IMG/VR virus record: IMGVR_UViG_2910510430_000001
Span: 19,888 to 83,887 of that record
Length of the DNA stretch: 64,000 bases
From: a virus
Taxonomy: Duplodnaviria > Caudoviricetes
Direction: 5' to 3' (one strand)
The first letter of the stretch is position 1. Every line of letters starts with the position of its first letter. Of the stretch, positions 1 to 64,000 are shown piece after piece. The notes beneath the pieces are model-generated. The model ran no database searches and was not told the origin of the DNA. It worked only from the letters and a program-made list of their open reading frames with translations. The translations under genes and the position numbers were made by a program.

Positions 1-475
1 CCTCATTTGCCGGGGTTAAAACGGCGTCCTCTTCGTCCCATCCGCGTGCTAGGCGTCGGGAAACCGTCGAATAGGGCGCGTAGGCGAAGTATTCGATCGC
101 CGCCGCCAAGCTGAAGACATGGCCGCAGACGTTCACGACGCGATTGCGCCGCGTGTTGCGAGCTTGCTCTACTCGCGTCGCCCACCGGCAATTCTCGGGG
201 CTATACCCGAGGGCATTCTCCCGCCGATCAAGCGAATGCTCGGGGCTGGGCTTCGACCCCATGTCTAGGAGGAAGCACTCAAACCCGGTCAGCCCATCCG
301 AGCCTCGGAGCCAACGATCGCAGACCGTTATTCCGCAGCCGCCATAGTCGCGATAGCGCGCCTGACGCTTGTTCAGACACCGGTTCTTCATCGCAGTGAA
401 GGCCCGGTACTCCGGCGAATCTACCCGGCCTCCGCCGGCGAGCCGCCGTGTGTGGCCGTGGACAATCTTTTTCAT
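1..475 (-). CDS. Phage HNH-like endonuclease (3' end outside window; absent from the ORF track)
   Basis: Manual translation from ATG 475: MKKIVHGH...EYRAFTAMKNRCLN...YGGCGITVCDRW...HSLDRRENALGYSPENCRWATRVEQARN; ATGA overlap with the helicase stop. Confidence 0.85.
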   Translation of the reverse strand, partial: MKKIVHGHTRRLAGGGRVDSPEYRAFTAMKNRCLNKRQARYRDYGGCGITVCDRWLRGSDGLTGFECFLLDMGSKPSPEHSLDRRENALGYSPENCRWATRVEQARNTRRNRVVNVCGHVFSLAAAIEYFAYAPYSTVSRRLARGWDEEDAVLTPANE

Positions 476-1587
476 GGGGTCACCACCGTTAGATTCTTGG
501 ATGCGCGGGTGACGGCCGTGTAGAGGTGCCGCGCCGCGTTCGCGCCGAAGAAGCGGCTCTCGTCGAACACGACCACGTCGTCCCACTGCGAGCCTTGGCT
601 TTTGTGGCAGGTGATGGCGTAGCCGTAGTCGAACTGCTGGGTGCGCTTGAGAGACTTGAACGGGATCTCCTCGATCCGCGCCTTGCCCTGAAAGAAGTGC
701 TCGTAGACCGACGCCTTGAACGCTTCGCGGCCCGGGTCCTCAGGGTCGTGCATCGTGAAGTTCAGCACCCGGCCGTGCTCTGTCCGGCGCGGCCTGCGAA
801 CCTTCTTCACGCGGAAGGTCTCGCCGTTCGAGATCTTCAGGTTCCTGTCGTTCCGCAGGCAGATGAGCGTCTCGCCCACCTGCGGCGTGTCGCCCTCGAA
901 GCCGGAGATCTCGCGAAGCCTGTGATTGTAGCGTTCGCGGGTGGCGTTCCTGCCGACGATCACGGCGCCCGCCGCCGGCACCAATGCCGGGTCGAGTTCC
1001 GTCTTGCGGCAGATGGTCAGCCCGTCGAGCTGACGTGGTCGACCGTCGAACCGTCCCTCGCGCACTTCCGTGGCGAGCTGGATGATGGGGCTGTCGGCCG
1101 CCTGCCGGTGGACGTCGGTCAACATGAAGGCCGGCTCGCTGGCGGTGAAGAAGCCTGCGCCCTTCACCGGTGGCAGCTGGCCGGGATCGCCCAGCACAAG
1201 CACCGGAATGTCGAAGGAGAGGAGATCCCGTGCGAGTTCCTCGTCGACCATCGAGCACTCGTCGATGACGATCAGGCTGGCGTTGCGAACCCGCACGTCG
1301 GTCATGTGAAGCGTCACCTGGCCAGTCTTCTCATCCACCTCGGGGTGGTAGATAAGCGAGTGGATCGTCGAGGCCTTCTCGCAGCCGTTCGCCCGCATGA
1401 CCTTGGCGGCCTTGCCGGTATAGGCGGCATAGCGCACCTCGCCGTTCACCTGCTCGGCGATCGTCCTGGCGATCGTGGTCTTGCCGGTGCCGGCAAAGCC
1501 CGCGAGGTAGAAGAAGGGCGCGTAGCGGATGCGCAGCCAGGCCGTCACCTTGGCGTAGGCATCCTGCTGCTGGGGAGCGAGCTTCAT
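472..1587 (-). CDS. RecD/Dda-like SF1B helicase
   Basis: GFAGTGKTT, DECSMV, GDPGQLPPV, YAITCHKSQGSQW, LYTAVTRA. Confidence 0.93.
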   Translation of the reverse strand: MKLAPQQQDAYAKVTAWLRIRYAPFFYLAGFAGTGKTTIARTIAEQVNGEVRYAAYTGKAAKVMRANGCEKASTIHSLIYHPEVDEKTGQVTLHMTDVRVRNASLIVIDECSMVDEELARDLLSFDIPVLVLGDPGQLPPVKGAGFFTASEPAFMLTDVHRQAADSPIIQLATEVREGRFDGRPRQLDGLTICRKTELDPALVPAAGAVIVGRNATRERYNHRLREISGFEGDTPQVGETLICLRNDRNLKISNGETFRVKKVRRPRRTEHGRVLNFTMHDPEDPGREAFKASVYEHFFQGKARIEEIPFKSLKRTQQFDYGYAITCHKSQGSQWDDVVVFDESRFFGANAARHLYTAVTRASKNLTVVTP

Positions 1588-1775
1588 GGCTTCCCGCCTT
1601 CCTTGGCAGTCATCGCCATTTCCTCCAGCTCTCGGGCCGCAAGTTCAATCCCTCTTTCGATGACCGACGTGAGGGAAATCGCGTAAGGCCCAACTTGCGA
1701 GGCGGCATCAAGCCGAGCGCGCGCCTCCGTTGAAAGGCGGACAGTAAGCGATGTGCTCTTCTGCTGCTCAGCCAT
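1584..1775 (-). CDS. Small ribbon-helix-helix (Arc-like) DNA-binding protein
   Basis: SLTVRLSTEARARLDAAS...SLTSVIERGIELA pattern; coupled to neighbours. Confidence 0.6.
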   Translation of the reverse strand: MAEQQKSTSLTVRLSTEARARLDAASQVGPYAISLTSVIERGIELAARELEEMAMTAKEGGKP

Positions 1776-2097
1776 CAGACCCGACCTCCACCCCCAGCTG
1801 CGACAGCTCGACGTCGACGTCGATCAGCTTGTCTGCGGCGATCTCCGCAAGGAGGTCGACGAGGCGCTTGGAGGCGTCCTCCTCGCGAAAGCCGAGGCGA
1901 TTGAAGATGCCGGCCAGAGAGAGGTCGCTCGCCAAGCCCAGGCCAGTGATGGGATCTCGCTCATCGCCGTCGTAGACGACCTTGGTGTTCGGCAGGCCGA
2001 CGACGCGGCTCGCATTACGAAGCGCGCGAGCGACTTCCGCGTAACCCTTACGGCGTTCGAGGAGACGGCCGGCTTCGTGGATCTGCGATGGGGTCAT
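1768..2097 (-). CDS. Hypothetical phage protein
   Basis: ATG 2097 after GGAG; overlaps neighbouring genes. Confidence 0.65.
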   Translation of the reverse strand: MTPSQIHEAGRLLERRKGYAEVARALRNASRVVGLPNTKVVYDGDERDPITGLGLASDLSLAGIFNRLGFREEDASKRLVDLLAEIAADKLIDVDVELSQLGVEVGSDG

Positions 2098-2435
2098 GAG
2101 AACCTCCTGATGGATTTGAAAATCTCGTGGGCTTCGCGAAGGCGCTTCAGGCCTTCTTCGCGGGCTTCGGTTGCCCGGATCACGTCCTCGCGGACCTCTG
2201 GGGTCCACGGGGCAAGCCAGCTGCCCGGCACCCGTTCGGTGCGGTAGGGCCCTTTGCCGGCGGAGGTGCCGATGGCGCGCAGCTTCACGGCATGGAACCG
2301 CTCGCCATACGGGCACCGCTCACCCGTCACGCCGCTTACATATTCGCCGACGCTGAAGGCGCTCATCTGCGGATGGCAGACGAAGACCCTGTCGCCGGGC
2401 CGCAGTGGTGGGAGATCGGGAGGGCGGCGCGGCAT
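2094..2435 (-). CDS. Hypothetical phage protein
   Basis: Packed in the operon with an ATGA overlap. Confidence 0.6.
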   Translation of the reverse strand: MPRRPPDLPPLRPGDRVFVCHPQMSAFSVGEYVSGVTGERCPYGERFHAVKLRAIGTSAGKGPYRTERVPGSWLAPWTPEVREDVIRATEAREEGLKRLREAHEIFKSIRRFS

Positions 2436-2438
2436 TGG

Positions 2439-3164
2439 TCAGCCCTCACCACGGCGGCCTAGTTCCCGCCGCGCGTTGAACTTCACGTCTTCCTTGAGGT
2501 CGTTCTTGTCGCTAACGATCCACTGCAGGTAGTCGAGCGGCAGGTCTGAGAAGCGCGTCCCCGAATGCTTGCCGAACGGGATCGTCAGCATGCGGCGGGG
2601 CTCCTTCGAGACCTTGAGCAAGGCTTCGAGCCGGTATTCGGCGAGGAGCGCCAGCAGGATGTGCGCGGTGACGTAGGTGTCTGGCCCGGCGCGGTGCGAC
2701 GGGTGCGACTTCGGATCGTCGTATTCGACCAGGTTCTTCGCGTAGCGAATCGTCTGGTTCTTGTGGTTCGGCAGGTCAGGCCAGATCGCAGCAGCCGCCT
2801 TCATCGTGCAGATGAAGGGCGTTCGCTTGTCCGGGAAGAACGCGGAATCGAACTCGGCGTGATGGGCGGCGAGATAGTCGACGCCCTCCAGGAGCTGCGG
2901 CAGCCGCTGGGAAAACTCCGGCTTGCCGACCAGCATGTCCTGGACGATGTGATGAACGCCCATCGCCGCCGGCTCGATGTCACAGGTGACGTCGCACAGC
3001 TCGGAGTGCGGGCCGTCCTCGATCTGCCAGCCTTGGCCGGGGAAAAGCCGGACGTCGGTCCAGCCGATCTCGATGACCTCGGCGTCGACGGCCATGCCGG
3101 TCGTCTCGGTGTCGATCACGCGGACGAGCGTGAAGGGCGCGGCATCCTCAGGAGTGCGCAGCAT
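2439..3164 (-). CDS. exoX: DEDDh 3'-5' exonuclease, ExoX-like, with C-terminal PFGKH domain
   Basis: VIDTETTG, AHHAEFD, HRAGPDTYVT, IPFGKHSG..LPLDYLQW. Confidence 0.88.
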   Translation of the reverse strand: MLRTPEDAAPFTLVRVIDTETTGMAVDAEVIEIGWTDVRLFPGQGWQIEDGPHSELCDVTCDIEPAAMGVHHIVQDMLVGKPEFSQRLPQLLEGVDYLAAHHAEFDSAFFPDKRTPFICTMKAAAAIWPDLPNHKNQTIRYAKNLVEYDDPKSHPSHRAGPDTYVTAHILLALLAEYRLEALLKVSKEPRRMLTIPFGKHSGTRFSDLPLDYLQWIVSDKNDLKEDVKFNARRELGRRGEG

Positions 3165-3327
3165 GAGCACCCTCCTTGACCAGCTTGGTCTTGGCGTAGG
3201 CGAGGCGCTGGCCTTTATGCCGCGCCTGCGCCGCTTCCCGGGCCGCCGCAGGCGACCCGCTGTCGACGTCGAGGGTCTTGGCCTCGCCCGTCTCGACAAT
3301 CGTGAAGTGGACGCGGAAGAGGGGCAT
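3148..3327 (-). CDS. Small hypothetical protein
   Basis: MPLFRVHFTIVETGE...; ATG abuts the recT stop. Confidence 0.6.
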   Translation of the reverse strand: MPLFRVHFTIVETGEAKTLDVDSGSPAAAREAAQARHKGQRLAYAKTKLVKEGAHAAHS

Positions 3328-4397
3328 CAGCCTTCCTCCCCTTCGCCCTCGCCGGCATCGGCCGGGTTGTCGTAGCCGTCCAGCCAAGCGGCCTGCAGGC
3401 GCTCGTCGTTGCGGAACTTCGCCGGCATGGACTTGCGGGCCATGTTCTTCGCCCGCGCCTCACGGCCGGCGGCTGCAGCCTCGTCGATGGCATCGACCTC
3501 GGCGCTCGCGTCGGACTGGTCGGCCTGCTGCTGCTGCTCGGCCTTCTTGTCCTGCGCAGGCTTCGCGTCGGCCTTCTGCTTGCGCTCGATCGTCTCGGTC
3601 TGAGCATCCTCGATGATCTCGCCGGTGTTCGGATCGTGCGCGACGTCGTCGCTCTCGTCCGCGATCGCGTCGAGGCGGCCGGCGAGGGAGCGAGCCCGCT
3701 CCTGCTGCTCGTCCCGCTGGGCGCCCTCGGTGTTGAGATCGTAGAGGTGATCGTCCCGGCGGATGAGGTCATCGAGATCCGACGACATCGGCAGTACCTT
3801 CGAGTGCCGTCGGGCAACCGTCTTCTTCGCCATTTCCGGATAGAAGGTCGGGTCCTTCCACGGGCCGTTCTGCGCCCGCGACTTCTTGCGGATCTCCTCG
3901 ACCTCGCTGACCGACATGACGTCACGGCTCTTCTCGCCGCTCTTCAGCGTGGCGACCGAATAGACCGCGATCAGCTTGCCCCGTGCCTGGAGCGTCGGCC
4001 TGTGCTTGATGTAGGGGTTGTCGCCCAGCTCGAACTCGAACAGGTCGTTCTCGTAGGCCGCCTGCACGTCCCAAGTGGCGATCTCGCCCGAGTTGCGGAC
4101 CTTCTTACGGATGCCGCCGATCATCGGCATCCACGTCACTTCGCCTTTGTAGGGCACCATGGCGCCCTCGCGCCCGTCCGGCAGAAGGCCGTCCTGAGCG
4201 GCCTTCATGGCGGAGTTCCAGAGCGAGCTCCGCGTGCATTCGAGCAGCGTCGGGTTCTGCTGGATGGCGGTCATGACGACGCGCTCGAACCGCTCGGGCG
4301 GGATGTGCGATGGCAGGGCGCGGGTGAACTCCGCGGTCATCCGGCCCATCTGCGCCCGCACCTCGACGACCGCGGTCTTGTTTGCCTGTCTGGCCAT
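3327..4397 (-). CDS. recT: RecT-family single-strand annealing protein
   Basis: ALPSHIPPERF, AAQDGLLPDGREG, MAKKTVARRHSKVLP. Confidence 0.92.
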   Translation of the reverse strand: MARQANKTAVVEVRAQMGRMTAEFTRALPSHIPPERFERVVMTAIQQNPTLLECTRSSLWNSAMKAAQDGLLPDGREGAMVPYKGEVTWMPMIGGIRKKVRNSGEIATWDVQAAYENDLFEFELGDNPYIKHRPTLQARGKLIAVYSVATLKSGEKSRDVMSVSEVEEIRKKSRAQNGPWKDPTFYPEMAKKTVARRHSKVLPMSSDLDDLIRRDDHLYDLNTEGAQRDEQQERARSLAGRLDAIADESDDVAHDPNTGEIIEDAQTETIERKQKADAKPAQDKKAEQQQQADQSDASAEVDAIDEAAAAGREARAKNMARKSMPAKFRNDERLQAAWLDGYDNPADAGEGEGEEG

Positions 4398-4422
4398 GTG
4401 GGATCTCCTGTCGCTCGCCGCC

Positions 4423-5202
4423 TCAGCGGAACGAGGCCTTGGTTTCCTTGAAGAAGGTCACGCCCTTGACGGCGACCGTGTCCTTGTTCTTGCGAGCGAA
4501 GGCGTTGACCGCCTTGTCGATTTCGGCGGTCGAGAAGACCGAGCGAAGCTTGTTCAGGTCGACCTTCGAGTAGTCGTCGACCTTGCCGACCCACTTGCCG
4601 GTCGTGGACACTGTCCCGGCGCCGGTGCGCGTGCGGGTGAGGTCGGCGGACGATGCCGTTGCCTGCCGCGCAAGTCTTTCGGCACGCTCAGCGGCCTCGG
4701 ACGCTTCCTGCTCGGCGATCTCACGGCTCACGCTGCCGGCGTTCGCGTCGGCGGCCTCCTGCGCCTTCTGGCGGGCCTCCTCCTGCGCCTTCTCGTGCTC
4801 GGCAGCGATGCGGCGGCGCTCGGCCGCTTCCTGGGCGCGCTGGAATGCGGTCGTGCGATCGGTCAGGACGGTCTTGATCCGGTCCAGACGATCGGTGAGC
4901 ACGCGGAAGAAGGCGTTGGTCTCGCGCTGGGCCTTGAGGTGCGGTTCGTTCTCTTCCGACCGGTTCCCCTCGGCGGTCTTCGCCAGCTCGCGGCTTTCCT
5001 TGACGATCTTCGTCGCCGCCTCGATGTCCTCGTCAGTCGCGAACTCCTTCGGCAGGGCATCCGCCTTCTTCGCGACCGCGTCGATGTCGCCGATCAGCGA
5101 GCCGTAGGAATCCTTCAGCACCTCGTCGCGTGGTGGTCGGTTGTCGCCAGCGACTGCCCGCGGGTTCTCCGCGGCGTCGGCCGTCGTCTCAGAAACTGCC
5201 AT
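4423..5202 (-). CDS. Coiled-coil protein commonly linked to recT
   Basis: Long helical ORF between yqaJ and recT; AGDNRPP motif. Confidence 0.7.
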   Translation of the reverse strand: MAVSETTADAAENPRAVAGDNRPPRDEVLKDSYGSLIGDIDAVAKKADALPKEFATDEDIEAATKIVKESRELAKTAEGNRSEENEPHLKAQRETNAFFRVLTDRLDRIKTVLTDRTTAFQRAQEAAERRRIAAEHEKAQEEARQKAQEAADANAGSVSREIAEQEASEAAERAERLARQATASSADLTRTRTGAGTVSTTGKWVGKVDDYSKVDLNKLRSVFSTAEIDKAVNAFARKNKDTVAVKGVTFFKETKASFR

Positions 5203-6142
5203 CGTAGGATTCCTTCTTCGGTTTGATGCGCAGGACGCGAGTGGTCGTCGCCTTGACGACGTGGCCGGGCCTGCGCTGGGTGGATGCGGTGATGTCGAAG
5301 CGCTCGGTCTCGCCGCACTCGGCGTTTCCGAGCGCGTAGATCAGCTGCGGTTTCAGCTCGTCGCGGAGCGCGGTGGCGTCGCGGATCGCCTCGCCGGCGC
5401 GCTGATATTCGTCGATGAGCGCGTCGACCCCGGCGACACCGGTGAGATCGATCCGGTCTGGCTCGCTCTCCTCGAACACGCGCATGATGGTCCGGCCGTC
5501 ACGCCCCCAATCGGGGTCCATTTCCTCGCCGGATTCGACGATCGCCCAGAACTCGGCGACTGCTCGCTTGATGCGTTTCCAGACGCCGTCGTGGATCGGC
5601 ATGTCGATCGGCTCGAGGTCGAGCGTGCCCTCGCCGACAACGAGCGGGGCGATCGTCGCCCACGCGGCGCCGGTGAGCTTCGCCTCGATCAGCGTCTGGA
5701 CGGCGATCCACAGCGGCGGCACAACGTCGCCGGTGTCCGGATCCACCCACTTCGTCCGGAACGCCGGACGGGACACGGTCTTCACCTGGATGACGCCGCG
5801 GCCCTGAATGTCGTCGCGGTAACCGAAGGCGTCAGGCGTGCAGCCGATGCGGAGGTCGGTGTCCCGGGTGTAGGCGCGGTCGTTCTTGTAATCGATCGTC
5901 CAGTTCGGACGCTCCTCGCGCAGCAAGTCGATCGCTACCGGCTCCAGCAGGCGTCCACGCTGCATCGGCTTGGTCTCTTCGAGATCGCGTGACACGCGGC
6001 CGGTCTTCTCGGCCCAGAGCGAATAGGCGGTGACGTATTCGTGGACGCCGAGGAGGGCGCCGGCGACGGAGGCGGTCACATCCTTCGAGCGCGCCTTGTG
6101 CCAGGCAGCCTCGTCCTTCGGGAGGATGGTGCGAATGGTCAT
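5189..6142 (-). CDS. YqaJ / lambda-exonuclease-family recombination nuclease
   Basis: WHKARSKDVTASVAGALLG, MQRGRLLEP, GCTPDAF, IQVKT. Confidence 0.92.
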   Translation of the reverse strand: MTIRTILPKDEAAWHKARSKDVTASVAGALLGVHEYVTAYSLWAEKTGRVSRDLEETKPMQRGRLLEPVAIDLLREERPNWTIDYKNDRAYTRDTDLRIGCTPDAFGYRDDIQGRGVIQVKTVSRPAFRTKWVDPDTGDVVPPLWIAVQTLIEAKLTGAAWATIAPLVVGEGTLDLEPIDMPIHDGVWKRIKRAVAEFWAIVESGEEMDPDWGRDGRTIMRVFEESEPDRIDLTGVAGVDALIDEYQRAGEAIRDATALRDELKPQLIYALGNAECGETERFDITASTQRRPGHVVKATTTRVLRIKPKKESYDGSF

Positions 6143-6303
6143 CGTGCGGAGACGCCCGCCTCGAACGACCGCGCCAGGCCGGTCGCATAGCTCGTGGCGA
6201 GAATGGCCATGACAGCCTGCGCGTCGGCGACCGCGAGGCGGTCACCGCGCATCCACGCGGCGATCAGGTCCTTGGCGTTTCGTGATGGTGGGAAAACCGG
6301 CAT
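6139..6303 (-). CDS. 54-aa first gene of the leftward operon
   Basis: Manual translation MPVFPPSRNAKDLIAAWMRGDRL...; AAGGAG RBS; ATGA overlap with yqaJ. Confidence 0.6.
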   Translation of the reverse strand: MPVFPPSRNAKDLIAAWMRGDRLAVADAQAVMAILATSYATGLARSFEAGVSAR

Positions 6304-6326
6304 CGGCTAATCTCCTTCGCCGGGAG

Positions 6327-6380
6327 TTAGCGCCAAACGCCAATGTCCTGTCAAGCAAATATTCGCAAAAAATGCTAAGG
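6327..6380 (-). promoter_or_regulatory. PL-like promoter (TTGACA at 6354-6349) with two repressor operators
   Basis: TTAGC-N7-GCCAA 6327-6343 and TTCGC-N7-GCTAA 6362-6378; same architecture as PR. Confidence 0.75.
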
Positions 6381-6712
6381 TTCTGATCGCGCTGAATGAC
6401 AGCCTCGCGCGGATACGCCAACCCCGGAAGTCAGGCGCGGCGTTTCGGATGGGCTCGCCGAGAGCCCATTCCTGCCCTGAAGGGCCGTCACGTTAGACGA
6501 TCACCCACAGCGTCCGTGTCGACGTGTGAGGAAGATCTCCAACGTGGAAATAATCGCTAACGTAGGGGTTCTTTGTCCGCGCGGCGCACGCCTACGGGTG
6601 CGCGCACGTGAACGATCTCCGCCGTCAGATCAAGACGGAAAATCGCAGAGCTTTCTCGCTGTGGAGAAGCTAATTCGACGCGGAAAGAGGAGGCTGCTTC
6701 GGTGGCCTGCGC

Positions 6713-6994
6713 CTACCTGGCCCGCTCTCGGGCCCACTGCACGCAGTCGGGCAGAATAGCCTTCATCGGCTGCACCTGCGTGTCTGGATAGTGCCCAGCC
6801 ACCTTGATGCAGGCGTTGAGGTGCTGGTACTCCACGCCAACTTCGTCTGCGTAGGGCTGCAGAAGTTCCGACCGGACGAAAAGCCCGAGCTCGTTGTATT
6901 CCTGCGCCGTCATGTCTTTTACCGCGTCGTAGCCACTGGCTGCGAGGGCCGGCGCGGCGCCTGCGACGATGATTGCTGCGACGAGGGATCTCAT
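6713..6994 (-). CDS. Small secreted protein coupled to cI
   Basis: Signal peptide MRSLVAAIIVAGAAPALA; ATGA overlap with the cI stop. Confidence 0.7.
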   Translation of the reverse strand: MRSLVAAIIVAGAAPALAASGYDAVKDMTAQEYNELGLFVRSELLQPYADEVGVEYQHLNACIKVAGHYPDTQVQPMKAILPDCVQWARERAR

Positions 6995-7614
6995 GCGGGG
7001 CTCCTCAGTGCCGATGATACCTTGGTCCGTCGGAACTGGCTGGCGGGGATGATGGTGAAGATCTCGCCGATCCACTCCAGGGCAACCCCGGTGATCGGCC
7101 GGGCATTCCAACTCAACAGGGCGATGTCGTCGCCGTCGCGCATGATCTGCTTGAGGTAGCGCCTGCCGTCCATCGTCCGGACTGCGGCCTCCTCACCGAA
7201 GAACGTATAGATGGGCCGGCGCTGCTCCGTGAAGACGAGGATGACGTCGCCCTCGTTGAAGCGCGGCAGCATCGAGTCGCCACGCACCTCGAAAGCCACG
7301 ATACCGTCAGGCACGGGGAAGGGGATCTCGACCTGGTGCAGGCCTTCCGGCGGCACCTGCTCGAACTCCGGTTCGATCTCGGCGCCCGCGCCGATGTAAC
7401 CCATCACCGGGACCTCGTGCTTATCGGACCCGCCCACCAGCTCGTCCGGCCGCACCCGCAGGATCTTCGCGATCTGCTCAAGGCGGGCGCCAGACGGAAC
7501 CGACGATTTGCGCTCGATGCGGTTCATCGTGGTGACGTGCACCCCAAGCGCCTCGGCGAGGTCCACCTGGGACATCCCGCGCAATTTTCTGATTGAGGCG
7601 ATCTCGTTAGACAT
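6991..7614 (-). CDS. cI: CI-like repressor (XRE HTH plus S24 peptidase)
   Basis: MSQVDLAEALGVHVTTMNRIERK; VRGDSMLPRF; divergent from cro. Confidence 0.93.
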   Translation of the reverse strand: MSNEIASIRKLRGMSQVDLAEALGVHVTTMNRIERKSSVPSGARLEQIAKILRVRPDELVGGSDKHEVPVMGYIGAGAEIEPEFEQVPPEGLHQVEIPFPVPDGIVAFEVRGDSMLPRFNEGDVILVFTEQRRPIYTFFGEEAAVRTMDGRRYLKQIMRDGDDIALLSWNARPITGVALEWIGEIFTIIPASQFRRTKVSSALRSPA

Positions 7615-7623
7615 TTCATAGCC

Positions 7624-7701
7624 TTAGCGTCCGGCGCCTATAAAATCATTGGCAAAGCGCGCTAATGATGCTTGACAGGGCCTTAGCGAATGTTGCTAAG
7701 G
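7624..7701 (+). promoter_or_regulatory. OR region: three operators and PR promoter (TTGACA 7672-7677)
   Basis: TTAGC-N7-GCCTA 7624-7640; TTGGC-N7-GCTAA 7649-7665; perfect CCTTAGC-N7-GCTAAGG 7681-7701. Confidence 0.8.
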
Positions 7702-7708
7702 TTCGGCC

Positions 7709-7981
7709 ATGGACCTCAGAACATGGCGCCAGAAGCAGGGCCTCACACTGCTCGAACTCGCACATCGGCTCGGCATCGGCGGCAACAACCCGTCGAGTCA
7801 GGTCAGTCGAATCGAGCGTGGCAGGCACGCCGTCGACGCCCTGACCGCTGAGAAGATCGTAATCGTAACGAATGGCCAGGTTTCAGTTCTGGACCTGCAC
7901 AACACCCGCAAGGCGTGGATGTTGGAGAATACCCAGGCTGCCCATCAGGCGGAGCACAACTCCGCCGAGGCTGGCGCCTGA
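7709..7981 (+). CDS. cro: Cro-like HTH protein
   Basis: LRTWRQKQGLTLLELAHRLG...VSRIERG; divergent from cI. Confidence 0.85.
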   Translation: MDLRTWRQKQGLTLLELAHRLGIGGNNPSSQVSRIERGRHAVDALTAEKIVIVTNGQVSVLDLHNTRKAWMLENTQAAHQAEHNSAEAGA

Positions 7982-8197
7982 TGAACACCCCGGCGCGCAC
8001 CTCTACCCGCAATCGTGCAAGCGCGCCCTTCGCCGGCATGCCCTCCGTCTTGGTGGGCCTCGTGCAGACCATGCCGGCCTTTCCTTCGTCCTCATCGCTC
8101 CGCTCCTTCCGTCTCGTCTCTGAGACTGAACGTAGCGGCAACAGCTTCCGCAACCTTGGGTGTTTTCCCCAAGGCCTTCGAACCTCGGGAGATCGTC

Positions 8198-8620
8198 ATG
8201 TCTAGTGTCGCCGTCGCCCGCAATCGCGTGCGTGATCTGGGCCTGCTGTTGGCACCAGAGCAGCCCGTGAAGGTTCGTCTCGACCGACTCCACCGGGAAC
8301 TCGTCAAGCGCCTGCCGGATCTCACCGAACGCCGGGTGCGCGCCTACTACGACGGCGAGGTTCGCCGCGTTGAGCACGACGAAATGGTCGCCATTACCGA
8401 AGCGCTCGAACTTCAGGAGGCTCGTTGTGAGCACCGGGACTTCCTTGCCGCAACCAACCGGATGGTGGCGCTTCTTGCCGCCGAGGGTGCGGGGCTCTCT
8501 AGCGCGCAGATGGCTGCGCTTGGGCGAATTGCGAAGCAGGCGCCTGTTGCTCGAAGCGATCAGGCAGCGAGAGCGCTATCGGCTCAGGGCGGAGCGCGTT
8601 GCGCCGGAGCTCGTGTCTGA
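8198..8620 (+). CDS. CII-position putative regulator
   Basis: Position after cro; LTERRVRAYYDGEVRRVE helical motif. Confidence 0.55.
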   Translation: MSSVAVARNRVRDLGLLLAPEQPVKVRLDRLHRELVKRLPDLTERRVRAYYDGEVRRVEHDEMVAITEALELQEARCEHRDFLAATNRMVALLAAEGAGLSSAQMAALGRIAKQAPVARSDQAARALSAQGGARCAGARV

Positions 8621-9000
8621 TGAGCGCCGGCCCACTCTCCAAGGTGAAGACCGAAATCGCCCATCGGATGCGAGCCCATGGCTCTCCCGTTGCGACGATC
8701 GCGAAGATGCTGGCCGAGAGCGAGACGAAGATCCTCGCAGTTTTTGAGCCCTCCCGCCCGCTGAGCGCCGCCGTGGTGAGCGGCGCACCGGACACCGAGA
8801 AGGCACGTGCTGCTCGCAGGCGGCCGCTCGTTACCCGAGCCCAGACATCCGGCTCGGCGGTTCGTGCGGCGGACCGCGACGACTTCTACGACCGCCTCGC
8901 CGAAATCCCACCAGACACCCGCGACCTGACCGGTCGGATCCTCGGGGATCCGATTCCTGGCCGGCGGGCAATCGACCGCCGGAACCAAGGAGCGAAGTGA
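8620..9000 (+). CDS. Hypothetical protein, possible N-terminal HTH
   Basis: TGATG coupling to the upstream gene. Confidence 0.55.
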   Translation: MSAGPLSKVKTEIAHRMRAHGSPVATIAKMLAESETKILAVFEPSRPLSAAVVSGAPDTEKARAARRRPLVTRAQTSGSAVRAADRDDFYDRLAEIPPDTRDLTGRILGDPIPGRRAIDRRNQGAK

Positions 9001-9524
9001 TGGCAGGCAATCTGAAGAACAGGGCCGATCAGGGCGAAATGCGCGACATCGTTGAGCGCATCGAGAAGCTGAACGGAGAGAAGGAATCCGAGCGCGGCAC
9101 CTACATGCAGCGCTGCGCCAAGATCAACGAGCGCATCGACCAGGTTCTCGAGGAGGCCAAGGACAAGGGCCTGCCGAAGAAGGTCGTGAAAGCCGTGCTG
9201 AAGGCGCGTGATCTGGAGCGCAGGGCGGACGCGCAGTTCGATGCCCTTGAAGCTGACGACGCCGAGCTGTTCCACGACATTCGCGAGGCCCTCGGTGACT
9301 TCGCCGACAGCCCGCTCGGCGCCGCCGCCGTGCAGCGTGAGGAATCCGGCCAGGACGAGACCACCGCAGCCATCGTCGGCGCCATCGAGGCGGACGAGGA
9401 GCGCGAGAAGATCGACGCTCAGAAGGCCGAGGACGCGGAAGCCTTCGGCGACGACAGCAAGGTGACTTCGATCGATCCCAAGGCCGCTCGCGCGAACCGA
9501 GCCAAGAAGACCGCGAACGCCTGA
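8997..9524 (+). CDS. GapR/DUF2312-like DNA-binding protein with acidic tail
   Basis: MRDIVERIEKLNGEK...DQVLEEAKDKGLPKKVVKAVLKAR. Confidence 0.7.
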   Translation: MMAGNLKNRADQGEMRDIVERIEKLNGEKESERGTYMQRCAKINERIDQVLEEAKDKGLPKKVVKAVLKARDLERRADAQFDALEADDAELFHDIREALGDFADSPLGAAAVQREESGQDETTAAIVGAIEADEEREKIDAQKAEDAEAFGDDSKVTSIDPKAARANRAKKTANA

Positions 9525-9639
9525 TCCCTTTCCGCATGGCGTCATGCCGCGACGAGCCATGCGGATCGGCTGCCACTTCGTCTTCGTCCCCGTTGGCGGA
9601 GTGGCAGCCATCACCCCTCAACCGTGAAGGACTGACCGC

Positions 9640-9912
9640 ATGGAAACCGCACCGCAGAACCGCATGGTCGACAGCGCTGACGATAATCGCACCGCGAACA
9701 ACGCCGTTCGCCACCAGTATCGCGTCCTCTCCGAGGAGGAGAAGTCGCAGATGCAGGAGATCAAAGACATGGGGGCGGCGTTTATCGCCAAGCTCCATGA
9801 GATTGGCGGGACCAACCCGACTGGCCAGTCCTTCGGATCTCGCGATCTCTCCCTCGCCAACACACACGCCGAAGACGCCGTGATGAGGGCAGTGCGCCAC
9901 ATCACTCGCTGA
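9640..9912 (+). CDS. Acb2/Tad1-hairpin-family small protein (putative cyclic-nucleotide sponge)
   Basis: HQYRVLSEEEKSQMQEIKDMG...SRDLSLANTHAEDAVMRAVRHIT. Confidence 0.7.
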   Translation: METAPQNRMVDSADDNRTANNAVRHQYRVLSEEEKSQMQEIKDMGAAFIAKLHEIGGTNPTGQSFGSRDLSLANTHAEDAVMRAVRHITR

Positions 9913-9921
9913 CCAGTAGCC

Positions 9922-10020
9922 AGCGGCTCCGGCTGCGAACCTCCTCCCGTTCGCAGATGGCCCGTCGGCAGAACCGGTGCACCGGAGCTGCCACCACTCT
10001 CCCGGCCGGAGCGGGAGAGC
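9922..10020 (+). ncRNA. Structured intergenic element with a CCUCCUCCC loop (cuckoo-like sRNA candidate)
   Basis: Stem CTGCGAAC/GTTCGCAG around CTCCTCCC, inside outer stem GCGGCTCCGG/CCGGAGCTGC. Confidence 0.45.
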
Positions 10021-10042
10021 ACCCAATTTTACGAGGGGCCCA

Positions 10043-10141
10043 ATGATCTTCTGGATTCTAGCGAGCTTTGCTGTCGGGTTTGTCCTCGGCGCCGCCGCAG
10101 TCGTTGGCCTTCTGGCCCGCGCCATAGGACCGCTGTGGTGA
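10043..10141 (+). CDS. 32-aa hydrophobic peptide
   Basis: MIFWILASFAVGFVLGAAAVVGLLARAIGPLW; GAGG RBS; GTGA overlap with the next gene. Confidence 0.5.
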   Translation: MIFWILASFAVGFVLGAAAVVGLLARAIGPLW

Positions 10142-10728
10142 GCCCGGTGCGCGCCCCAACCATCCTCTTCATCGACGCGGCCTCAGCTGCCGGCTGGGCC
10201 TTCGGGCCCGCCGGGCAGGCGCCGCGCTCTGGCTCTTTCCGCTGGGCTTCTGTCGGCGCGTCTCACGGCGCGATCTCGTGGGGCGTCATCCGCTGGATGC
10301 AGAAGTTCCTCGCCGAGAATAAGCCGGACGAGGTGGTCTACGAGAAGCCAATGACGCCCACCCAGATGGGCGGCAAGACCAATGTGGCTACCACCCGCAT
10401 GCTCATGGGCATTCCGTTCGCGATCGAAGGGATCTGCTACGGTCTCGGCCATCGCAAGCTCTCTGAATTGTCAGTCGACTCCATCCGCAAGCACTTCATC
10501 GGCCGCAATGTTCGCGGCGAGGAGGGCAAGGAGAAGGTTTGGCGGAAATGCGTCGGCCTCGGCTGGATCGACCCCGAGAGCGACGATGATCTGAGCTTGG
10601 ACCGGACCGACGCCCTAGCCGGTTGGTCCTATGCCGAGACCATCCTTGCCCCAAGGCTCGCAACGCCCGTCGATGACCTGGTCGTGGCGGCCGAGGCGAA
10701 GAAGCGCGGGAAGGTGTTCCGGCCATGA
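10138..10728 (+). CDS. RuvC-like Holliday junction resolvase
   Basis: ILFIDAASAAGWA, VVYEKP, SIRKHFIG, DRTDALA. Confidence 0.75.
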   Translation: MSPVRAPTILFIDAASAAGWAFGPAGQAPRSGSFRWASVGASHGAISWGVIRWMQKFLAENKPDEVVYEKPMTPTQMGGKTNVATTRMLMGIPFAIEGICYGLGHRKLSELSVDSIRKHFIGRNVRGEEGKEKVWRKCVGLGWIDPESDDDLSLDRTDALAGWSYAETILAPRLATPVDDLVVAAEAKKRGKVFRP

Positions 10729-11231
10729 GTTCGCACGCCTGCCCATGCTGCGGCGGTGCGATCGCGCCGCTCGAACTGGTCATCGACTATGAGCACCGCC
10801 GTGTGACGCGCGCCGGCGTGACCGTTTTGGTGCCGCCCTCCGCCTTCACCCTTCTTGTCCGGCTGGTTGACGCTTACCCGCGGGTGGTGTCCCGGGCCGA
10901 GCTTGCGGAGGGCATTGGCCCTCACGCGCTCAAGAAGGCGTTCAGCGTCCATATGAGCCGGCTGCGCAAGCGGATCGAGGCTCTAGGCATTCGCATCGAC
11001 GTGAATTTCGGCATCGGCCACGCTCTTCGCCTCGTCGATCCGTCGGCAACCGACGAGCCAGATCGGCAGGCGACCTACGCTCGGCGATCGATTGGCAGCG
11101 GCGACGTTGCTGTCGTGCGGATGCTCCTCGCGCAGGGGCTCGGCAACGTCGAGACGGCGATGCGGGCGAATGTCACCCTCGCCAACGTCCTGTCCATCGC
11201 TTCGAGCCCGGCCGAACAGGTGCGGCCATGA
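10725..11231 (+). CDS. OmpR-type winged-helix DNA-binding protein
   Basis: LVPPSAFTLLVRLVDAYPRVVSRAEL...SVHMSRLRKRI...GIGHAL. Confidence 0.75.
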   Translation: MSSHACPCCGGAIAPLELVIDYEHRRVTRAGVTVLVPPSAFTLLVRLVDAYPRVVSRAELAEGIGPHALKKAFSVHMSRLRKRIEALGIRIDVNFGIGHALRLVDPSATDEPDRQATYARRSIGSGDVAVVRMLLAQGLGNVETAMRANVTLANVLSIASSPAEQVRP

Positions 11232-11824
11232 GCGAGACGAAGGTCAAGAGCGCCCATGTGTGGGAGCGCAACGAGCACGACTGGTATGTCGAGCCCGAGG
11301 TCGCAACCCTCCAGCTGCTCTCTCAGGAGCGCTTCGTCGGCCGGATCCACGATCCATGCTGCGGGCAGGGGAACATCGTCCGGTCGTTGATCGCCTCCGG
11401 CTACCCCGCAAGCGGCTCCGACGTCGTGGATCGAACTGGCGGCGCCGGCTGGTTCAAGGGGGAATCCGACTTCCTCAGCGACCGCGCCTGCTTCGCCGAC
11501 AACATCGTGATGAACCCGCCCTTCTTCAAAGCGAAGGGGGCCGAGGCCTTCATCCGCAAGGCGCTGTCGGTCGCCAGGGGCAAGGTCGCGGCCTTCGTGG
11601 ACGTCCGGTTTATCTCCGGCGCCGGTCGCGCAAACGACCTGTTCGCCGAGTTCGCCCCTGATCGCGTCTGGATCCTGACGCCGCGCGTCTCATGCCCGCC
11701 GGGCGAGGTGCTGCTCGCCGGCGGCAAGGCCACCGGCGGCACCGCGGACTGGTGCTGGCTGGTCTGGGACAAGACCGCCCCCTTCACGGGTACCACCCTT
11801 AACTGGCTGCGTAGGAGCGCCTGA
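11228..11824 (+). CDS. Putative N6-adenine DNA methyltransferase
   Basis: HDPCCGQGNI and NIVMNPPF motifs. Confidence 0.75.
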   Translation: MSETKVKSAHVWERNEHDWYVEPEVATLQLLSQERFVGRIHDPCCGQGNIVRSLIASGYPASGSDVVDRTGGAGWFKGESDFLSDRACFADNIVMNPPFFKAKGAEAFIRKALSVARGKVAAFVDVRFISGAGRANDLFAEFAPDRVWILTPRVSCPPGEVLLAGGKATGGTADWCWLVWDKTAPFTGTTLNWLRRSA

Positions 11825-11991
11825 TGCCATACGTCTTCGACTTGCTGTCCTTGGCCGTCCTGGTGATCGGGATGGTGGGCGTCCTCCGCTCTGGGCGGGC
11901 GTGGGGCCCGGGCGAAAAGTTCTTCATGATCTGCCTTGGCTGGGCCTGCATCCGCCTCGTGATGCCGGTCTACTGGCTGGTGACGTCATGA
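11824..11991 (+). CDS. Small membrane protein
   Basis: Manual translation MPYVFDLLSLAVLVIG...; coupled on both sides. Confidence 0.5.
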   Translation: MPYVFDLLSLAVLVIGMVGVLRSGRAWGPGEKFFMICLGWACIRLVMPVYWLVTS

Positions 11992-12311
11992 GCGAGAAGC
12001 GCGTCAAGGGCGCAGCCTTCTTCGACATCCCGATTGTCGACTCCCTGAAGCTCAACCGGACGATCGTCGATCGCGGCGAGGCTGGCATCACAGTCGGCAC
12101 CCGTGATCGCAACGCCAGCCCGAATGCGACGGTCGTCAACGAGGAAGTCTCGTTCACCATCGCCGAGCTGCAGTCGTGCGCGATCCTCGTCATGGAGGGA
12201 AATCCCCGCGTGACCGAGGTGAAGGGCAAGCAGATGGGCAAGGTGCTCGCTGCCGGCGTCATCGCCCTCGCTCATGCGATCGGCCTCGCCCAACAGGGGC
12301 AGGGCGAATGA
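11988..12311 (+). CDS. Hypothetical protein
   Basis: ATGA overlaps on both sides. Confidence 0.6.
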   Translation: MSEKRVKGAAFFDIPIVDSLKLNRTIVDRGEAGITVGTRDRNASPNATVVNEEVSFTIAELQSCAILVMEGNPRVTEVKGKQMGKVLAAGVIALAHAIGLAQQGQGE

Positions 12312-12493
12312 CCTCGCTCCCCATCCTCAACCTCGCCGTGGCTCTGCTCGTCTCGGCGCTCCTCTTCGGCATCGGGATCGGGGTGTGCTTCGACCCTTCC
12401 GAAAGTGCCCGGACCCTGCGGGCAGTCATCGGCGCAGCGCTCATGACCATGGGCGCCTTCGTCTACCTCCTCGTCTACATCGCGGTGATCTGA
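12308..12493 (+). CDS. Small two-TM membrane protein
   Basis: Hydrophobic, translationally coupled. Confidence 0.55.
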   Translation: MTSLPILNLAVALLVSALLFGIGIGVCFDPSESARTLRAVIGAALMTMGAFVYLLVYIAVI

Positions 12494-12804
12494 TGAACGT
12501 CTTCTACGTCTGCACCACTCACACCAGCGCGGCCACCGGGCGACCAAGCTGGTACTTTTTCGAGGCCGATGTCGCTGGCCTCGCGGAGCTAACCCAGCGC
12601 CTGAACGACGGCGAACTGATCTACGGCCACGTCCTGAATTACACACGCGATCCGGACGGCGACGAAGGTCTGCGAATCGTGGTCGGCGCCCGCGAGCACG
12701 TCCTCAGCAAGCACGAGGTCAAGAATGCGGCTGTCCCGCATTGCCGGTTCGTTCGGTACGAGGACGAGGGGGCGACCCTTGCTGTGAACGAGGTGCGCCC
12801 ATGA
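12493..12804 (+). CDS. Hypothetical protein
   Basis: TGATG coupling. Confidence 0.6.
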   Translation: MNVFYVCTTHTSAATGRPSWYFFEADVAGLAELTQRLNDGELIYGHVLNYTRDPDGDEGLRIVVGAREHVLSKHEVKNAAVPHCRFVRYEDEGATLAVNEVRP

Positions 12805-13337
12805 CTTGCATCGTGGGGCTTGTTGCCGAGGGCCGCATTCACATGGGGGCGGACAGCGCCGGTGTCGCTGGCCTGGACCTCGTGGTCCGTGCCGACCGCA
12901 AGGTGTTCCGCAATGGCGAGTTCGTCATGGGCTTCACCTCGTCTTTCCGGATGGGGCAGCTGCTGGCCTACTCCCTCACGCCGCCGCGGCGTCACGCGGA
13001 CGAGGATGTGTTCGCCTTCATGGTGAAGGACTTCGTCGACGAGGTGCGAAGCTGCCTGAAGCGCGGCGGCTTCGCTTCCTTGAACAATGGTGTTGAGGAG
13101 GGCGGGACCTTCCTCGTCGGCCATGCTGGCCGCCTATTCGAGGTGGCGGGGGATTATCAGGTCGGCGAGTGCGCGCTTCCGTTCGCTGCCTGCGGCTGTG
13201 GCGCGCAGGTGGCATTGGGATCGTTGCATTCGACCGAAGGTCTCTCTCCGGACGAGCGAGTGCTGAAAGCGCTGCAGGCGGCGGAGGCGTTTTCGGCTGG
13301 CGTCCGCGCCCCGTTCCACACTGAGGTGCTCGGGTGA
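12801..13337 (+). CDS. HslV/proteasome-like Ntn hydrolase
   Basis: Met-Thr start TCIVGL...GADS, RKVF, late GCGAQVALG. Confidence 0.72.
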   Translation: MTCIVGLVAEGRIHMGADSAGVAGLDLVVRADRKVFRNGEFVMGFTSSFRMGQLLAYSLTPPRRHADEDVFAFMVKDFVDEVRSCLKRGGFASLNNGVEEGGTFLVGHAGRLFEVAGDYQVGECALPFAACGCGAQVALGSLHSTEGLSPDERVLKALQAAEAFSAGVRAPFHTEVLG

Positions 13338-13648
13338 CCAACGCCATCCGCATTGGCTTCATGGCCGGGCGCGGCGTCTCCGTCGAGGAGATCGCCGCGC
13401 AGTTCAGCACGCAGCCGGGCCTCATCCGCAATGCGTTGCGTGTCGCTGGTGTCGAGGTGCCGAAGAGCGCCGGCGGCCCGACGATCCACCTGATCGTGCC
13501 GATCGCATCCTTCATTCCCGAGATCGACGACGTCGGCCGCCGCCGGAAGATGAGCCGCGAAGAAATCGCGTGCGAGATCCTCCGCGTCGTCATGGCCGGC
13601 GGCGCCGGCGACATCGAAGCGATCATCGACAGAGGTGACAGATCGTAA
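13334..13648 (+). CDS. Small HTH-like protein
   Basis: GVSVEEIAAQFSTQPGLIRNAL. Confidence 0.55.
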   Translation: MTNAIRIGFMAGRGVSVEEIAAQFSTQPGLIRNALRVAGVEVPKSAGGPTIHLIVPIASFIPEIDDVGRRRKMSREEIACEILRVVMAGGAGDIEAIIDRGDRS

Positions 13649-15885
13649 TGGCAACCGAAGGGTTCGATCTCAGGCCCGGCGCCATCGAGCACGTCGCGCA
13701 GGCTTTCCTCGAGGCGAGCCAAGGGGCGCCGAACAAGCACCTGTCGACGCCCGGGCGGGAGCTGCGCTATGGCCGCAACGGCTCACTGTCGGTCGACCTC
13801 GTCAAACAGACCTGGCACGACCACGAGGATCAGACGGGCGGCGGGGTCTTCGACCTGCTGCAGTCCTTCGGCGGGCTCAACAAGGCCGAGGCAGTCGAGT
13901 GGCTGCAGAGCCACGACTACCTGCCGAAGCGCGACATGCCGCAGCGATCGAACGGGAAGGGGGCATCGGCCCCCTCGAACATTCCCGGGGGATTCCCCGA
14001 CTGGATGGATCCGAAGCCGATCGCCTGCTTCGAATATCACGACGATCACGGGCGCCTGGCCTATCAGGTCCTGAAATTCCCAAAGGATGCGCAGCGCCGC
14101 TACATGCAGCGCCGCCGGGCACCGGATGGCGGCTGGATCTGGGCGCTGCAGGCCGGCGACTTCCACAAGATCAAGTCCGGGGACTGGTTCAAGGTCAAGG
14201 ACGACAAGGTCTACCCGGAGGTGCGCCGCTTCGAGGAGTCCGAACGCTGGCTCTACCATCGCGCCGAGGTGCTGAAGGCGATCAAGGCCGGCACGCCAGT
14301 CTTCCTGACCGAAGGCGAGAAGGACGTCGAGACGCTGCGCGCCTGGGGTTTCGTCGCGACGACGAACGCGGGCGGCGCGAAATACTGGCAGGAGTCCTTC
14401 AACGAGGATCTCGCCGGCAGCAACATCGTCATCCTCAACGACAACGACGACCCCGGCCGGACCCGCGCGCTCGTGCGCGGCGGCGAACTGAGGGGCAAGG
14501 CGAAGACGGTCCGGCTGCTGGATCTGTCGAAGCACTGGCCGGACATGCCCGAGAAGGGCGACGTGACAGATTGGGCGGAGAAGGGTGGCGGCACCAAGGA
14601 TCGGTTCGCCGAGCTGGCCAAGGACGCGCCGCTGTGGCGGCCGGAGCCGCCGAAGACCCGCTTCGGTGCACTGCAGTGGAACGAGATCGATTCCGCCGGG
14701 CCTGAATACGAATACCTGATCGACGGCTGGCTGACTGAGCACGGCCGGTCGATCATTGGCGGGCCATCGCAGTCCGGCAAGAGCTTCCTCGCCATCCATG
14801 CGGCGCTGTCGGTGGCGCGCGGCGTCGACTTCTTCGGCTGCCCAACCAAGCGCGGCGGCGTGATCTATCAGGCGGGCGAGGGCGCCGCCGGCGTGAAGAA
14901 ACGGATCAAGGCCTACCGCGCACACTTCGGGGTCGAGCTGGACGACGATGTGCCGCTCGTCTTCCTCGGTGCCAAGGTCGACCTGTTCTCCAAGGAAGGC
15001 GACACGGCCCCCCTGATCGAGGAGATCAAGGCGCAGGCGCTGATGATGTCGGAGAAGCTTCGGCTCATCGTCATCGACACGCTGGCCACCGCCACGTCAG
15101 GCGCCGACGAGAACTCCGGCAAGGATATGTCGGTCGTCCTCGCGAACATCGCCAAGATCGAGCAGGAGTGCCGCGCGCACGTCGTTCTCGTCCATCACAT
15201 GAACTCGGAAGGCCGCAAGCTGCGTGGCCACACGTCGCTGTTCGCTGACGTCGACCAGGTCATCACGGTGACCATGGACGAGGACAGCCGGATTCGGACG
15301 GCCGTCCTGGCCAAGCAGAAGGACGACGAGAACAACATCAAGATCGCCTTCGAGCTGCATTCGGTGAAGGTCGGCTATCACGAGCGTCTGCAGAAGGACA
15401 TCACGTCCTGCGTCGTGCTGCCGGTGGGCGAGAAGGAGAAGCTGAAGGCCGAGCAGGAGCGCCAGGGGCTCTCGGTGAACCCGACCGAGCGGGACATCAT
15501 GACCTACCTGTTCGAGGCGATCGAGCGCTACGGCGTCTTCGTTGCGTCGAGCGACGACGGGCCGCCGGCGGCCATCGGCAAGGTGGCGGTGGACTTCCGC
15601 CGGGTAATCGACATCGCGGTATCCAAGACCGTCGCCGAGGAGGACCCGAAGAAGGCGCGCGACGCTTTCAGCAAGCGCTTCAGCCGGGCGATGGGCGGTA
15701 TGCTCAAGGCTCGCCTGATCGGCATCGACCGGCCGTTCATCTGGTGGACCGGCAAGCCGATCCGCGGATTCCCCCGCACCTTCGGCAGGCAGGATGAGTA
15801 TCAGCGCGTGCCACCCCAGATCTCGAGCGACACGTCGCCCGGTCTGGACGAGGTCCTCGATGAGCCGGAGATCCCGTTCCTATGA
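13648..15885 (+). CDS. Primase-helicase (TOPRIM plus RepA/AAA_25 helicase)
   Basis: FLTEGEKDV, DNDDPG, GGPSQSGKS, IVIDTL, VHHMNS. Confidence 0.92.
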   Translation: MATEGFDLRPGAIEHVAQAFLEASQGAPNKHLSTPGRELRYGRNGSLSVDLVKQTWHDHEDQTGGGVFDLLQSFGGLNKAEAVEWLQSHDYLPKRDMPQRSNGKGASAPSNIPGGFPDWMDPKPIACFEYHDDHGRLAYQVLKFPKDAQRRYMQRRRAPDGGWIWALQAGDFHKIKSGDWFKVKDDKVYPEVRRFEESERWLYHRAEVLKAIKAGTPVFLTEGEKDVETLRAWGFVATTNAGGAKYWQESFNEDLAGSNIVILNDNDDPGRTRALVRGGELRGKAKTVRLLDLSKHWPDMPEKGDVTDWAEKGGGTKDRFAELAKDAPLWRPEPPKTRFGALQWNEIDSAGPEYEYLIDGWLTEHGRSIIGGPSQSGKSFLAIHAALSVARGVDFFGCPTKRGGVIYQAGEGAAGVKKRIKAYRAHFGVELDDDVPLVFLGAKVDLFSKEGDTAPLIEEIKAQALMMSEKLRLIVIDTLATATSGADENSGKDMSVVLANIAKIEQECRAHVVLVHHMNSEGRKLRGHTSLFADVDQVITVTMDEDSRIRTAVLAKQKDDENNIKIAFELHSVKVGYHERLQKDITSCVVLPVGEKEKLKAEQERQGLSVNPTERDIMTYLFEAIERYGVFVASSDDGPPAAIGKVAVDFRRVIDIAVSKTVAEEDPKKARDAFSKRFSRAMGGMLKARLIGIDRPFIWWTGKPIRGFPRTFGRQDEYQRVPPQISSDTSPGLDEVLDEPEIPFL

Positions 15886-16178
15886 CGAAGCTACTCCCGC
15901 AGAAGCGCCAGACCTACACCGAGAAGCAGCGCTTCATCGTCTATGTTCTCTGGCTGCACGGTGCGACCGAATCCACGGCCGGCAAGGTCGCCGGCCTGCG
16001 CAAGAAGCAGGTCGCCGGCATCATCGCGCGGTCCGAATACACCAATCGCGGCGCCATGACGCTCGACCAGCGGGCGGCCTACCTCCGAGAGCTGGCCGCT
16101 ATTCGCTATGATGAACAGGGCAAGCCTGTCGACGACGGGTTGCTGCCGGATCTCGTGTTCATGCCGTCGACCGGCTAG
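15882..16178 (+). CDS. Hypothetical protein, possible HTH
   Basis: ATGA overlap with primase. Confidence 0.6.
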   Translation: MTKLLPQKRQTYTEKQRFIVYVLWLHGATESTAGKVAGLRKKQVAGIIARSEYTNRGAMTLDQRAAYLRELAAIRYDEQGKPVDDGLLPDLVFMPSTG

Positions 16179-16259
16179 GTTCGTCTTCACCGCTCCTTAG
16201 ATCTCCGCGTGTTGATGAAGATGGGCGAGTAGCTAATCCCGATCGAGAGGGGTCTTGAA

Positions 16260-16469
16260 TTGAAAAAACCCGTCATAGGCGAGCGTCAAGCTGATCTACT
16301 GCAGAACAATTGCTACAACTTGCAAGGCTTAGCGGAGAGACTTCGCGAGGCCGGGTATGGACAAGAGGCAAGAGACGTCGACAAAGCCGCAAATGAGCTG
16401 TTTCGCATCGGCGCCAGCCTGAGGGAGGAGCTCAACAGGAAATGGGCCCTCAAGAACAGGAGCCGGTAG
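16260..16469 (+). CDS. Hypothetical protein
   Basis: TTG start after GAGAGG. Confidence 0.45.
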   Translation: MKKPVIGERQADLLQNNCYNLQGLAERLREAGYGQEARDVDKAANELFRIGASLREELNRKWALKNRSR

Positions 16470-17102
16470 GTGGCGGGAACTATCGAAGAGCGCAAGCGCA
16501 AGCTGCGAGATGGCGGTTGGCAGCCTCACCCGCAGGCGTCGATGCTGCGGCCGGTCGAATCCCGGCCGCGCTCCATTGCCGGGCTCGACTTCACGGACAC
16601 CGAGACCGTCGTGAAGGACGGCGAGCTGCGGGTCGAGGCGATCCGCGTCTTCGCCATCGTCAACGAGAACTCCGATGCGTTCTCGCACCTCGTCGTTCAG
16701 GGCTGGCTCAAGCGCAACCACGAAGCGCAGTCGACGGCGGACATCCGGGCGGTGGTGGCGAACCGCTATCGCTCGCTCCGCGAATCCTCGCAGGTCTCCG
16801 CCCTGAAGGGGCAGAGCTACGAGCCGCGGATGTCGGTTGGTGGGGGCGGCGGCCGGAGTGTCAGCGATCACGCGCTCGACAGCATTCGAGTGCTGGAGCG
16901 GATCAACCAGACAGTCGCCGATCACAATGCGCTGGTCGCCGTGCAGCAGGTGCTCTGGGAGGACCGCTGGATCTGGGCGGGGAAAAAGGGGAAGGCGGCG
17001 ACGCGGCAAGTGAACCGCGTTCTCCGCGGACTTGACCACCTCGCCGCCTCCTTCGGCTACATCACGCCTGACGAGGTCAGGCTGCGTTGGACTGCTGACT
17101 GA
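16470..17102 (+). CDS. Putative late-gene transcription regulator (Q-position, DUF6456-like)
   Basis: End of the replication operon; ...VLRGLDHLAASFG C-terminus. Confidence 0.55.
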   Translation: MAGTIEERKRKLRDGGWQPHPQASMLRPVESRPRSIAGLDFTDTETVVKDGELRVEAIRVFAIVNENSDAFSHLVVQGWLKRNHEAQSTADIRAVVANRYRSLRESSQVSALKGQSYEPRMSVGGGGGRSVSDHALDSIRVLERINQTVADHNALVAVQQVLWEDRWIWAGKKGKAATRQVNRVLRGLDHLAASFGYITPDEVRLRWTAD

Positions 17103-17370
17103 TCGCCTTGCGATCTTCTTCGGCCTTGATCTCAGCTTCACGGGCTTTGCCCAGCTCGACCAGCTCGTCGTCTGCCTGAGGGGACCAGGGCGGCAAGCCA
17201 ACGCGCAGTGCGGACATCGCGAGCTGCTCCTGTCGCGTCAGGTCCCTGTTCCCTGTTGCGAGCATGCTGGTGGTTCGGGCGTTGCCGATACCGAGCAGCT
17301 CTCCCGCCGCCTTGTTCGTCAGCCCCATCGCCGCCGCCCATCGGCGGAACAGGGTCGGGCTCTTGCGCAT
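17077..17370 (-). CDS. HTH protein
   Basis: FRRWAAAMGLTNKAAGELLGIG. Confidence 0.65.
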   Translation of the reverse strand: MRKSPTLFRRWAAAMGLTNKAAGELLGIGNARTTSMLATGNRDLTRQEQLAMSALRVGLPPWSPQADDELVELGKAREAEIKAEEDRKAISQQSNAA

Positions 17371-17372
17371 GC

Positions 17373-17819
17373 TCACTCCTCCTTCATCGCCTTGTCGGTG
17401 ATCGCCTTGGCGATCGCCCGGTTCTTGGGATCCTGCAGCAGGCCGATCACAACAGCTGCTACGTGGGGGATCTCCTGCTCGTCGTCGAGCCACTTCACGA
17501 TGCGCGCCTGGGGCACGCCGTAGAGCAGCGCGAAGCTGTGCGGGTTCAGCTCGGCCGTGCGCAGGGCAACGGCCAGTTCCTCGCCGGTCATGCGAGTGTA
17601 TTCCCCCTTGCGCTTGGACTCGACCCGGCGATGGGTGAGCTTGGCAGAGAGGGCGCGCTGTGCCGCGCCCTCCGCTTCCTCGGCCGTGTCGAACCGGGCC
17701 ACCTGACCGCCGACCTTCACCAGCTCGGGGACGAAACCGGCAAGGGCGAACTGCCCGACGAACCGATCTCCTCGGGCGAGGGCCTTGGCGATGGGGCGGG
17801 ATGCCGGCTTGTCGGCCAT
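17373..17819 (-). CDS. Protein with C-terminal HTH
   Basis: MTGEELAVAL...FALLYGVPQARIVKWL. Confidence 0.6.
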   Translation of the reverse strand: MADKPASRPIAKALARGDRFVGQFALAGFVPELVKVGGQVARFDTAEEAEGAAQRALSAKLTHRRVESKRKGEYTRMTGEELAVALRTAELNPHSFALLYGVPQARIVKWLDDEQEIPHVAAVVIGLLQDPKNRAIAKAITDKAMKEE

Positions 17820-17881
17820 GTCGGAACTCCGTGCGCTGGCCTGCTCGTATAGCGCAGGGACATGCAGGAAGTCAGGTCCGA

Positions 17882-19438
17882 TCACCATTTGCGTCGCCCG
17901 ATCACGCACAGCAGCGTGTTCACGTTCGTCCCGCACTCGGCGAAGGACCGGTCCGGGAGATCCTGGAAGAAGCCGCGCTTTTCAACCAGCTCGCGGAAGG
18001 CCTGGCTCTTCTTGGTCTCCCGGAACTCGGTACCGGCAGACATCACCGACACCAGAATGCCGTCGGGCTCCAGGAAGTTCAGGGCGTGGACGACGTGGTC
18101 GATGTCACGCTCCCGGTCGAAGGGCGGGTTCATGACGATGCGATCGTAGAGCCCGGTCACGTCCGGGTTCAGGGCGAGGAAGTCGCAGTGGTGCACCTTG
18201 CGGTACCGGCCGGCCATGGTGAGATCCCGGGCCCGCTCGTTGTGGATCTCGACGCAGTCGACGATCGGCTTGGAGACCTTGGTCGGGATGCAAATCCGCT
18301 CCCGCTCCTCCTCCGACCATTCCCAATTCGCGTCGACGATGATGTCTTCCGCTGCCAGGCGGGCAAGGTTGCCGCTGCCGGCGGAAGGCTCGAGGATCTT
18401 CACCCTCGCGTCGGTGGCCTTCGCCGCAGCGTGGAGCCGGGCCTCCTCGATGACCTTCTCGCCGACAGCGAGCGGGGTCGGGAAGAAGCCGTAGTTCTTG
18501 GCGAGCCCGGTCTTGGCGGTCTTCAGCGGGTCGGCGTTCTGCGGGACATTCTCGTTGTCGCCGATCGCCTCGCCGTAATACTCGCCGAGGATCTTGTTGA
18601 CCTTCTGCACGAGATCCTTGCGCTGCATCCACAGATGGGCGTTGCCGTTCTTGAAGATGCGGATCTTGAAATACTCGTTCTCGTGCTCGGACTGGTGCGG
18701 TCCGCGGCTGCCTCGCCGCTCATACTCAACCTGCCCGACGATGCCGGCATAGTTTGGAGGCACCGGCTTACCGTCGAGGACGAGGAAGGCACGCTCGATG
18801 TCCATGAGGTTCTCGGACTGCCGTCCGCTCATGCTGTAGTGCATGAAGCCAGAGAAGGCGTAGTCGAGGATCACCCGACTGCCGATCTTCCAACCATCGT
18901 GCGAGCGGAACCGGCGATCGAGCTTGGCGAAGACGTTGGCAATGCCGCGGCGCCAGATGAAGTCGGCTTCGGCCATGAAGCCTTCGAGCGTGGCCTGCAC
19001 GTTCTCGACCGTCACCGGCGGCAAGCCGGCGTCGATCTCCTCCTGGTTGATGATCTCGCCATCGCGGCCGGACCGCTCGGGAACGTAGCGCATCTGGTCG
19101 CGCAGCTGCTTCTTCGCCTCGGAATCCATCAGGCGCTCCAGGTCGGTGCGCTCGATGATGTGGCTCCAGATCTGGATGTCGGTCAGCCGGCGGGCGACCC
19201 GTTGAAACTGATCGGCATCGGGAAGGCTGACGGCATTGTAGAAGGCCTGCACCTCGCGGGCGTCGCGGTCGTACCAGGCGGTGCCGCCGGGCGCCGCGGC
19301 CTTCACCATCTGGTGCGCGGCCATCATCTTCTCATGGGCGTCGGCGATGGCGATGAAGGCGTCGCCGTAGAGTTCGAGGGCGCGGTCACGACGCGAGCAG
19401 ATCTCGTCGATGGTGGCGCGGTGGATCATCTGGTTCAT
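17882..19438 (-). CDS. DUF4942-like domain plus N6-adenine methyltransferase
   Basis: FKNGNAHLW; FFPTP; ILEPSAGSGNL; IVMNPPF; an in-frame upstream ATG at 19519 also has an RBS. Confidence 0.85.
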   Translation of the reverse strand: MNQMIHRATIDEICSRRDRALELYGDAFIAIADAHEKMMAAHQMVKAAAPGGTAWYDRDAREVQAFYNAVSLPDADQFQRVARRLTDIQIWSHIIERTDLERLMDSEAKKQLRDQMRYVPERSGRDGEIINQEEIDAGLPPVTVENVQATLEGFMAEADFIWRRGIANVFAKLDRRFRSHDGWKIGSRVILDYAFSGFMHYSMSGRQSENLMDIERAFLVLDGKPVPPNYAGIVGQVEYERRGSRGPHQSEHENEYFKIRIFKNGNAHLWMQRKDLVQKVNKILGEYYGEAIGDNENVPQNADPLKTAKTGLAKNYGFFPTPLAVGEKVIEEARLHAAAKATDARVKILEPSAGSGNLARLAAEDIIVDANWEWSEEERERICIPTKVSKPIVDCVEIHNERARDLTMAGRYRKVHHCDFLALNPDVTGLYDRIVMNPPFDRERDIDHVVHALNFLEPDGILVSVMSAGTEFRETKKSQAFRELVEKRGFFQDLPDRSFAECGTNVNTLLCVIGRRKW

Positions 19439-19538
19439 GGGTTTCTCCTGTTTGCCACGTTTGGCGGTGCATTCGGGCGGGCGATGTGCCCGCCCTGGTG
19501 GTCCTGTTGCGCTGGGCATGGTGTCTCCTTCGGCTTGG

Positions 19539-19871
19539 TCAGCGGGATAGGGCGGCGCGGAGAATTATTCGAATGTCCGACTCGTGGACGTACAGGCTGC
19601 GGTACGGACCCAATGCCTCTTGCGCTGCCCGCACCACGTCATCGGGCACGTCAGATGCGATGGGCTGGGGGGCGGCGAAACCGGAGAACGCGAAGTCACG
19701 CCCCGCCTTCTTCTCGTCGTCGTAGGCGTGCAGCAACCAACCCGGCTCGGGATGCCACTCGGTCGAGGCGTAGCTGATGCCGATCGGACGAACGGTGCGG
19801 GTCGCAGTCTCGCCGCGCCAGTTGGTATAGGTGAATGTCAGCGGCGGAATTTCGGTCTTCGCGTCTTCCAT
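19539..19871 (-). CDS. Stand-alone WYL-domain protein
   Basis: FTYTNWRGETATRTVRP...WLLHAYDDEKKAGRDFAFSGF. Confidence 0.8.
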   Translation of the reverse strand: MEDAKTEIPPLTFTYTNWRGETATRTVRPIGISYASTEWHPEPGWLLHAYDDEKKAGRDFAFSGFAAPQPIASDVPDDVVRAAQEALGPYRSLYVHESDIRIILRAALSR

Positions 19872-19965
19872 GGTCGTCTCCATGCCGGCGCTGCCGGCGT
19901 TCACGATTGAGGGGGGAGGCGGCGGGTCACCCTGCCGCTCAGGTCAAGTCAGAGGTGAGGTCAGG

Positions 19966-21138
19966 TCACACCCGCATCGGCATCAGGACAGCCGACCAGG
20001 TCGGCGAGGCGCCGCGAATGACGGCGGGGCTGCCGCAATCGGAGAACCGCATTTCGAACTCCTCGCCGATCTCGCCGGCGACGGCTGCCAGGGCCTTGAG
20101 GTAGCTGGCGTTGAAGCCGATCTCGAACTCGTCCACCTCGGTGGTGCAGGTGATGTCGGCCTCGGCCGTCCCGGCATCCGGGCTGCGCACCATCAGCCGG
20201 CAGCTGCCGGGCGACAGCGTCAGCTTCACCGCCCTGCCGCGCTCGGTCGAGATCACGGTGACGCCGTCGACTGCGGCGGTCAGGGCATCGCAGTTGAAGG
20301 TCACCGCCTTGTCGTTCGCCGACGGGATCACCCGCTGGTAGTCGGGGAAGGTGCCGTCGATGACCTTCGACGTGATGGTGATGCGGCCGAAGGTCATCCG
20401 GACCTTGGCCGTCTGCACCTCGATCGCCACCTCGCCCCGCTCCCGGGACATCAGCTTCTCAACCACCTCGATTGTCTTCCGGGGGATGATCACGCCGGGG
20501 ATTGCGGCGGTGCCGGCAGGCGCCGTCACCGTCTTGATGGCGAGGCGGTGCCCATCGGTGGCGACGAAGCGCAGGTCGCCTTCGCCGTCCCCGGTCACCG
20601 GCCGGTGCATGAAGATCCCGTTGAGGTAGTAGCGGGTCTCCTCCTTGGAGACCGCGAAGGACACCATGCCGAAGGACCCGGTCAGGGCCGGCGCCGACAT
20701 GACGAAGCTGTGAGTGAAGGTGCCGGGCTCGACCTCTGGATAGTCGGCGACTGGCAGGGTCGGCAGCTTCATCGACGCGGCGCCGTGGGTGATCGTCAGC
20801 GGAGCGTCTTCGTCGCCGCCGAGCGGCGCCGTCAGCTCGATCGTGTCGGCCTTGGACTTGGTGACCAGGTCGCGCAGCGAGTGTGCCGGAACGGTCGCAG
20901 CGAAGCGCCGATCGAGAGCCTCGCACGGCACCCGGACAGCGATCTCGATGTCGAGGTCGGTGGCAGTGATGATCAGCTGGTCGGCATAAGTCGACAGCTT
21001 GACGTTCGACAGGATCGGGATGGTGTTGCGCTTCTCAATGACCTTGATCGCGGCGTCGAGGCCGGCCTTCAGGTGGGTGCGGGCCATCGTAGCGACAGCC
21101 TGGTGCATGTTGGCGCGGATGGGGGTGACGTTCGTCAT
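19966..21138 (-). CDS. dnaN: DNA polymerase III beta sliding clamp, phage-borne
   Basis: IEKRNTIPILSNV, ATDLDIEI, EETRYYLNGI, ATDGHRLA, GTFPDYQRVIP, IGFNASYL, VLMPMRV. Confidence 0.95.
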   Translation of the reverse strand: MTNVTPIRANMHQAVATMARTHLKAGLDAAIKVIEKRNTIPILSNVKLSTYADQLIITATDLDIEIAVRVPCEALDRRFAATVPAHSLRDLVTKSKADTIELTAPLGGDEDAPLTITHGAASMKLPTLPVADYPEVEPGTFTHSFVMSAPALTGSFGMVSFAVSKEETRYYLNGIFMHRPVTGDGEGDLRFVATDGHRLAIKTVTAPAGTAAIPGVIIPRKTIEVVEKLMSRERGEVAIEVQTAKVRMTFGRITITSKVIDGTFPDYQRVIPSANDKAVTFNCDALTAAVDGVTVISTERGRAVKLTLSPGSCRLMVRSPDAGTAEADITCTTEVDEFEIGFNASYLKALAAVAGEIGEEFEMRFSDCGSPAVIRGASPTWSAVLMPMRV

Positions 21139-21294
21139 GTCGATGTCCTTCTGTTGAGGGTCCGCACAATTGCGGGGGTCGGCATGCTGCCGGGACACGG
21201 CCACCACGACGGTGACCGTCGCCTTGCGGCATGATCCTGTCTTCATCTATGTCAGGTGAGACGTGACGCTCCTTTTCTAGCCGAAGGCAAAAAT

Positions 21295-21831
21295 ATGTTC
21301 GATTCGCTTTCATCGATCTGGAAGTATTTCGAGGCGAGCGAGAAGGTCGGGTGGATTGCCGTTACCGCTGGTAGCCTTCTCATGCTGTCCGCCGAGGTTG
21401 ACCATGGATGGCTAACCGGCCTCGACTTCGTCGGTCTTGCCGGTCAGACCGTCATAATTGTCGGCGCCGCGATCGTGGTCGTGAACGCGGTGAGCAGGGC
21501 GTGGATGTCGTTCTCCAAGTGGAGCGAGGGCAGACGCGAGCGGCTCGACACAGCTGTTGCTGAACGAAAGGCGGAGGAGAATGCTCTAGCCAACATCGAG
21601 GCGCTCGATGAGCATGGGTTGGTACAATTGATCTGGCTCCTGGCGAACGATCGGCGACGTTTTCAGTACTCCAACGTCCTCTTTCGAGCTGGCGTAGCAA
21701 GGCACGCACCCAACTGTACGGCGATCTACGAGTTACGTCCGATTTTCTGGGAGAACCGCGAGCGTCTTTTGGAAGAGCATGACAAACTCCGTATTCCGCA
21801 GCAATTCCCTGCAACTAGGTACGTCGCCTAG
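21295..21831 (+). CDS. Membrane moron, SieB-like superinfection-exclusion candidate
   Basis: Two N-terminal TM segments, opposite strand, visibly more AT-rich; stop abuts the VWA stop. Confidence 0.55.
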   Translation: MFDSLSSIWKYFEASEKVGWIAVTAGSLLMLSAEVDHGWLTGLDFVGLAGQTVIIVGAAIVVVNAVSRAWMSFSKWSEGRRERLDTAVAERKAEENALANIEALDEHGLVQLIWLLANDRRRFQYSNVLFRAGVARHAPNCTAIYELRPIFWENRERLLEEHDKLRIPQQFPATRYVA

Positions 21832-23043
21832 CTATGCCTCGAGGTGGATCGCTTCGCCGAACGGCGTCCGGCTGCTGACGTTCTGAAACTCCCGGGGATC
21901 GCCTGGTACCGCCCACAGCACCGGGCAATCGGGCTCGTCGCCGAAGTCGGTGACGTATAGGTCGGTCAGGTAGACGACGGCCCTGGCGTCGCTGGCATTC
22001 TCCCGCACCCATTCGAAAGTGTCGGCGAAGGCGGTGCCGCCGCCGCCTAGCATGCGCAGATCCACGACATCGCCGGTCTCGTATTCGTCATGTCCCTGCA
22101 CGGCGGCGTCGGCATAGATCACCGTCACCTTGTCGATCGCGCCGTCGCCGAAGGCGCCGTTGATCTCGGCGGCGAAGGCGTCGAGCATGTCCTTCGTGAT
22201 GGAGCCGGACGTGTCGACAGCGAAGACGATGTGCGACACGCCGTCAGACACCAGCGACGGCAGGACGTAGCCCATCTGCAGGAAGCGGCGGTTCGGCCGG
22301 GACCAGGAATAGTCCCGGTTCTGCGACTGGTCGATGAAGCGGCGGAACACCTGCCGCCAGTCGACCTTGGGCTGCAGAAGCTGGTCGACGATGCGCTGCA
22401 GGGCACCGGGCAGGGAGCCGGCGTTCGCCGCCTTGGCGATCGACGCGGCCTGACGGATCTTCACCGTCATTTCCGCCTCAGCTGCCGCCTTGGCCGCCTC
22501 GTCATGCTGGCCGCAGGCATCGAGCACCTCGCCGCAGCCGCCGGGATCGTTGCGCTCGCCGGCGCCCGGCTGGCCGGTGCCCTGGCCGCCATCCTCATCC
22601 TCGTCATCGAGGAGGCGATAGATTTCCTCGGCACCGAGCCCGGTGTATTTGCGGTCGAGCAGGCCACCTTGCGGCATGACCATCGGCGGGCGCTTCAGGT
22701 TCTTCGTCTTCTGGATCTCGTCGGCATAGTCCTGCAGCTCGACGTTGATCGCGAAGTCTGCGGCGATGTTGAACCGGCGGTGCTGCCGGTCGCCCCGCCT
22801 GGTGTGGTGCATCGAGGCATTGTGCATGATCTCGTGGGCGATGACGAAGACCAGCTCCTCACGGCTCAGCTTGTCGACGAAGGGCGGGTAATAGATCAGC
22901 CGGCGGCTGTCGGTCGCCATCGTCTTGCAGATGGCGCCGTCGGAGTCCTCCTCGAGCATCAGCTGCACGGCGAGGGCGCCGAAGAAGGGGTGATCCCACA
23001 TCAGGGCGGTGCGGGCGGAGAGGATCTTGGTCTCGGTGTCCAT
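21832..23043 (-). CDS. DUF2201-type metallopeptidase (HExxH) plus VWA domain
   Basis: AHEIMH, NIAADFAIN, PKVDWRQVF, VDTSGSI, GGGGTAF, YLTDL. Confidence 0.9.
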   Translation of the reverse strand: MDTETKILSARTALMWDHPFFGALAVQLMLEEDSDGAICKTMATDSRRLIYYPPFVDKLSREELVFVIAHEIMHNASMHHTRRGDRQHRRFNIAADFAINVELQDYADEIQKTKNLKRPPMVMPQGGLLDRKYTGLGAEEIYRLLDDEDEDGGQGTGQPGAGERNDPGGCGEVLDACGQHDEAAKAAAEAEMTVKIRQAASIAKAANAGSLPGALQRIVDQLLQPKVDWRQVFRRFIDQSQNRDYSWSRPNRRFLQMGYVLPSLVSDGVSHIVFAVDTSGSITKDMLDAFAAEINGAFGDGAIDKVTVIYADAAVQGHDEYETGDVVDLRMLGGGGTAFADTFEWVRENASDARAVVYLTDLYVTDFGDEPDCPVLWAVPGDPREFQNVSSRTPFGEAIHLEA

Positions 23044-23138
23044 GGCGGGGTCTCACGATTGAGGGAAGGGTTGTTTGACGTTCGGTAGGGTGTAATAGCT
23101 GTCTGATCGTAGAGGAAACAGCTGATGCGGAGGTCAGA

Positions 23139-23462
23139 ATGAAGACGTTCTTCAGGTGCGTACTCATCGCCGCGGGCCTAGCGTCTTCTACCGCAGCTGG
23201 TGATGAACATTCTGTCGGGGGTAAGTCTGCTCTCGAGCGTGGTTCCCCTGCCCCATCTGGCGGTCTGCCCCCCGCCGCAAATGTGCCGGAAGCAGAGGAT
23301 GGATGCGTGGTCAAAATCGAAGGTGCGGGGAGCTCATTCGCCGACGAGTACTGCAAGCCCGAAAATACACCGATCGACGATGGGACTGTCGCCACTTCGA
23401 ATGATGGGGTTGAAGGACAAGGAACCATGGATATGATGAACTCGGAAGCCGTTCAGAAATAG
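23139..23462 (+). CDS. Moron, small secreted acidic protein
   Basis: Signal-like N-terminus; opposite strand. Confidence 0.5.
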   Translation: MKTFFRCVLIAAGLASSTAAGDEHSVGGKSALERGSPAPSGGLPPAANVPEAEDGCVVKIEGAGSSFADEYCKPENTPIDDGTVATSNDGVEGQGTMDMMNSEAVQK

Positions 23463-23476
23463 AGTAGAAGAGCAGA

Positions 23477-24052
23477 ATGCATCTCTTCACTCTATGGCTC
23501 CTGATTGCTGTCGGTTCAGCCACGCTGTGTTGGTCTGCAGTGTTGAGGTTCCTAAAGCGAGGCGAAAGATTAGAGGCTTTCGTGGTGTTGCTTGGGCTAA
23601 CCGCAATCGCAGCAACTGCGGGGCTTACAGGCGGACTTAGCCGAGTCGGTGCTGTCGGAAGCGTTATCGCAGCTGCACTTGGACTCATGAGCGGCGTCGT
23701 ACTATTTTTGTTTGCGGCAGATCGATCGAAGGGCACGATCGTATCGATCGGAGCGATCGCGTTCTCTTTGTCACTAAGTCTCGCCTATTTCGAAGCGTCT
23801 GAGCTAAGGGCAGTACCAGAGAGGTACGCTTACTGGCGTGACCGCTGTGTTTCGATATATTCCGGTTCTACCGTTGTCGCGGACGAGAATATCGTGAACG
23901 TCCGCGACGGCATTTTCGGCCGAACGTGTGCCCGCATCATCAGGTCTGAGCAGGATAAGCTTCTGGCCGAGGACGAGCCATTGTTGCAGGGCTTGTGGGA
24001 TCGGCTAGCTGCCGGAGTGTGCTCGATTCTACCGATCTGCAGAGAGCGATAG
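23477..24052 (+). CDS. Moron, four-TM membrane protein
   Basis: Hydrophobic helices; visibly lower GC. Confidence 0.65.
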   Translation: MHLFTLWLLIAVGSATLCWSAVLRFLKRGERLEAFVVLLGLTAIAATAGLTGGLSRVGAVGSVIAAALGLMSGVVLFLFAADRSKGTIVSIGAIAFSLSLSLAYFEASELRAVPERYAYWRDRCVSIYSGSTVVADENIVNVRDGIFGRTCARIIRSEQDKLLAEDEPLLQGLWDRLAAGVCSILPICRER

Positions 24053-24067
24053 TTTTAGGCGAGACAA

Positions 24068-25054
24068 TCAATTCAACGTCACGTCCTGGTTCTCTGTCGC
24101 CCACGTCGTGAACGCCTGAGTGTGCGACAGGCCGGGGTCACGGCGCACCGCGTCGATCACCATCATGATGTTGAACTCGCGGCTGATCCGACTGGTGTAG
24201 GCCATGGCCGCGCCGAAGGTCTTGCGGTCCACCTTGCGGGCAAGGCCGGCGCTGATCGCATACTTGGCGGCCGGATCCTTGACGAGCGGGGCGCCGGTCG
24301 GATTGGCCAGCACCAGGTCGAGCGAGGGCAGATCCTTGTAGACCCGGACGAAGCCTTCGAATTCGGCCGCTGCGCCTTCACCGACGAGGCCGGTGACAAG
24401 CGACAGGCGGAGCGCTTCCGGAGCGTTGGCGATCTTGGCCACCTGCGACCATGCCCGGGGCGTCGGGAACGCCCGCAGGTCGTTCCCTTCCATGTTGTGC
24501 AACAGGCCGGAGCGAAACCGCACGAAGGCGACGACCATCGGGTCGACGTTGTTCTTGAACGCCCAGGCGGAGAAGGATTCGACATCCGGCTCTATGTCGA
24601 TGTGGGCGAAGCGGTTGGCGAGCGCAGTGGGCATCCGCTGCGCCGCCGCCCGGTCCGCCTGCCGGTTGCCGGCGGCGATGATCCGCCAGCCCTCGGGTAG
24701 GCGATACTCACCGACCTTGCGGTCGAGCACCAGCCCGAAGCATGCCGCCTGCACGCTGGCCGGTGCCGCGTTCAGCTCGTCCATGAAGAAGATGCCTTCC
24801 TCGCCGTCGCGATCGGCACGGGGCAGGTCATCCGGGGCGAGCCACTTGGCAGTGTCGCCATTGACGGAGGGCAGGCCGCGGAGATCGACCGGATCGCGGA
24901 GGATGGCGCGGAAGTCGATCATCGGGATGTCGCGATCGTTGGCGATCTGGCGGACGGTGTCCGACTTGCCGACGCCTGGCGCTCCCCACAGGAAGACGGG
25001 GATGTCGGCGTCGAGGTAGGCAGCGAGCGCCTTGGTAGCGTTCATCAGGTTCAT
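24068..25054 (-). CDS. MoxR-like AAA+ ATPase
   Basis: WGAPGVGKS, FFMDELN, AAGNR, ALANRF, PTPRAW. Confidence 0.92.
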   Translation of the reverse strand: MNLMNATKALAAYLDADIPVFLWGAPGVGKSDTVRQIANDRDIPMIDFRAILRDPVDLRGLPSVNGDTAKWLAPDDLPRADRDGEEGIFFMDELNAAPASVQAACFGLVLDRKVGEYRLPEGWRIIAAGNRQADRAAAQRMPTALANRFAHIDIEPDVESFSAWAFKNNVDPMVVAFVRFRSGLLHNMEGNDLRAFPTPRAWSQVAKIANAPEALRLSLVTGLVGEGAAAEFEGFVRVYKDLPSLDLVLANPTGAPLVKDPAAKYAISAGLARKVDRKTFGAAMAYTSRISREFNIMMVIDAVRRDPGLSHTQAFTTWATENQDVTLN

Positions 25055-25100
25055 GGGTCTCTTCCTTCGTTGCACAATTGCAGGGGGGGTGAGCGTCAGC

Positions 25101-25394
25101 TCAGTTCTTGGCGTTGCGCCATTGCTGGCAGATCATGTCGGCGTTGCCGGAGCTCGAGAATTGGCCGGCGATATTGCCGGCCATCATTGCTGTTTCGGAG
25201 AGCGTGGTGCTCACCGATTTGCCTTGCGCCTCGGCGGACTTCTCCACCGCACGCATCCAAACCTCCTCGGTGATCTCGCCGGGACAAAGCGCCTTAACCG
25301 TGCCGATGAGGATGGCCGCCTTCGGGAAGTCGTCGGCGGCGAGAGCCGGGGCAGAGAGACTGCCGAGTAGCGCGGCAAGCAGAAGCTTCTTCAT
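25101..25394 (-). CDS. Small secreted protein
   Basis: Signal peptide MKKLLLAALLGSLSAPALA. Confidence 0.7.
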   Translation of the reverse strand: MKKLLLAALLGSLSAPALAADDFPKAAILIGTVKALCPGEITEEVWMRAVEKSAEAQGKSVSTTLSETAMMAGNIAGQFSSSGNADMICQQWRNAKN

Positions 25395-25579
25395 CGGTGT
25401 TCCTTCGGCTGTTGCGCACGTCGGCGCTTGCGAGGTTCAGGCGGGGGCGTATCGACCCCCGCCATCTTTCTCAACTCTGCGACACCCTTCTGCAATCCGT
25501 CCTCGTATTTCGCGAACGGCATCCAGAAGGCTTCGCGATCGGTGACGCCGGCAAGGCGTTCGAGTTTGCCGATGTTCAT
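25391..25579 (-). CDS. Hypothetical protein
   Basis: ATGA overlaps on both sides. Confidence 0.6.
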   Translation of the reverse strand: MNIGKLERLAGVTDREAFWMPFAKYEDGLQKGVAELRKMAGVDTPPPEPRKRRRAQQPKEHR

Positions 25580-25836
25580 GCGGCCTCGCTCTCGTCGTCG
25601 ACAGCGGGATCGAAAGCCTGCGGCCCGACAAGATCGCGGGCAGATACGATCATCGCCTCGAAGGCAGAGAACTCATCGAGCAGGCGATCGTCGGACAGGT
25701 CAGCGCGCATATCTTCGGGATCGTCATAGTCCTCGTTATCTGCGGCGAAGCAATCGTCGAGGGTCATCAGGCGCGCCATGTTCTTGGTGTAGGCGAGGAG
25801 GTCTCCATAAGAGGGTTGAGTTTTAGGAAGCGACAT
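25576..25836 (-). CDS. Small very acidic protein
   Basis: ...ADNEDYDDPEDMRADLSDDRLLDEF... Confidence 0.6.
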   Translation of the reverse strand: MSLPKTQPSYGDLLAYTKNMARLMTLDDCFAADNEDYDDPEDMRADLSDDRLLDEFSAFEAMIVSARDLVGPQAFDPAVDDESEAA

Positions 25837-26668
25837 CTTCTTCATCCTCCTCGTTCTGCACGGGCACCAGCACCCATGCTTGCACCCAGGTGCCGTCGTT
25901 TCCGCGCGATGCCTCGGCACCCTCGTCGATGTTGATCTCGTCGCTGCCGTACTGTTCGCGGGCGGCATGGACTTCGTCGTCGGTGGCGAGGGTGGCGATG
26001 GGCTTCGGCTCTAGGTCGACGAGCTCGTGATGGTCGTCCTCGTTCTCGTCGCGGATGTAGATGACCGTCGGGTTGGTGCCGTCCACCTCAGTTTCGATCC
26101 CATCATAGTTGATAGAGCCAATCAGTCCGCTTTCGTTCAGCTCCTTGATCTTTTGAAGCGCACTATCGGGGGACGTCGTTTCAACAGTGATGTCGTAATA
26201 GACGCGGGCATCGACGCCGACCTTGCAGCTGAATTCCTGCATCACTGGCTCGTCGTCGCCGGGCTCGTCATCCTCGTTAGGCTCGAAAAGGCCGGTCTCG
26301 ACCGCATGGCGCAGAGTGTTCTTGATCGCCGCGTCACAGCCGGTCTCGTGCCATTCGGTCAAAAGAGCCTTGCCGGCGGCATACTCCGCGCTAGCCTGCC
26401 ACTCGGCATAGGTTTCGAAGCCGAGTTCCTTTCCGCGTTCGTGGCCGATGTGCGGGGGCATGTCGGAAAGCGTCGGCCCGGTTGGCGGCTCGGGAAGGTG
26501 GCGGACGTCGAAGGCAAACTCGCTGTCTTCGCCTTCCGATATATCAGTCGTGAACCAATAGGTACGGGGGCCTTGGCCGAGGTCGTCGTCTTTGTAGACG
26601 CACCAGATCGAAACGTTCTGATGGCGGATCATGCGCTCGGGCGCGACCCATTCTTGGCGGTAGGGCAT
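25823..26668 (-). CDS. Acidic multi-segment hypothetical protein
   Basis: AGGAG RBS; D/E-rich; ...EINIDEGAEASRGNDGTWVQAWVLV. Confidence 0.7.
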   Translation of the reverse strand: MPYRQEWVAPERMIRHQNVSIWCVYKDDDLGQGPRTYWFTTDISEGEDSEFAFDVRHLPEPPTGPTLSDMPPHIGHERGKELGFETYAEWQASAEYAAGKALLTEWHETGCDAAIKNTLRHAVETGLFEPNEDDEPGDDEPVMQEFSCKVGVDARVYYDITVETTSPDSALQKIKELNESGLIGSINYDGIETEVDGTNPTVIYIRDENEDDHHELVDLEPKPIATLATDDEVHAAREQYGSDEINIDEGAEASRGNDGTWVQAWVLVPVQNEEDEEDVAS

Positions 26669-26682
26669 GGTGTCCTCCAGGA

Positions 26683-26910
26683 TTACGGGGCGATCAGTTC
26701 GCTGTGGCCTTCGCTGAAGCCGCCGCCGTAGCAGCGCCGGCATTCGAGGCGGTCGAAGTCTTCACCGTCGGCGGCGCCCCATATCTTGCGCCGGCGGAGC
26801 GCCGGGAACATGCGCTCCAGCATGTTGCCGGGGCCGGCCAGGCGCTCAGGCTTGGCGTCCAGATTGTCGATGTGGGTGACGTGTCCGCAGTTCGCGCAGC
26901 GGCCGAGCAT
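26683..26910 (-). CDS. Small zinc-finger protein
   Basis: CANCGH...CRRC. Confidence 0.6.
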   Translation of the reverse strand: MLGRCANCGHVTHIDNLDAKPERLAGPGNMLERMFPALRRRKIWGAADGEDFDRLECRRCYGGGFSEGHSELIAP

Positions 26911-27155
26911 CAGGCTTGCTCTTCGACTGGCACCATGACCAGCTGGCTGAACACCCAGCTGACACCGTCTTCGTCGAGGAAGACCATTTCGCCATCGCGC
27001 TCGACCGTCTCTGCCTCGTCCCAGAAGACGTCGGTGCCGCCGGCATACTCCGGGACGCGGGTCTCGGGGTCGATGCCAGTGATGTTGGCGCGGCCAGATA
27101 GCCGCTCCATTGTGCCGACGATCGGCGAGCCGGTCGGGGACTGAAAGTCTGCCAT
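26910..27155 (-). CDS. Small acidic protein
   Basis: GGAG RBS; preceded by a hairpin module. Confidence 0.65.
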   Translation of the reverse strand: MADFQSPTGSPIVGTMERLSGRANITGIDPETRVPEYAGGTDVFWDEAETVERDGEMVFLDEDGVSWVFSQLVMVPVEEQA

Positions 27156-27370
27156 ATGATGTTCTCCGAGTTGCACAATTGCGGGGAGGAGGAGGCGGGT
27201 CGGAGCCCGCCCCCGGTAATCAGGTTGTCACGGTTTCTTGGCGCCGCACTTTCGGCAGAAGAGGCTAGCTTTTGTTAGGGGCTCGCCGGTTCCAAGGACG
27301 ACCAAGGGGAGCGGCTTGCGCCATTCGTGAGCGCAGACTTTCCGCTTAAGCCAGAGCGATATCGCCCCTC

Positions 27371-28291
27371 TCACGCCAGGAACCCCGACACATCCTCGAG
27401 GATCTTCGCCGCTTCGGCGGCGACGTCCCGGCGCTTGCCCTCATCCTTGCGCAGCACCGCCGCATCATAGGCGGCGAGCGGGGCGAGCTTGTCGGCCATC
27501 GCGGCCAGCTCCGGATCGCCGGTGATGTTGAGCGACGGCAGGATGCCGATCAGGTCGCGGACGTTCTCGACGAGCGAGTCCTTGAAGATGCCCTCCGAAC
27601 GGTCGCCCTTGCCCTTGGCCGGCTTGTAGCCGTTGAGCCGCTCGACCATGCGGCCGGTCACCTCGGCGATGCGGCGATAGACATCCGACACGGCGGTCTT
27701 CGTCGCCTTCTGCACATGCGCCTCGATCTCGGCGCGGATCTCGGCCGCCTGCGCCTCGCTCATCGACACACGGAAGTCGTCGGCTGACGGGACCGGCATG
27801 ACCTTCATGTCGATCGAGAACTTGTCCCGGATCTCTGAGACGGTCGGGTAGTCGTCGAGGTTGAACATGCCGTTGAGGCGGACCCGGGCGTCGGCGACGT
27901 GCTTCGGATACTCGGCGATGAAGGCGTCGACGGCGGCGTCGAACTCGCCCTTCACGCGGCGAAACCAGGCGGCGTGCTGCATGTAGAGCTGGTTCGACAT
28001 GATGCGGGAGCCGCCGTCGAGCCACGGCAGGGTGCGCTCGTTGAACTCGGTGCGGGCGGCGTTGGCGATCTTGGCGATCGGATCGAGCGCGGTCTTGTCG
28101 AGGAGCAGCTTGTTATAGCGGCCGGCGTCGGCGGCGGCGTTGTGCGAGGAGTTGACCTCGTCGGTGATCTGGCGATCGAGGCGGCGCCCGGTCCACTGCG
28201 ACATGGACAGCGTCACGATCATGGCGCGGGCGGCGAGGGTGTTGGAGGCGACCGAGTCAGTGGCCGCACGGATTGGGGAAATGGCGTTCAT
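27371..28291 (-). CDS. DUF3150-like protein of MoxR/VWA neighbourhoods
   Basis: SQWTGRRLDR, GRYNKLL, RTLPW, FNLDDYP, GIFKDSLVEN, LNITGDPEL. Confidence 0.7.
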   Translation of the reverse strand: MNAISPIRAATDSVASNTLAARAMIVTLSMSQWTGRRLDRQITDEVNSSHNAAADAGRYNKLLLDKTALDPIAKIANAARTEFNERTLPWLDGGSRIMSNQLYMQHAAWFRRVKGEFDAAVDAFIAEYPKHVADARVRLNGMFNLDDYPTVSEIRDKFSIDMKVMPVPSADDFRVSMSEAQAAEIRAEIEAHVQKATKTAVSDVYRRIAEVTGRMVERLNGYKPAKGKGDRSEGIFKDSLVENVRDLIGILPSLNITGDPELAAMADKLAPLAAYDAAVLRKDEGKRRDVAAEAAKILEDVSGFLA

Positions 28292-28361
28292 GCTGGTGTT
28301 CCTTTCGGAGGGTGCCACGATTGGCGGGGGTGCTCAGAGGTGAGCGGGGGAGCTGGGTCTG

Positions 28362-28670
28362 CTACTGGCTGTCGCCTCGCCAGTCGCGATAGTCGTCTTC
28401 GGGCGGCTCGTAGATGCCGTCGAGCGTCCAGAAGCCGATGGCGAGGATGTCTTCGCACACGTCGGTCGGGTCCTGGCCGTAGAACCCGCGCCATTCCTGC
28501 ACGTTGAAGCGCTGGATGACGGAGTAGATCTCGGCGTCGTCAGCGTCGCTGACATCAAGCCAGAGGACGGTGCCGGTCTGCACGTCGACGGTGAGGGTGC
28601 CGTTGTTGCCGAAGACCTCCATCGTCGGGCGAGAGGTCTTCATCGGCATGGGCGAGCGTTCGGGCTGCAT
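28362..28670 (-). CDS. Small acidic protein
   Basis: AAGGAAG RBS; preceded by a hairpin module. Confidence 0.65.
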   Translation of the reverse strand: MQPERSPMPMKTSRPTMEVFGNNGTLTVDVQTGTVLWLDVSDADDAEIYSVIQRFNVQEWRGFYGQDPTDVCEDILAIGFWTLDGIYEPPEDDYRDWRGDSQ

Positions 28671-28784
28671 GGTCTTCCTTTCGTGCCACGATTGGCGGGG
28701 TGCCGGCGGACCGGCGGCGTCACTCTGAAGCGAACTTCAGAGTGGTTGATAGTGCTAGAAGACGGGAGCTAGAGGCGCAGGCGA

Positions 28785-29276
28785 CTAAAGCCGACTGCAG
28801 GAGCCCGCTGCCATCGACAGTTTCGCACCGGGCACTGCAATCCGAGGTGCATAAAAGAATGTCATCCGATCGAGGTCAAAATTGTATGACAAAGATAGGT
28901 TCGCGGTGCACAGAATTGTGCCGCCGAGAAGATATGATTGATTCTCATTCAGGGGGTAGCATTCCGAAAGTTTTCGGATCTTACTTCGTTCGTCGCTGAC
29001 AAATACTGTGTAGTTTGATGCGTATTCCTCAAACCGATAATCTTTCGGCATATTCGGCGTGACGGTCAGTTGGAACGCGTGGTCGTTGGGGTTCTCATCC
29101 AACTCCGATACATCCCCAGTATCATCCATACGAAATGCCGCGATGTGAGCAGGTATGCAGAGATAGGTCCCGGCGTAACGCTCGTCGTTGTGAGGCGGTG
29201 TCCATGTCCCCTGCGAACACGCCTCGCTGATGGGCCAAATGATGGAACAAAGCACAACGGCTGCTCGCTTGAGCAT
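28785..29276 (-). CDS. Lower-GC secreted moron protein
   Basis: Signal-like N-terminus; GGAGG RBS; AT-rich codons. Confidence 0.65.
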   Translation of the reverse strand: MLKRAAVVLCSIIWPISEACSQGTWTPPHNDERYAGTYLCIPAHIAAFRMDDTGDVSELDENPNDHAFQLTVTPNMPKDYRFEEYASNYTVFVSDERSKIRKLSECYPLNENQSYLLGGTILCTANLSLSYNFDLDRMTFFYAPRIAVPGAKLSMAAGSCSRL

Positions 29277-29407
29277 TCAAGACCTCCTACTGGGGATTGG
29301 ACTCCGCAAGAACCATACTTTGTCGTTCCGGTCATCGAGCCGCAAGCGAAGCGTCCGCGCCGCCGGACGGGCCATCGGGCGCCCAAGGCAGCTATACGGT
29401 CGGTAAC

Positions 29408-29764
29408 CTAAAACCATACCCGCCGACTGAAAAGCACTGCCGCTCCACAGACGGGTGGCAGCGATTCGGGATCATCGAGCGGGTTCCGGGTCAGCCAGGC
29501 GTTCCGATAGATCGCCGTGGCAGTGATGTTGCGGGGCTGAGATCCAAGCGCACTGTTCTCGCCGACGAACATATCACGGCGCTCGCCCTGATAGAGGACC
29601 GTCAGGTGCTCGAAGCCACCGGGCTGGAATATCGGCGCCAGCAACTCCTTCAGGTGGTCGTAGCTGGGCTCCGGCTTCAGCATGACGGTCCGCTCCTCGG
29701 GAGCGCCAATTACGGCCGGGATGATGGTCATGAAGGTCTCGATAGACCCTGGGCGCGCGGGCAT
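29408..29764 (-). CDS. Hypothetical protein, DUF3846-like
   Basis: MFVGENS...RNITATAIY...VCGAAVLF. Confidence 0.55.
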   Translation of the reverse strand: MPARPGSIETFMTIIPAVIGAPEERTVMLKPEPSYDHLKELLAPIFQPGGFEHLTVLYQGERRDMFVGENSALGSQPRNITATAIYRNAWLTRNPLDDPESLPPVCGAAVLFSRRVWF

Positions 29765-30078
29765 CAGTACGGCGCCCCATTCTCCGGCTCGCCGTAGCAG
29801 GCGCGCAGGTTGCCGTCGGTCGGCTCTTCGGCGGCAAGGCGGCAGGCGGCGAGATCCTGGCCGACGAGGAGCACATCGTCGTCGGGGATAGGGTCCGCCC
29901 CGATCGCGATAAGGCAGGCCACCGGGTCGGAATCGAACTCACACATGGAGGGTGCCGACCAGAGAATGGCCCGGTCCTGCGGCAGGGTGACGAGGGGCGA
30001 CGGCTTGGTCACGGTGACCGCGCCGAGGAGCGCGCCGAACAGGCCGGCGGCGGTAATCGAGAGGGTGCTGAAATGCAT
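29764..30078 (-). CDS. Small membrane/secreted protein
   Basis: N-terminal TM; preceded by a hairpin module. Confidence 0.6.
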   Translation of the reverse strand: MHFSTLSITAAGLFGALLGAVTVTKPSPLVTLPQDRAILWSAPSMCEFDSDPVACLIAIGADPIPDDDVLLVGQDLAACRLAAEEPTDGNLRACYGEPENGAPY

Positions 30079-30160
30079 GGTGTATCCTTCGTTGCCACGA
30101 TTGGCAGGGGGTCGGCCTAGCGGCCGGTAGGCGAGCGCGGAGACGCTCTCCAGTCTGACG

Positions 30161-30511
30161 CTAGTGGAAGTGTCCGGCAGGCCGGGAGGGATCGAAGTGC
30201 TGAACGCACTTCGCGATTGCGGCCATGGTTGAATGCGTCTCGTCGGTGACGGGCAGCATCATCATGGCGTCAGGGTTCGTCGGGTGCTCGACGCCTGTCA
30301 GAGGAATGACGCTCACCTGTGTCTGGAGCCGGAGCACGGGCTCGTCGGTGACGCGGATGGTCAGACCTGGGAATGCCGTCTCGCAGTAGCGAGTAAGCGG
30401 CTCGATCCACGCGGAGCCGCCCCATTCTGGCCCGTAGGGAGGCGTGACGTAGAACTCCGTGATCCGCTTTTCGGCGGTCTGGGGGCGGCTGGAAGCGACG
30501 TTGATTTCCAT
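30161..30511 (-). CDS. Hypothetical protein under a predicted LexA box
   Basis: CAGGAG RBS; own promoter. Confidence 0.65.
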   Translation of the reverse strand: MEINVASSRPQTAEKRITEFYVTPPYGPEWGGSAWIEPLTRYCETAFPGLTIRVTDEPVLRLQTQVSVIPLTGVEHPTNPDAMMMLPVTDETHSTMAAIAKCVQHFDPSRPAGHFH

Positions 30512-30527
30512 GAAGGCTCTCCTGTTT

Positions 30528-30562
30528 GTTCTATATTCGTTCCGCATAGGAGGAGGAGTCAA
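30528..30562 (-). promoter_or_regulatory. Alphaproteobacterial SOS box GTTC-N7-GTTC (30528-30542) overlapping a TTGACT promoter
   Basis: GTTC TATATTC GTTC; TTGACT at 30562-30557. Confidence 0.75.
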
Positions 30563-30717
30563 TACGTGTTCTTTTGGAAGGAACGGCGCCTGACGAGGAT
30601 GGCCAGGCGCCGTGCGGGATTTACCGCCGGGCGCGCGCCGCGCTGCGATCTACATGGCATGCTCCTTTCGCTGGAGAGCAGGGAAGGGCCGGCGGATGTT
30701 TGCGCCGGCCGAACGGG

Positions 30718-30855
30718 TCAGGCGCGCACCTCCCAAAGGATGCGGCGAACCTCGTCGGCAGCCTCGCGCGAGGTGGGCTCGCGGCCCAGGCGGGCGGCGA
30801 GCTTGGCCCAGATCGTATGCGGGCCGGCGTTGTGCCAGGTGACGGTGACGATCAT
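30718..30855 (-). CDS. 45-aa protein
   Basis: MIVTVTWHNAGPHTIW...; ATGA coupling. Confidence 0.5.
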   Translation of the reverse strand: MIVTVTWHNAGPHTIWAKLAARLGREPTSREAADEVRRILWEVRA

Positions 30856-31064
30856 GCGCGCACCTTCGTCTTGAAGTGCTTCACCTCGCCATCGAACTGG
30901 CACAGGTCGCAGGAGGCGGCGGACTCGTTGGTCCATTCGTGGCCGCCGTGGACTTCTTCCGTGCCGTCGGTGGTGAGCTGCACGGTGGTCAGACAGACGA
31001 TCTGAATGCCGTGATCCTTGCCGCATTGCGGGCAGGCCATGCCCCATTGTGATCGGATGCTCAT
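30852..31064 (-). CDS. Small zinc-finger protein
   Basis: CPQCG...CDLC; ATGA coupling. Confidence 0.65.
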   Translation of the reverse strand: MSIRSQWGMACPQCGKDHGIQIVCLTTVQLTTDGTEEVHGGHEWTNESAASCDLCQFDGEVKHFKTKVRA

Positions 31065-31240
31065 GCGCGCACCTCGGGGCGGCTCGCGTCTGCGATGACC
31101 GGCAGAATGCGGCGCCCTTCCATGGCGCGGTTGCGGCGCTCCTGGGCGTCGAGAAAGCGGCGGATGTCTTCGCGGGCTTGGCGCCGGGCGCGCTGGGCGA
31201 AGGTCTCGAAATGCGGATGGCGCAGGTCGGACGTGGGCAT
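31061..31240 (-). CDS. Small Arg-rich protein
   Basis: GGAG RBS; preceded by a hairpin module. Confidence 0.55.
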   Translation of the reverse strand: MPTSDLRHPHFETFAQRARRQAREDIRRFLDAQERRNRAMEGRRILPVIADASRPEVRA

Positions 31241-31406
31241 GACGGTTCTCCGGTCTGGAGGTGCGGCACGATTGCCGAGGAAGGGCCGAGCGGCCCGAAG
31301 ATGGCTCGCGCGGGCGCGGCCATCGTCATGCAGCTCGGGTAGGGCAACGGGCGAAAGGCAGGCCCGTTGCCGGTTGGTGGGCCGCGAATGCGGTGGGACC
31401 GGGCCA

Positions 31407-31622
31407 TCAGTAGCCCAGCCAGGAGCGGACGTCATCCAGTGAGACGTGGCCGCGGTCGTCGATGGGGAAGGTCGTCGTCTCGTCGAACACGCGGTCGTCG
31501 AGGAAAGCGATGCCATCGGCCGGCCCAAGGCAGGGGGCGGAGGCGAGCAGGCCGTCGGGCGTGACGGTGGCGAACTGGCCGTGATCGAGGATGAAGGCGA
31601 CGGCGGACGTAGCGGTGCACAT
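31407..31622 (-). CDS. Small acidic protein
   Basis: GGAG RBS; preceded by a hairpin module. Confidence 0.6.
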   Translation of the reverse strand: MCTATSAVAFILDHGQFATVTPDGLLASAPCLGPADGIAFLDDRVFDETTTFPIDDRGHVSLDDVRSWLGY

Positions 31623-31679
31623 GGTCAGGATCTCCGATTAGGACGCCACGATTGGCGGGGTTGGCCTAGCGGCCATGTC

Positions 31680-31704
31680 ACGGGACGCCGTAGGGGCGTC
31701 CCGT
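31680..31704. terminator. Strong GC hairpin downstream of the first early gene
   Basis: ACGGGACGCC-GTAGG-GGCGTCCCGT; no clear U tract. Confidence 0.4.
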
Positions 31705-31736
31705 CACGATTGCAGCTAGGTGGGCAGGGGCGAGGC

Positions 31737-32240
31737 TCAGGCAGCCTTGCGGTCGGCAGCCTTGGGCATCTGGACGACTTCGCCGGCCGGCTTCTTCAGG
31801 AGGCGGATTGCGCCCTCGATGGCGCCGATCGTCTTCGCGGTCGCGCCCTTTTCCTGCATCTTCTTCAGGAACGTCTCGAGGGTCCGGAGTTCGTCGAAGT
31901 CGGCGGCGTTCTTCTTCGCGTCGGTGGCGTACTCAGCCGGGGACACGGTGAAGGCGGTTTCGAGGTCGGACGTCGCCTTGGCGTCATAGGTGAAGGCGAG
32001 CGCGTCCTTGTCCCATGCGACCTTGCCGAATTTCACGGCCCACTTGCGCAGCGCGCCGCGATAGTTGGTCGGCGTCACGTTGTAGAGCGTGTTGAGGTGC
32101 GAGGCGCAATGGTGGACCTCGACATGGTTGATCGCGCCATAGGCGACTTCGTGCGTTGCGGCTGCAAAGGTCGCGGCGACCTTGCCATAGCCTGCAATGC
32201 GCTTGGCGAGGGTCTTACCGGTGAGAATCTTGATGGACAT
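31737..32240 (-). CDS. First early-array protein with strongly biased codons
   Basis: MSIKILTG...LNTLYNVTPTNYRGALRKWAVKFGKV; preceded by a hairpin module. Confidence 0.75.
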   Translation of the reverse strand: MSIKILTGKTLAKRIAGYGKVAATFAAATHEVAYGAINHVEVHHCASHLNTLYNVTPTNYRGALRKWAVKFGKVAWDKDALAFTYDAKATSDLETAFTVSPAEYATDAKKNAADFDELRTLETFLKKMQEKGATAKTIGAIEGAIRLLKKPAGEVVQMPKAADRKAA

Positions 32241-32507
32241 GGGTTTAGCCTTTCGAGGTTTGGCACGATTGCCGTTTCGTTCCGATTGGAACGGCGCAAC
32301 GGCCGGACCCTTGCGAGCCCGGCCGTTGAAACTTTCCAATCTGTCGGACGCGGTTTCAGTGGGAACCGCGTCAATCCCGATGTCGCTTTTTTTCCGTTGG
32401 TTTGACTATCCAACCGCCCATGCCTTTGCGGTTGTGGGGTGCGCGGCCGCTGTGATCGGCATTCAACGGCTTTCAAGGCCGTTTCGCTTTCGGTTATCCC
32501 CATCTTG

Positions 32508-32783
32508 CTAGGCACTGTGCCCGCCGTTGTCCCATCGCTCGCTTACTAAGTGCAGGTCCCGCAAAGCTTTTACCCTTTGCCGTTGCCTACTGGCATTCGC
32601 GCCAGTGTTCCCCCGATTGGCATTCGCGCCAATCGTTGCCCGTTCCGTGTTCACACGATGGAAGTCCCAGCCTCTAGCGTTTCCGCCAGTTCGCCCGGTC
32701 TTTCCGAACTCCAATCCAATTTTCGCAAGCGTGGATTGTGCCGCTTCCTTCCCTTTGCCCCTCCATCCGTCCGGCTTTGTCAT
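32508..32783 (-). CDS. Possible small basic protein
   Basis: Open frame in an otherwise non-coding region; weak RBS. Confidence 0.3.
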   Translation of the reverse strand: MTKPDGWRGKGKEAAQSTLAKIGLEFGKTGRTGGNARGWDFHRVNTERATIGANANRGNTGANASRQRQRVKALRDLHLVSERWDNGGHSA

Positions 32784-33267
32784 GCCGTCGTTGGTCCGAC
32801 CTTGGTCGCCCTAATTGCGTTTCGTGGTTGCCGTTGTCCGCCCGGTTTCGCAATCGCCTTCACCCGTCCCCGGTTTCCCGGAAAGCTTGGAAGGAACCGC
32901 TTGCCGTTTGGCAGCATCCCCGATCCTGATTTTCAATGATCCCGGGGACATTCCCCGTCCGGCCCGGTCTTCGTCGTCCGCTTGCCGATGACCAACATAA
33001 CCACAGAACTTTCCGCTTGTTCCAGCGATAAAACGAAAATAATTCGCCTAAATCAGCCAAGATAATGAAAACATTGAGAAACAAACTTTCAAGCGCCCTT
33101 GGCTTTGCCCGGTTCAGCCTATCGAAAACCGGCCGAAACCGGCCGTTTCTCGACCTCAATTCGCACCCGTTTCGCCAATGTTTTCAGCCGCTTGGCCAAG
33201 GTCGACCGGCCGTTTCCAGCACCGCAAGCCGGCCGTTTCTAAACCGCTAGAAGGTTATGAAAATCGC

Positions 33268-33280
33268 CAAGCCGTTGATT
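33268..33280 (-). promoter_or_regulatory. IHF consensus site
   Basis: AATCAACGGCTTG matches WATCAANNNNTTR. Confidence 0.5.
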
Positions 33281-33494
33281 TTCCTAAATCCGGCCCACTT
33301 CGCCCCTGTTCACCTGGTAAACGCCCCCGGCCGTTCACCTGGTCAATTCGTGACATCCCGGCCGGCCGTCCGCCTCGCCAATGTCCCCGGCCGCCCCCTG
33401 AGCCGCTCCCCGGCCGCTCCCCGGCCGTCACGTCCCAGAACGTCCCAGCCGGTCCCCGTCGCCACCCTGAGCCGTCCCCGGCCGTTCTGAGCAT

Positions 33495-33776
33495 GTCCCC
33501 GGCTTGTCCCCGTCGCGTCCGGCATATGTCCGCCGACCGTCCGCCAATCGTCCGGCGCTTGTCCCCGGAATGTCCGCCAATCGTCCGGCATATGTCCGGC
33601 GCTTGTCCGCCTATCGTCCCCGGCCGGCCGTCCCCGTTCCCGGCGCCCATCGCCACGTCCCGGCCGGCGCCCGGAAAGTTATCCACAATTTCCCGGAACG
33701 CCGGGCACTTTCCCCGATGTCGCGGAATGTCCGGGGAATGTCCGGGGAATGTCCGCCATATGTCCGGGAAACGTCC
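33495..33776 (+). repeat. Two arrays of GTCC at exact 11-bp period (12 and 5 copies)
   Basis: GTCC at 33495, 33506 ... 33616 and at 33729 ... 33773. Confidence 0.9.
33679..33687 (+). promoter_or_regulatory. Perfect DnaA box
   Basis: TTATCCACA between the two phased arrays, flanked by CCGGAAA/TTTCCCGG. Confidence 0.55.
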
Positions 33777-34200
33777 GGCCCGGCCCAAAGCCGGCCGGCC
33801 ACGTCGCGATTGCGGAATTGACGCGCCGCAATATCATCCGCCTCGCGGAACGTAGAGAGCCAACGTTGCGGCCGGCCCTATAGGGACCGGCCAAGCGAGC
33901 AACGTAGCGGGCTGCACAAGCGTCTAAGGTTAGCGTTTACGTAGCAAAGCCAATGCTTTGAGCCTTTCCCCCCGGGCTGGACAAAAGCCCGGGCAAGAGT
34001 CAAAACGGTTCCGACGGGACGAATTGCGCGCTGCAACATCCCGCACTGCACACCCCACCACTTCCCGCACTGCACCAACGCTGGACGCCTTGAGCGACCG
34101 GCGCTTGCGTCGTGTGTGCGCTGCAACATGGTGCGATGCACAACGGCCGATGATGCGCTGCACCCGCTGCACCGCACATGCTGCACCGCACCCCACGGTT

Positions 34201-34245
34201 GGGTCCTTTCTGGGTTTTCGGGGGCCGCCGCGGGTCGAGCGCAGC
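34201..34245 (+). other. Putative cos region (cosQ-like GGGTCCTTTC)
   Basis: Identical to lambda cosQ GGGTCCT plus TTC; lies upstream of lambda-type terminase genes. Confidence 0.5.
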
Positions 34246-34360
34246 GCAGGATTTCGGAGTTTTTTCGATTTTCTCGATCGACTTTCTGATTCCACGCCAA
34301 GGACTTAGCGGGATTGGCTGCCTCTCGGCTTCCGATTGCCTGATTTCGTAGGAGGTTCGC

Positions 34361-35062
34361 GTGGCCCGGATCGTCGTTCAGAAGACGAACGTGAAGCTGG
34401 TTCTTTCCCTCCGGGATCGCGCTGCACTCTTCGGTCGCGGAGACTGGAAGAAGCACGCGAACCGAGGTGTGATCGACGCGGGCCGCAAGACGAAGACGCA
34501 GGTCCAGCGAGCGGTCTACCGGCAGATGGCCCTGAAGGAAGGGCACTATCAGCGATACGTGGTTTCAGGCACCCGTGGCATTCCGCGTAAGGCCCAGCTC
34601 GCCTACGAGATCTTCGGCGTGCCAGGCGGCCAGCGGATCGAAATCTACAAGGGCCTGCGGGCCATGAAGATGAGCGGCGCCGCCGCTGCACGGTTCAACT
34701 CAGGACGTGGGGCAGGTGATGCCGGCTCGGTCCGGTCCGGCGTCTGGAACAACCCCCGAGTTTTCAAGCGGTCGTTCGCCACCGGCAGCGGCTTCTTCGC
34801 GCTCCTGCCGAAGAGTGCCGGCGGGTCCGGCACGGCGCCGAAAGCGCTCTGGACGTTCGGCGCGAAGCCCGACCAGAACCGCGACGACCGCGGACGGTTC
34901 GCCTCGAGTGGCATCCGCTACGGCAAGGTCCGTCGGCTGTACGGTCCGGCGCTCCAAAAGGAGATCCCGAAGGATGCGTCGCTCGCCACCTTCCTCGCTG
35001 TCGCTCCGGTGGAGCTGGAGCAGAAGGTGATGAAGCGGCTGACCCCGCTGATGAGGTTCTGA
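34361..35062 (+). CDS. Lambda gpZ-like tail/neck protein
   Basis: GGAGG RBS; VRRLYGPALQKEI; typical position before terS. Confidence 0.6.
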   Translation: MARIVVQKTNVKLVLSLRDRAALFGRGDWKKHANRGVIDAGRKTKTQVQRAVYRQMALKEGHYQRYVVSGTRGIPRKAQLAYEIFGVPGGQRIEIYKGLRAMKMSGAAAARFNSGRGAGDAGSVRSGVWNNPRVFKRSFATGSGFFALLPKSAGGSGTAPKALWTFGAKPDQNRDDRGRFASSGIRYGKVRRLYGPALQKEIPKDASLATFLAVAPVELEQKVMKRLTPLMRF

Positions 35063-35769
35063 TGCCTGTTGCGAAGAAGACGAAACCCCGGAGTTTGCCG
35101 GCGGCGCCGTCGTCGAAGGTGAAGCGCGGAACCTCCCCGCAGCTTCCGGAAACCCGAACTGGCGCGCGGTCTCCTTCCCGCAGTGCCGGCAAGGGCTCGA
35201 CGACGAAAGCGCCGCCGGCAAGCGCCAGCAAGGCGCCCGCCAGGAACAAGGGTGGCCGGCCGAAGGGCCCGGCCAAGCCCAAGCTGCCGGAGACGATCGG
35301 CACGACCGAGCTGGCGAAGCTTCTATCGATCACCGACCGACGGCTCACACAGCTCGTCGACGAAGGGGTGATCGAGAAGGAAGGGCGCGGTGCCTTCAAC
35401 ACGGTCGCCGCCGTCGCAGCCTTCGTGAATTTTCGTGCCGAATCCGAGAAGCGCCGGTCGGCATCGACCAGTGCCGACAAGCTGCGCGAGCAGCGGCAGG
35501 AAGAGATCGCCCGGAAGATGGCGCGCGAAGATCGAGAGATCATCGCGCTCGATGAGGCGATGGACGCACTCGACGAGGCCGCCGGCCTGTTCGTCGAGGT
35601 GATCGGCGGTCTGCCCGCCAGGATCACACGCGATCCGAAGGAACGCCGAAGGATCGAGGATGTCTGCAACGCCGAGCGTGACCGGCTCTCACAGGGCTTC
35701 GCTGAAAAAGCACAGGCTCTTCGCACGGGTCTCAGCGATGCTGAAGACCCCGAAGAGGATGACGCCTGA
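35062..35769 (+). CDS. terS: Terminase small subunit (Nu1-like HTH) with basic low-complexity N-terminus
   Basis: IGTTELAKLLSITDRRLTQLVDEG. Confidence 0.8.
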   Translation: MPVAKKTKPRSLPAAPSSKVKRGTSPQLPETRTGARSPSRSAGKGSTTKAPPASASKAPARNKGGRPKGPAKPKLPETIGTTELAKLLSITDRRLTQLVDEGVIEKEGRGAFNTVAAVAAFVNFRAESEKRRSASTSADKLREQRQEEIARKMAREDREIIALDEAMDALDEAAGLFVEVIGGLPARITRDPKERRRIEDVCNAERDRLSQGFAEKAQALRTGLSDAEDPEEDDA

Positions 35770-38700
35770 CGAGTGGGCGAGCACCAACCGGGTCTATCCG
35801 AAGACGGCTGCGATCCCCGGACCGCGTGATCCGTCGCTGACCCCGTACATTATCCCGATCGAGCGCGCGATCGCCGCGCGCACGCATCGCCGAGTGGTCG
35901 CCGTGTTCGGCACCCAAATGTCGAAGGCGCTAGCACTCGACACGCGCCTTCCCACCCCGTCCGGCTGGACCACGATGGGTAAGGTGCAGCCGGGCGACCG
36001 CTTGTTTGATGAGCGCGGCGAGCCTTGTCTCGTCACCGGTGTATCGCCGGTGATGCTCGGGCACGTCTGCTATCGTGTCGAGTTCTGTGATGGCTCGTCA
36101 ATAATTGCCGACGCCGGCCACCTCTGGACCGTCAATCGCGCTCACAAGGTCCCGTCTGGGATCGAGCGGCGCGTGGAAATTCTGACGACCCAGGACATGA
36201 TCGACATTGGCGTTGCGCGGACTGGTGGTGCGTCGCGCTTCTCAATTCCGATCGCTGCGCCGCTGCACTGTGAGGCCAACTCGCTTCCGGTCGATCCTTA
36301 CGTGCTCGGCGCGTGGCTCGGCGATGGCAACTCCCGCTGCGCAGCAATATCGGTTGGCGACGAAGACCTCGTCGACATGGTTGCGAACCTCGGCGACCGT
36401 GGCGTCGAAACCTCCGTCGTCCGTGAGCGGACATGCAACCGCGTCGGCGTCTTTGGACGCGACGCGAGCGGCGCGCGTGTGGCGCGCGGTGCCGCTGAAA
36501 ATCTACAGAAGCAGCTGCGCGCCATCGGAGTGCTCGGCAACAAGCACATCCCGATCTCGTACCTTCGCGCACCCGAAGAGAGCCGCTGGGCATTGCTCCG
36601 CGGCCTCATGGACACCGACGGTACGCCGAATGGCGGCACCTGCCGTTTCTCCGTGGTGTCGAAGGTGTTGGCCGACGGCATGATCGAGCTTCTCTCAGGA
36701 CTCGGATTCCGTCCTCGGATGCGGACCCGCATTTCGGCCGACGGTTACACCGTTCACCAAGCTGAGTTCCGAGCCTACCGGGACCAAGCCGTTTTTGGGC
36801 TAGAGCGCAAGCAGGCGCAGCTTCCTGCTGAGGACGCGGCCTCGCGTCGGCATCTGAGCCGCCAACGCTACATCCGCGCCATCACGCCGGTCGAAAGTCG
36901 GCCGGTGAAGTGCATTGCGGTCTCGTCCGCCTCTCACCTGTTTCTCGCGGGCGAGCGGATGATCCCGACACACAACACCGAGCTGTCCATGGACGTGCTC
37001 GGCCACCGCCTCGATACGGCGCCGACACCGATGGCGTTCATCGCGCCGTCCAAGCAGATCCTCGACGACGAGTTCGAGCCGCGCGTCGAAGCGCTGATCA
37101 AGCAGTCGATCTCGCTCCGCCGGAAGGCTGGGCGCAAGAAACGGACGAAGGCGAAGAAGGTGATCGCCGGCGTAACGCTTCGCCTGGTGCACGGCGGCTC
37201 CGCGACCGCGCTCGCTGCGCAGTCGCTCGGCCTGATCGTCACCGACGAGGTCGACAAGATGCTGGCCAACGTGAAGGGCCAGGGTGACGTCATCGGCCTG
37301 GCCGATCGCCGCGGCGACGCCTACGCCGACTTCGTCCATTTCGCGACGTCGTCCCCCTCGCGTGGTCTCTCGGACGTGGTGTTCGACGAGGCGAGCGAGC
37401 TGCACTTCTGGGCCGACCAGGACCCGAAGGAGATCCACTCGACCATCTGGCGCATGTGGCAGTCCGGCAGCCGGTATCATTGGGCCGTGCCGTGTCCCCA
37501 CTGCAGCGAGTATTTCATCCCCCGCTTCCGTAACCTGAAGTGGGAGAAGCCTCTCGATGCCGAGGGCAAGGAACTGCCGTCGACGCCGATCCTCGCTCAC
37601 AAGACCGCGCACATGGTCTGCGAGTTCTGCACCGAGACGATTCTCTACGACGACCTGGAGGACATGAACGCCCGTGGCGTTTTCGTCGCTCCTGGCCAAG
37701 CCGTCATGAACGACGGCACGGTGAACGGCGCCGACCCCGAGGCATGGACGCTGTCCTATTGGGTGTCTGGGCTGTGCTCGCCGTTCGTCCCCTGGGGGCA
37801 GCGGGCGGCGGAGTTTGTCGAAGCGGCTCGCTCCGGCAAGACCGACGATGTCCAGGCGATCGTCAACGGTATGGGCGAGCTCTATTCGCCCGGCGACGGC
37901 GATGCTCCGGAATGGCAGGAGCTGCGCCAGCTGGCCCGGCCCTATGTCACCGGCGACATTCCGGAGTGGGTCCGGATACTGACGCTGACCTGCGACGTCC
38001 AGAAGGACCGGCTGGTCTACGTGATCCGCGGCTGGGGTGAGGGCGGTTCGTCCGCTCAGATCATCGCGTCCGAGATCTACGGCGACACGGCTGAGCTGGA
38101 CGTGTGGAACAAGCTCGGCGTGGTGCTGACCGATCTCTACGACGGCATCCCGATCAAGCTTGCGCTGATCGACTCCGGCTATCGGCCGGGGAAGAAGTTC
38201 GCGGTGCCGGACAACATGGTCTACCGCTTCTGCCGGCGCTTCCCGAAGCTTGCCTATGCGACGAAGGGTGCATCGAACCCGATGCGCAAGCCGATCGCGG
38301 CGAACAAGCTCGACATCAACCTGGACGGCAAGGCCTACAAGCGCGGCCTCGACATCCGCATCCTCGACACCGGCTTCTTCAAGCGGTGGCTCCACCAGAA
38401 GTTCAGGTGGCCGAAGGATGAGGTCGGCGAATGGGTCCTGCCGGAAGACGTCTCTGACGACTTCCTGCAGCACATGGTCTCGGAAGCCGAAGTCAACCTG
38501 GCGAACGGCAAGACCAAGTGGGTCGCCCGCTCGAAGCACAACCACTTCTTCGACTGCGAATCCATGCAGGGCGCCTGCGCGATGATGCTCAATCTGCATC
38601 TGCTTCGCGCCGGCCCCGCCATGAAGGTCCGCAAGAAGGAGCCGGCCGCTGAAGTGGACCTGGCTCCGAAGAAGACATCGGGCGCCGACATCACCGACGA

Positions 38701-38785
38701 CGAGCTGCAGCCCCGCCGTCCAGCACCGCGACGCCGTCCTGAGCGTGGCGGAGCCGGTTGGCTGAAACGAGAAAGCATCTGGTGA
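35660..38785 (+). CDS. terL: Terminase large subunit, lambda GpA family, intein-containing (start may be 35738)
   Basis: TPDEWA, TDEVDK, VPCPHC, CDVQKDRL, IDSGY, NHFFDC. Confidence 0.95.
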   Translation: MSATPSVTGSHRASLKKHRLFARVSAMLKTPKRMTPDEWASTNRVYPKTAAIPGPRDPSLTPYIIPIERAIAARTHRRVVAVFGTQMSKALALDTRLPTPSGWTTMGKVQPGDRLFDERGEPCLVTGVSPVMLGHVCYRVEFCDGSSIIADAGHLWTVNRAHKVPSGIERRVEILTTQDMIDIGVARTGGASRFSIPIAAPLHCEANSLPVDPYVLGAWLGDGNSRCAAISVGDEDLVDMVANLGDRGVETSVVRERTCNRVGVFGRDASGARVARGAAENLQKQLRAIGVLGNKHIPISYLRAPEESRWALLRGLMDTDGTPNGGTCRFSVVSKVLADGMIELLSGLGFRPRMRTRISADGYTVHQAEFRAYRDQAVFGLERKQAQLPAEDAASRRHLSRQRYIRAITPVESRPVKCIAVSSASHLFLAGERMIPTHNTELSMDVLGHRLDTAPTPMAFIAPSKQILDDEFEPRVEALIKQSISLRRKAGRKKRTKAKKVIAGVTLRLVHGGSATALAAQSLGLIVTDEVDKMLANVKGQGDVIGLADRRGDAYADFVHFATSSPSRGLSDVVFDEASELHFWADQDPKEIHSTIWRMWQSGSRYHWAVPCPHCSEYFIPRFRNLKWEKPLDAEGKELPSTPILAHKTAHMVCEFCTETILYDDLEDMNARGVFVAPGQAVMNDGTVNGADPEAWTLSYWVSGLCSPFVPWGQRAAEFVEAARSGKTDDVQAIVNGMGELYSPGDGDAPEWQELRQLARPYVTGDIPEWVRILTLTCDVQKDRLVYVIRGWGEGGSSAQIIASEIYGDTAELDVWNKLGVVLTDLYDGIPIKLALIDSGYRPGKKFAVPDNMVYRFCRRFPKLAYATKGASNPMRKPIAANKLDINLDGKAYKRGLDIRILDTGFFKRWLHQKFRWPKDEVGEWVLPEDVSDDFLQHMVSEAEVNLANGKTKWVARSKHNHFFDCESMQGACAMMLNLHLLRAGPAMKVRKKEPAAEVDLAPKKTSGADITDDELQPRRPAPRRRPERGGAGWLKRESIW
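35927..36976 (+). mobile_element. Class 3 intein (350 aa) with LAGLIDADG endonuclease in the TerL Walker A motif
   Basis: Ala1 ALALDT; block B HLW; block F VKCIAV; block G THN/T; LGAWLGDG and LRGLMDTDG. Confidence 0.92.
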
Positions 38786-39006
38786 TGGCCACGATCGCAG
38801 AACTGCAAAAACAGCTCGACAGCCTCAAAGAGGCCCGGCGATCCGGCGTCAAGCGCGTGATCTTCAACGAGCGAGACGTCACCTACAAGTCCGACGACGA
38901 CATGGCCCGAGCCCAGAAGGATCTCGAACGTGAGATCCGGAAGATGGGCAACGGCCGTCGGCGTCGGACCGCCACCCTCGCAACCTTCCGATCGGGGCTC
39001 AGATGA
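38785..39006 (+). CDS. gpW-like head-tail joining protein
   Basis: LKEARRSGVKRV...VTYKSDDDM. Confidence 0.85.
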   Translation: MATIAELQKQLDSLKEARRSGVKRVIFNERDVTYKSDDDMARAQKDLEREIRKMGNGRRRRTATLATFRSGLR

Positions 39007-40580
39007 AGCGCACCATCCTAGACAGGACGATCGGATACTTCTCGCCGAAGCGAGAGGCCGAGCGCCTGGCCTATCGCAAGAAGACCGATGTCCTGGCCGG
39101 GACGCAGAAGCGCCGGGGATACGAAGCTGCCGCAGTCGGCCGCCGGACATCCGGCTGGCTGACGAGGCCCGGGACGAATGACGACGAGCTCCGCCGCGCT
39201 GCGCCGAAGTTGCGGGAGCGGTCGCGAGACCTCGACCGGAACAACGCGATCGCGACGCTCGGCGCCACTCGACACGCCGACTACATGATCGGCACCGGCA
39301 TCATCGCGAAGTCGCGGACGCAGAACCCCGCGCGCGACGAGGTGGTCAACGATCTCTGGAAGGCCTTCACGAAGAGGATTGATCCTGAAGGGCTTCTGAC
39401 CTTCGACGGCCTCTGCCACAAAGCAGTCCGGACGATGGTCGTCGACGGCGAGATCTTCGCCCGGATGCGGATGCGAAAGGCATCCGATGGCCTGAAGGTG
39501 CCCCTGCAGGTGCAGCTCCTCGAAGCCGAGTTCCTGGACAGTTCGAAGCATGGTCCGACAACGGGCCGGAACCGAGCGGTCAACGGAATCGAGTTCGATG
39601 CGATCGGCGGGCGGAAGGCCTACTGGCTTTTCCCCCAGCACCCGCAGTCCTCGGCGTCGCCCTTCGGCATGAAGAGTAGCGCCGTCCGTGCCACCGAGGT
39701 CGCGCATCTGTTCGAGCCTCGCGGCAACCAGACGCGCGGCGCTCCGTGGTTCGCGCCGGTCATGCTCGATCTGAAGGATCTCGACGAATACCACGAGGCC
39801 GAGCTGGTCCGTAAGAAGATCGAGGCCTGCAACGTCGGCGTGATCACTCGCCGCGATGACGACGACGAGATTAGCGAAGATCCGAACCAGTTCCTGCCGA
39901 ACGACGACGGCGAATACGAGGAGCAAGGTTCTCGGATCGACGAGTATCGCGGCGTTCGGGACGGCAATGGTGACCCGGTCGAACGCTTCGAGCCGGGCAT
40001 GTTCGCCTACGCGAACGAAGGCGACGACATCCACTTCAACAACCCGTCGGTCTCGGCGGGTCAGGAGGCCTACATCCGCTCGCATCAGCGACGGATCTCG
40101 GCGGGAGTTCGCATGCCCTACGAGCTGCTGACGAACGACCTCAGCCAGGTGACGTTCGCCTCCGGCAAGATGGGGCAGCTGGCCTATCAGCAGTTCGTTC
40201 GCACGATGCAGTGGAACTTCATCATCCCGATGTTCTGCGACCGGATCTGGACCTGGTTCATCGAGACCTGCATCATCACCGGGCTGCTGCCGGACGGGGA
40301 CTACCCGGTCGAGTGGACGGTCCCGCGGTTCCAGTCGATCACCCCGATCGATGACGTCCGCGCTGACATGCTCGAAGTCCGCAACGGGTTCATCCCGTGG
40401 GACGAGAAGGTGACCGAGCGGGGCTACGATCCCGACAAGGTCCAGCAGCAGATCGCCGACCGCAACAAGAAGCTCGACGACGACGCGATCGTCCTCGATT
40501 GCGACCCCCGGCGAGTGGCGATCAACGGTCAAGCTCAGTGGGTCGCGGAGCAAACCGACCAGCCCAAATCAAACGGCTAG
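39003..40580 (+). CDS. Portal protein, lambda family
   Basis: LRERSRDLDRNN, QLLEAEFL, RGAPWFAP, LSQVTFAS. Confidence 0.95.
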   Translation: MKRTILDRTIGYFSPKREAERLAYRKKTDVLAGTQKRRGYEAAAVGRRTSGWLTRPGTNDDELRRAAPKLRERSRDLDRNNAIATLGATRHADYMIGTGIIAKSRTQNPARDEVVNDLWKAFTKRIDPEGLLTFDGLCHKAVRTMVVDGEIFARMRMRKASDGLKVPLQVQLLEAEFLDSSKHGPTTGRNRAVNGIEFDAIGGRKAYWLFPQHPQSSASPFGMKSSAVRATEVAHLFEPRGNQTRGAPWFAPVMLDLKDLDEYHEAELVRKKIEACNVGVITRRDDDDEISEDPNQFLPNDDGEYEEQGSRIDEYRGVRDGNGDPVERFEPGMFAYANEGDDIHFNNPSVSAGQEAYIRSHQRRISAGVRMPYELLTNDLSQVTFASGKMGQLAYQQFVRTMQWNFIIPMFCDRIWTWFIETCIITGLLPDGDYPVEWTVPRFQSITPIDDVRADMLEVRNGFIPWDEKVTERGYDPDKVQQQIADRNKKLDDDAIVLDCDPRRVAINGQAQWVAEQTDQPKSNG

Positions 40581-40590
40581 GAGAAGCCCC

Positions 40591-42765
40591 ATGGCTCAAG
40601 GCAACCAGACCGGCCGAAAGCCGGTGGGGGATGCGATCCGTATCCCCGACCGCGCATTCGGCGAGGTCGAGGTGCGCGCCGACACGTTCAGCTCAGAGGA
40701 CCGCACGGTCGAGATCATCTGGGCAGCCGGCGCGAAGGTGCGGCGCTACAGCTGGGATGAAGGCTACTTCATGGAGGAACTCTCCATGGATGCGTCACAC
40801 ATCCGGATGGACCGCTTCGCCTCTGGCATGTCGCTCCTCGACAGCCACGACGCCTACTCGATGGACAACCGGATCGGCACCGTGATCCCGGGCTCTGTCC
40901 GCGTCGACGGCGGCAAGGCTTACGCAACGGTCCGGCTGTCCCGGAACCAGCGCGGCGAGTCGATCTACCAGGATCTGCAGGACGGCCACCCGTTCCCTGT
41001 CAGCGTCGGATACCGAATCCACGCCTACGAGAAAACCGAAGGTGACGACAGTCAGCTTCCCACCCTTCGCGCGATCGATTGGGAGCCGCTCGAATTGTCG
41101 GCGGTCCCGATCCCCGCGGATGCTGGCGCCTTCTCACGGTCGGAAGCCCGTGAAGAAGCCGCTGTAACAGTCGCCGTCTCACGGCGCGACAACCCCAACG
41201 CCGGATCGGCAACTTCTGGAGACAAAGGCATGGCGAACCAGCCGAACAAGACCGGCAAGAAGCCGGGTGAAGAGGGCAACCCGAGCGGCGCTGACGGCGC
41301 TCGTAGCGCCGAAGATGAAGCCTCGACCGACGAGACGTCGAGCGAGGACGAAGCGGCTACGGTGACCGCCGATACCCGCTCCGCCCCGGCAAGCCAGTCT
41401 CGCTCGGCCGCTCCGGCTCCGACGCAGCAGACTGATACCCGCCAGGCTCCGGCCGCAGATCCTGAGGCCGTGCAGCGCGCTGCGCAGACCGCAGCCACCG
41501 AGGCAGTCCGCCACGAGCGCGTCCGCACCGAGACCATCACGGATCTCGGTCGTCGCTACGGCATGACGGACGACTTCGTCCGCCAGCACATCCGCGACGG
41601 CAGCTCCGAAACGGCGTTCAAGAACGCGGTCACCGAAGCGATGCTCGCCGAGCAGGAGCGCACCGGCTCCTTCCCGCACATCGAAACCCGCGGCATGCAG
41701 GACGAGGTCGACACCCGTCGCTCGCTCGTCGCCAACGCGCTGCTGCATCGCTCCGGCGTTGTGACCGAGCTCCAGGAAGGTGCTCGCGAGTGGCGCGATA
41801 TGTCGATGGTCGACACCGCCAAGGAACTGATGCGCGCACGCGGCGAGAGCACCCGCGGCTCGGTCAACGAAGTGGTGAAGCGCGCCCTGCACTCCACCAG
41901 CGACTTCCCCGCCATCCTGGGCGAGGTCACCCGCCAGACGCTCGTCGCCGGCTATGAGAGCTACGAGAACACCTTCCAGCTGATCTCCAATCGCCAGGTC
42001 GTCTCCGACTTCCGCGACGTGAAGATGCTGGAAATCGGCAACGGTCCCGACCTGCTGCCGGTCAACGAGCACGGCGAGTTCAAGCGCGGCACGCTCAAGG
42101 AAAGCGAAGAGAGCTTCAAGATCGGGACCTTCGGTCGCGTCTTCGGGCTCACCCGTCAGATGATCATCAACGATCAGCTGAACGCCTTCGCCCGCGTCAT
42201 CCAGGATTGGGGCCGCAAGGCTGCCAAGCTCGAAGGTGACATGGTCTGGGGTGTCATCATCGACAACGCGAAGCTGAAGGACGGCAAGGGCCTGTTCCAC
42301 GCCGACCATAAGAACCTCGGCACGCCGACGGCTCTGTCGACCGACGCGCTGACGGCAGCTCGCACGATGTTCCGCAAGCAGGTCGACATCGACGGCGAGC
42401 CGATCAACGTCCCGCCGCAGTATCTCTTCGTCGGCTCGGATCTTGAGATCCCGGCGCAGAAGATCATCACCGGCGTCACCGTCCCGAACACCACTGCCAA
42501 TGTGGTGCCGGAAGCCATCCGCTCGCTGACCCCGGTCTACGAGTATCGCCTCGACAAGATCAGCGCGACCGTCTGGTTCCTGTTCGCGTCGATGCAGGCA
42601 ACGATGGGCCGCGGTCTGCAGCACGCATACCTGTCCGGCCAGGAGCAGCCGTTCTTTGACGAGCGTCTCGGCTTCGATGTCGACGGCATCGAGTACAAGA
42701 TCCGCCACGACTTCGGCGCGGGTCTGACCGACTACCGCTTCGCCTACAAGAACGCCGGCGCCTAA
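40591..42765 (+). CDS. Prohead protease fused to major capsid protein
   Basis: LLDSHD, VSVGY, WEPLELSAVPIPADAGA; HSTSDFP, YKIRHDFG. Confidence 0.92.
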   Translation: MAQGNQTGRKPVGDAIRIPDRAFGEVEVRADTFSSEDRTVEIIWAAGAKVRRYSWDEGYFMEELSMDASHIRMDRFASGMSLLDSHDAYSMDNRIGTVIPGSVRVDGGKAYATVRLSRNQRGESIYQDLQDGHPFPVSVGYRIHAYEKTEGDDSQLPTLRAIDWEPLELSAVPIPADAGAFSRSEAREEAAVTVAVSRRDNPNAGSATSGDKGMANQPNKTGKKPGEEGNPSGADGARSAEDEASTDETSSEDEAATVTADTRSAPASQSRSAAPAPTQQTDTRQAPAADPEAVQRAAQTAATEAVRHERVRTETITDLGRRYGMTDDFVRQHIRDGSSETAFKNAVTEAMLAEQERTGSFPHIETRGMQDEVDTRRSLVANALLHRSGVVTELQEGAREWRDMSMVDTAKELMRARGESTRGSVNEVVKRALHSTSDFPAILGEVTRQTLVAGYESYENTFQLISNRQVVSDFRDVKMLEIGNGPDLLPVNEHGEFKRGTLKESEESFKIGTFGRVFGLTRQMIINDQLNAFARVIQDWGRKAAKLEGDMVWGVIIDNAKLKDGKGLFHADHKNLGTPTALSTDALTAARTMFRKQVDIDGEPINVPPQYLFVGSDLEIPAQKIITGVTVPNTTANVVPEAIRSLTPVYEYRLDKISATVWFLFASMQATMGRGLQHAYLSGQEQPFFDERLGFDVDGIEYKIRHDFGAGLTDYRFAYKNAGA

Positions 42766-42790
42766 GCCGCAATCGCAACCTGAGAGCTTC

Positions 42791-42827
42791 GAAGACCGCC
42801 GGCCTTAGCGCCGGCGTCTTCGTTTCC
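42791..42827 (+). terminator. Hairpin terminator after the capsid gene
   Basis: GAAGAC(C)GCCGGC...GCCGGCGTCTTC followed by GTTT. Confidence 0.55.
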
Positions 42828-42853
42828 AGAACACCCGAGAAAGGCTTGGGAGC

Positions 42854-43189
42854 ATGGCAAAGAATTTCATCCAGCCGGGCAAGGTCCTTACGATGACCGC
42901 GCCGTCCGGCGGCTGCGCAAGCGGCATCGTCTACGTCTTCGGCAAGATCTTCGGCGTCGCCGTCACGAGCGCCGCCGAAGCCGCTGAGTTCGAGCTCGAA
43001 GTCGGCGGCGTCTTCGAACTGCCGAAGGTCTCGGCCGAAGCCTGGACCGTCGGCGCCGAGATCTATTGGGACGCCGCCGCCGAGCTGGCGACCACGGTCT
43101 CCACCGCTAACACCAAGATCGGTGTCGCGGTGCTCAGCGCCGCGAACCCGTCCGGCCTGGGCGTCGTCCGTCTGAACGACGCCTTCTAA
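42854..43189 (+). CDS. DUF2190 capsid cement protein
   Basis: MAKNFIQPGKVL, GVFELPK, GAEIYWD. Confidence 0.9.
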   Translation: MAKNFIQPGKVLTMTAPSGGCASGIVYVFGKIFGVAVTSAAEAAEFELEVGGVFELPKVSAEAWTVGAEIYWDAAAELATTVSTANTKIGVAVLSAANPSGLGVVRLNDAF

Positions 43190-43235
43190 TCCTCGCCTAC
43201 CGTAGGCCGGGCGGCGCTGCCGCCCGAACACCGGG

Positions 43236-43508
43236 ATGACCCCTATGGACAAGAAGCTGTACCGCGCCAACGCGGCGACGATGGTCGGCGGCAAATACGT
43301 CGCTGCCGGCGACACTGCGATGATGACGGAAAAGCAGGCCAAGGCCCGCGACGTCACCCTCGCATCTGAGACGGATGGCAGCACTCAGCAGTACGCCGAC
43401 GTTGCCCCTTCGGAAGCCAAGTTCGCTCGCGTCAAGGGCGTCGTGCCTGTCGACAAGAACGGCAAGGCAACCGAAGGCGCCGAGAAGACTGCACCGAAGA
43501 ACTCCTGA
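43236..43508 (+). CDS. Hypothetical virion-associated protein
   Basis: Position in the head operon. Confidence 0.55.
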   Translation: MTPMDKKLYRANAATMVGGKYVAAGDTAMMTEKQAKARDVTLASETDGSTQQYADVAPSEAKFARVKGVVPVDKNGKATEGAEKTAPKNS

Positions 43509-43519
43509 GGATCTGACCG

Positions 43520-43969
43520 ATGAACCACTTCGATCGCTTGGAGCGTATGGCGAGTCAGACGATCGATTGGCTCAACGGTGAGTCTTTCACCCTGATCCCG
43601 ATCCAGCAGGCCATCAACGGCCGAGCTGGCCGGGATCAGGATCGCCCGATCATCGAGGGCAAGGGCGTGTTCGAATACACGTCCATCGAGAGCGGCCTGC
43701 AGCTCGGTGTTCGCAAGAGCTACCGCGAGGCCAACGACCTTCGCGCCCTCCAGGTGGGCCGGCAGCCGATCCTCTCGGTCGATCGCCGCGTCTTCGACGA
43801 CGTGAACGGCGATCCCATCGAGGATGCGCTTGTTCGCCAGGGCGACTTCGTCCGGTTCCCCGAGGACCAGAACCTGCCCGACTTCGATGTCGTCTCGGCC
43901 CAGCCGGACGGACATTCCCGCATCGTGATCAAGCTCGTCAGCCGTGGCAGGAGCTTCAAGGAGGAGTAG
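43520..43969 (+). CDS. Putative head-tail joining protein
   Basis: Position; RQGDFV...DVVSAQPDG. Confidence 0.65.
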   Translation: MNHFDRLERMASQTIDWLNGESFTLIPIQQAINGRAGRDQDRPIIEGKGVFEYTSIESGLQLGVRKSYREANDLRALQVGRQPILSVDRRVFDDVNGDPIEDALVRQGDFVRFPEDQNLPDFDVVSAQPDGHSRIVIKLVSRGRSFKEE

Positions 43970-43971
43970 TC

Positions 43972-44772
43972 GTGAGCGCAGCGCATCGCATCACCCTCCG
44001 CCTGGCCGCCGTCGCGGCCATCAGCAATTTTCAGCGGCAGCCATGGCCCACGCTGGCCGGCCCGCAGATCTTCGATTCGAAGATCGAACCGCAAGAGCTG
44101 TACGAGGGCGAGAACGCCTTTCCGCTCTGCGTCATCTACACCGACTACGACAAGGACTTTGCGAACCATCAGTCGCAGGCGGCCAAGCGGCGGACACTGA
44201 CGCTGACGATCGAGATCCTGGTCGTGCAGTCTCGCGCCGATCGCGACGAGCTCGGCAACATCCTTCTCGACGAGGAGGGGGCGCCTCAGAGCTACACGAT
44301 CAGCACGCCGGTCACCGACAGCGAGCTTGAAACGTCGCTCGACATTTTCGAAAGCCAGATCTTCGACGCTCTCGCAGCGGACAACTCGGCAGCCAACTGC
44401 TTCCAGTACCTCGTTACGGGCTTCGACAACGTCATCAGTCGCCGTGGAGCCACCGTGGAGGGCGGAACGCGATTGAGCGCCCGTCAGCTTACGATCGAAG
44501 CTTACGTCCTCAGAGACCCCGCTCCTGGCAATCTGCCGGCGGAAGTGGCGACCTTCCTCGATGACCTTGCTGAGACCGCGGACTATGCGGGTCGGGTCGA
44601 CGAGGTGCGCGCGATGTATCTGCGCGGCGGCGACCTGTCGGCCACCGACAAGCTACGCCGTGTCGTGGGCTGGTCGAGCGGGGTGACGGACATCCTCGGG
44701 TATCAGCGCGGGCCGACCGTCACGCTGGGCACGCCGATCGTATGGCTGCAGCCGAACGGGAGTCCGCTGTGA
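43972..44772 (+). CDS. Putative tail terminator/completion protein
   Basis: Position; FPLCVIYTD. Confidence 0.6.
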   Translation: MSAAHRITLRLAAVAAISNFQRQPWPTLAGPQIFDSKIEPQELYEGENAFPLCVIYTDYDKDFANHQSQAAKRRTLTLTIEILVVQSRADRDELGNILLDEEGAPQSYTISTPVTDSELETSLDIFESQIFDALAADNSAANCFQYLVTGFDNVISRRGATVEGGTRLSARQLTIEAYVLRDPAPGNLPAEVATFLDDLAETADYAGRVDEVRAMYLRGGDLSATDKLRRVVGWSSGVTDILGYQRGPTVTLGTPIVWLQPNGSPL

Positions 44773-45239
44773 GTATCGAAGCGGCGTTCGCGACATTGAT
44801 GCGTCGGATCGAAAGCCTCGAAGCTCAGCTGGTCGCCCAGGACCGCCGCATCAACAATATGTTCCGGGAAGGGAGCATCGCGGAGGTCGACTACGAGAAG
44901 GGCCTGGCGTCGATGGACGCCGGCGGCCTGCCGACCGACATGAGCCCGTGGCTGGAGCGAGCCGGCGCGATCCGCGACTGGACGCCAGTCACCAAGGGCG
45001 AGCGAGCGATCTTCATTTCGCCGTCCGGCGACCCGGGGCAGGGGCTCATCCTGCCCGGCGGCTATTCGAGCCAGTTCACGCAGAACCACAACAAGGGCGG
45101 TGAGCCGACCCGGACGGTCGGCGACACCCAGATCCAGCAAACAGGATCGGAGATCCGGATCACGGCGGGCGGCTCCTCACTCGTGCTGAGCCCGTCGTCG
45201 GTCACGCTGATCACGCCCGACTACAGGGTGAACCCCTGA
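44769..45239 (+). CDS. Baseplate spike protein (P2 gpV-like)
   Basis: GSIAEVDYEKG...SPWLERAG...GERAIFISPSGD. Confidence 0.88.
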   Translation: MSIEAAFATLMRRIESLEAQLVAQDRRINNMFREGSIAEVDYEKGLASMDAGGLPTDMSPWLERAGAIRDWTPVTKGERAIFISPSGDPGQGLILPGGYSSQFTQNHNKGGEPTRTVGDTQIQQTGSEIRITAGGSSLVLSPSSVTLITPDYRVNP

Positions 45240-45496
45240 TGCCCCGCGTCGCTCGCAAGACCGACAGCGGTTCGCACGGTGGCGCCATTATCACGGGCGC
45301 CGCAGCCGGCACCTGCAACGGTCTACCGATCGCCCGGGTCGGCGATCTCTACGACTGCCCGGTGCATGGCGTGAACCCGATCATCGCCGGTTCCGGCGGC
45401 TACAGCGTCGAGGGTGCGCGCGTTGCGCGGATCGGCGACCCGACCGAGTGCGGTGCGTTCATCACCACCGGCTCAGCGGATCATCATGACGAATAA
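45239..45496 (+). CDS. PAAR spike-tip protein
   Basis: PIARVGD, CPVHG, VARIGD. Confidence 0.9.
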   Translation: MPRVARKTDSGSHGGAIITGAAAGTCNGLPIARVGDLYDCPVHGVNPIIAGSGGYSVEGARVARIGDPTECGAFITTGSADHHDE

Positions 45497-45506
45497 GGAG
45501 GCCGCT

Positions 45507-45761
45507 ATGCCGGCAGAGACCAAGAAGACCTGGTACGTCCAGCGCGAAGGCTGGGTGTTCGGCCAGTACCGGAAGGTGAATGACGTCGTGAAGGCCACCG
45601 AGGACGAGGTGAAGTACCTCGTGCGGGCCGGCAACCTCGGCGCGGAGAAGGTCACCGCCACTGAAAAGCGGAAGGCGGCTTCGTCCACCCCTGCGACCGA
45701 GGCGTCTGCCACCAGCGAGACCCCGGCGTCGAAGGCCGTGGCCGACAAGTCGAAGACCTAA
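45507..45761 (+). CDS. Small hypothetical protein
   Basis: AAGGAGG RBS. Confidence 0.6.
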   Translation: MPAETKKTWYVQREGWVFGQYRKVNDVVKATEDEVKYLVRAGNLGAEKVTATEKRKAASSTPATEASATSETPASKAVADKSKT

Positions 45762-46186
45762 TGCCGAGCGTCGGCATCGACCGGCACACCGGGGCGATCC
45801 TCGTAGGATGGCCCCGAGTGGTGCAGTCCCTCGAAGTCATCCTGACCACTGAGATCGGTGAGCGGGTGCAACGGCGAGACTTCGGCACCGAGCTGCCCCG
45901 GCTGATCGACCGGCCGCAAAACCTCGATGCCGTCATGGACATTTACATGGTCACCGTCGAGGCCATCCGGCCCCGGCTGGTGCGCGGGCATGAATATGGC
46001 GAGCCCTGCTTTGCCGCGACGAATATCCAGGTGGATTTCGCGACCCCTGCCAGCCCGGGAATATACCTCGACGGGGCCTATTACCCCGAAGGTCACCGCG
46101 GCGACTTCACGATCATTGAGAACCGGACGGCTCGCTTCCTGTTGATCGACAGCGGGGAGGGCCTCCTAATTCGGAGCGCCCCGTGA
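45761..46186 (+). CDS. Baseplate gpW/gp25-like protein
   Basis: GIDRHTG, QSLEVILTT, RRDFG. Confidence 0.88.
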   Translation: MPSVGIDRHTGAILVGWPRVVQSLEVILTTEIGERVQRRDFGTELPRLIDRPQNLDAVMDIYMVTVEAIRPRLVRGHEYGEPCFAATNIQVDFATPASPGIYLDGAYYPEGHRGDFTIIENRTARFLLIDSGEGLLIRSAP

Positions 46187-47103
46187 CCTACGCCCCCACT
46201 ACGATCGACCTGTCTCGAGTTGCCGCTCCTAATGCCATCGAGGCGCTGAGCGCAGATGCGCTCGAAACCGCCTTCATTGAGCGGTTCCTGATCGCGTGGG
46301 ATGAGCAGCGGGTGAAGAGCCCGGGGCTGCCGGAGTTCAACACCGAGAACATCGAATCCAGCGTTCCCGCTATCGTGGGCGAGGCCTGGTCGTTCTTGCG
46401 GCTCCTCGATCGGGATCGCGTCAACAACGCGATCCGCGCTGTCCTGGCGCCGCTCGCTGCTGGGGCGGACCTCGACAACATCGTCGCCCGTGCCAACGTC
46501 CAGCGGCTGACGATCCGCGAAGCTACCTTCGAGACCCCGGCCGTGATGGAGACGGACGCAGCGCTCCTGCGCCGTTATCTCCTCGCGTTCGACCGGCCAT
46601 CCGCCGGGTCGCGAGATCGATACCTCTATGAGGCATGGACGGCCTGGCCGGAAATGGGCGACTGCCGCGTGAACGGTCGTGCAATTCACGGACGTCGCGG
46701 TGAGACGGACATCGTCGTCATTGGCCCCGGAGGCCGTGCAGCAACGGACGAAGAGAAAACCCTCGTCCGGAATGCCGTACTCCAGGAACACGTTCGCCCC
46801 GAAGCTGTGGCGGTTCGCGTAGTCGATGCCACCCGCGTCGAATACGCGAGCGAGCTCGTAGTCGAGATCGCGCCGGGACCTGACGCCGAGATCGTCCGCA
46901 TGGAAGCGCTCGGTCGTGTGCAGGCAGCGGCAGCGGCGCGCATCCTGATCGGCGCCGAGATCCCCGACGGCTTCATCCGTGGCGCCGCATACGGCGCGAA
47001 CATCATCAAGGTCCGCGACCTGTTGGACGTCATCATCGAGCCCGACCCGTACAGCGTGCCGGTGCCGACGACGACTGACGTTGCTGTGGAGGTTCGGCCG
47101 TGA
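46183..47103 (+). CDS. Baseplate gpJ-like protein
   Basis: IDLSRVAAP, AAGADLDNI, ETDAALLRR, SAGSRDRY. Confidence 0.9.
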   Translation: MTYAPTTIDLSRVAAPNAIEALSADALETAFIERFLIAWDEQRVKSPGLPEFNTENIESSVPAIVGEAWSFLRLLDRDRVNNAIRAVLAPLAAGADLDNIVARANVQRLTIREATFETPAVMETDAALLRRYLLAFDRPSAGSRDRYLYEAWTAWPEMGDCRVNGRAIHGRRGETDIVVIGPGGRAATDEEKTLVRNAVLQEHVRPEAVAVRVVDATRVEYASELVVEIAPGPDAEIVRMEALGRVQAAAAARILIGAEIPDGFIRGAAYGANIIKVRDLLDVIIEPDPYSVPVPTTTDVAVEVRP

Positions 47104-47735
47104 CCAGTGCTGCCAAGCTTCTGCCGGGCAACGCGGCACCGTTCGAGATCGCCGTCACTGAGGCGATGACCGATGTGCTGCCGGTTCCGATCCGCGAGAT
47201 CATGGATCCGGCAACCGCTCCGGCGGCCTTCCTGCCGTTTCTCGCCGCGCATGAGAGCGTGGATCTGTGGTTCGAGGATTGGTCGGACGACCGCAAGCGC
47301 GCGATGATTGCCCAGGCGCTACAGCTCGCTGCGCTGAAAGGGACTCCGGCAGCCAGCCAGGCATTTCTCGATTTCGTCGATGGCCAGATCCTCGACAAGA
47401 TCAGCTACCCCAGCCGCTTCGTCCTGGGGCGGTCTGCCATTGGTCGGCACCCGATCGGTCATCCCGCATTCGTCGCGCGGCACCTCGTCAAGGTCGAGAC
47501 CTTCAAGCCACCTCGCGCTCTTGTCGCTGGCCGGTCGGTGCTTGGCCGCGCCGTGCTGCGCACCCCATCACGCGAGCGCATCCGGCGATGCCGGGTGGCG
47601 CTGACCGTCGCCAAGGCGCCGGACACCGAATACCGGGCCGATTTCGCTCACGGCCGCAAGATCCGCTTGGACGATGCTGTGCCTCTCGATGGCACCTACC
47701 GCATCGGCCAGTACCTCGATCGGGTTAAGCTTTAG
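47100..47735 (+). CDS. Tail protein gpI-like
   Basis: LLPGNA, AAFLPFLA..SVDLW, KGT. Confidence 0.88.
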   Translation: MTSAAKLLPGNAAPFEIAVTEAMTDVLPVPIREIMDPATAPAAFLPFLAAHESVDLWFEDWSDDRKRAMIAQALQLAALKGTPAASQAFLDFVDGQILDKISYPSRFVLGRSAIGRHPIGHPAFVARHLVKVETFKPPRALVAGRSVLGRAVLRTPSRERIRRCRVALTVAKAPDTEYRADFAHGRKIRLDDAVPLDGTYRIGQYLDRVKL

Positions 47736-47744
47736 GGACGCCCT

Positions 47745-50102
47745 ATGACCAAAACAATTGACTTTGACGACGCCGAAATCGTCGAGCCCGGCGATCTCAG
47801 TGCGATCTCTCAGGCTGCGCGTGAGGGCGACGAGAACATCGTCGGCGGCGCGATCGGCTATCCGAGTCATTGGGCCGACTTCACTGTCTCCACGCCGTCG
47901 TCATCGACGGTGCGGATCAACCAGGGCCGCTACTTCGTCGACAGCCTCGTCTACGATCTGGATGCCCCGGAAGACATCGACATGCAGGTCCACCTGCCGC
48001 TGGTGGTCGGCGATGAGCGCTATGTCGCCATCCTCGCCCGCGGCGTCGAGCGGACGGATACCGCAGACCGGTTCGTCGAGACGGACGTTGAGACCGGCGA
48101 CACCATCCTGACGCCGCTCCCCAAGACAAATGTGCGGACCGTCGAGTTTGTGGTGCAGCAGGGTCTTGGCTCGCCGACGCCGCTGAAGCCCGTCGTCGCG
48201 GCGAACAACTGCTGCGTCTGCTACATCCGCTTGGCCGCCAACGGCATCATCGCGGTCGAAAGCAGCAACGAGCACCGGGTCAAGACGCTCTATGAAGTCG
48301 AGGGCCGCGTCGCGGTGCTCGAGGGCCAGATGGCGATCGCCTACCAGCGGACGTCGGAGATCGAGACGGACCTCGCCAATCTGCAGGGCCGGCTCAGGGA
48401 TATTCCGCGGCCCGAGCTGATCCGCCAGATCCAGACGGACGTCGCTGTGACGCGGCGCCGCTTGAACCTTCCGGACGCGGCGCGCGGCTACTTTTATGAT
48501 CCGGGCCTGGTCAAGGATCAGTGGGGCGTCGATGACGCCCTTTGGCTGGCGCGCGTCGATGAAGGCGTCCGGCACGCATTCGCAAGCGAGCGCGACGACC
48601 GCCTGGAAGTGCAGAACCCGGCGCAGACCGACATTCGGATCTACGACGACATCCTCATGCCGGCGTGGACCGAAAAGGTTCGGCTCGAAGTCGATGGCGA
48701 GGGCGGCACCAAGAATATCTCGCAGCAGGTCCACACCGTCACCACGGCGGTTGAGCGGCAGGTGTCGCGGTCGTCCGTGTCCTACGGACCGACCGTCGCC
48801 ATGTGCGAGAACGTGCAGGAATGGGGCGCCGTCGGGCAGGTTCGCTCTGGGCAGACGTTCCAGGCGAATGGCGAAACCTTCGAGAACCTCGGCGCCATCG
48901 ACGCGAGCTATGATGCGTCGACCGTCGATCTGTCGCAGTTCAGCGCGGCCAACAGCCACGATTGGAATTTCTCCGATGTCGTGGTGCACAACTCCCAGGT
49001 CGAGAACCAGAACGGGCACCAGATCTACGCCGCCCGCTCGGTGCAGGTCAGCAGCTGGACCGAGACGTATTGGGATTACGTCACCGAAACCTTCGGCATC
49101 AACGGCAGCGTCTACGCCCAGACCTGGCTCTCGACGCAGCCGATGATCATGACGTCGATCGAGCTGAAGTTCGATCGCGTCGATACCGACGGCAACGTGA
49201 CGGTCATGCTGTGCGAGGTCTCGAATACGGGTTCGCCCATCTTCGACCGCGTCATCGCGAAGTCCACACTGGAGCCGGCGAGCATCGCCGCGGGCTGGGT
49301 CAAGTTCCCGTTTAAGCCGCGCTACCTGGCGCCGGGCCGACGCTATGCGTGGGTCACGGTGACCACCGGCAATTACTCGCTGAAGACGGTCACCGGCGCG
49401 CAGTATGCCCAGGGCACTCTGTTCTGGTCGACCGACGAGGCGTGGTTCCAGGGCGCTCCGGAGGAGGACTTCTGCTTCCGGGTAAATGCGGCCGAGTTCT
49501 CTACGACTCGTGCGGTGGTCCTGCTCAATCCGCTGACCCTCGAAAACGGCATGACGGAGATCAAGCTCCTGTACGAGAGCTGGGCTCCTGAAGGCACGTC
49601 GATGATGTGGGAGGTCAAGCCGACCGGCTCCGACAATTGGGAGCCGCTTCGACCTGAGACCGATGAGCATCCGAACCCGCTTCGGGGCCTGCCCGCTCTG
49701 TGCGGGCTTCGCTTGACCATGCTCGGCACCTCGGGCCTCGCGCCAGGCATCGTGCTCAATTCCAAGGCGCGCGGCATGGCGCGGCGTCCGCGTTCGGATT
49801 GCCGGGCCGTCACGAAAGAGCTGGCGTTCGGCTACTCGACCACGGCGATCCAGGTCGAGATCGTCGTGGATCAGTTCAACGAGCTGTACCATACGGCTGT
49901 GCCTAAGATCATTGTCGGCGGCACGACCTATGACGCCGACGCGATCACCGAGCGGCGCGATCTGGCGAAGTCCACGCGGCGCACGATCCTGGCGGACTTC
50001 ACCGTTCCATCCACCCCCACCGCTCGCCTTCAGTACGAGGCGAACACCACAACTGTGCAGGCGATCTCGTTCGTCGAGAACATCAGTCTGTACGCGCTCT
50101 AA
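47745..50102 (+). CDS. Large baseplate/tail-fibre-associated protein
   Basis: Position after gpI; 785 aa, beta-rich. Confidence 0.65.
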   Translation: MTKTIDFDDAEIVEPGDLSAISQAAREGDENIVGGAIGYPSHWADFTVSTPSSSTVRINQGRYFVDSLVYDLDAPEDIDMQVHLPLVVGDERYVAILARGVERTDTADRFVETDVETGDTILTPLPKTNVRTVEFVVQQGLGSPTPLKPVVAANNCCVCYIRLAANGIIAVESSNEHRVKTLYEVEGRVAVLEGQMAIAYQRTSEIETDLANLQGRLRDIPRPELIRQIQTDVAVTRRRLNLPDAARGYFYDPGLVKDQWGVDDALWLARVDEGVRHAFASERDDRLEVQNPAQTDIRIYDDILMPAWTEKVRLEVDGEGGTKNISQQVHTVTTAVERQVSRSSVSYGPTVAMCENVQEWGAVGQVRSGQTFQANGETFENLGAIDASYDASTVDLSQFSAANSHDWNFSDVVVHNSQVENQNGHQIYAARSVQVSSWTETYWDYVTETFGINGSVYAQTWLSTQPMIMTSIELKFDRVDTDGNVTVMLCEVSNTGSPIFDRVIAKSTLEPASIAAGWVKFPFKPRYLAPGRRYAWVTVTTGNYSLKTVTGAQYAQGTLFWSTDEAWFQGAPEEDFCFRVNAAEFSTTRAVVLLNPLTLENGMTEIKLLYESWAPEGTSMMWEVKPTGSDNWEPLRPETDEHPNPLRGLPALCGLRLTMLGTSGLAPGIVLNSKARGMARRPRSDCRAVTKELAFGYSTTAIQVEIVVDQFNELYHTAVPKIIVGGTTYDADAITERRDLAKSTRRTILADFTVPSTPTARLQYEANTTTVQAISFVENISLYAL

Positions 50103-50293
50103 TGAGGCTCGCCGTGTCGCTCACCAACCTGAAGAACGACTCGGCCTACTTCGTCACGCTGGCGAAGGCGGTCGACCGTGGAAACCGGCGGCTCCTGCCG
50201 CGCGACCGGCACACGATGAAGGGCCGCGTGGTGCGGGAGATCGTCGAGGCTTATGGCGAGGAGGTGATCGCTGATGTCTCTCCCGTCACCTGA
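50102..50293 (+). CDS. Small tail protein
   Basis: TAATG coupling. Confidence 0.55.
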   Translation: MRLAVSLTNLKNDSAYFVTLAKAVDRGNRRLLPRDRHTMKGRVVREIVEAYGEEVIADVSPVT

Positions 50294-50702
50294 CAACGAC
50301 TACAAGGCGCCGGCGGACATGCGGCTGGGCCGCGTCGAATGGGACGCGGCCTTCGTCAGCGTCGGCGAGCGACTGCGGATCCTCGAAGGCTGGGAGGTCA
50401 ACTACCAGACGACGGTTGACCAGCTGAAAGCGCAAGCGCTCGACGCCGTCGTCGCCACGCTGACGCAGGAGATCGATGCGCGCCGCGCTGATCTCATCGA
50501 ACTGCAGGGCGAGTTCCAAGCGGTCTCGGACGCCTACACGGAGCTGGTGTCGGGCGGCGTCTATGCCGACGGCATCCAGCTCCGCAACGCCGTTGTCGGC
50601 CTGACCGCGACGACGGTGCAAGGCTCGATCGAAGAGCTGGCCGTCAAGGTTTCGTCGCGTCGCCGCATCACCGGTGACGCCCTGTTTTTCGGAGCGATGT
50701 AA
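50274..50702 (+). CDS. Tail protein, coiled-coil
   Basis: GGAGG RBS; position in the tail operon. Confidence 0.6.
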   Translation: MSLPSPDNDYKAPADMRLGRVEWDAAFVSVGERLRILEGWEVNYQTTVDQLKAQALDAVVATLTQEIDARRADLIELQGEFQAVSDAYTELVSGGVYADGIQLRNAVVGLTATTVQGSIEELAVKVSSRRRITGDALFFGAM

Positions 50703-51011
50703 ATGGCCTTGCCGGTCTATCACACCAACACGAACACCGATGCTGTCGCGGTCTACACCGTGCCCGCCGACAAGGTGGCCGCCGTCAGCGTCAACATCGC
50801 AGCCCTGCTCGCCAACAAGGCGAAGATTGCCATCACGTCGGGCGCCGCACCAACGGCGGCCAATTGGCTGGAAACGCAGGTCGCCATGGCAGTCGGCACG
50901 GTGCTGGAACGTACCGGCATCGTGCTGCCGGCTGGGCATAAAATCTGGATCACATCGGACGTGGCAAACGCCGTGTCGGTGCAGGTCTATGGCATTGAGG
51001 AGGCCGCATAA
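50703..51011 (+). CDS. Small tail/fibre protein
   Basis: Coupled to neighbours. Confidence 0.6.
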   Translation: MALPVYHTNTNTDAVAVYTVPADKVAAVSVNIAALLANKAKIAITSGAAPTAANWLETQVAMAVGTVLERTGIVLPAGHKIWITSDVANAVSVQVYGIEEAA

Positions 51012-51952
51012 TGGGGCGCAGTATTTCAAATGGAAACGATGCGGGTTTCAGCATCGCATTCCCGCTCGGCCCCGGCTCCAATGGTTATTGGCGCCGCATG
51101 ATGTGGCTGCGATCAGGCGCCTATTCATGGGTCGCTCCCAAAGATGGCAAGATCAAAATTGCCGCAATGGGCGCAGGCGGCAGCGGTGGTAGGCAGCGGC
51201 CCGGTGCGGGAGGCGGCCTCGCAATAGGCGAGTATGCAGTTTCATCGGGCAATATCATCACCATTACCATCGGTGCCGGTGGGGTTGGGACGGCCAGTTC
51301 GGTCGTGGGTAATACGGGCGGCACGACGACGGTCGTCTGCGCGGCGGCTGGAATCAACATTGTCGCGAACGGCGGACAAGGGGGGCAAAATGGAACGGTA
51401 GCAGCCGGCGGAACGACAACTGGCGGCAACATTAAGAATTCCCCGGGCGGTGATGGATCATCTAGCGCGACCACTGGCGGAGGTTCTTCTGGTACGCCAT
51501 TTGGCCCCGGTGCCGCTTCCACGACAGGACAGGGCGGGTCTGGTTGGGGGGGCTCTGCGACGGGGCAGGGAGGCAGTTCTAGCCATGCCCCGTCGGTGAC
51601 CTCGTCAGGTGCTTCGGGTTTGCTTTCGTTGGGTGGCAAAGAGAGCCCGACGACGAGTGACTTTGGAGGTAATGGAGAAGCTAAAGATTTCTGGGATATT
51701 TCTGATTTCGATGGCGGTGGCGGGGGTACCTCTACTAATTTAACCGGAGGTACCGGTGGCCCGGGCGCCGGTGGCGGTCGAGGTGGCAGTAACGGCACCG
51801 GCGGCACCGGCGGCATAGGTGGCGGGGGTGGCGGTGGAGCCGCCGTTGCGGGCAACGGCGGCAACGGCGGGGGCGGCGGCGGCACCGCCGGCACTGGCGG
51901 CAACGGCGGCGCTGGCGCCGTGTTCCTTTGGTTCGATGAGGTGGACGCATGA
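51011..51952 (+). CDS. Glycine-rich tail fibre/receptor-binding candidate
   Basis: GAGGGG and GGNGG repeats; atypical codon usage. Confidence 0.7.
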   Translation: MGRSISNGNDAGFSIAFPLGPGSNGYWRRMMWLRSGAYSWVAPKDGKIKIAAMGAGGSGGRQRPGAGGGLAIGEYAVSSGNIITITIGAGGVGTASSVVGNTGGTTTVVCAAAGINIVANGGQGGQNGTVAAGGTTTGGNIKNSPGGDGSSSATTGGGSSGTPFGPGAASTTGQGGSGWGGSATGQGGSSSHAPSVTSSGASGLLSLGGKESPTTSDFGGNGEAKDFWDISDFDGGGGGTSTNLTGGTGGPGAGGGRGGSNGTGGTGGIGGGGGGGAAVAGNGGNGGGGGGTAGTGGNGGAGAVFLWFDEVDA

Positions 51953-52413
51953 CCTACGCGCGCATCGTTGACGGTGTGGCCGTCGAAGTCATCGCATGGT
52001 CGCCGGAAGGCCGTTACCCAGCCGAATGGACTTGGGCCGAGGCACCGGAAGGCACACAGCAGGGTGCGACATATGACGGCGAGGCTTTCACCAACCCTTC
52101 GCCGGCGCCAGTCGATCCGGCACCAGCACCGCGCCGCTTGAAGCTGACACCATCGGAATTTCGCAACGCTTTTTCGGCATTCGAGGAAGTGGCGATTGTG
52201 GAGTTTTCGACCGGCAGCGACCCAAGCGACACGGCCGAAACCACGACGCTGCGCAAGGTGGTAGGGGTGTTCTTCGACCGGCTGAAAGACCCACATCTGA
52301 CGACGGTCGACCTTGAAGACCCGCGCAATCTCGCGGGCCTCGACATTCTCGTTAGTCAGGGCATCCTCACCGTCGAGCGCCGTGCCACCATCGCGTCCGG
52401 TCTTCCGGCCTAA
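51949..52413 (+). CDS. Tail fibre assembly-like protein
   Basis: MTYARIVDGVAVEVI...GATYDGEAFT. Confidence 0.6.
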   Translation: MTYARIVDGVAVEVIAWSPEGRYPAEWTWAEAPEGTQQGATYDGEAFTNPSPAPVDPAPAPRRLKLTPSEFRNAFSAFEEVAIVEFSTGSDPSDTAETTTLRKVVGVFFDRLKDPHLTTVDLEDPRNLAGLDILVSQGILTVERRATIASGLPA

Positions 52414-52679
52414 TGGATCACTGCACCGGCTGGTTCGAGGGCTGGTGGGGCGAGCTGTGCTGCAAACCGCATGACGGCGACTACGCCGCTCAGGTCGAGC
52501 GCCTGGTCGCCGATGCCGGGCTCTGGTCTTGCGTCTGGCACAGCCTGCCGGAGATCGCGGCGGCCCATCCGATCATCACCGGCGTCTGCGCCGGGATCTC
52601 GGCCGTGATCGGGACCATCATGTTCGTCGGCGTCCGGCTGTTCGGGCTGCCGTTCTACAAGCGGGCCGGGCGGAAGTAA
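52413..52679 (+). CDS. Small protein with PLA2-like CCxxHDxxY motif and C-terminal TM
   Basis: LCCKPHDGDY. Confidence 0.55.
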   Translation: MDHCTGWFEGWWGELCCKPHDGDYAAQVERLVADAGLWSCVWHSLPEIAAAHPIITGVCAGISAVIGTIMFVGVRLFGLPFYKRAGRK

Positions 52680-52710
52680 CCGCCCTCCTGCATCCCTCAT
52701 CCTCTCCGAA

Positions 52711-52737
52711 GGCCGTCCATCTGGGCGGCCTTTTTCT
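52711..52737 (+). terminator. Rho-independent terminator
   Basis: GGCCGTCCA-TC-TGGGCGGCC followed by TTTTT. Confidence 0.65.
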
Positions 52738-52786
52738 TTGCCCGGTCGCCGGGCCCAACCCCCGCTTGGCAACTGGAGTCGCAAGC

Positions 52787-54253
52787 ATGGATATTTTTCT
52801 CCACGGCCTCGAGACGATCGAGCGCAACGAGGGTCCGCGTCCGGTCGAGACGATCGACACGGGCATCATCGGCATGGTCTTCACTGCGCCGGATGCCAAC
52901 GCTGACCTGTGGCCCCTGAACACCCCGATCGCCATCCACGGCTACCAGGGCGGCCCGAAGGGTCTCGGCACCGCAGGCACCGGCCTCGACATGATCGAGG
53001 GCGTCTTCGATCAGGCGACCCGCGCATCGCAGACCATCGTTGGCGTCCGCGTCACCGAAGGGGCGAACGAGGCAGAGACCCGGGCCAACATCCTCGGATC
53101 TTCGACCTCGCTCACCGGCCTGCACGCGCTTCGTCAGGCGCAGTCGACCCTGCAGCTGAAGCCGAAGCTCCTGGTGGCGCCTGGCTACACATCGACCCGT
53201 CCGACTGACGGCGTCGCCACGATCGCGGTCAGCGATGCCGGCACCGGCTACACCACGCCTCCGACGGTCAGTATCGCTCGCGGCGCCGGCGACACCACTG
53301 GCGTGGGCGCCAGCGCGATCGCCATCCTCGACTCCGACGCGGGCGTTGTCAGCGAAATCGTCCTCACCAACCCGGGCAGCGGCTACACCGAGATCCCAAC
53401 GGTCACGCTGACCGGTGGCGGCGGCACCGGCGCGACGGCGACGGCAACTCTCGGCACCGTGAATAACCCGGTGACCGCGGAAATGCTGATCCTCGCCAAC
53501 CGGCTCCGCGCTGGCGTCATCGTCGACGGTCCGAACACGACCGCTGAGGATGCTGTTGCCTATCGGCAGGGCTACGCCACCGACCGGCTTCTCATCATCG
53601 ATCCGTTCGCCAAGGTGGCGAAGGGGGCGTCGATCGTCTCGGAGCCGTCCTCGGCCCGCGTCGCCGGCCTGCAGGCTCGCGTCGATTACGACGAGGGCTT
53701 CTGGTACTCGCCTTCGAACCACGTCATCGAGGGCGTCATCGGGACGTCTCGCCCGGTCGAGCACTCGCTGAGCGATCCGTCGGTCGAGTCGCAGTACATG
53801 AACCGGAATGCGGTCGCCACGATCGTGCAGTCGCCGTCGGGTGGCTACAAGCTGTGGGGCAACCGGGTTCCGTCGGGCGACACGCTGAAGCTGTTCTGGT
53901 CGGTTCGCCGGTCCCACGACACCATCATCGAGTCCATCGAGCGGGCGCATGAGCCGTTCCTCGACAAGCCGTTCTCGGTGCAGATCCTCAGCGACATCGC
54001 CGAGACCGTGAACGCGGCGCTGCGGCGCTGGGAAGCGCTGGGCGCCACGCTCGGCGGCAAGGTGTGGCTCGACCGCGCCCTGAACACCAAAGAGACCTGG
54101 GCCACCGGCCACCTCTACGTGAGCTACGACGGCGAAGCACCGGCGCCGATGGAGCACATCACGTTCATCTTCAACCGGAACACCGGCTACTACGACACCC
54201 TGTCGGAGCGCGCCGTCGCGGAAATCGCCCGCCTCTCCGGTCGCGCCGTCTAA
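52787..54253 (+). CDS. Tail sheath protein (P2 FI-like) with an inserted GSGYT-repeat domain
   Basis: FLHGLETIE, PKLLVAPG, GFWYSPSN, WGNR. Confidence 0.93.
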   Translation: MDIFLHGLETIERNEGPRPVETIDTGIIGMVFTAPDANADLWPLNTPIAIHGYQGGPKGLGTAGTGLDMIEGVFDQATRASQTIVGVRVTEGANEAETRANILGSSTSLTGLHALRQAQSTLQLKPKLLVAPGYTSTRPTDGVATIAVSDAGTGYTTPPTVSIARGAGDTTGVGASAIAILDSDAGVVSEIVLTNPGSGYTEIPTVTLTGGGGTGATATATLGTVNNPVTAEMLILANRLRAGVIVDGPNTTAEDAVAYRQGYATDRLLIIDPFAKVAKGASIVSEPSSARVAGLQARVDYDEGFWYSPSNHVIEGVIGTSRPVEHSLSDPSVESQYMNRNAVATIVQSPSGGYKLWGNRVPSGDTLKLFWSVRRSHDTIIESIERAHEPFLDKPFSVQILSDIAETVNAALRRWEALGATLGGKVWLDRALNTKETWATGHLYVSYDGEAPAPMEHITFIFNRNTGYYDTLSERAVAEIARLSGRAV

Positions 54254-54316
54254 GGCGCGACCCCACCCAACCACGACAGTCAGGGGCGACGAGCCCGCGA
54301 ATAAGGAGCAGATGGC

Positions 54317-54829
54317 ATGCGCCATATCATGCAGGGCTTCACGATGCACATCGAAGGCCTCGACTTCGGCATCGACACGGAAGAGGTCACGCTTCCTCTT
54401 CCGACCCCGGTCACCCAGGAATACCGCGGCGGCGGCATGGGCCTCGGGATGAACATGGCAATGGCAGCTCTCGAAGCGCTTGAGCCGACGATCAAGATGG
54501 CCGGGCACAACCCGGACATCATGCGCCGGATGGCCAAGGGGCCAGGCCAGACGACCCGCGTCACCTTCCGCGGTGCATTCCTCACGGAAGCGAGCGGCGT
54601 CTACGTCCCGCATGTCTGCGTGATCGAGGGAGCCCCGAACCCGGGCTCGCGCGACACCTGGCAGCGCGGCGAGAAGAGCGGCATCGAGTTCATGATGAAC
54701 ACGGTGAAATACATGCGCTACGACGTCGGCGACGAGCCGATCCACGAGGTCAGCGCATGGCCCCCGAAGTGGATCGTCGACGGCATCGACCAGATCGGCG
54801 GGATCAACGGGGCTCTCGGCTACCTGTAA
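54317..54829 (+). CDS. Tail tube protein (P2 FII-like)
   Basis: EYRGGGMG, VDGIDQ. Confidence 0.92.
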   Translation: MRHIMQGFTMHIEGLDFGIDTEEVTLPLPTPVTQEYRGGGMGLGMNMAMAALEALEPTIKMAGHNPDIMRRMAKGPGQTTRVTFRGAFLTEASGVYVPHVCVIEGAPNPGSRDTWQRGEKSGIEFMMNTVKYMRYDVGDEPIHEVSAWPPKWIVDGIDQIGGINGALGYL

Positions 54830-54860
54830 GCCGCGAGCCTTCTTCTCAACCCTCAGCTCC

Positions 54861-55505
54861 ATGGAGGATAATATGGACGCTGCTACCAAGACCCTGCGTT
54901 CCGTCCCGCTTGATCGGGACGGGACGCCGATCGACAAAAGCCTGCAGCCAAAGATGATGGTCGGGAATGTTGACGACGCCGTCGCTCACCTCGACGTCGT
55001 CGGCGGCACAGGCTTCAAGCCAACGGCCCCGAAGACGGAGACAGCCGTCAACGCGCCGGCAGTTGCGAAGCCGAAGGTGCGATACCTCGGCAACCGGCCG
55101 CTGACCAAGGCATATGACCTGGCTGTGCCGATGGAGTTCGACGGAGCCGAGTTCCGTCAGCTCACCGTCCGGCGTCTGAAGGGCGAGGACTTCCAGTCGT
55201 TCGCGTCGCTCATCCAGCAGGACGGCGTCTCCGAAACGGACGCCATCCTCTCGCTGATGACGGACACGCCCGTCGAAGTGATCACAGCTCTGGATCTCGA
55301 AGATCGCCTTGAGCTGACGGTGACCGCTCGCCCTTTCATGCCCCGCCGATTCCAGATGATGTTCCCGGAAATGCCGTCTCTGGAGAACCTGCAGGAAGAG
55401 ACGGCGGGGACGCCGGACTCGTCCGCGAATGCTGGGCCGACCTCTTCGACGACGGAGAGCTCCGAGCCGACTTCGCAGACTGGCCCGATTTCGCAGGCAT
55501 CGTAG
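54861..55505 (+). CDS. Tail assembly chaperone (gpE-like)
   Basis: EFDGAEFRQLTVRRLKGED, ALDLED; position before the tape measure gene. Confidence 0.75.
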   Translation: MEDNMDAATKTLRSVPLDRDGTPIDKSLQPKMMVGNVDDAVAHLDVVGGTGFKPTAPKTETAVNAPAVAKPKVRYLGNRPLTKAYDLAVPMEFDGAEFRQLTVRRLKGEDFQSFASLIQQDGVSETDAILSLMTDTPVEVITALDLEDRLELTVTARPFMPRRFQMMFPEMPSLENLQEETAGTPDSSANAGPTSSTTESSEPTSQTGPISQAS

Positions 55506-55666
55506 CCTACGCCTTCGGTTGGCCACCGAGCGAGATCGAGCGGATGGATTTCCATACGCTCGTGACGCTCTGGTATCCGCGCGCCGCTGCGATCATCCGA
55601 CAGATCGAAACCCAAAGGGTCACCGGCACGGTGGCCGGCATCGCGGAGTTGCTCGGTGGCAAGTAA
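55331..55666 (+). CDS. gpE'-like extension in the -1 frame (frameshift product)
   Basis: -1 frame open 55313-55666 encodes AFGWPPSEIERMDFHTL; C CCT TTC heptamer at 55331. Confidence 0.65.
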   Translation, partial: PFHAPPIPDDVPGNAVSGEPAGRDGGDAGLVRECWADLFDDGELRADFADWPDFAGIVAYAFGWPPSEIERMDFHTLVTLWYPRAAAIIRQIETQRVTGTVAGIAELLGGK

Positions 55667-58397
55667 AGAAGCCCGGCTCATCATGCGCCTGGTCGATCAC
55701 GTCACGGGGCCGGGCAAGACAATTGCCCGGTCTCTTGGTGTGGTGGATAAGGCGGTTCGTGGTTTTGGGACCGGTGCAATGGCGCCGTCCCGTGCCCTTG
55801 GCGGCATGGCGCGCAGCGCTCGCCGCGCGACGGCTGACGTCGCCGGTCTTTCGGCCAGCCTCAGCTTTGGCATCGGCGCCGGTGCCAAGCAGTATTTCGA
55901 ATACGTGAAGGAAGGGAACACGATCGAGGCGGTTGCGATGGCGACCGCCGAGCAGCGCCTGGCGATGGAGCAGTATGCGCAGCTTCTGAACAAGGAGTTC
56001 CCTGCGTCGAACACCCAGATCCTTGGCGGCATGCGCGAGCTGGCTCGCGCTGGCATGGACGTCCAGCAGATCATGGGCGGTATCCGCGAGACCTTGAACT
56101 TCTCGCTCGCTGGCGACTTCCCGATTGCGGAGTCCGGCGACTTCCTGACCAACATGCTCTCCGCCTTCCGCCTGCCGAAGGATACCGAGCAGCAGGTCAA
56201 CGACAGCATGAAGCGTGTGTCGGACACGATCGCCTGGGCGGCGAACAAGTCGAACGCTGACGTGCAGGATCTGGCCGTCTCGATGCGCTACGTCGCGCCG
56301 CTCGGCCCGGTGACGAACCAGTCGATCGAGGAAATGGCCTCGATGCTGATGGTCCTCGCCGACAACGGCATCAAGGCATCGAACGCCGGCACCGGTATTC
56401 GTTGGGCTCTCATGTCGCTGATCAGCCCGACCGAAGGCGCGCTTCAGGCCTTCGAGAAGATGAACATCAACCTCAGCGACTTCATCACGGGCGCGAAGAA
56501 GATCGACGCCCAGACGCTGATCAAGAACCTCGCCCTCGACGGCATCGATGCGAGCGGGATGGAAGATTCCATCCAGCGCATCCTCGATGACCCGCGGATC
56601 AAGCTCTCGCCGGCCAAGCTGGCCGCCACGATCACCGACCAGCTTGGCGACGAGCTGTCGGGCGAGGGCGGGCTGATCGACCGGGAAGTCCTGCTGCGGT
56701 CCCTGAACGAGAACCTCTCGCTGCTGGGCACCGAGGTCGACTTCCTTGGCTTGCTCGACAAGCTCCGCGATACGCCGGGCGCCGAAGCCTTCTTCGGTGA
56801 CATCTTCGGCAAGCGCCATGCCGTGAAGATCATGGCGGCGCTGGCCGGCGACGTGAACGGCGTCCTCGCCACGCTCCTCAAGAACTACGAGGGCGCAGCT
56901 GATCGCATGAGCCGGGTGCGCCTCAAGGGCATCGTCGGCGCATGGTACGAACTGACGGCTGCGGTCGAAAACGCAGTGGTCGCGTTCGGCGATTCTGGCC
57001 TGGCTGCCGATGCCATTCGGTTCTTCGCCGAAATGGCGAACGGCCTGCAGGCGGTGGCCAAAGCCAGCCCGGATCTCCTGCGTCTTGCCGGCTACGGCGT
57101 CCTGGCGCTCGCAGTGCTCGGGCCGCTCGGCTTGGCCGCCGGCGGCGCGGCAGCAGCGCTGGCGCTGATGGTCAATCCGCTGGCGCTCATCGTCGGCAGC
57201 CTGTCCGCCCTCGTCGCTCTGAACTTCAGCGCGGTGAAGGACTTCATGTCGGTGTTCGGCAAGTCGTTCGCTGTGGGCTTGTCCCCGGAGATCGTCACTC
57301 GCGTCCAGGCTCTGAAGGATGCGGTGAAAGACTTCTTCTCGATCGATTGGGGTGCTGGTGATCGGGCCGATGCCGTTGGGCAGCTTGCTCGCAACATGGG
57401 TCTCGGTCTGGCGGAAGGCGTGAACACTGCCTGGGCGGCGATCGGTCGGCTTGAAGAGATCGGGGAGAAGATCCGCGCTTTCGCAGAAGGGGCGTGGACC
57501 CAGCGGTCTCCGCAAGTTCGGCAGGCCCTCGACGACATCAAGGCAGGCCTCCGCGGCTTCGTCGTTCCGAAGATCGAAGCCATCCGTGCGATGGCGACGA
57601 CGATCGGCGACTTCATGGAGCGGGTCGGGCCATATGCTGATGGGTCGTCGGGCCTGCGGACGCTGTCGAGCGCGGTCGGCCTGTTGGCTGCAGCGTTCGA
57701 GCGGATCGGCAGCTTGACCGGATCGGCGATCACTGGTGCGGCCAACTTCATCAACTCGTTCTTTCAGAACGTGGATGACGCGACGATCGCGGTGATCGCG
57801 AACAGCCTTGCCGGTTCGTTCAACCTCGTGTCCCGGGCTTTCGAGGGGCTGGCGTCGGCCATCCGTATCGACGTGGCTTGGCCGAATGGCTGGGTCGAGG
57901 CTGGGCGAGCTTTCGCCGACGGCCTCGATGCCCTCGTGCAGCGCTTGGTTGGTATTGCCGGCGCCCTTGCCGGTGCTGCTGCGCAGATCCGCTCGGCGCT
58001 CGGCGGCCTCGCCGGGCAGAGCGCGCTCCTCGGTGGCGCCAACTCTTCCCCGGTGCCGATCGGCAAGCCGGCGATTCTTGGCAAGGGCGGGGGCGGCATG
58101 GCCGCCCCTGTCCCGATCGGCAAGCCGGCGTTGTTCGGCGGGAAGCGAGCCTCGGGCGGCGCAGCTCGCGCCGGCCTCGATTACCTCGTCGGTGAGAAGG
58201 GCCCGGAGATCGTCCACATGGGGCGCAACAGCTACGTCTCGCCGACCAGTCGGCTGGGCGGGGGCTCTCCGATCACCAACCACTTCCACATCAACTCGAC
58301 CAACCCCGCGGCGGCCGCAAACGAGATCGCCGGCATTCTGCAGCGGCAGCTCAACCGCTCGACGCAGATCTCGCTCGAGGATCGTCCGGTCATTTAA
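55656..58397 (+). CDS. Tape measure protein (TP901 family)
   Basis: ELARAG, AANKSNAD, NGIKASNAGT; C-terminal YLVGEKGPEIV. Confidence 0.93.
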   Translation: MASKEARLIMRLVDHVTGPGKTIARSLGVVDKAVRGFGTGAMAPSRALGGMARSARRATADVAGLSASLSFGIGAGAKQYFEYVKEGNTIEAVAMATAEQRLAMEQYAQLLNKEFPASNTQILGGMRELARAGMDVQQIMGGIRETLNFSLAGDFPIAESGDFLTNMLSAFRLPKDTEQQVNDSMKRVSDTIAWAANKSNADVQDLAVSMRYVAPLGPVTNQSIEEMASMLMVLADNGIKASNAGTGIRWALMSLISPTEGALQAFEKMNINLSDFITGAKKIDAQTLIKNLALDGIDASGMEDSIQRILDDPRIKLSPAKLAATITDQLGDELSGEGGLIDREVLLRSLNENLSLLGTEVDFLGLLDKLRDTPGAEAFFGDIFGKRHAVKIMAALAGDVNGVLATLLKNYEGAADRMSRVRLKGIVGAWYELTAAVENAVVAFGDSGLAADAIRFFAEMANGLQAVAKASPDLLRLAGYGVLALAVLGPLGLAAGGAAAALALMVNPLALIVGSLSALVALNFSAVKDFMSVFGKSFAVGLSPEIVTRVQALKDAVKDFFSIDWGAGDRADAVGQLARNMGLGLAEGVNTAWAAIGRLEEIGEKIRAFAEGAWTQRSPQVRQALDDIKAGLRGFVVPKIEAIRAMATTIGDFMERVGPYADGSSGLRTLSSAVGLLAAAFERIGSLTGSAITGAANFINSFFQNVDDATIAVIANSLAGSFNLVSRAFEGLASAIRIDVAWPNGWVEAGRAFADGLDALVQRLVGIAGALAGAAAQIRSALGGLAGQSALLGGANSSPVPIGKPAILGKGGGGMAAPVPIGKPALFGGKRASGGAARAGLDYLVGEKGPEIVHMGRNSYVSPTSRLGGGSPITNHFHINSTNPAAAANEIAGILQRQLNRSTQISLEDRPVI

Positions 58398-58409
58398 GGA
58401 GCTTCGCCC

Positions 58410-58811
58410 ATGCTGATGGCACTCGGCCCGTTCCGCTTTACCGTCCCGACGTTCACGGTCGACACGCGCGATCGTTCGACGTCGGGGCGGATCGCCCATT
58501 CGGAGGTGATCGGCGCAGATCAGCCGACGCACCTCCTCGGGCCCGGCCCGTCGACCATCACGCTCAGCACCACGTTCCACCCGATGCACCTCAACCGCGC
58601 GGGTGGGGCGATGCTGGAGGCGGTCCGCCTCGCCTGCGCCATGCAGACGCCACTCACGTTCGTCAGCATCCTGGGGGCCATCTTCGGCCGCTGGATCATC
58701 GAGAGTGTCGATAGCGGCGAAACGCAGTATGCCCCGAACGGGCAGCCGCAGACCGTGACGGCGACGATCAAGCTCACACGGTATGTCGGGCGGGCCGGTG
58801 GTGCGCGCTGA
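58410..58811 (+). CDS. P2 gpU-like tail protein
   Basis: MLMALGPFRF, LGPGPSTITL, GRWIIESV. Confidence 0.9.
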   Translation: MLMALGPFRFTVPTFTVDTRDRSTSGRIAHSEVIGADQPTHLLGPGPSTITLSTTFHPMHLNRAGGAMLEAVRLACAMQTPLTFVSILGAIFGRWIIESVDSGETQYAPNGQPQTVTATIKLTRYVGRAGGAR

Positions 58812-59872
58812 TGCCCAAGCCCTTCTTCCAGATCATGCAGGGCGAGACTGACGTCACCGCTCGCGTCGGCCAGGGAAATATCTCCCTGACGATCACAGAC
58901 GGGGTCGGCGAGAACGCCGATACCATTCAGTTCACCATCGACGATCAGAACGGCATCATCGCGCCGCCTGAGACAGGCGTCGAGATTCGGGTGCTCGCCG
59001 GCTACGTCGACGACTACCGTGACTTCGGGCTCTTCACTGTCGATTCCGTGGATCTCAAGGGCTGGCCCCAGGAGATCAGCGTCACCGGCCAGTCGGTCGG
59101 GGCGAAGACGGCCGCCAAGGAAAAGCGGAAGGCGAGCTACAAGAAGGACGAGTTCCCCACCTACGGCAAGGTCTTCGAGACCCTTGCCGGGCGGAACAGC
59201 CTGTCCCTCACGATGGCCAACGACCTCAAGTCGAAGGCCCTCAAGTTCGAGGCGCAGTCCGAGGAGAGCGACCTCGCGTTTGCGACGCGCCTCGGCAAGA
59301 AGATCGGCGCTTCGGTCACCGTCAAGAACAAGAACCTGGTCGTCGTCTCGCGCGGCGCCGGCAAGTCCGCAAGCGGCCAGCGTCTGCCGGTGATCTACGT
59401 GATCGGCGACGTGAACGTGAAGAGCTACACCGTCTCGCTGAAGGACAAGCCGAAGCACAAGACGGTCAAGGCAACGTGGTTCGACCGGGACGAAGCGAAG
59501 ACCAAGGAGCTGGAGGAAGAGTCCTTTGGCGAGGGCCCCGTCTTCCTCCTCCGTGAGCCGTTCCCCTCTGAGGAGGACGCCAAGGAAGCGGCGAAGGCAA
59601 AGGCCGAGGATCTCAAGCGAGGCATCGGCACCGCGTCATTCGAGATCGACGGCAATCCCTACGCCATGGCTGAGGCGGACGTCGAAGCCTACGGCATCCG
59701 ATCGCTCGTTGATGGGACGTGGCGGGCGCAGACGGTGACCCACACCTTCAGCGGCAGCGCCGCCTATTCCGTGACGGTCGCGTGTGAATCCCCCGAAGCC
59801 GGGCCGACGAGCACTCAGCCGAAGCTCCCGGCGCTCAGCACGGTGCCGATCCCGACTCCGAGACCAGGATAA
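58811..59872 (+). CDS. P2 gpD-like baseplate hub protein
   Basis: ITDGVGENAD, FGLFTVD, QSEESDLAFATRL. Confidence 0.9.
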   Translation: MPKPFFQIMQGETDVTARVGQGNISLTITDGVGENADTIQFTIDDQNGIIAPPETGVEIRVLAGYVDDYRDFGLFTVDSVDLKGWPQEISVTGQSVGAKTAAKEKRKASYKKDEFPTYGKVFETLAGRNSLSLTMANDLKSKALKFEAQSEESDLAFATRLGKKIGASVTVKNKNLVVVSRGAGKSASGQRLPVIYVIGDVNVKSYTVSLKDKPKHKTVKATWFDRDEAKTKELEEESFGEGPVFLLREPFPSEEDAKEAAKAKAEDLKRGIGTASFEIDGNPYAMAEADVEAYGIRSLVDGTWRAQTVTHTFSGSAAYSVTVACESPEAGPTSTQPKLPALSTVPIPTPRPG

Positions 59873-59877
59873 CCACC

Positions 59878-60114
59878 ATGAAGGTCACCTACCGCGACGA
59901 CGGCGTTGCCGAGTATCGATCGATGCAGGGCGAGGCGCTCGATGCAATCGCCTTCCGCCACTACGGCACGCATGAGGACACCACCGAGCTGCTACTTGAC
60001 GCCAACCGCGGGATCTCCAGTCTCGGCCTGGTGCTGCCGCTCGATACGGTTGTGGTGCTGCCACCTCTGCCGGTGCAGCCGAAACCTCGCTCTGTGATCA
60101 GTCTCTGGGATTGA
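59878..60114 (+). CDS. P2 gpX-like tail protein
   Basis: YRSMQGEALDAIAFRHYG, LLDANRG, ISLWD. Confidence 0.9.
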   Translation: MKVTYRDDGVAEYRSMQGEALDAIAFRHYGTHEDTTELLLDANRGISSLGLVLPLDTVVVLPPLPVQPKPRSVISLWD

Positions 60115-60165
60115 TCTGAGCGCAGCCCGCCCTGCCGCGAGGCCAATCTCAAATCGGAGGTCATC

Positions 60166-61245
60166 ATGTTCACGCAAGCCGAGAGGCGGGCGGTCGGGGA
60201 AGCTGCGCGTGCTGAGGGCATTGGCCCAGAGGCGCACGTCCTTGCCGTCACGCAAGTTGAGAGCGCCGGGGTGATCTTCGCCCAGGTGGATGGGCGCGAC
60301 GAGCCGCTCATCCGCTTCGAAGGGCATATCTTCTACCGCCGCCTGAAGGGCGGACAGCGGGACCGCGCTGTCGCCGAGCGTGTCGCGCACCCGAAGGCGT
60401 TGCGGGTGAAGAACCCCCGCTCACAGACAGGGCGCTGGAAGCTCCTCGCCCTGGCGATGCGGATCAACTCCGAGGCCGCTCTTGAGTCGTGCAGCTGGGG
60501 CGTCGGTCAGGTGATGGGCTTCCACTGGCGCTCGCTCGGCTATGCCAGCGTGCACGAGCTGGTGGACGTTGCCCGGTCCGGTCTGCGCGGCCAGGTCGAG
60601 CTGATGCTCCGGTTCATCAAGGTGAACCACCTCGACGACGAGCTCGAAGCTGGGCAGTGGGACCCCTTCGCCCGCGGCTACAACGGCCCCGCCTACCGCA
60701 AGAATCGGTACGCCCAGAAGATGCGGGCGGCTGCTGCAATGTTCGGCGGCCGTATCGTCGTCTCGGACGGCATGCTGCGGATGGGGTCGAAGGGTGCCCG
60801 CGTGCGCGAGCTGCAGGCGCTCCTCCTTCGCGCCGGCCATGCCGTCGGCGTCGACGGCGACTTCGGCCCGGCGACCAAGGCCGCGCTTGTCGCTTTCCAG
60901 AAGGCAGCCGGGCTCACGCCCGACGGCGTCTACGGACCGAAGACCGAAGCTGCGCTTGGCGAGCACCGGCAGTCTGCCGACGACAAGCCTGGCAAGCAGG
61001 CGGTCACCGAGATCGAGGAAGTGCAGAAGGGTGCCGGCGCTGCCGTCGCCGGCACGCTCACGATCGAGGTGGTCAAGTCCACTCTCGACCAGGCGGCCGA
61101 GCAGATCTCTGGCGCCGGCATTGCCTCGCCGGTGATCGATCTCATCGTGTCTGGGCTGACGATCGCCTCGGCCGTCATCGCAGTCGGAGGCGTCGCCTAT
61201 GCGGCTTGGGGGTTCATCAAGTCGAAGCGGACGGTGGAAGCATGA
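60166..61245 (+). CDS. Endolysin: N-acetylmuramidase (DUF3380) plus PG-binding domain and hydrophobic C-terminus
   Basis: VESAG, IRFEGHIF, SWGVGQVMGF, RGYNGPAY, VDGDFGPAT. Confidence 0.92.
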   Translation: MFTQAERRAVGEAARAEGIGPEAHVLAVTQVESAGVIFAQVDGRDEPLIRFEGHIFYRRLKGGQRDRAVAERVAHPKALRVKNPRSQTGRWKLLALAMRINSEAALESCSWGVGQVMGFHWRSLGYASVHELVDVARSGLRGQVELMLRFIKVNHLDDELEAGQWDPFARGYNGPAYRKNRYAQKMRAAAAMFGGRIVVSDGMLRMGSKGARVRELQALLLRAGHAVGVDGDFGPATKAALVAFQKAAGLTPDGVYGPKTEAALGEHRQSADDKPGKQAVTEIEEVQKGAGAAVAGTLTIEVVKSTLDQAAEQISGAGIASPVIDLIVSGLTIASAVIAVGGVAYAAWGFIKSKRTVEA

Positions 61246-61505
61246 GCCCGACCCTCAAAGAGCGCGACGAGAGCATGGACGTTTATGCTCTCCAGATTGT
61301 TCTCGGCGCCCTCGGCTACTGCACCTCGATGGACGGCACCTACGGTCGGATGACGACCAACGCGGTGTCGCACTTCCAAGAGAAGCACAAGCTGCCGATG
61401 ACGGGAGAGGCCGACTCGCGGACCGCGCGACGGATCAAGCTCGAGATCCAGGAGCGAGGCCGGCGCCTGCGGAGCGCCGCCTTGGCGGCCGGGCAGGTGG
61501 CGTGA
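61242..61505 (+). CDS. Stand-alone peptidoglycan-binding-domain protein
   Basis: LQIVLGALGY...DGTYGRMTTNAVSHFQEKHKL...GEAD. Confidence 0.75.
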   Translation: MSPTLKERDESMDVYALQIVLGALGYCTSMDGTYGRMTTNAVSHFQEKHKLPMTGEADSRTARRIKLEIQERGRRLRSAALAAGQVA

Positions 61506-61750
61506 TGTTTGGCCTCTCAACCTTTCAGCTGGTGAGCGGCGCTGCGCTGGCGGCGTTCATCGCTGGCGGCGCTGCCTACGTCATCCACCAGGCCAACGAA
61601 GCCGGGCGCCATTCTGAGCGCACAACCGTCAACGACAGAAACAGGAGCGCTGGTGATGCCGGTGAAGATGCTCGCCTTGATCGTGCTGCTTGCGTCGCTA
61701 TCGGGCTGCGCTGGGACTTTGTCGCCAGCGAGTGTGTCCGCGACCCCTGA
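61505..61750 (+). CDS. Rz-like inner-membrane spanin
   Basis: N-terminal TM; overlaps a lipoprotein gene. Confidence 0.65.
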   Translation: MFGLSTFQLVSGAALAAFIAGGAAYVIHQANEAGRHSERTTVNDRNRSAGDAGEDARLDRAACVAIGLRWDFVASECVRDP

Positions 61751-61901
61751 CCTGCGCCGTGCTCTTGGCACGGCATTGCCCGGCGCTCGCGGCGCTACGG
61801 CAGCGGACCAGAACGCGATCGATGACACGGTCGCCGGGGGCTGCCGCATCGGGCTCTACAAGCCGCAGGAATGCTCCCGGCATAATGAGGTGCCACGTTG
61901 A
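61653..61901 (+). CDS. Rz1-like outer-membrane lipoprotein spanin
   Basis: Lipobox LSGC. Confidence 0.75.
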   Translation: MMPVKMLALIVLLASLSGCAGTLSPASVSATPDLRRALGTALPGARGATAADQNAIDDTVAGGCRIGLYKPQECSRHNEVPR

Positions 61902-62350
61902 TCGTCTTCCGCATCTACAGAGGCGTCGCTGATCATTTTCCCATTCGCGTGTCCGAGTGGGTGATGGTCTGGCCAGCGATGGGCATGTGGGCCGCGCTTC
62001 AGGCGATGCCAGATATGTTCTCCGTCTCGCCGTCGTATGAGTATCTGGCGCGTTGGGCCAGCGAACAATCGTGGGCGTGGATCATCATGGCCTGCGGCAT
62101 GGTTCGGCTGGCCGCGCTGACCATCAACGGAACGTTCAAGGGCTTTGCCTTCTCGCCCCACATCCGGGCGGTGGCCTCGATCGTCGGCGTAGCAATCTGG
62201 TCGCAGATAAGTCTCGGGTTCCTCATGGCCTTCCTGACAGGCGGCGGCGCGCTTTCCGGCGTCATCGGCTGGTCAACGATGGTGCTGCTCGAAATCATGA
62301 ACACCTACCGCTCCTGGTCGGACGTGGGGAAGAATGCAGCGAGGCGGTGA
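61898..62350 (+). CDS. Multi-TM holin candidate
   Basis: 3-4 TM segments in the lysis cassette. Confidence 0.55.
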   Translation: MIVFRIYRGVADHFPIRVSEWVMVWPAMGMWAALQAMPDMFSVSPSYEYLARWASEQSWAWIIMACGMVRLAALTINGTFKGFAFSPHIRAVASIVGVAIWSQISLGFLMAFLTGGGALSGVIGWSTMVLLEIMNTYRSWSDVGKNAARR

Positions 62351-62352
62351 GG

Positions 62353-62703
62353 ATGGAATGGCTGGCAGGGATCGACCTGGAAAAACTCGCCAATGCCCTC
62401 GTGATCCTGATCGTTGGCCTTGCTGCAGGACTCGGGTTCAAGCGAGGCAGAAGCTCACCGGAGCCGACCAATCGTGCAGGACTTGAGGTGGCGACGGACT
62501 TCTTCGACAGCGAGGCGATCAAGAGACTGACTACTGAGGTAACGGGGCAGGCCTACGCGACGACTCAGTCCGCGATGGCTGGCAAGGAGCAGGCGGCTGC
62601 GGCTCGGGTGCTGGCGAAGGCGATCGACGACCACGCCCGCGCCGTCATCGACCACAAGGAAGAGGTCCAGGAACTTCGTCACGAGATGAGCCGACGCCGC
62701 TGA
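62353..62703 (+). CDS. Single-TM coiled-coil lysis-cassette protein
   Basis: MEWLAGIDLEKLANALVILIVGLAAG. Confidence 0.55.
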   Translation: MEWLAGIDLEKLANALVILIVGLAAGLGFKRGRSSPEPTNRAGLEVATDFFDSEAIKRLTTEVTGQAYATTQSAMAGKEQAAAARVLAKAIDDHARAVIDHKEEVQELRHEMSRRR

Positions 62704-62773
62704 CGAAGCGTCATTGCTCGGACCGTTTCATATCGCTACCACTACAGCTGCGCATCGTGAGTGCGTGCATACC

Positions 62774-62810
62774 GGCCCGGCTGCTCTTCGTGGGTGGCCG
62801 GGCCTTTTTT
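62774..62810 (+). terminator. Rho-independent terminator ending the late operon
   Basis: GGCCCGGCTGCTC-TTCGT-GGGTGGCCGGGCC followed by TTTTTT. Confidence 0.85.
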
Positions 62811-62899
62811 GCGTTTCAGCCGGCCGAACGTCACGCTGCCAATCGAGACGGAGGATTGGCGAGCGAAAAGTCTGGACGGCGGTTGAAGGCTGGGAGGCT

Positions 62900-63948
62900 T
62901 TAAAAATCGCTGGGTGATACAGAAGCATTGATCGATATGCGATTCAAAATGCGGCTGAATACGCTCTCCTTTGGGCGATATCGAACCGTACTTCGGAAGC
63001 TCCGACCGTCAGGGGTGACTTCAAATCCAAATTCGCCCTCGGCCACGTAACCAACCTCCTCGAGGGCGCTGATGATAGCCATAGGGTCTTGCTCGTCAAC
63101 GATTGTAGCGTGTCCAGGAATGTGTCCACTTTGATCTGTAAGCCGCACAGCAGCTTCCAGCCTGGCGCGATCGTTAACTCCTTGCTCTATCAGGCCTAGC
63201 CGAAGTTCATCCGCTGCGGGAAAGAAGTATTCAAACACGCCAAGTTTAAGCAACAGCTCCTTGGCATCTCGCACGTCTTCGGAACGGAGCATTTCCCACT
63301 CCGATGACTGGAGCTCGTAGAATGGGATAGGGCAGACGCCGTGTCTCCGATCGATTGCAAGCGTGTCCATCGTGAGAAGCGCATCGACCGAGATGAAGCC
63401 GCTACCTTGATCACGTCCAACCATCGCTAGGATATTCTGCCAATCTAAGAGCGCCAGTTGCTGGGTCACCGCCACCAGCTGACTCACAACCGGCGACGAG
63501 GTTTGCTGAAATGCCTCCATCATCGCCGCAAAACCGCCTCGCTCGAAGCGACTCATCGCTAGGCGCTGAGCGCGCTTTTGAACCTCCATCGGTCTTTTCG
63601 CTACCCGTTGGAAAGAGTCCACCACGCTTGGGACATCGATCCCGCTAGCACCAATTTTGTCGCGGAAATTTCTCGCCAAGAAGCCAAGGTCGATGCTGAG
63701 CGGCCGCGCCACTAACACCCTCGTGCCTGGCATGGTCGCCTGGACATCAACCTGCGTAAGGGCCGCGACCCTCGGATCCGGATCGACAGAAAAGAGAATG
63801 AGGCGCTTTCCGGGATCATCAACCGCTAACGCCGCGAATTGATGGTCAATCCCGCTCATCCCGCGTACCACCGGGTGTTCTCGAGCCTCGGCGCCCAAGG
63901 CGTGCGAGATATTTATCCAGAGTGGGTCAATTGACATAGGACTAATCA
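62900..63948 (-). CDS. Lower-GC moron of unknown function (start uncertain)
   Basis: Long ORF convergent on the late terminator; VRGMSGIDHQF. Confidence 0.7.
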
Positions 63949-64000
63949 TCCGTGGCAAGAGAGCGTAAGACCGAAACGCTTTGGGCAAGGTGGGTTTCAT

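Follow-up and report, generated by a model that had tools for sequence, protein, structure and literature searches.

Covarying hairpins ahead of phage accessory genes suggest an Aca-like control system

Twelve minus-strand genes of an accessory array (19454-32293) each carry an element made of a C-run and a 12-nt hairpin, SSCA-AYYR-TGSS, in the 64,000-nucleotide stretch of phage DNA analyzed here (the window). The hairpin stem covaries, and across related prophages the motif occurs together with an uncharacterized helix-turn-helix (HTH) protein, which is the main new lead beyond the earlier sequence-only reading of this DNA. Our best explanation, held tentatively at a little short of even, is that an Aca-like protein binds these 5'-UTR hairpins and jointly controls translation of the cassettes, with the repeats doubling as joints for cassette swapping.

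The hairpin and its placement

The core sequence CAAWYGTG is found at 20 places in the window where 5.6 would be expected, a count reached in 0 of 100 shuffles, and 13 of the 20 lie on the minus strand within 19456-32271. Twelve of these 13 stand 8-24 nt (12-mer end to ATG) ahead of ORFs of 59-518 aa. All twelve array genes for which the sequence-only reading had described a hairpin before the ATG were recovered with matching core coordinates, including the site at 23052 that it gave as lacking hairpin 1, although its distance of 8-28 nt to the ATG was too wide. The array copies are thus real, but the array is not their sole location. Two plus-strand copies lie in the PR operon (Table 1) and two minus-strand copies in the PL operon, outside the window, 1.0 and 1.9 kb before its start; the late genes of the phage have no copy. 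A covariance model built on 104 copies placed 14 window sites at 17-27 bits, the next best scoring 10.9 bits.

Every array gene preceded by a gap carries the motif except two, which look like self-promoted morons, and the remaining motif-less array genes all overlap or abut their upstream neighbor, among them the two ORFs that follow and overlap the module 3 ORF. No promoters or terminators were seen inside the array. RNA folding of the 12 modules gave the 12-nt hairpin (hairpin 2) as drawn in 10 and the upstream hairpin 1 also in 10, with single-module folds not consistently better than shuffles (z +0.4 to -3.5). The stem of the 12-mer is 4 bp, and its positions 2/11 are paired in 12/12 array copies (C-G 5, G-C 5, T-A 2). 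For module 12, the true start of the methyltransferase-like gene is 19438, as in L241, an Aurantimonas prophage. That prophage also keeps the layout of the PR copy nested in a GC stem after cro.

Table 1. Motif copies and the candidate trans-acting factor in the window
Feature	Position	Strand	Gene context	Details	Bits
Module 1	32262..32293	-	before ORF 31737-32240 (phrog_1448)	hairpin 1 32278-32293; 12-mer GGCA..TGCC 32262-32273	19.8
Module 2	31645..31675	-	before ORF 31407-31622	hairpin 1 31662-31675; 12-mer 31645-31656	22.6
Degenerate extra copy (13th)	31703..31714	-	no gene behind	2 stem pairs only; then 8-bp GC hairpin		
Module 3	31265..31296	-	before ORF 31061-31240		18.8
Module 4	30094..30126	-	before ORF 29764-30078		23
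Module 5	28685..28715	-	before ORF 28362-28670	cassette missing from Aurantimonas relative	25.1
Module 6	28314..28345	-	before DUF3150 gene 27371-28291		26.7
Module 7	27172..27214	-	before ORF 26910-27155	outer pair C.A	22.9
Module 8	25071..25103	-	before MoxR-type AAA gene 24068-25054		23.9
Module 9	23052..23063	-	before DUF2201 peptidase/VWA gene 21832-23043	hairpin 1 and SD both absent; ATG 8 nt away	20	
Module 10	21163..21192	-	before DnaN-like clamp gene 19966-21138		22.4
Module 11	19900..19940	-	before WYL-domain ORF 19539-19883		20.9	
Module 12	19454..19495	-	before DUF4942 methyltransferase-like gene		19.8
PR-operon copy	7992..8027	+	directly after cro	12-mer 8008-8019; inside loop of 7-bp GC stem	21.7	
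PR-operon copy	9617..9628	+	11 nt before ORF 9640-9912		17	
Candidate trans-acting factor P0001	17373..17819	-		148 aa; N-terminal beta-sheet-plus-helix domain, C-terminal XRE-type HTH		

Stem covariation and the motif in relatives

Covariation was assessed on 111 sites picked by context only, with pairing disregarded. Positions 2/11 are Watson-Crick in 106 of them (G-C 65, C-G 37, T-A 4) against a shuffle mean of 53, with 0 of 10,000 shuffles reaching this value, and positions 1/12 are Watson-Crick in 86 against a mean of 39.5. The five sites unpaired at 2/11 have the wrong strand or no CAA loop start, so we take them to be chance matches. At three genes, orthologous sites of L241 and the window show compensatory double changes. 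Together with the strong covariation of the outer stem pairs in this larger alignment, these changes support the earlier view that selection acts on a folded single strand rather than on a dsDNA operator. The outermost pair has 19 C.A against 1 G.T, where a sense-strand RNA helix would predict the reverse, and the A/C-only flanks offer another explanation for this excess.

More than 100 copies, always on the gene strand, were found in related prophages of Aurantimonas, Brucella/Ochrobactrum, Ensifer, Rhizobium and Peteryoungia. After the 12-mer, the SD core follows at a median of 5 nt (IQR 4-6) and the start codon at 16 nt (IQR 14-18); the flanks are almost without G from -8 to +17, and no -35-like conservation surrounds the motif. 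The conserved unit spans a block of 20 nt: first an A/C-rich stretch whose last letters are CCC, then the 4-bp stem, capped by an A-Y-Y-R tetraloop (A-N-Y-A in most relatives), and finally an A/C-rich tail. In six whole host genomes, matches cluster on the gene strand of the prophage, those elsewhere being chance matches in coding regions, and a sample of 149 other genomes of the order, the Rhizobiales, gave 0-3 scattered matches and no cluster. Rfam held no matching motif, so the statement that no named motif fits stands for that database. What the sequence-only reading called a double-hairpin module needs narrowing: hairpin 1 does fold in most array modules, but across relatives it is found at 55/104 sites (30 +/- 4 in shuffles) and is not part of the conserved unit. 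It is optional, and the double-hairpin form is a trait of this phage lineage. In some relatives, a canonical terminator lies immediately 5' of the motif.

A candidate factor and competing readings

Five motif-plus and two motif-minus prophages have 23 core families in common. Among about 25 core gene families, one locus only is present in 5/5 of the former and absent from both of the latter, and it encodes the 148-aa HTH protein, P0001. The family is missing genome-wide from both motif-less hosts and is single-copy beside the motif cluster in motif-bearing hosts, and among the further IMG/VR loci that encode it, the 11 tested all show motif matches upstream on its strand, so that P0001 co-occurs with motif clusters in every case tested. 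This link is correlative and comes from a single phage lineage; one similar array has a distant HTH homologue but no motif, and a DUF3150 tree nests two motif-less arrays among motif-bearing ones weakly (81/85). The P0001 gene lies at the distal end of the array, on the array strand, with a promoter-like CTGACT-N17-CTATAC at 17847-17875. Pfam and PDB sequence searches gave no match. In the structure model (pLDDT 87), residues 72-140 align to known HTH proteins, the best being HigA2 (Z 9.7), Aca10 (Z 9.1; rmsd 1.1 A over 57 residues), MqsA (8.8), Aca1 (8.7) and Aca2 (8.6). About half of the top structural matches of the N-domain are dsRBD folds, with weak scores (Z 4-5.4).

The usual targets of XRE and MqsA-type dimers are duplex palindromes, and it is possible, though unlikely, that an HTH dimer on the 12-bp palindromes blocks array transcription in the manner of stoperators, for silence in the lysogen or late shut-off. 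The candidate factor does have an XRE-type HTH, and the gene's own promoter-like signal recalls a lysogeny gene. MqsA-type dimers recognize short palindromes in which 2-4 bp separate two 4-bp half-sites. The motif has this geometry, its invariant CA...TG resembles base-specific half-site contacts, and the stoperators of Cluster A mycobacteriophages are a precedent for silencing of long operons by many oriented intergenic sites. However, a homodimer tolerating GC, CG, GG, TG or CT outer half-sites needs no identical halves, yet 106/111 match; the nearly symmetric sites are all co-oriented with genes; the fixed 5-nt gap to the SD would be meaningless for a roadblock; and the CI operators, CCTTAGC-N7-GCTAAGG (7681-7701), are unrelated to the motif. 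The stem-pair covariation itself favors a folded strand over a duplex operator. We consider it rather improbable that the sites serve RNA processing or stabilization, with a host or phage endoribonuclease cutting the early transcript at or beside hairpin 2 to release cassette mRNAs whose 5' ends uniformly lie right ahead of the SD, the upstream pieces being closed off by 3' hairpins, a functional analogue of T7 early RNase III sites or Csy4-type insulation. One copy per translation unit, at constant distance upstream of the SD, a hairpin 1 or true terminator often just upstream, two SD-less genes starting 7-8 nt past the motif (as near-leaderless processed mRNAs might) and an array free of visible promoters and terminators would all fit. 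Yet RNase III would need far longer stems, the A/C-rich context is unlike an RNase E-type site, and no nuclease candidate co-occurs with the motif, the sole discriminating family being the HTH protein.

A portable translation-initiation module with no dedicated factor, in which the hairpin and A/C-only flanks insulate the SD after shuffling, would account for G-free flanks incapable of pairing with each other, for the tight spacing to the SD and for motif-to-motif exchange. We give this little credence, as it leaves unexplained the invariant CA/TG closing bases, the A-Y-Y-R loop conserved across genera and the way in which the motif and one protein family are present or absent together. Marginally less credible still is a compact hairpin promoter of the N4 type (template-strand hairpin about 11 nt before the start) or a nut/ops-like loading site for an elongation factor. 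The loop center does lie about 11-12 nt upstream of the SD, the C.A excess would read as G.T wobble on the template strand, terminators right 5' of the motif in some relatives call for restart or read-through, and the copy after cro occupies the lambda nutR position. But Sigma70_r2 and NusG had no match in the 84-kb record, the ORF survey of the window held no N4-size ORF, a 4-bp stem cannot mimic a promoter duplex, 12-16 loading sites per phage are unlike nut or ops, and leader length would have to vary to suit SD-bearing and SD-less genes. A search of the 84-kb record for a T7-type RNA polymerase found no match, the control search likewise matching nowhere. With such a stem and no RNA polymerase or sigma gene found, the N4/Frpo-like promoter offered by the sequence-only reading gains no support. 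Its suggestion of cassette joints fares better, since cassettes were gained, lost or replaced at breakpoints no more than a few nt from the motif and exchange runs motif-to-motif, but as a consequence of the repeats and not as a dedicated recombination site. An attC-like folded ssDNA site would likewise keep structure while stem sequence varies, and would place breakpoints there, but we regard it as very improbable: attC sites are much longer, with AAC/GTT core boxes, and this motif is only 12-20 nt, lies 5' of genes, is tied to the SD and also precedes core genes of the PL and PR operons. The core-family comparison (5 plus versus 2 minus prophages) showed no recombinase that varies with it, and recombination between 17-nt repeats explains the breakpoints equally, the phage encoding RecT and a YqaJ-type exonuclease.

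Known systems and a model

Phage proteins that repress translation from an initiation region, as we propose here, include the MS2 coat protein at the replicase operator, whose hairpin encloses the start codon, and T4 RegA, with its simultaneous control of many early mRNAs. Most relatives have an A-N-Y-A tetraloop, which belongs to the MS2 loop class, whereas P0001 lacks homology to coat protein or RegA and the hairpin lies upstream of the SD with the start codon outside it. Cluster A stoperators share many oriented copies in short intergenic gaps of early operons and, presumably, a single phage repressor. They are asymmetric duplex sites of the L5 repressor gp71 with the immunity operator's own sequence; here that operator differs from the motif and the stems covary.

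The start-associated sequences (SAS) of Cluster K mycobacteriophages, with a suspected role in translation, occur as 11-19 oriented copies per genome in the non-structural half only, tied to translation starts, about half having an upstream inverted repeat whose spacer varies (PMC3203893). Our motif shares the orientation, the non-structural genes, the link to starts and an upstream inverted repeat at about half of its sites. In contrast, the SAS is a 13-bp unstructured sequence containing the SD and the extended SAS (ESAS) has 17-bp arms with conserved sequence (PMC3203893), whereas our hairpin is upstream of the SD with a covarying stem; SAS hosts are actinobacteria, and those of our motif alphaproteobacteria. 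PeSLs of T4-like phages similarly place a repeated stem-loop and a conserved signal between small accessory genes, and indels and replacements between related phages end in them (PMC4122927, PMC2839356). Unlike our motif, which has no promoter consensus and in which the hairpin itself is the conserved part, PeSLs are composite terminators/promoters with a recognizable sigma-70 early promoter.

The closest parallel is with Aca2 and Aca1, HTH regulators of anti-CRISPR operons that target promoter DNA and covarying 5'-UTR hairpins; Aca2 blocks the RBS, and no translational silencing is reported for Aca1 (PMC13551039). Shared features are a small HTH protein encoded with the genes it would control, a covarying leader hairpin shortly before the RBS, early accessory genes of anti-defense type as targets, and an HTH domain alignable to Aca10, Aca1 and Aca2 at Z 8.6-9.1. 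P0001 differs in having no sequence-level relationship to Aca proteins and an extra N-terminal domain. Aca systems have one or two operators per operon, whereas each phage here has 12-16 candidates, one per cassette, and neither a known acr gene nor a promoter operator was identified, the operator role being putative.

We propose a model where the 20-nt block is transcribed in the 5' leader of each separately initiated cistron of the early and accessory operons, ends about 5 nt before the SD and serves as the RNA operator of a single phage-encoded regulator, P0001. We infer RNA as the folded strand, its binding by the HTH protein and an effect on translation: hairpin-bound P0001 would sit inside the 30S footprint and repress translation, or change stability, for all 12-16 cassettes together, while hairpin 1 would be the 3' stem-loop of the preceding cassette, separate from the operator. 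Of the roles listed by the sequence-only reading, a binding site for a phage regulator comes closest; the antiterminator it coupled to this fits less well than a translational operator, given 12-16 copies that each end about 5 nt before an SD. As the same ~17-nt sequence flanks each cassette, it would form a homology patch for the gain, loss and swapping of cassettes. Because motif and HTH protein occur together in phages, the system looks like an undescribed phage-wide switch of the Aca (anti-CRISPR-regulator) type in a temperate phage of a rhizobium-like bacterium, in which Aca2-like action on anti-CRISPR operons would be extended to the scale of a regulon.

The start-associated hairpin and its setting

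Twelve genes of the leftward accessory array are each preceded by the 12-mer SSCA-AYYR-TGSS, a hairpin with a 4-bp stem and a tetraloop that lies 8-24 nt ahead of an ATG. The sequence-only reading had listed these gene-start copies and described their core correctly. CAAWYGTG is 3.6-fold over-represented, with 13 of 20 copies on the minus strand of the block. A covariance model scores 14 window sites at 17-27 bits against a background of at most 10.9 bits, adds copies in the PR operon, and returned none from the late operon when the window was scanned. Within the block, genes with an upstream gap all bear the motif save two (ORFs 30161-30511 and 28785-29276), and the motif-less genes all overlap or abut the preceding gene.

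The phage is a lambda-like temperate myovirus of a high-GC alphaproteobacterium, and its provirus record in IMG/VR spans 83.9 kb, of which the window covers bases 19888-83887. Its leftward block encodes DUF3150, a MoxR-type AAA ATPase, a DUF2201 peptidase/VWA protein, a DnaN-like clamp, a WYL-domain protein, a DUF4942 methyltransferase-like protein and many small ORFs without assignment, the last giving almost no matches in PHROGs and Pfam searches. The cro gene is probably leaderless, since its ATG stands only 7 nt past the CTAAGG of PR.

Features of the window and its immediate surroundings (window positions)
Feature	Position	Strand or direction	Remark
Motif copies, PL operon	immediately beyond window edge		2 copies; one precedes excisionase-like gene
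RecT / YqaJ-exonuclease / helicase operon	472-6142	minus	
CI-type repressor	6991-7614		faces cro
Lone operator half-site	7622-7628		
PR	7672-7677		TTGACA; CTAAGG 18 nt further
Immunity operator	7681-7701		CCTTAGC-N7-GCTAAGG
cro	starts 7709		
Post-cro motif copy	7992-8027 (8008)	plus	directly past cro; motif inside loop of 7-bp GC stem
SD-less ORF	8038-8205		55 codons
Second PR-operon motif copy	9617		
Replication operon	up to about 17100	rightward	
Leftward block	17077-32240	leftward	15 kb
Small XRE-like HTH ORF	17077-17370	minus	97 aa; directly past P0001 gene (TGAgcATG stop/start)
P0001 gene	17373-17819	minus	148-aa HTH protein
WYL protein	19539-19883		
Lower-GC insertions	21256-21831 and 23139-24052	plus	adjoin modules 9 and 10
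Motif-less ORF	28785-29276		low GC
Motif-less ORF	30161-30511	minus	own promoter-like region with SOS-type box
GAAC-N7-GAAC box	30528-30542	minus	alphaproteobacterial LexA type
Zinc-ribbon ORF	30852-31064		
Repeat-rich non-coding DNA	32400-34360		about 2 kb; between leftward block and late genes
Terminase-to-lysis genes		rightward	

Several local features are of interest in their own right. The LexA-type box lies within a TTGACT...TATAGA promoter-like stretch, and the ORF downstream of it looks, from these signals, like a motif-less moron in mid-array with its own SOS-controlled promoter. The two lower-GC insertions that interrupt the array carry opposite-strand ORFs, one with predicted membrane helices. 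The nesting of the post-cro motif in a GC stem is kept in an Aurantimonas prophage (L254, 12146-12167), and the SD-less ORF may come after this motif, overlapping the start of the next gene. The non-coding DNA before the terS-like gene contains many GGAC/GTCC-type short repeats and is a possible cos/pac region or origin.

Using the DUF3150 protein to locate relatives, we found the same element ahead of array genes in prophages of Aurantimonas (83% identity), Brucella/Ochrobactrum, Ensifer, Peteryoungia and Rhizobium, and in several IMG/VR records. In 104 copies conservation spans -5 to +15 and ceases upstream of that, and the block reads as an A/C-rich run ending in CCC, S-S-C-A, the loop A-Y-Y-R, T-G-S-S, A and further A/C. 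The fourth loop base is G in the window phage and its Aurantimonas relative and A in the others. Downstream of the block, median distances are 5 nt (IQR 4-6) to the beginning of the SD core and 16 nt to the start codon. The double-hairpin module proposed from the sequence holds within the window, where 11 of 12 copies have an upstream GC hairpin of 5-9 bp (hairpin 1) a few nt 5' of the C-rich linker, but across relatives this part is optional: hairpin 1 is enriched (55/104 sites against 30 +/- 4 in shuffles), is near-universal only in the lineage of the window phage, and is replaced in some relatives by a canonical terminator.

In six whole host genomes the matches are concentrated in the prophage and on the gene strand, rather than being equally frequent in both orientations, and the best matches outside the prophage fall within coding regions lacking an SD or start. 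Roseibium and Hoeflea genomes, whose prophages have the same array type, gave zero matches at E <= 0.3, and 149 other genomes sampled from the order had 0-3 scattered matches each and no clusters. Exact 14-15-mers searched against IMG/VR returned mostly chance singletons, except for a few related prophage records, and megablast of the array against plasmids returned zero matches. An unrelated low-GC contig (L164, 556-1311; IMGVR_UViG_3300023672_000084) contains three copies of a repeat of about 45 nt, each with the same 12-mer (CGCAATCATGCG) at its end; the repeat has the core in common with the motif but is a different element. The motif-less Hoeflea array (L245; starts 7746, 9971, 11273 and 12909) has CTGAAA or CCGAAAA followed by GGA 10-20 nt ahead of several start codons, a recurring string that may be a replacement signal.

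Stem covariation and cassette joints

For pairing statistics, 111 distinct sites were picked by context alone, leaving the four outer positions unconstrained. The second stem pair is Watson-Crick in 106 of them (G-C 65, C-G 37, T-A 4; shuffle mean 53) and the outer pair in 86 (shuffle mean 39.5), and none of 10,000 shuffles reaches the observed pairing at either position. Each of the five sites unpaired at the second pair either lies on the wrong strand or has no CAA opening its loop, and we read them as chance matches. Orthologous sites of the window and Aurantimonas phages show G-C to C-G flips at three genes. Covariation noticed in twelve copies is upheld in this larger set. A homodimer reading the duplex is disfavoured because it would have no reason to demand identical halves within each site while accepting five half-sites; since it leaves the matching halves unexplained, we accept the earlier inference of selection on a folded single strand rather than on a dsDNA operator. 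As to which strand folds, outer-pair mismatches number 19 C.A versus 1 G.T, and these would be wobble pairs if the antisense strand folds. The A/C-only flanks fit selection for unpaired flanks in sense RNA, and hairpin 1, with G.U and A.C counts of 6 versus 6, is uninformative on this point.

The motif also lies at cassette boundaries. Between the window and the Aurantimonas phage, homology restarts 7 nt ahead of the 12-mer at 30105, and a 102-aa cassette is a clean motif-to-motif indel, as a single Aurantimonas motif is aligned with both of the window motifs 28696 and 28325. Among Brucella-type phages one cassette is deleted motif to motif and in another the replaced stretch begins at position 12 of one motif and stops 2 nt ahead of the next. 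Such breakpoints would fit both a fixed crossover point and recombination at any position within the 17-nt repeat. The phage encodes its own RecT and exonuclease pair.

P0001, a candidate trans-acting factor

We compared gene content about 45 kb to each side of the DUF3150 gene in five motif-bearing and two motif-less prophages. While 23 families are common to all seven, a single locus, encoding P0001, is present in 5/5 motif-bearing and 0/2 motif-less prophages. In every phage examined it closes the array distally and shares its strand. Its family was not found genome-wide in either motif-less host, whereas the three motif-bearing host genomes and two phage records searched each have just one copy, next to the motif cluster. 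All 11 further IMG/VR loci tested that encode the family have motif matches upstream, on its strand, and in the order-level genome sample the full-length protein occurs only in the genome with the motif cluster. Other candidates fared less well. The WYL protein and the zinc-ribbon ORF lie in regions without a DNA match in the closest relative, and the second HTH ORF, next to P0001, occurs in motif-less prophages too.

By sequence, P0001 matches nothing in Pfam or PDB, and Foldseek with the whole model gave zero matches at E <= 0.001. Its AlphaFold model (pLDDT 87) has a small beta-sheet-plus-long-helix domain and a five-helix C-terminal domain. This HTH domain aligns with HigA2 (Z 9.7), Aca10 (9.1), MqsA (8.8), Aca1 (8.7) and Aca2 (8.6). 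Modelled alone, the N-domain retrieves mostly dsRBD folds at Z 4-5.4 only, a hint of dsRBD likeness in a model whose fold assignment is not secure (best Z 5.4). The recognition-helix residues show no clean correlation with loop base 8 (A or G).

The P0001 family comprises 165 representatives at E <= 1e-10. One distant homologue sits at the far end of a similar array without the motif, so any motif specificity would be limited to a closer clade. That array (L312, Logan SRR26786855 contig, 400-840) has co-oriented DnaN, DUF5983 and DUF6197 genes, and ATGCCCCTAT repeats precede two of its genes. In the DUF3150 tree the two motif-less arrays fall among motif-bearing ones, with modest support, which suggests that motif and P0001 were lost jointly there, rather than reflecting simple distance.

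Competing readings and significance

That the motif matches no named element, as the first reading supposed, was borne out: Rfam gave zero matches at gathering thresholds over the window and chance-level ones only at E up to 5 in 19000-33000, and our literature search found no paper describing it. The nearest described elements are Aca (anti-CRISPR-associated) RNA motifs, the start-associated sequences (SAS/ESAS) of Cluster K mycobacteriophages and the PeSLs of T4-like phages. The motif fails the defining features of the latter two. SAS/ESAS are 13-bp GGGATAGGAGCCC-type sequences that include the SD and directly precede the start codon, whereas our consensus differs and ends about 5 nt ahead of a separate SD. 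PeSLs join a sigma-70-type early promoter to a stem-loop, whereas there is no -35/-10 conservation around the motif and no minus-strand promoter-like site in the array. Aca systems are closer. The regulator, an HTH or RHH protein, is encoded in or next to the operon it controls, and P0001, with its HTH domain (Z 8.6-9.7), has a matching place beside the array. A second mark of Aca systems is a structured, covarying RNA motif located between transcription start and start codon; the hairpin here covaries and precedes the SD, and would be such a motif if it folds as leader RNA. Aca regulators are also marked by association with anti-CRISPR genes; the array holds DUF3150, MoxR, VWA, DnaN, WYL, DUF4942 and unassigned genes.

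An Aca-type RNA operator regulon is the best-supported reading, and we favour it tentatively. An RNA operator would stand ahead of each cassette, with the HTH protein as its putative binder and presumed translational repressor, and binding 5 nt from the SD would place the protein inside the 30S footprint, the extent of which is well established for initiation complexes. Precedent comes from Aca2, an HTH protein that recognises covarying hairpins in 5'-UTRs, and from Aca1, for which the parallel extends to binding (PMC13551039). The fuller version, in which a two-domain protein (dsRBD-like plus XRE HTH) reads a 4-bp tetraloop hairpin before each independently translated early or accessory cassette, the operator doubling as recombination joint of a phage-wide post-transcriptional regulon, is possible but doubtful.

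A duplex, stoperator-like site bound by the same HTH protein is unlikely, as the stem covariation speaks against duplex read-out. A stoperator proper repeats the operator of the immunity repressor, and the CI/Cro operators here differ from the motif. RNA processing or stabilising sites seem to us improbable, and an insulating module acting without a dedicated factor distinctly more so. There is only a slim chance of a hairpin promoter or a nut/ops-like site, as searches for a sigma or NusG gene were negative. An N4-type promoter goes with a dedicated single-subunit RNA polymerase; the ORFs seen in the window include none of suitable size, and a PF00940 search for a T7-type polymerase gave no match, but neither did its control. 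Lambda nut sites (boxA/boxB) occur once near the start of each early operon, before terminators, whereas here a single array has twelve copies, every one next to an SD, PL has none nearby, and only the copy past cro has nut-like placement. An attC-like ssDNA site, which the cassette joints might bring to mind, is very improbable indeed. Simpler roles were also set aside: the RTG of the motif is in frame with the gene at 5/12 sites, which is chance level; no CcrM/GANTC or other methylation site lies within it; its variable stems speak against a single antisense partner, and the covariance model finds zero reverse-strand copies; and CCCC pairs poorly with GGAG, so that the C-run makes a poor anti-SD.

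For over a decade, start-linked phage repeats such as SAS/ESAS and PeSLs have lacked an explanation or had only half of one, and to our knowledge RNA binding by HTH regulators has been shown for single anti-CRISPR operons only. The hairpin covaries cleanly, is strictly placed and occurs in more than 100 copies, and the pairing of this cis element with one specific candidate protein makes the question directly testable, and named lysogens include Brucella tritici LMG 18957, Brucella pecoris 08RB2639, Peteryoungia aggregata DSM 1111 and Rhizobium sp. CF080. If the fuller version is true, it would be the first regulon-scale HTH-RNA control and give a functional explanation for start-associated phage repeats. 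Confirmation would supply alphaproteobacterial engineering with a compact orthogonal operator-repressor pair, and the hairpin plus SD would become a simple marker for early and anti-defence cassettes in Rhizobiales prophages. In the fuller version, a single phage switch would govern a dozen or more anti-defence-type genes and, with the operator as joint, cassettes would move between phages with their control attached. Confirmation would also reveal how a temperate phage times its whole accessory block post-transcriptionally.
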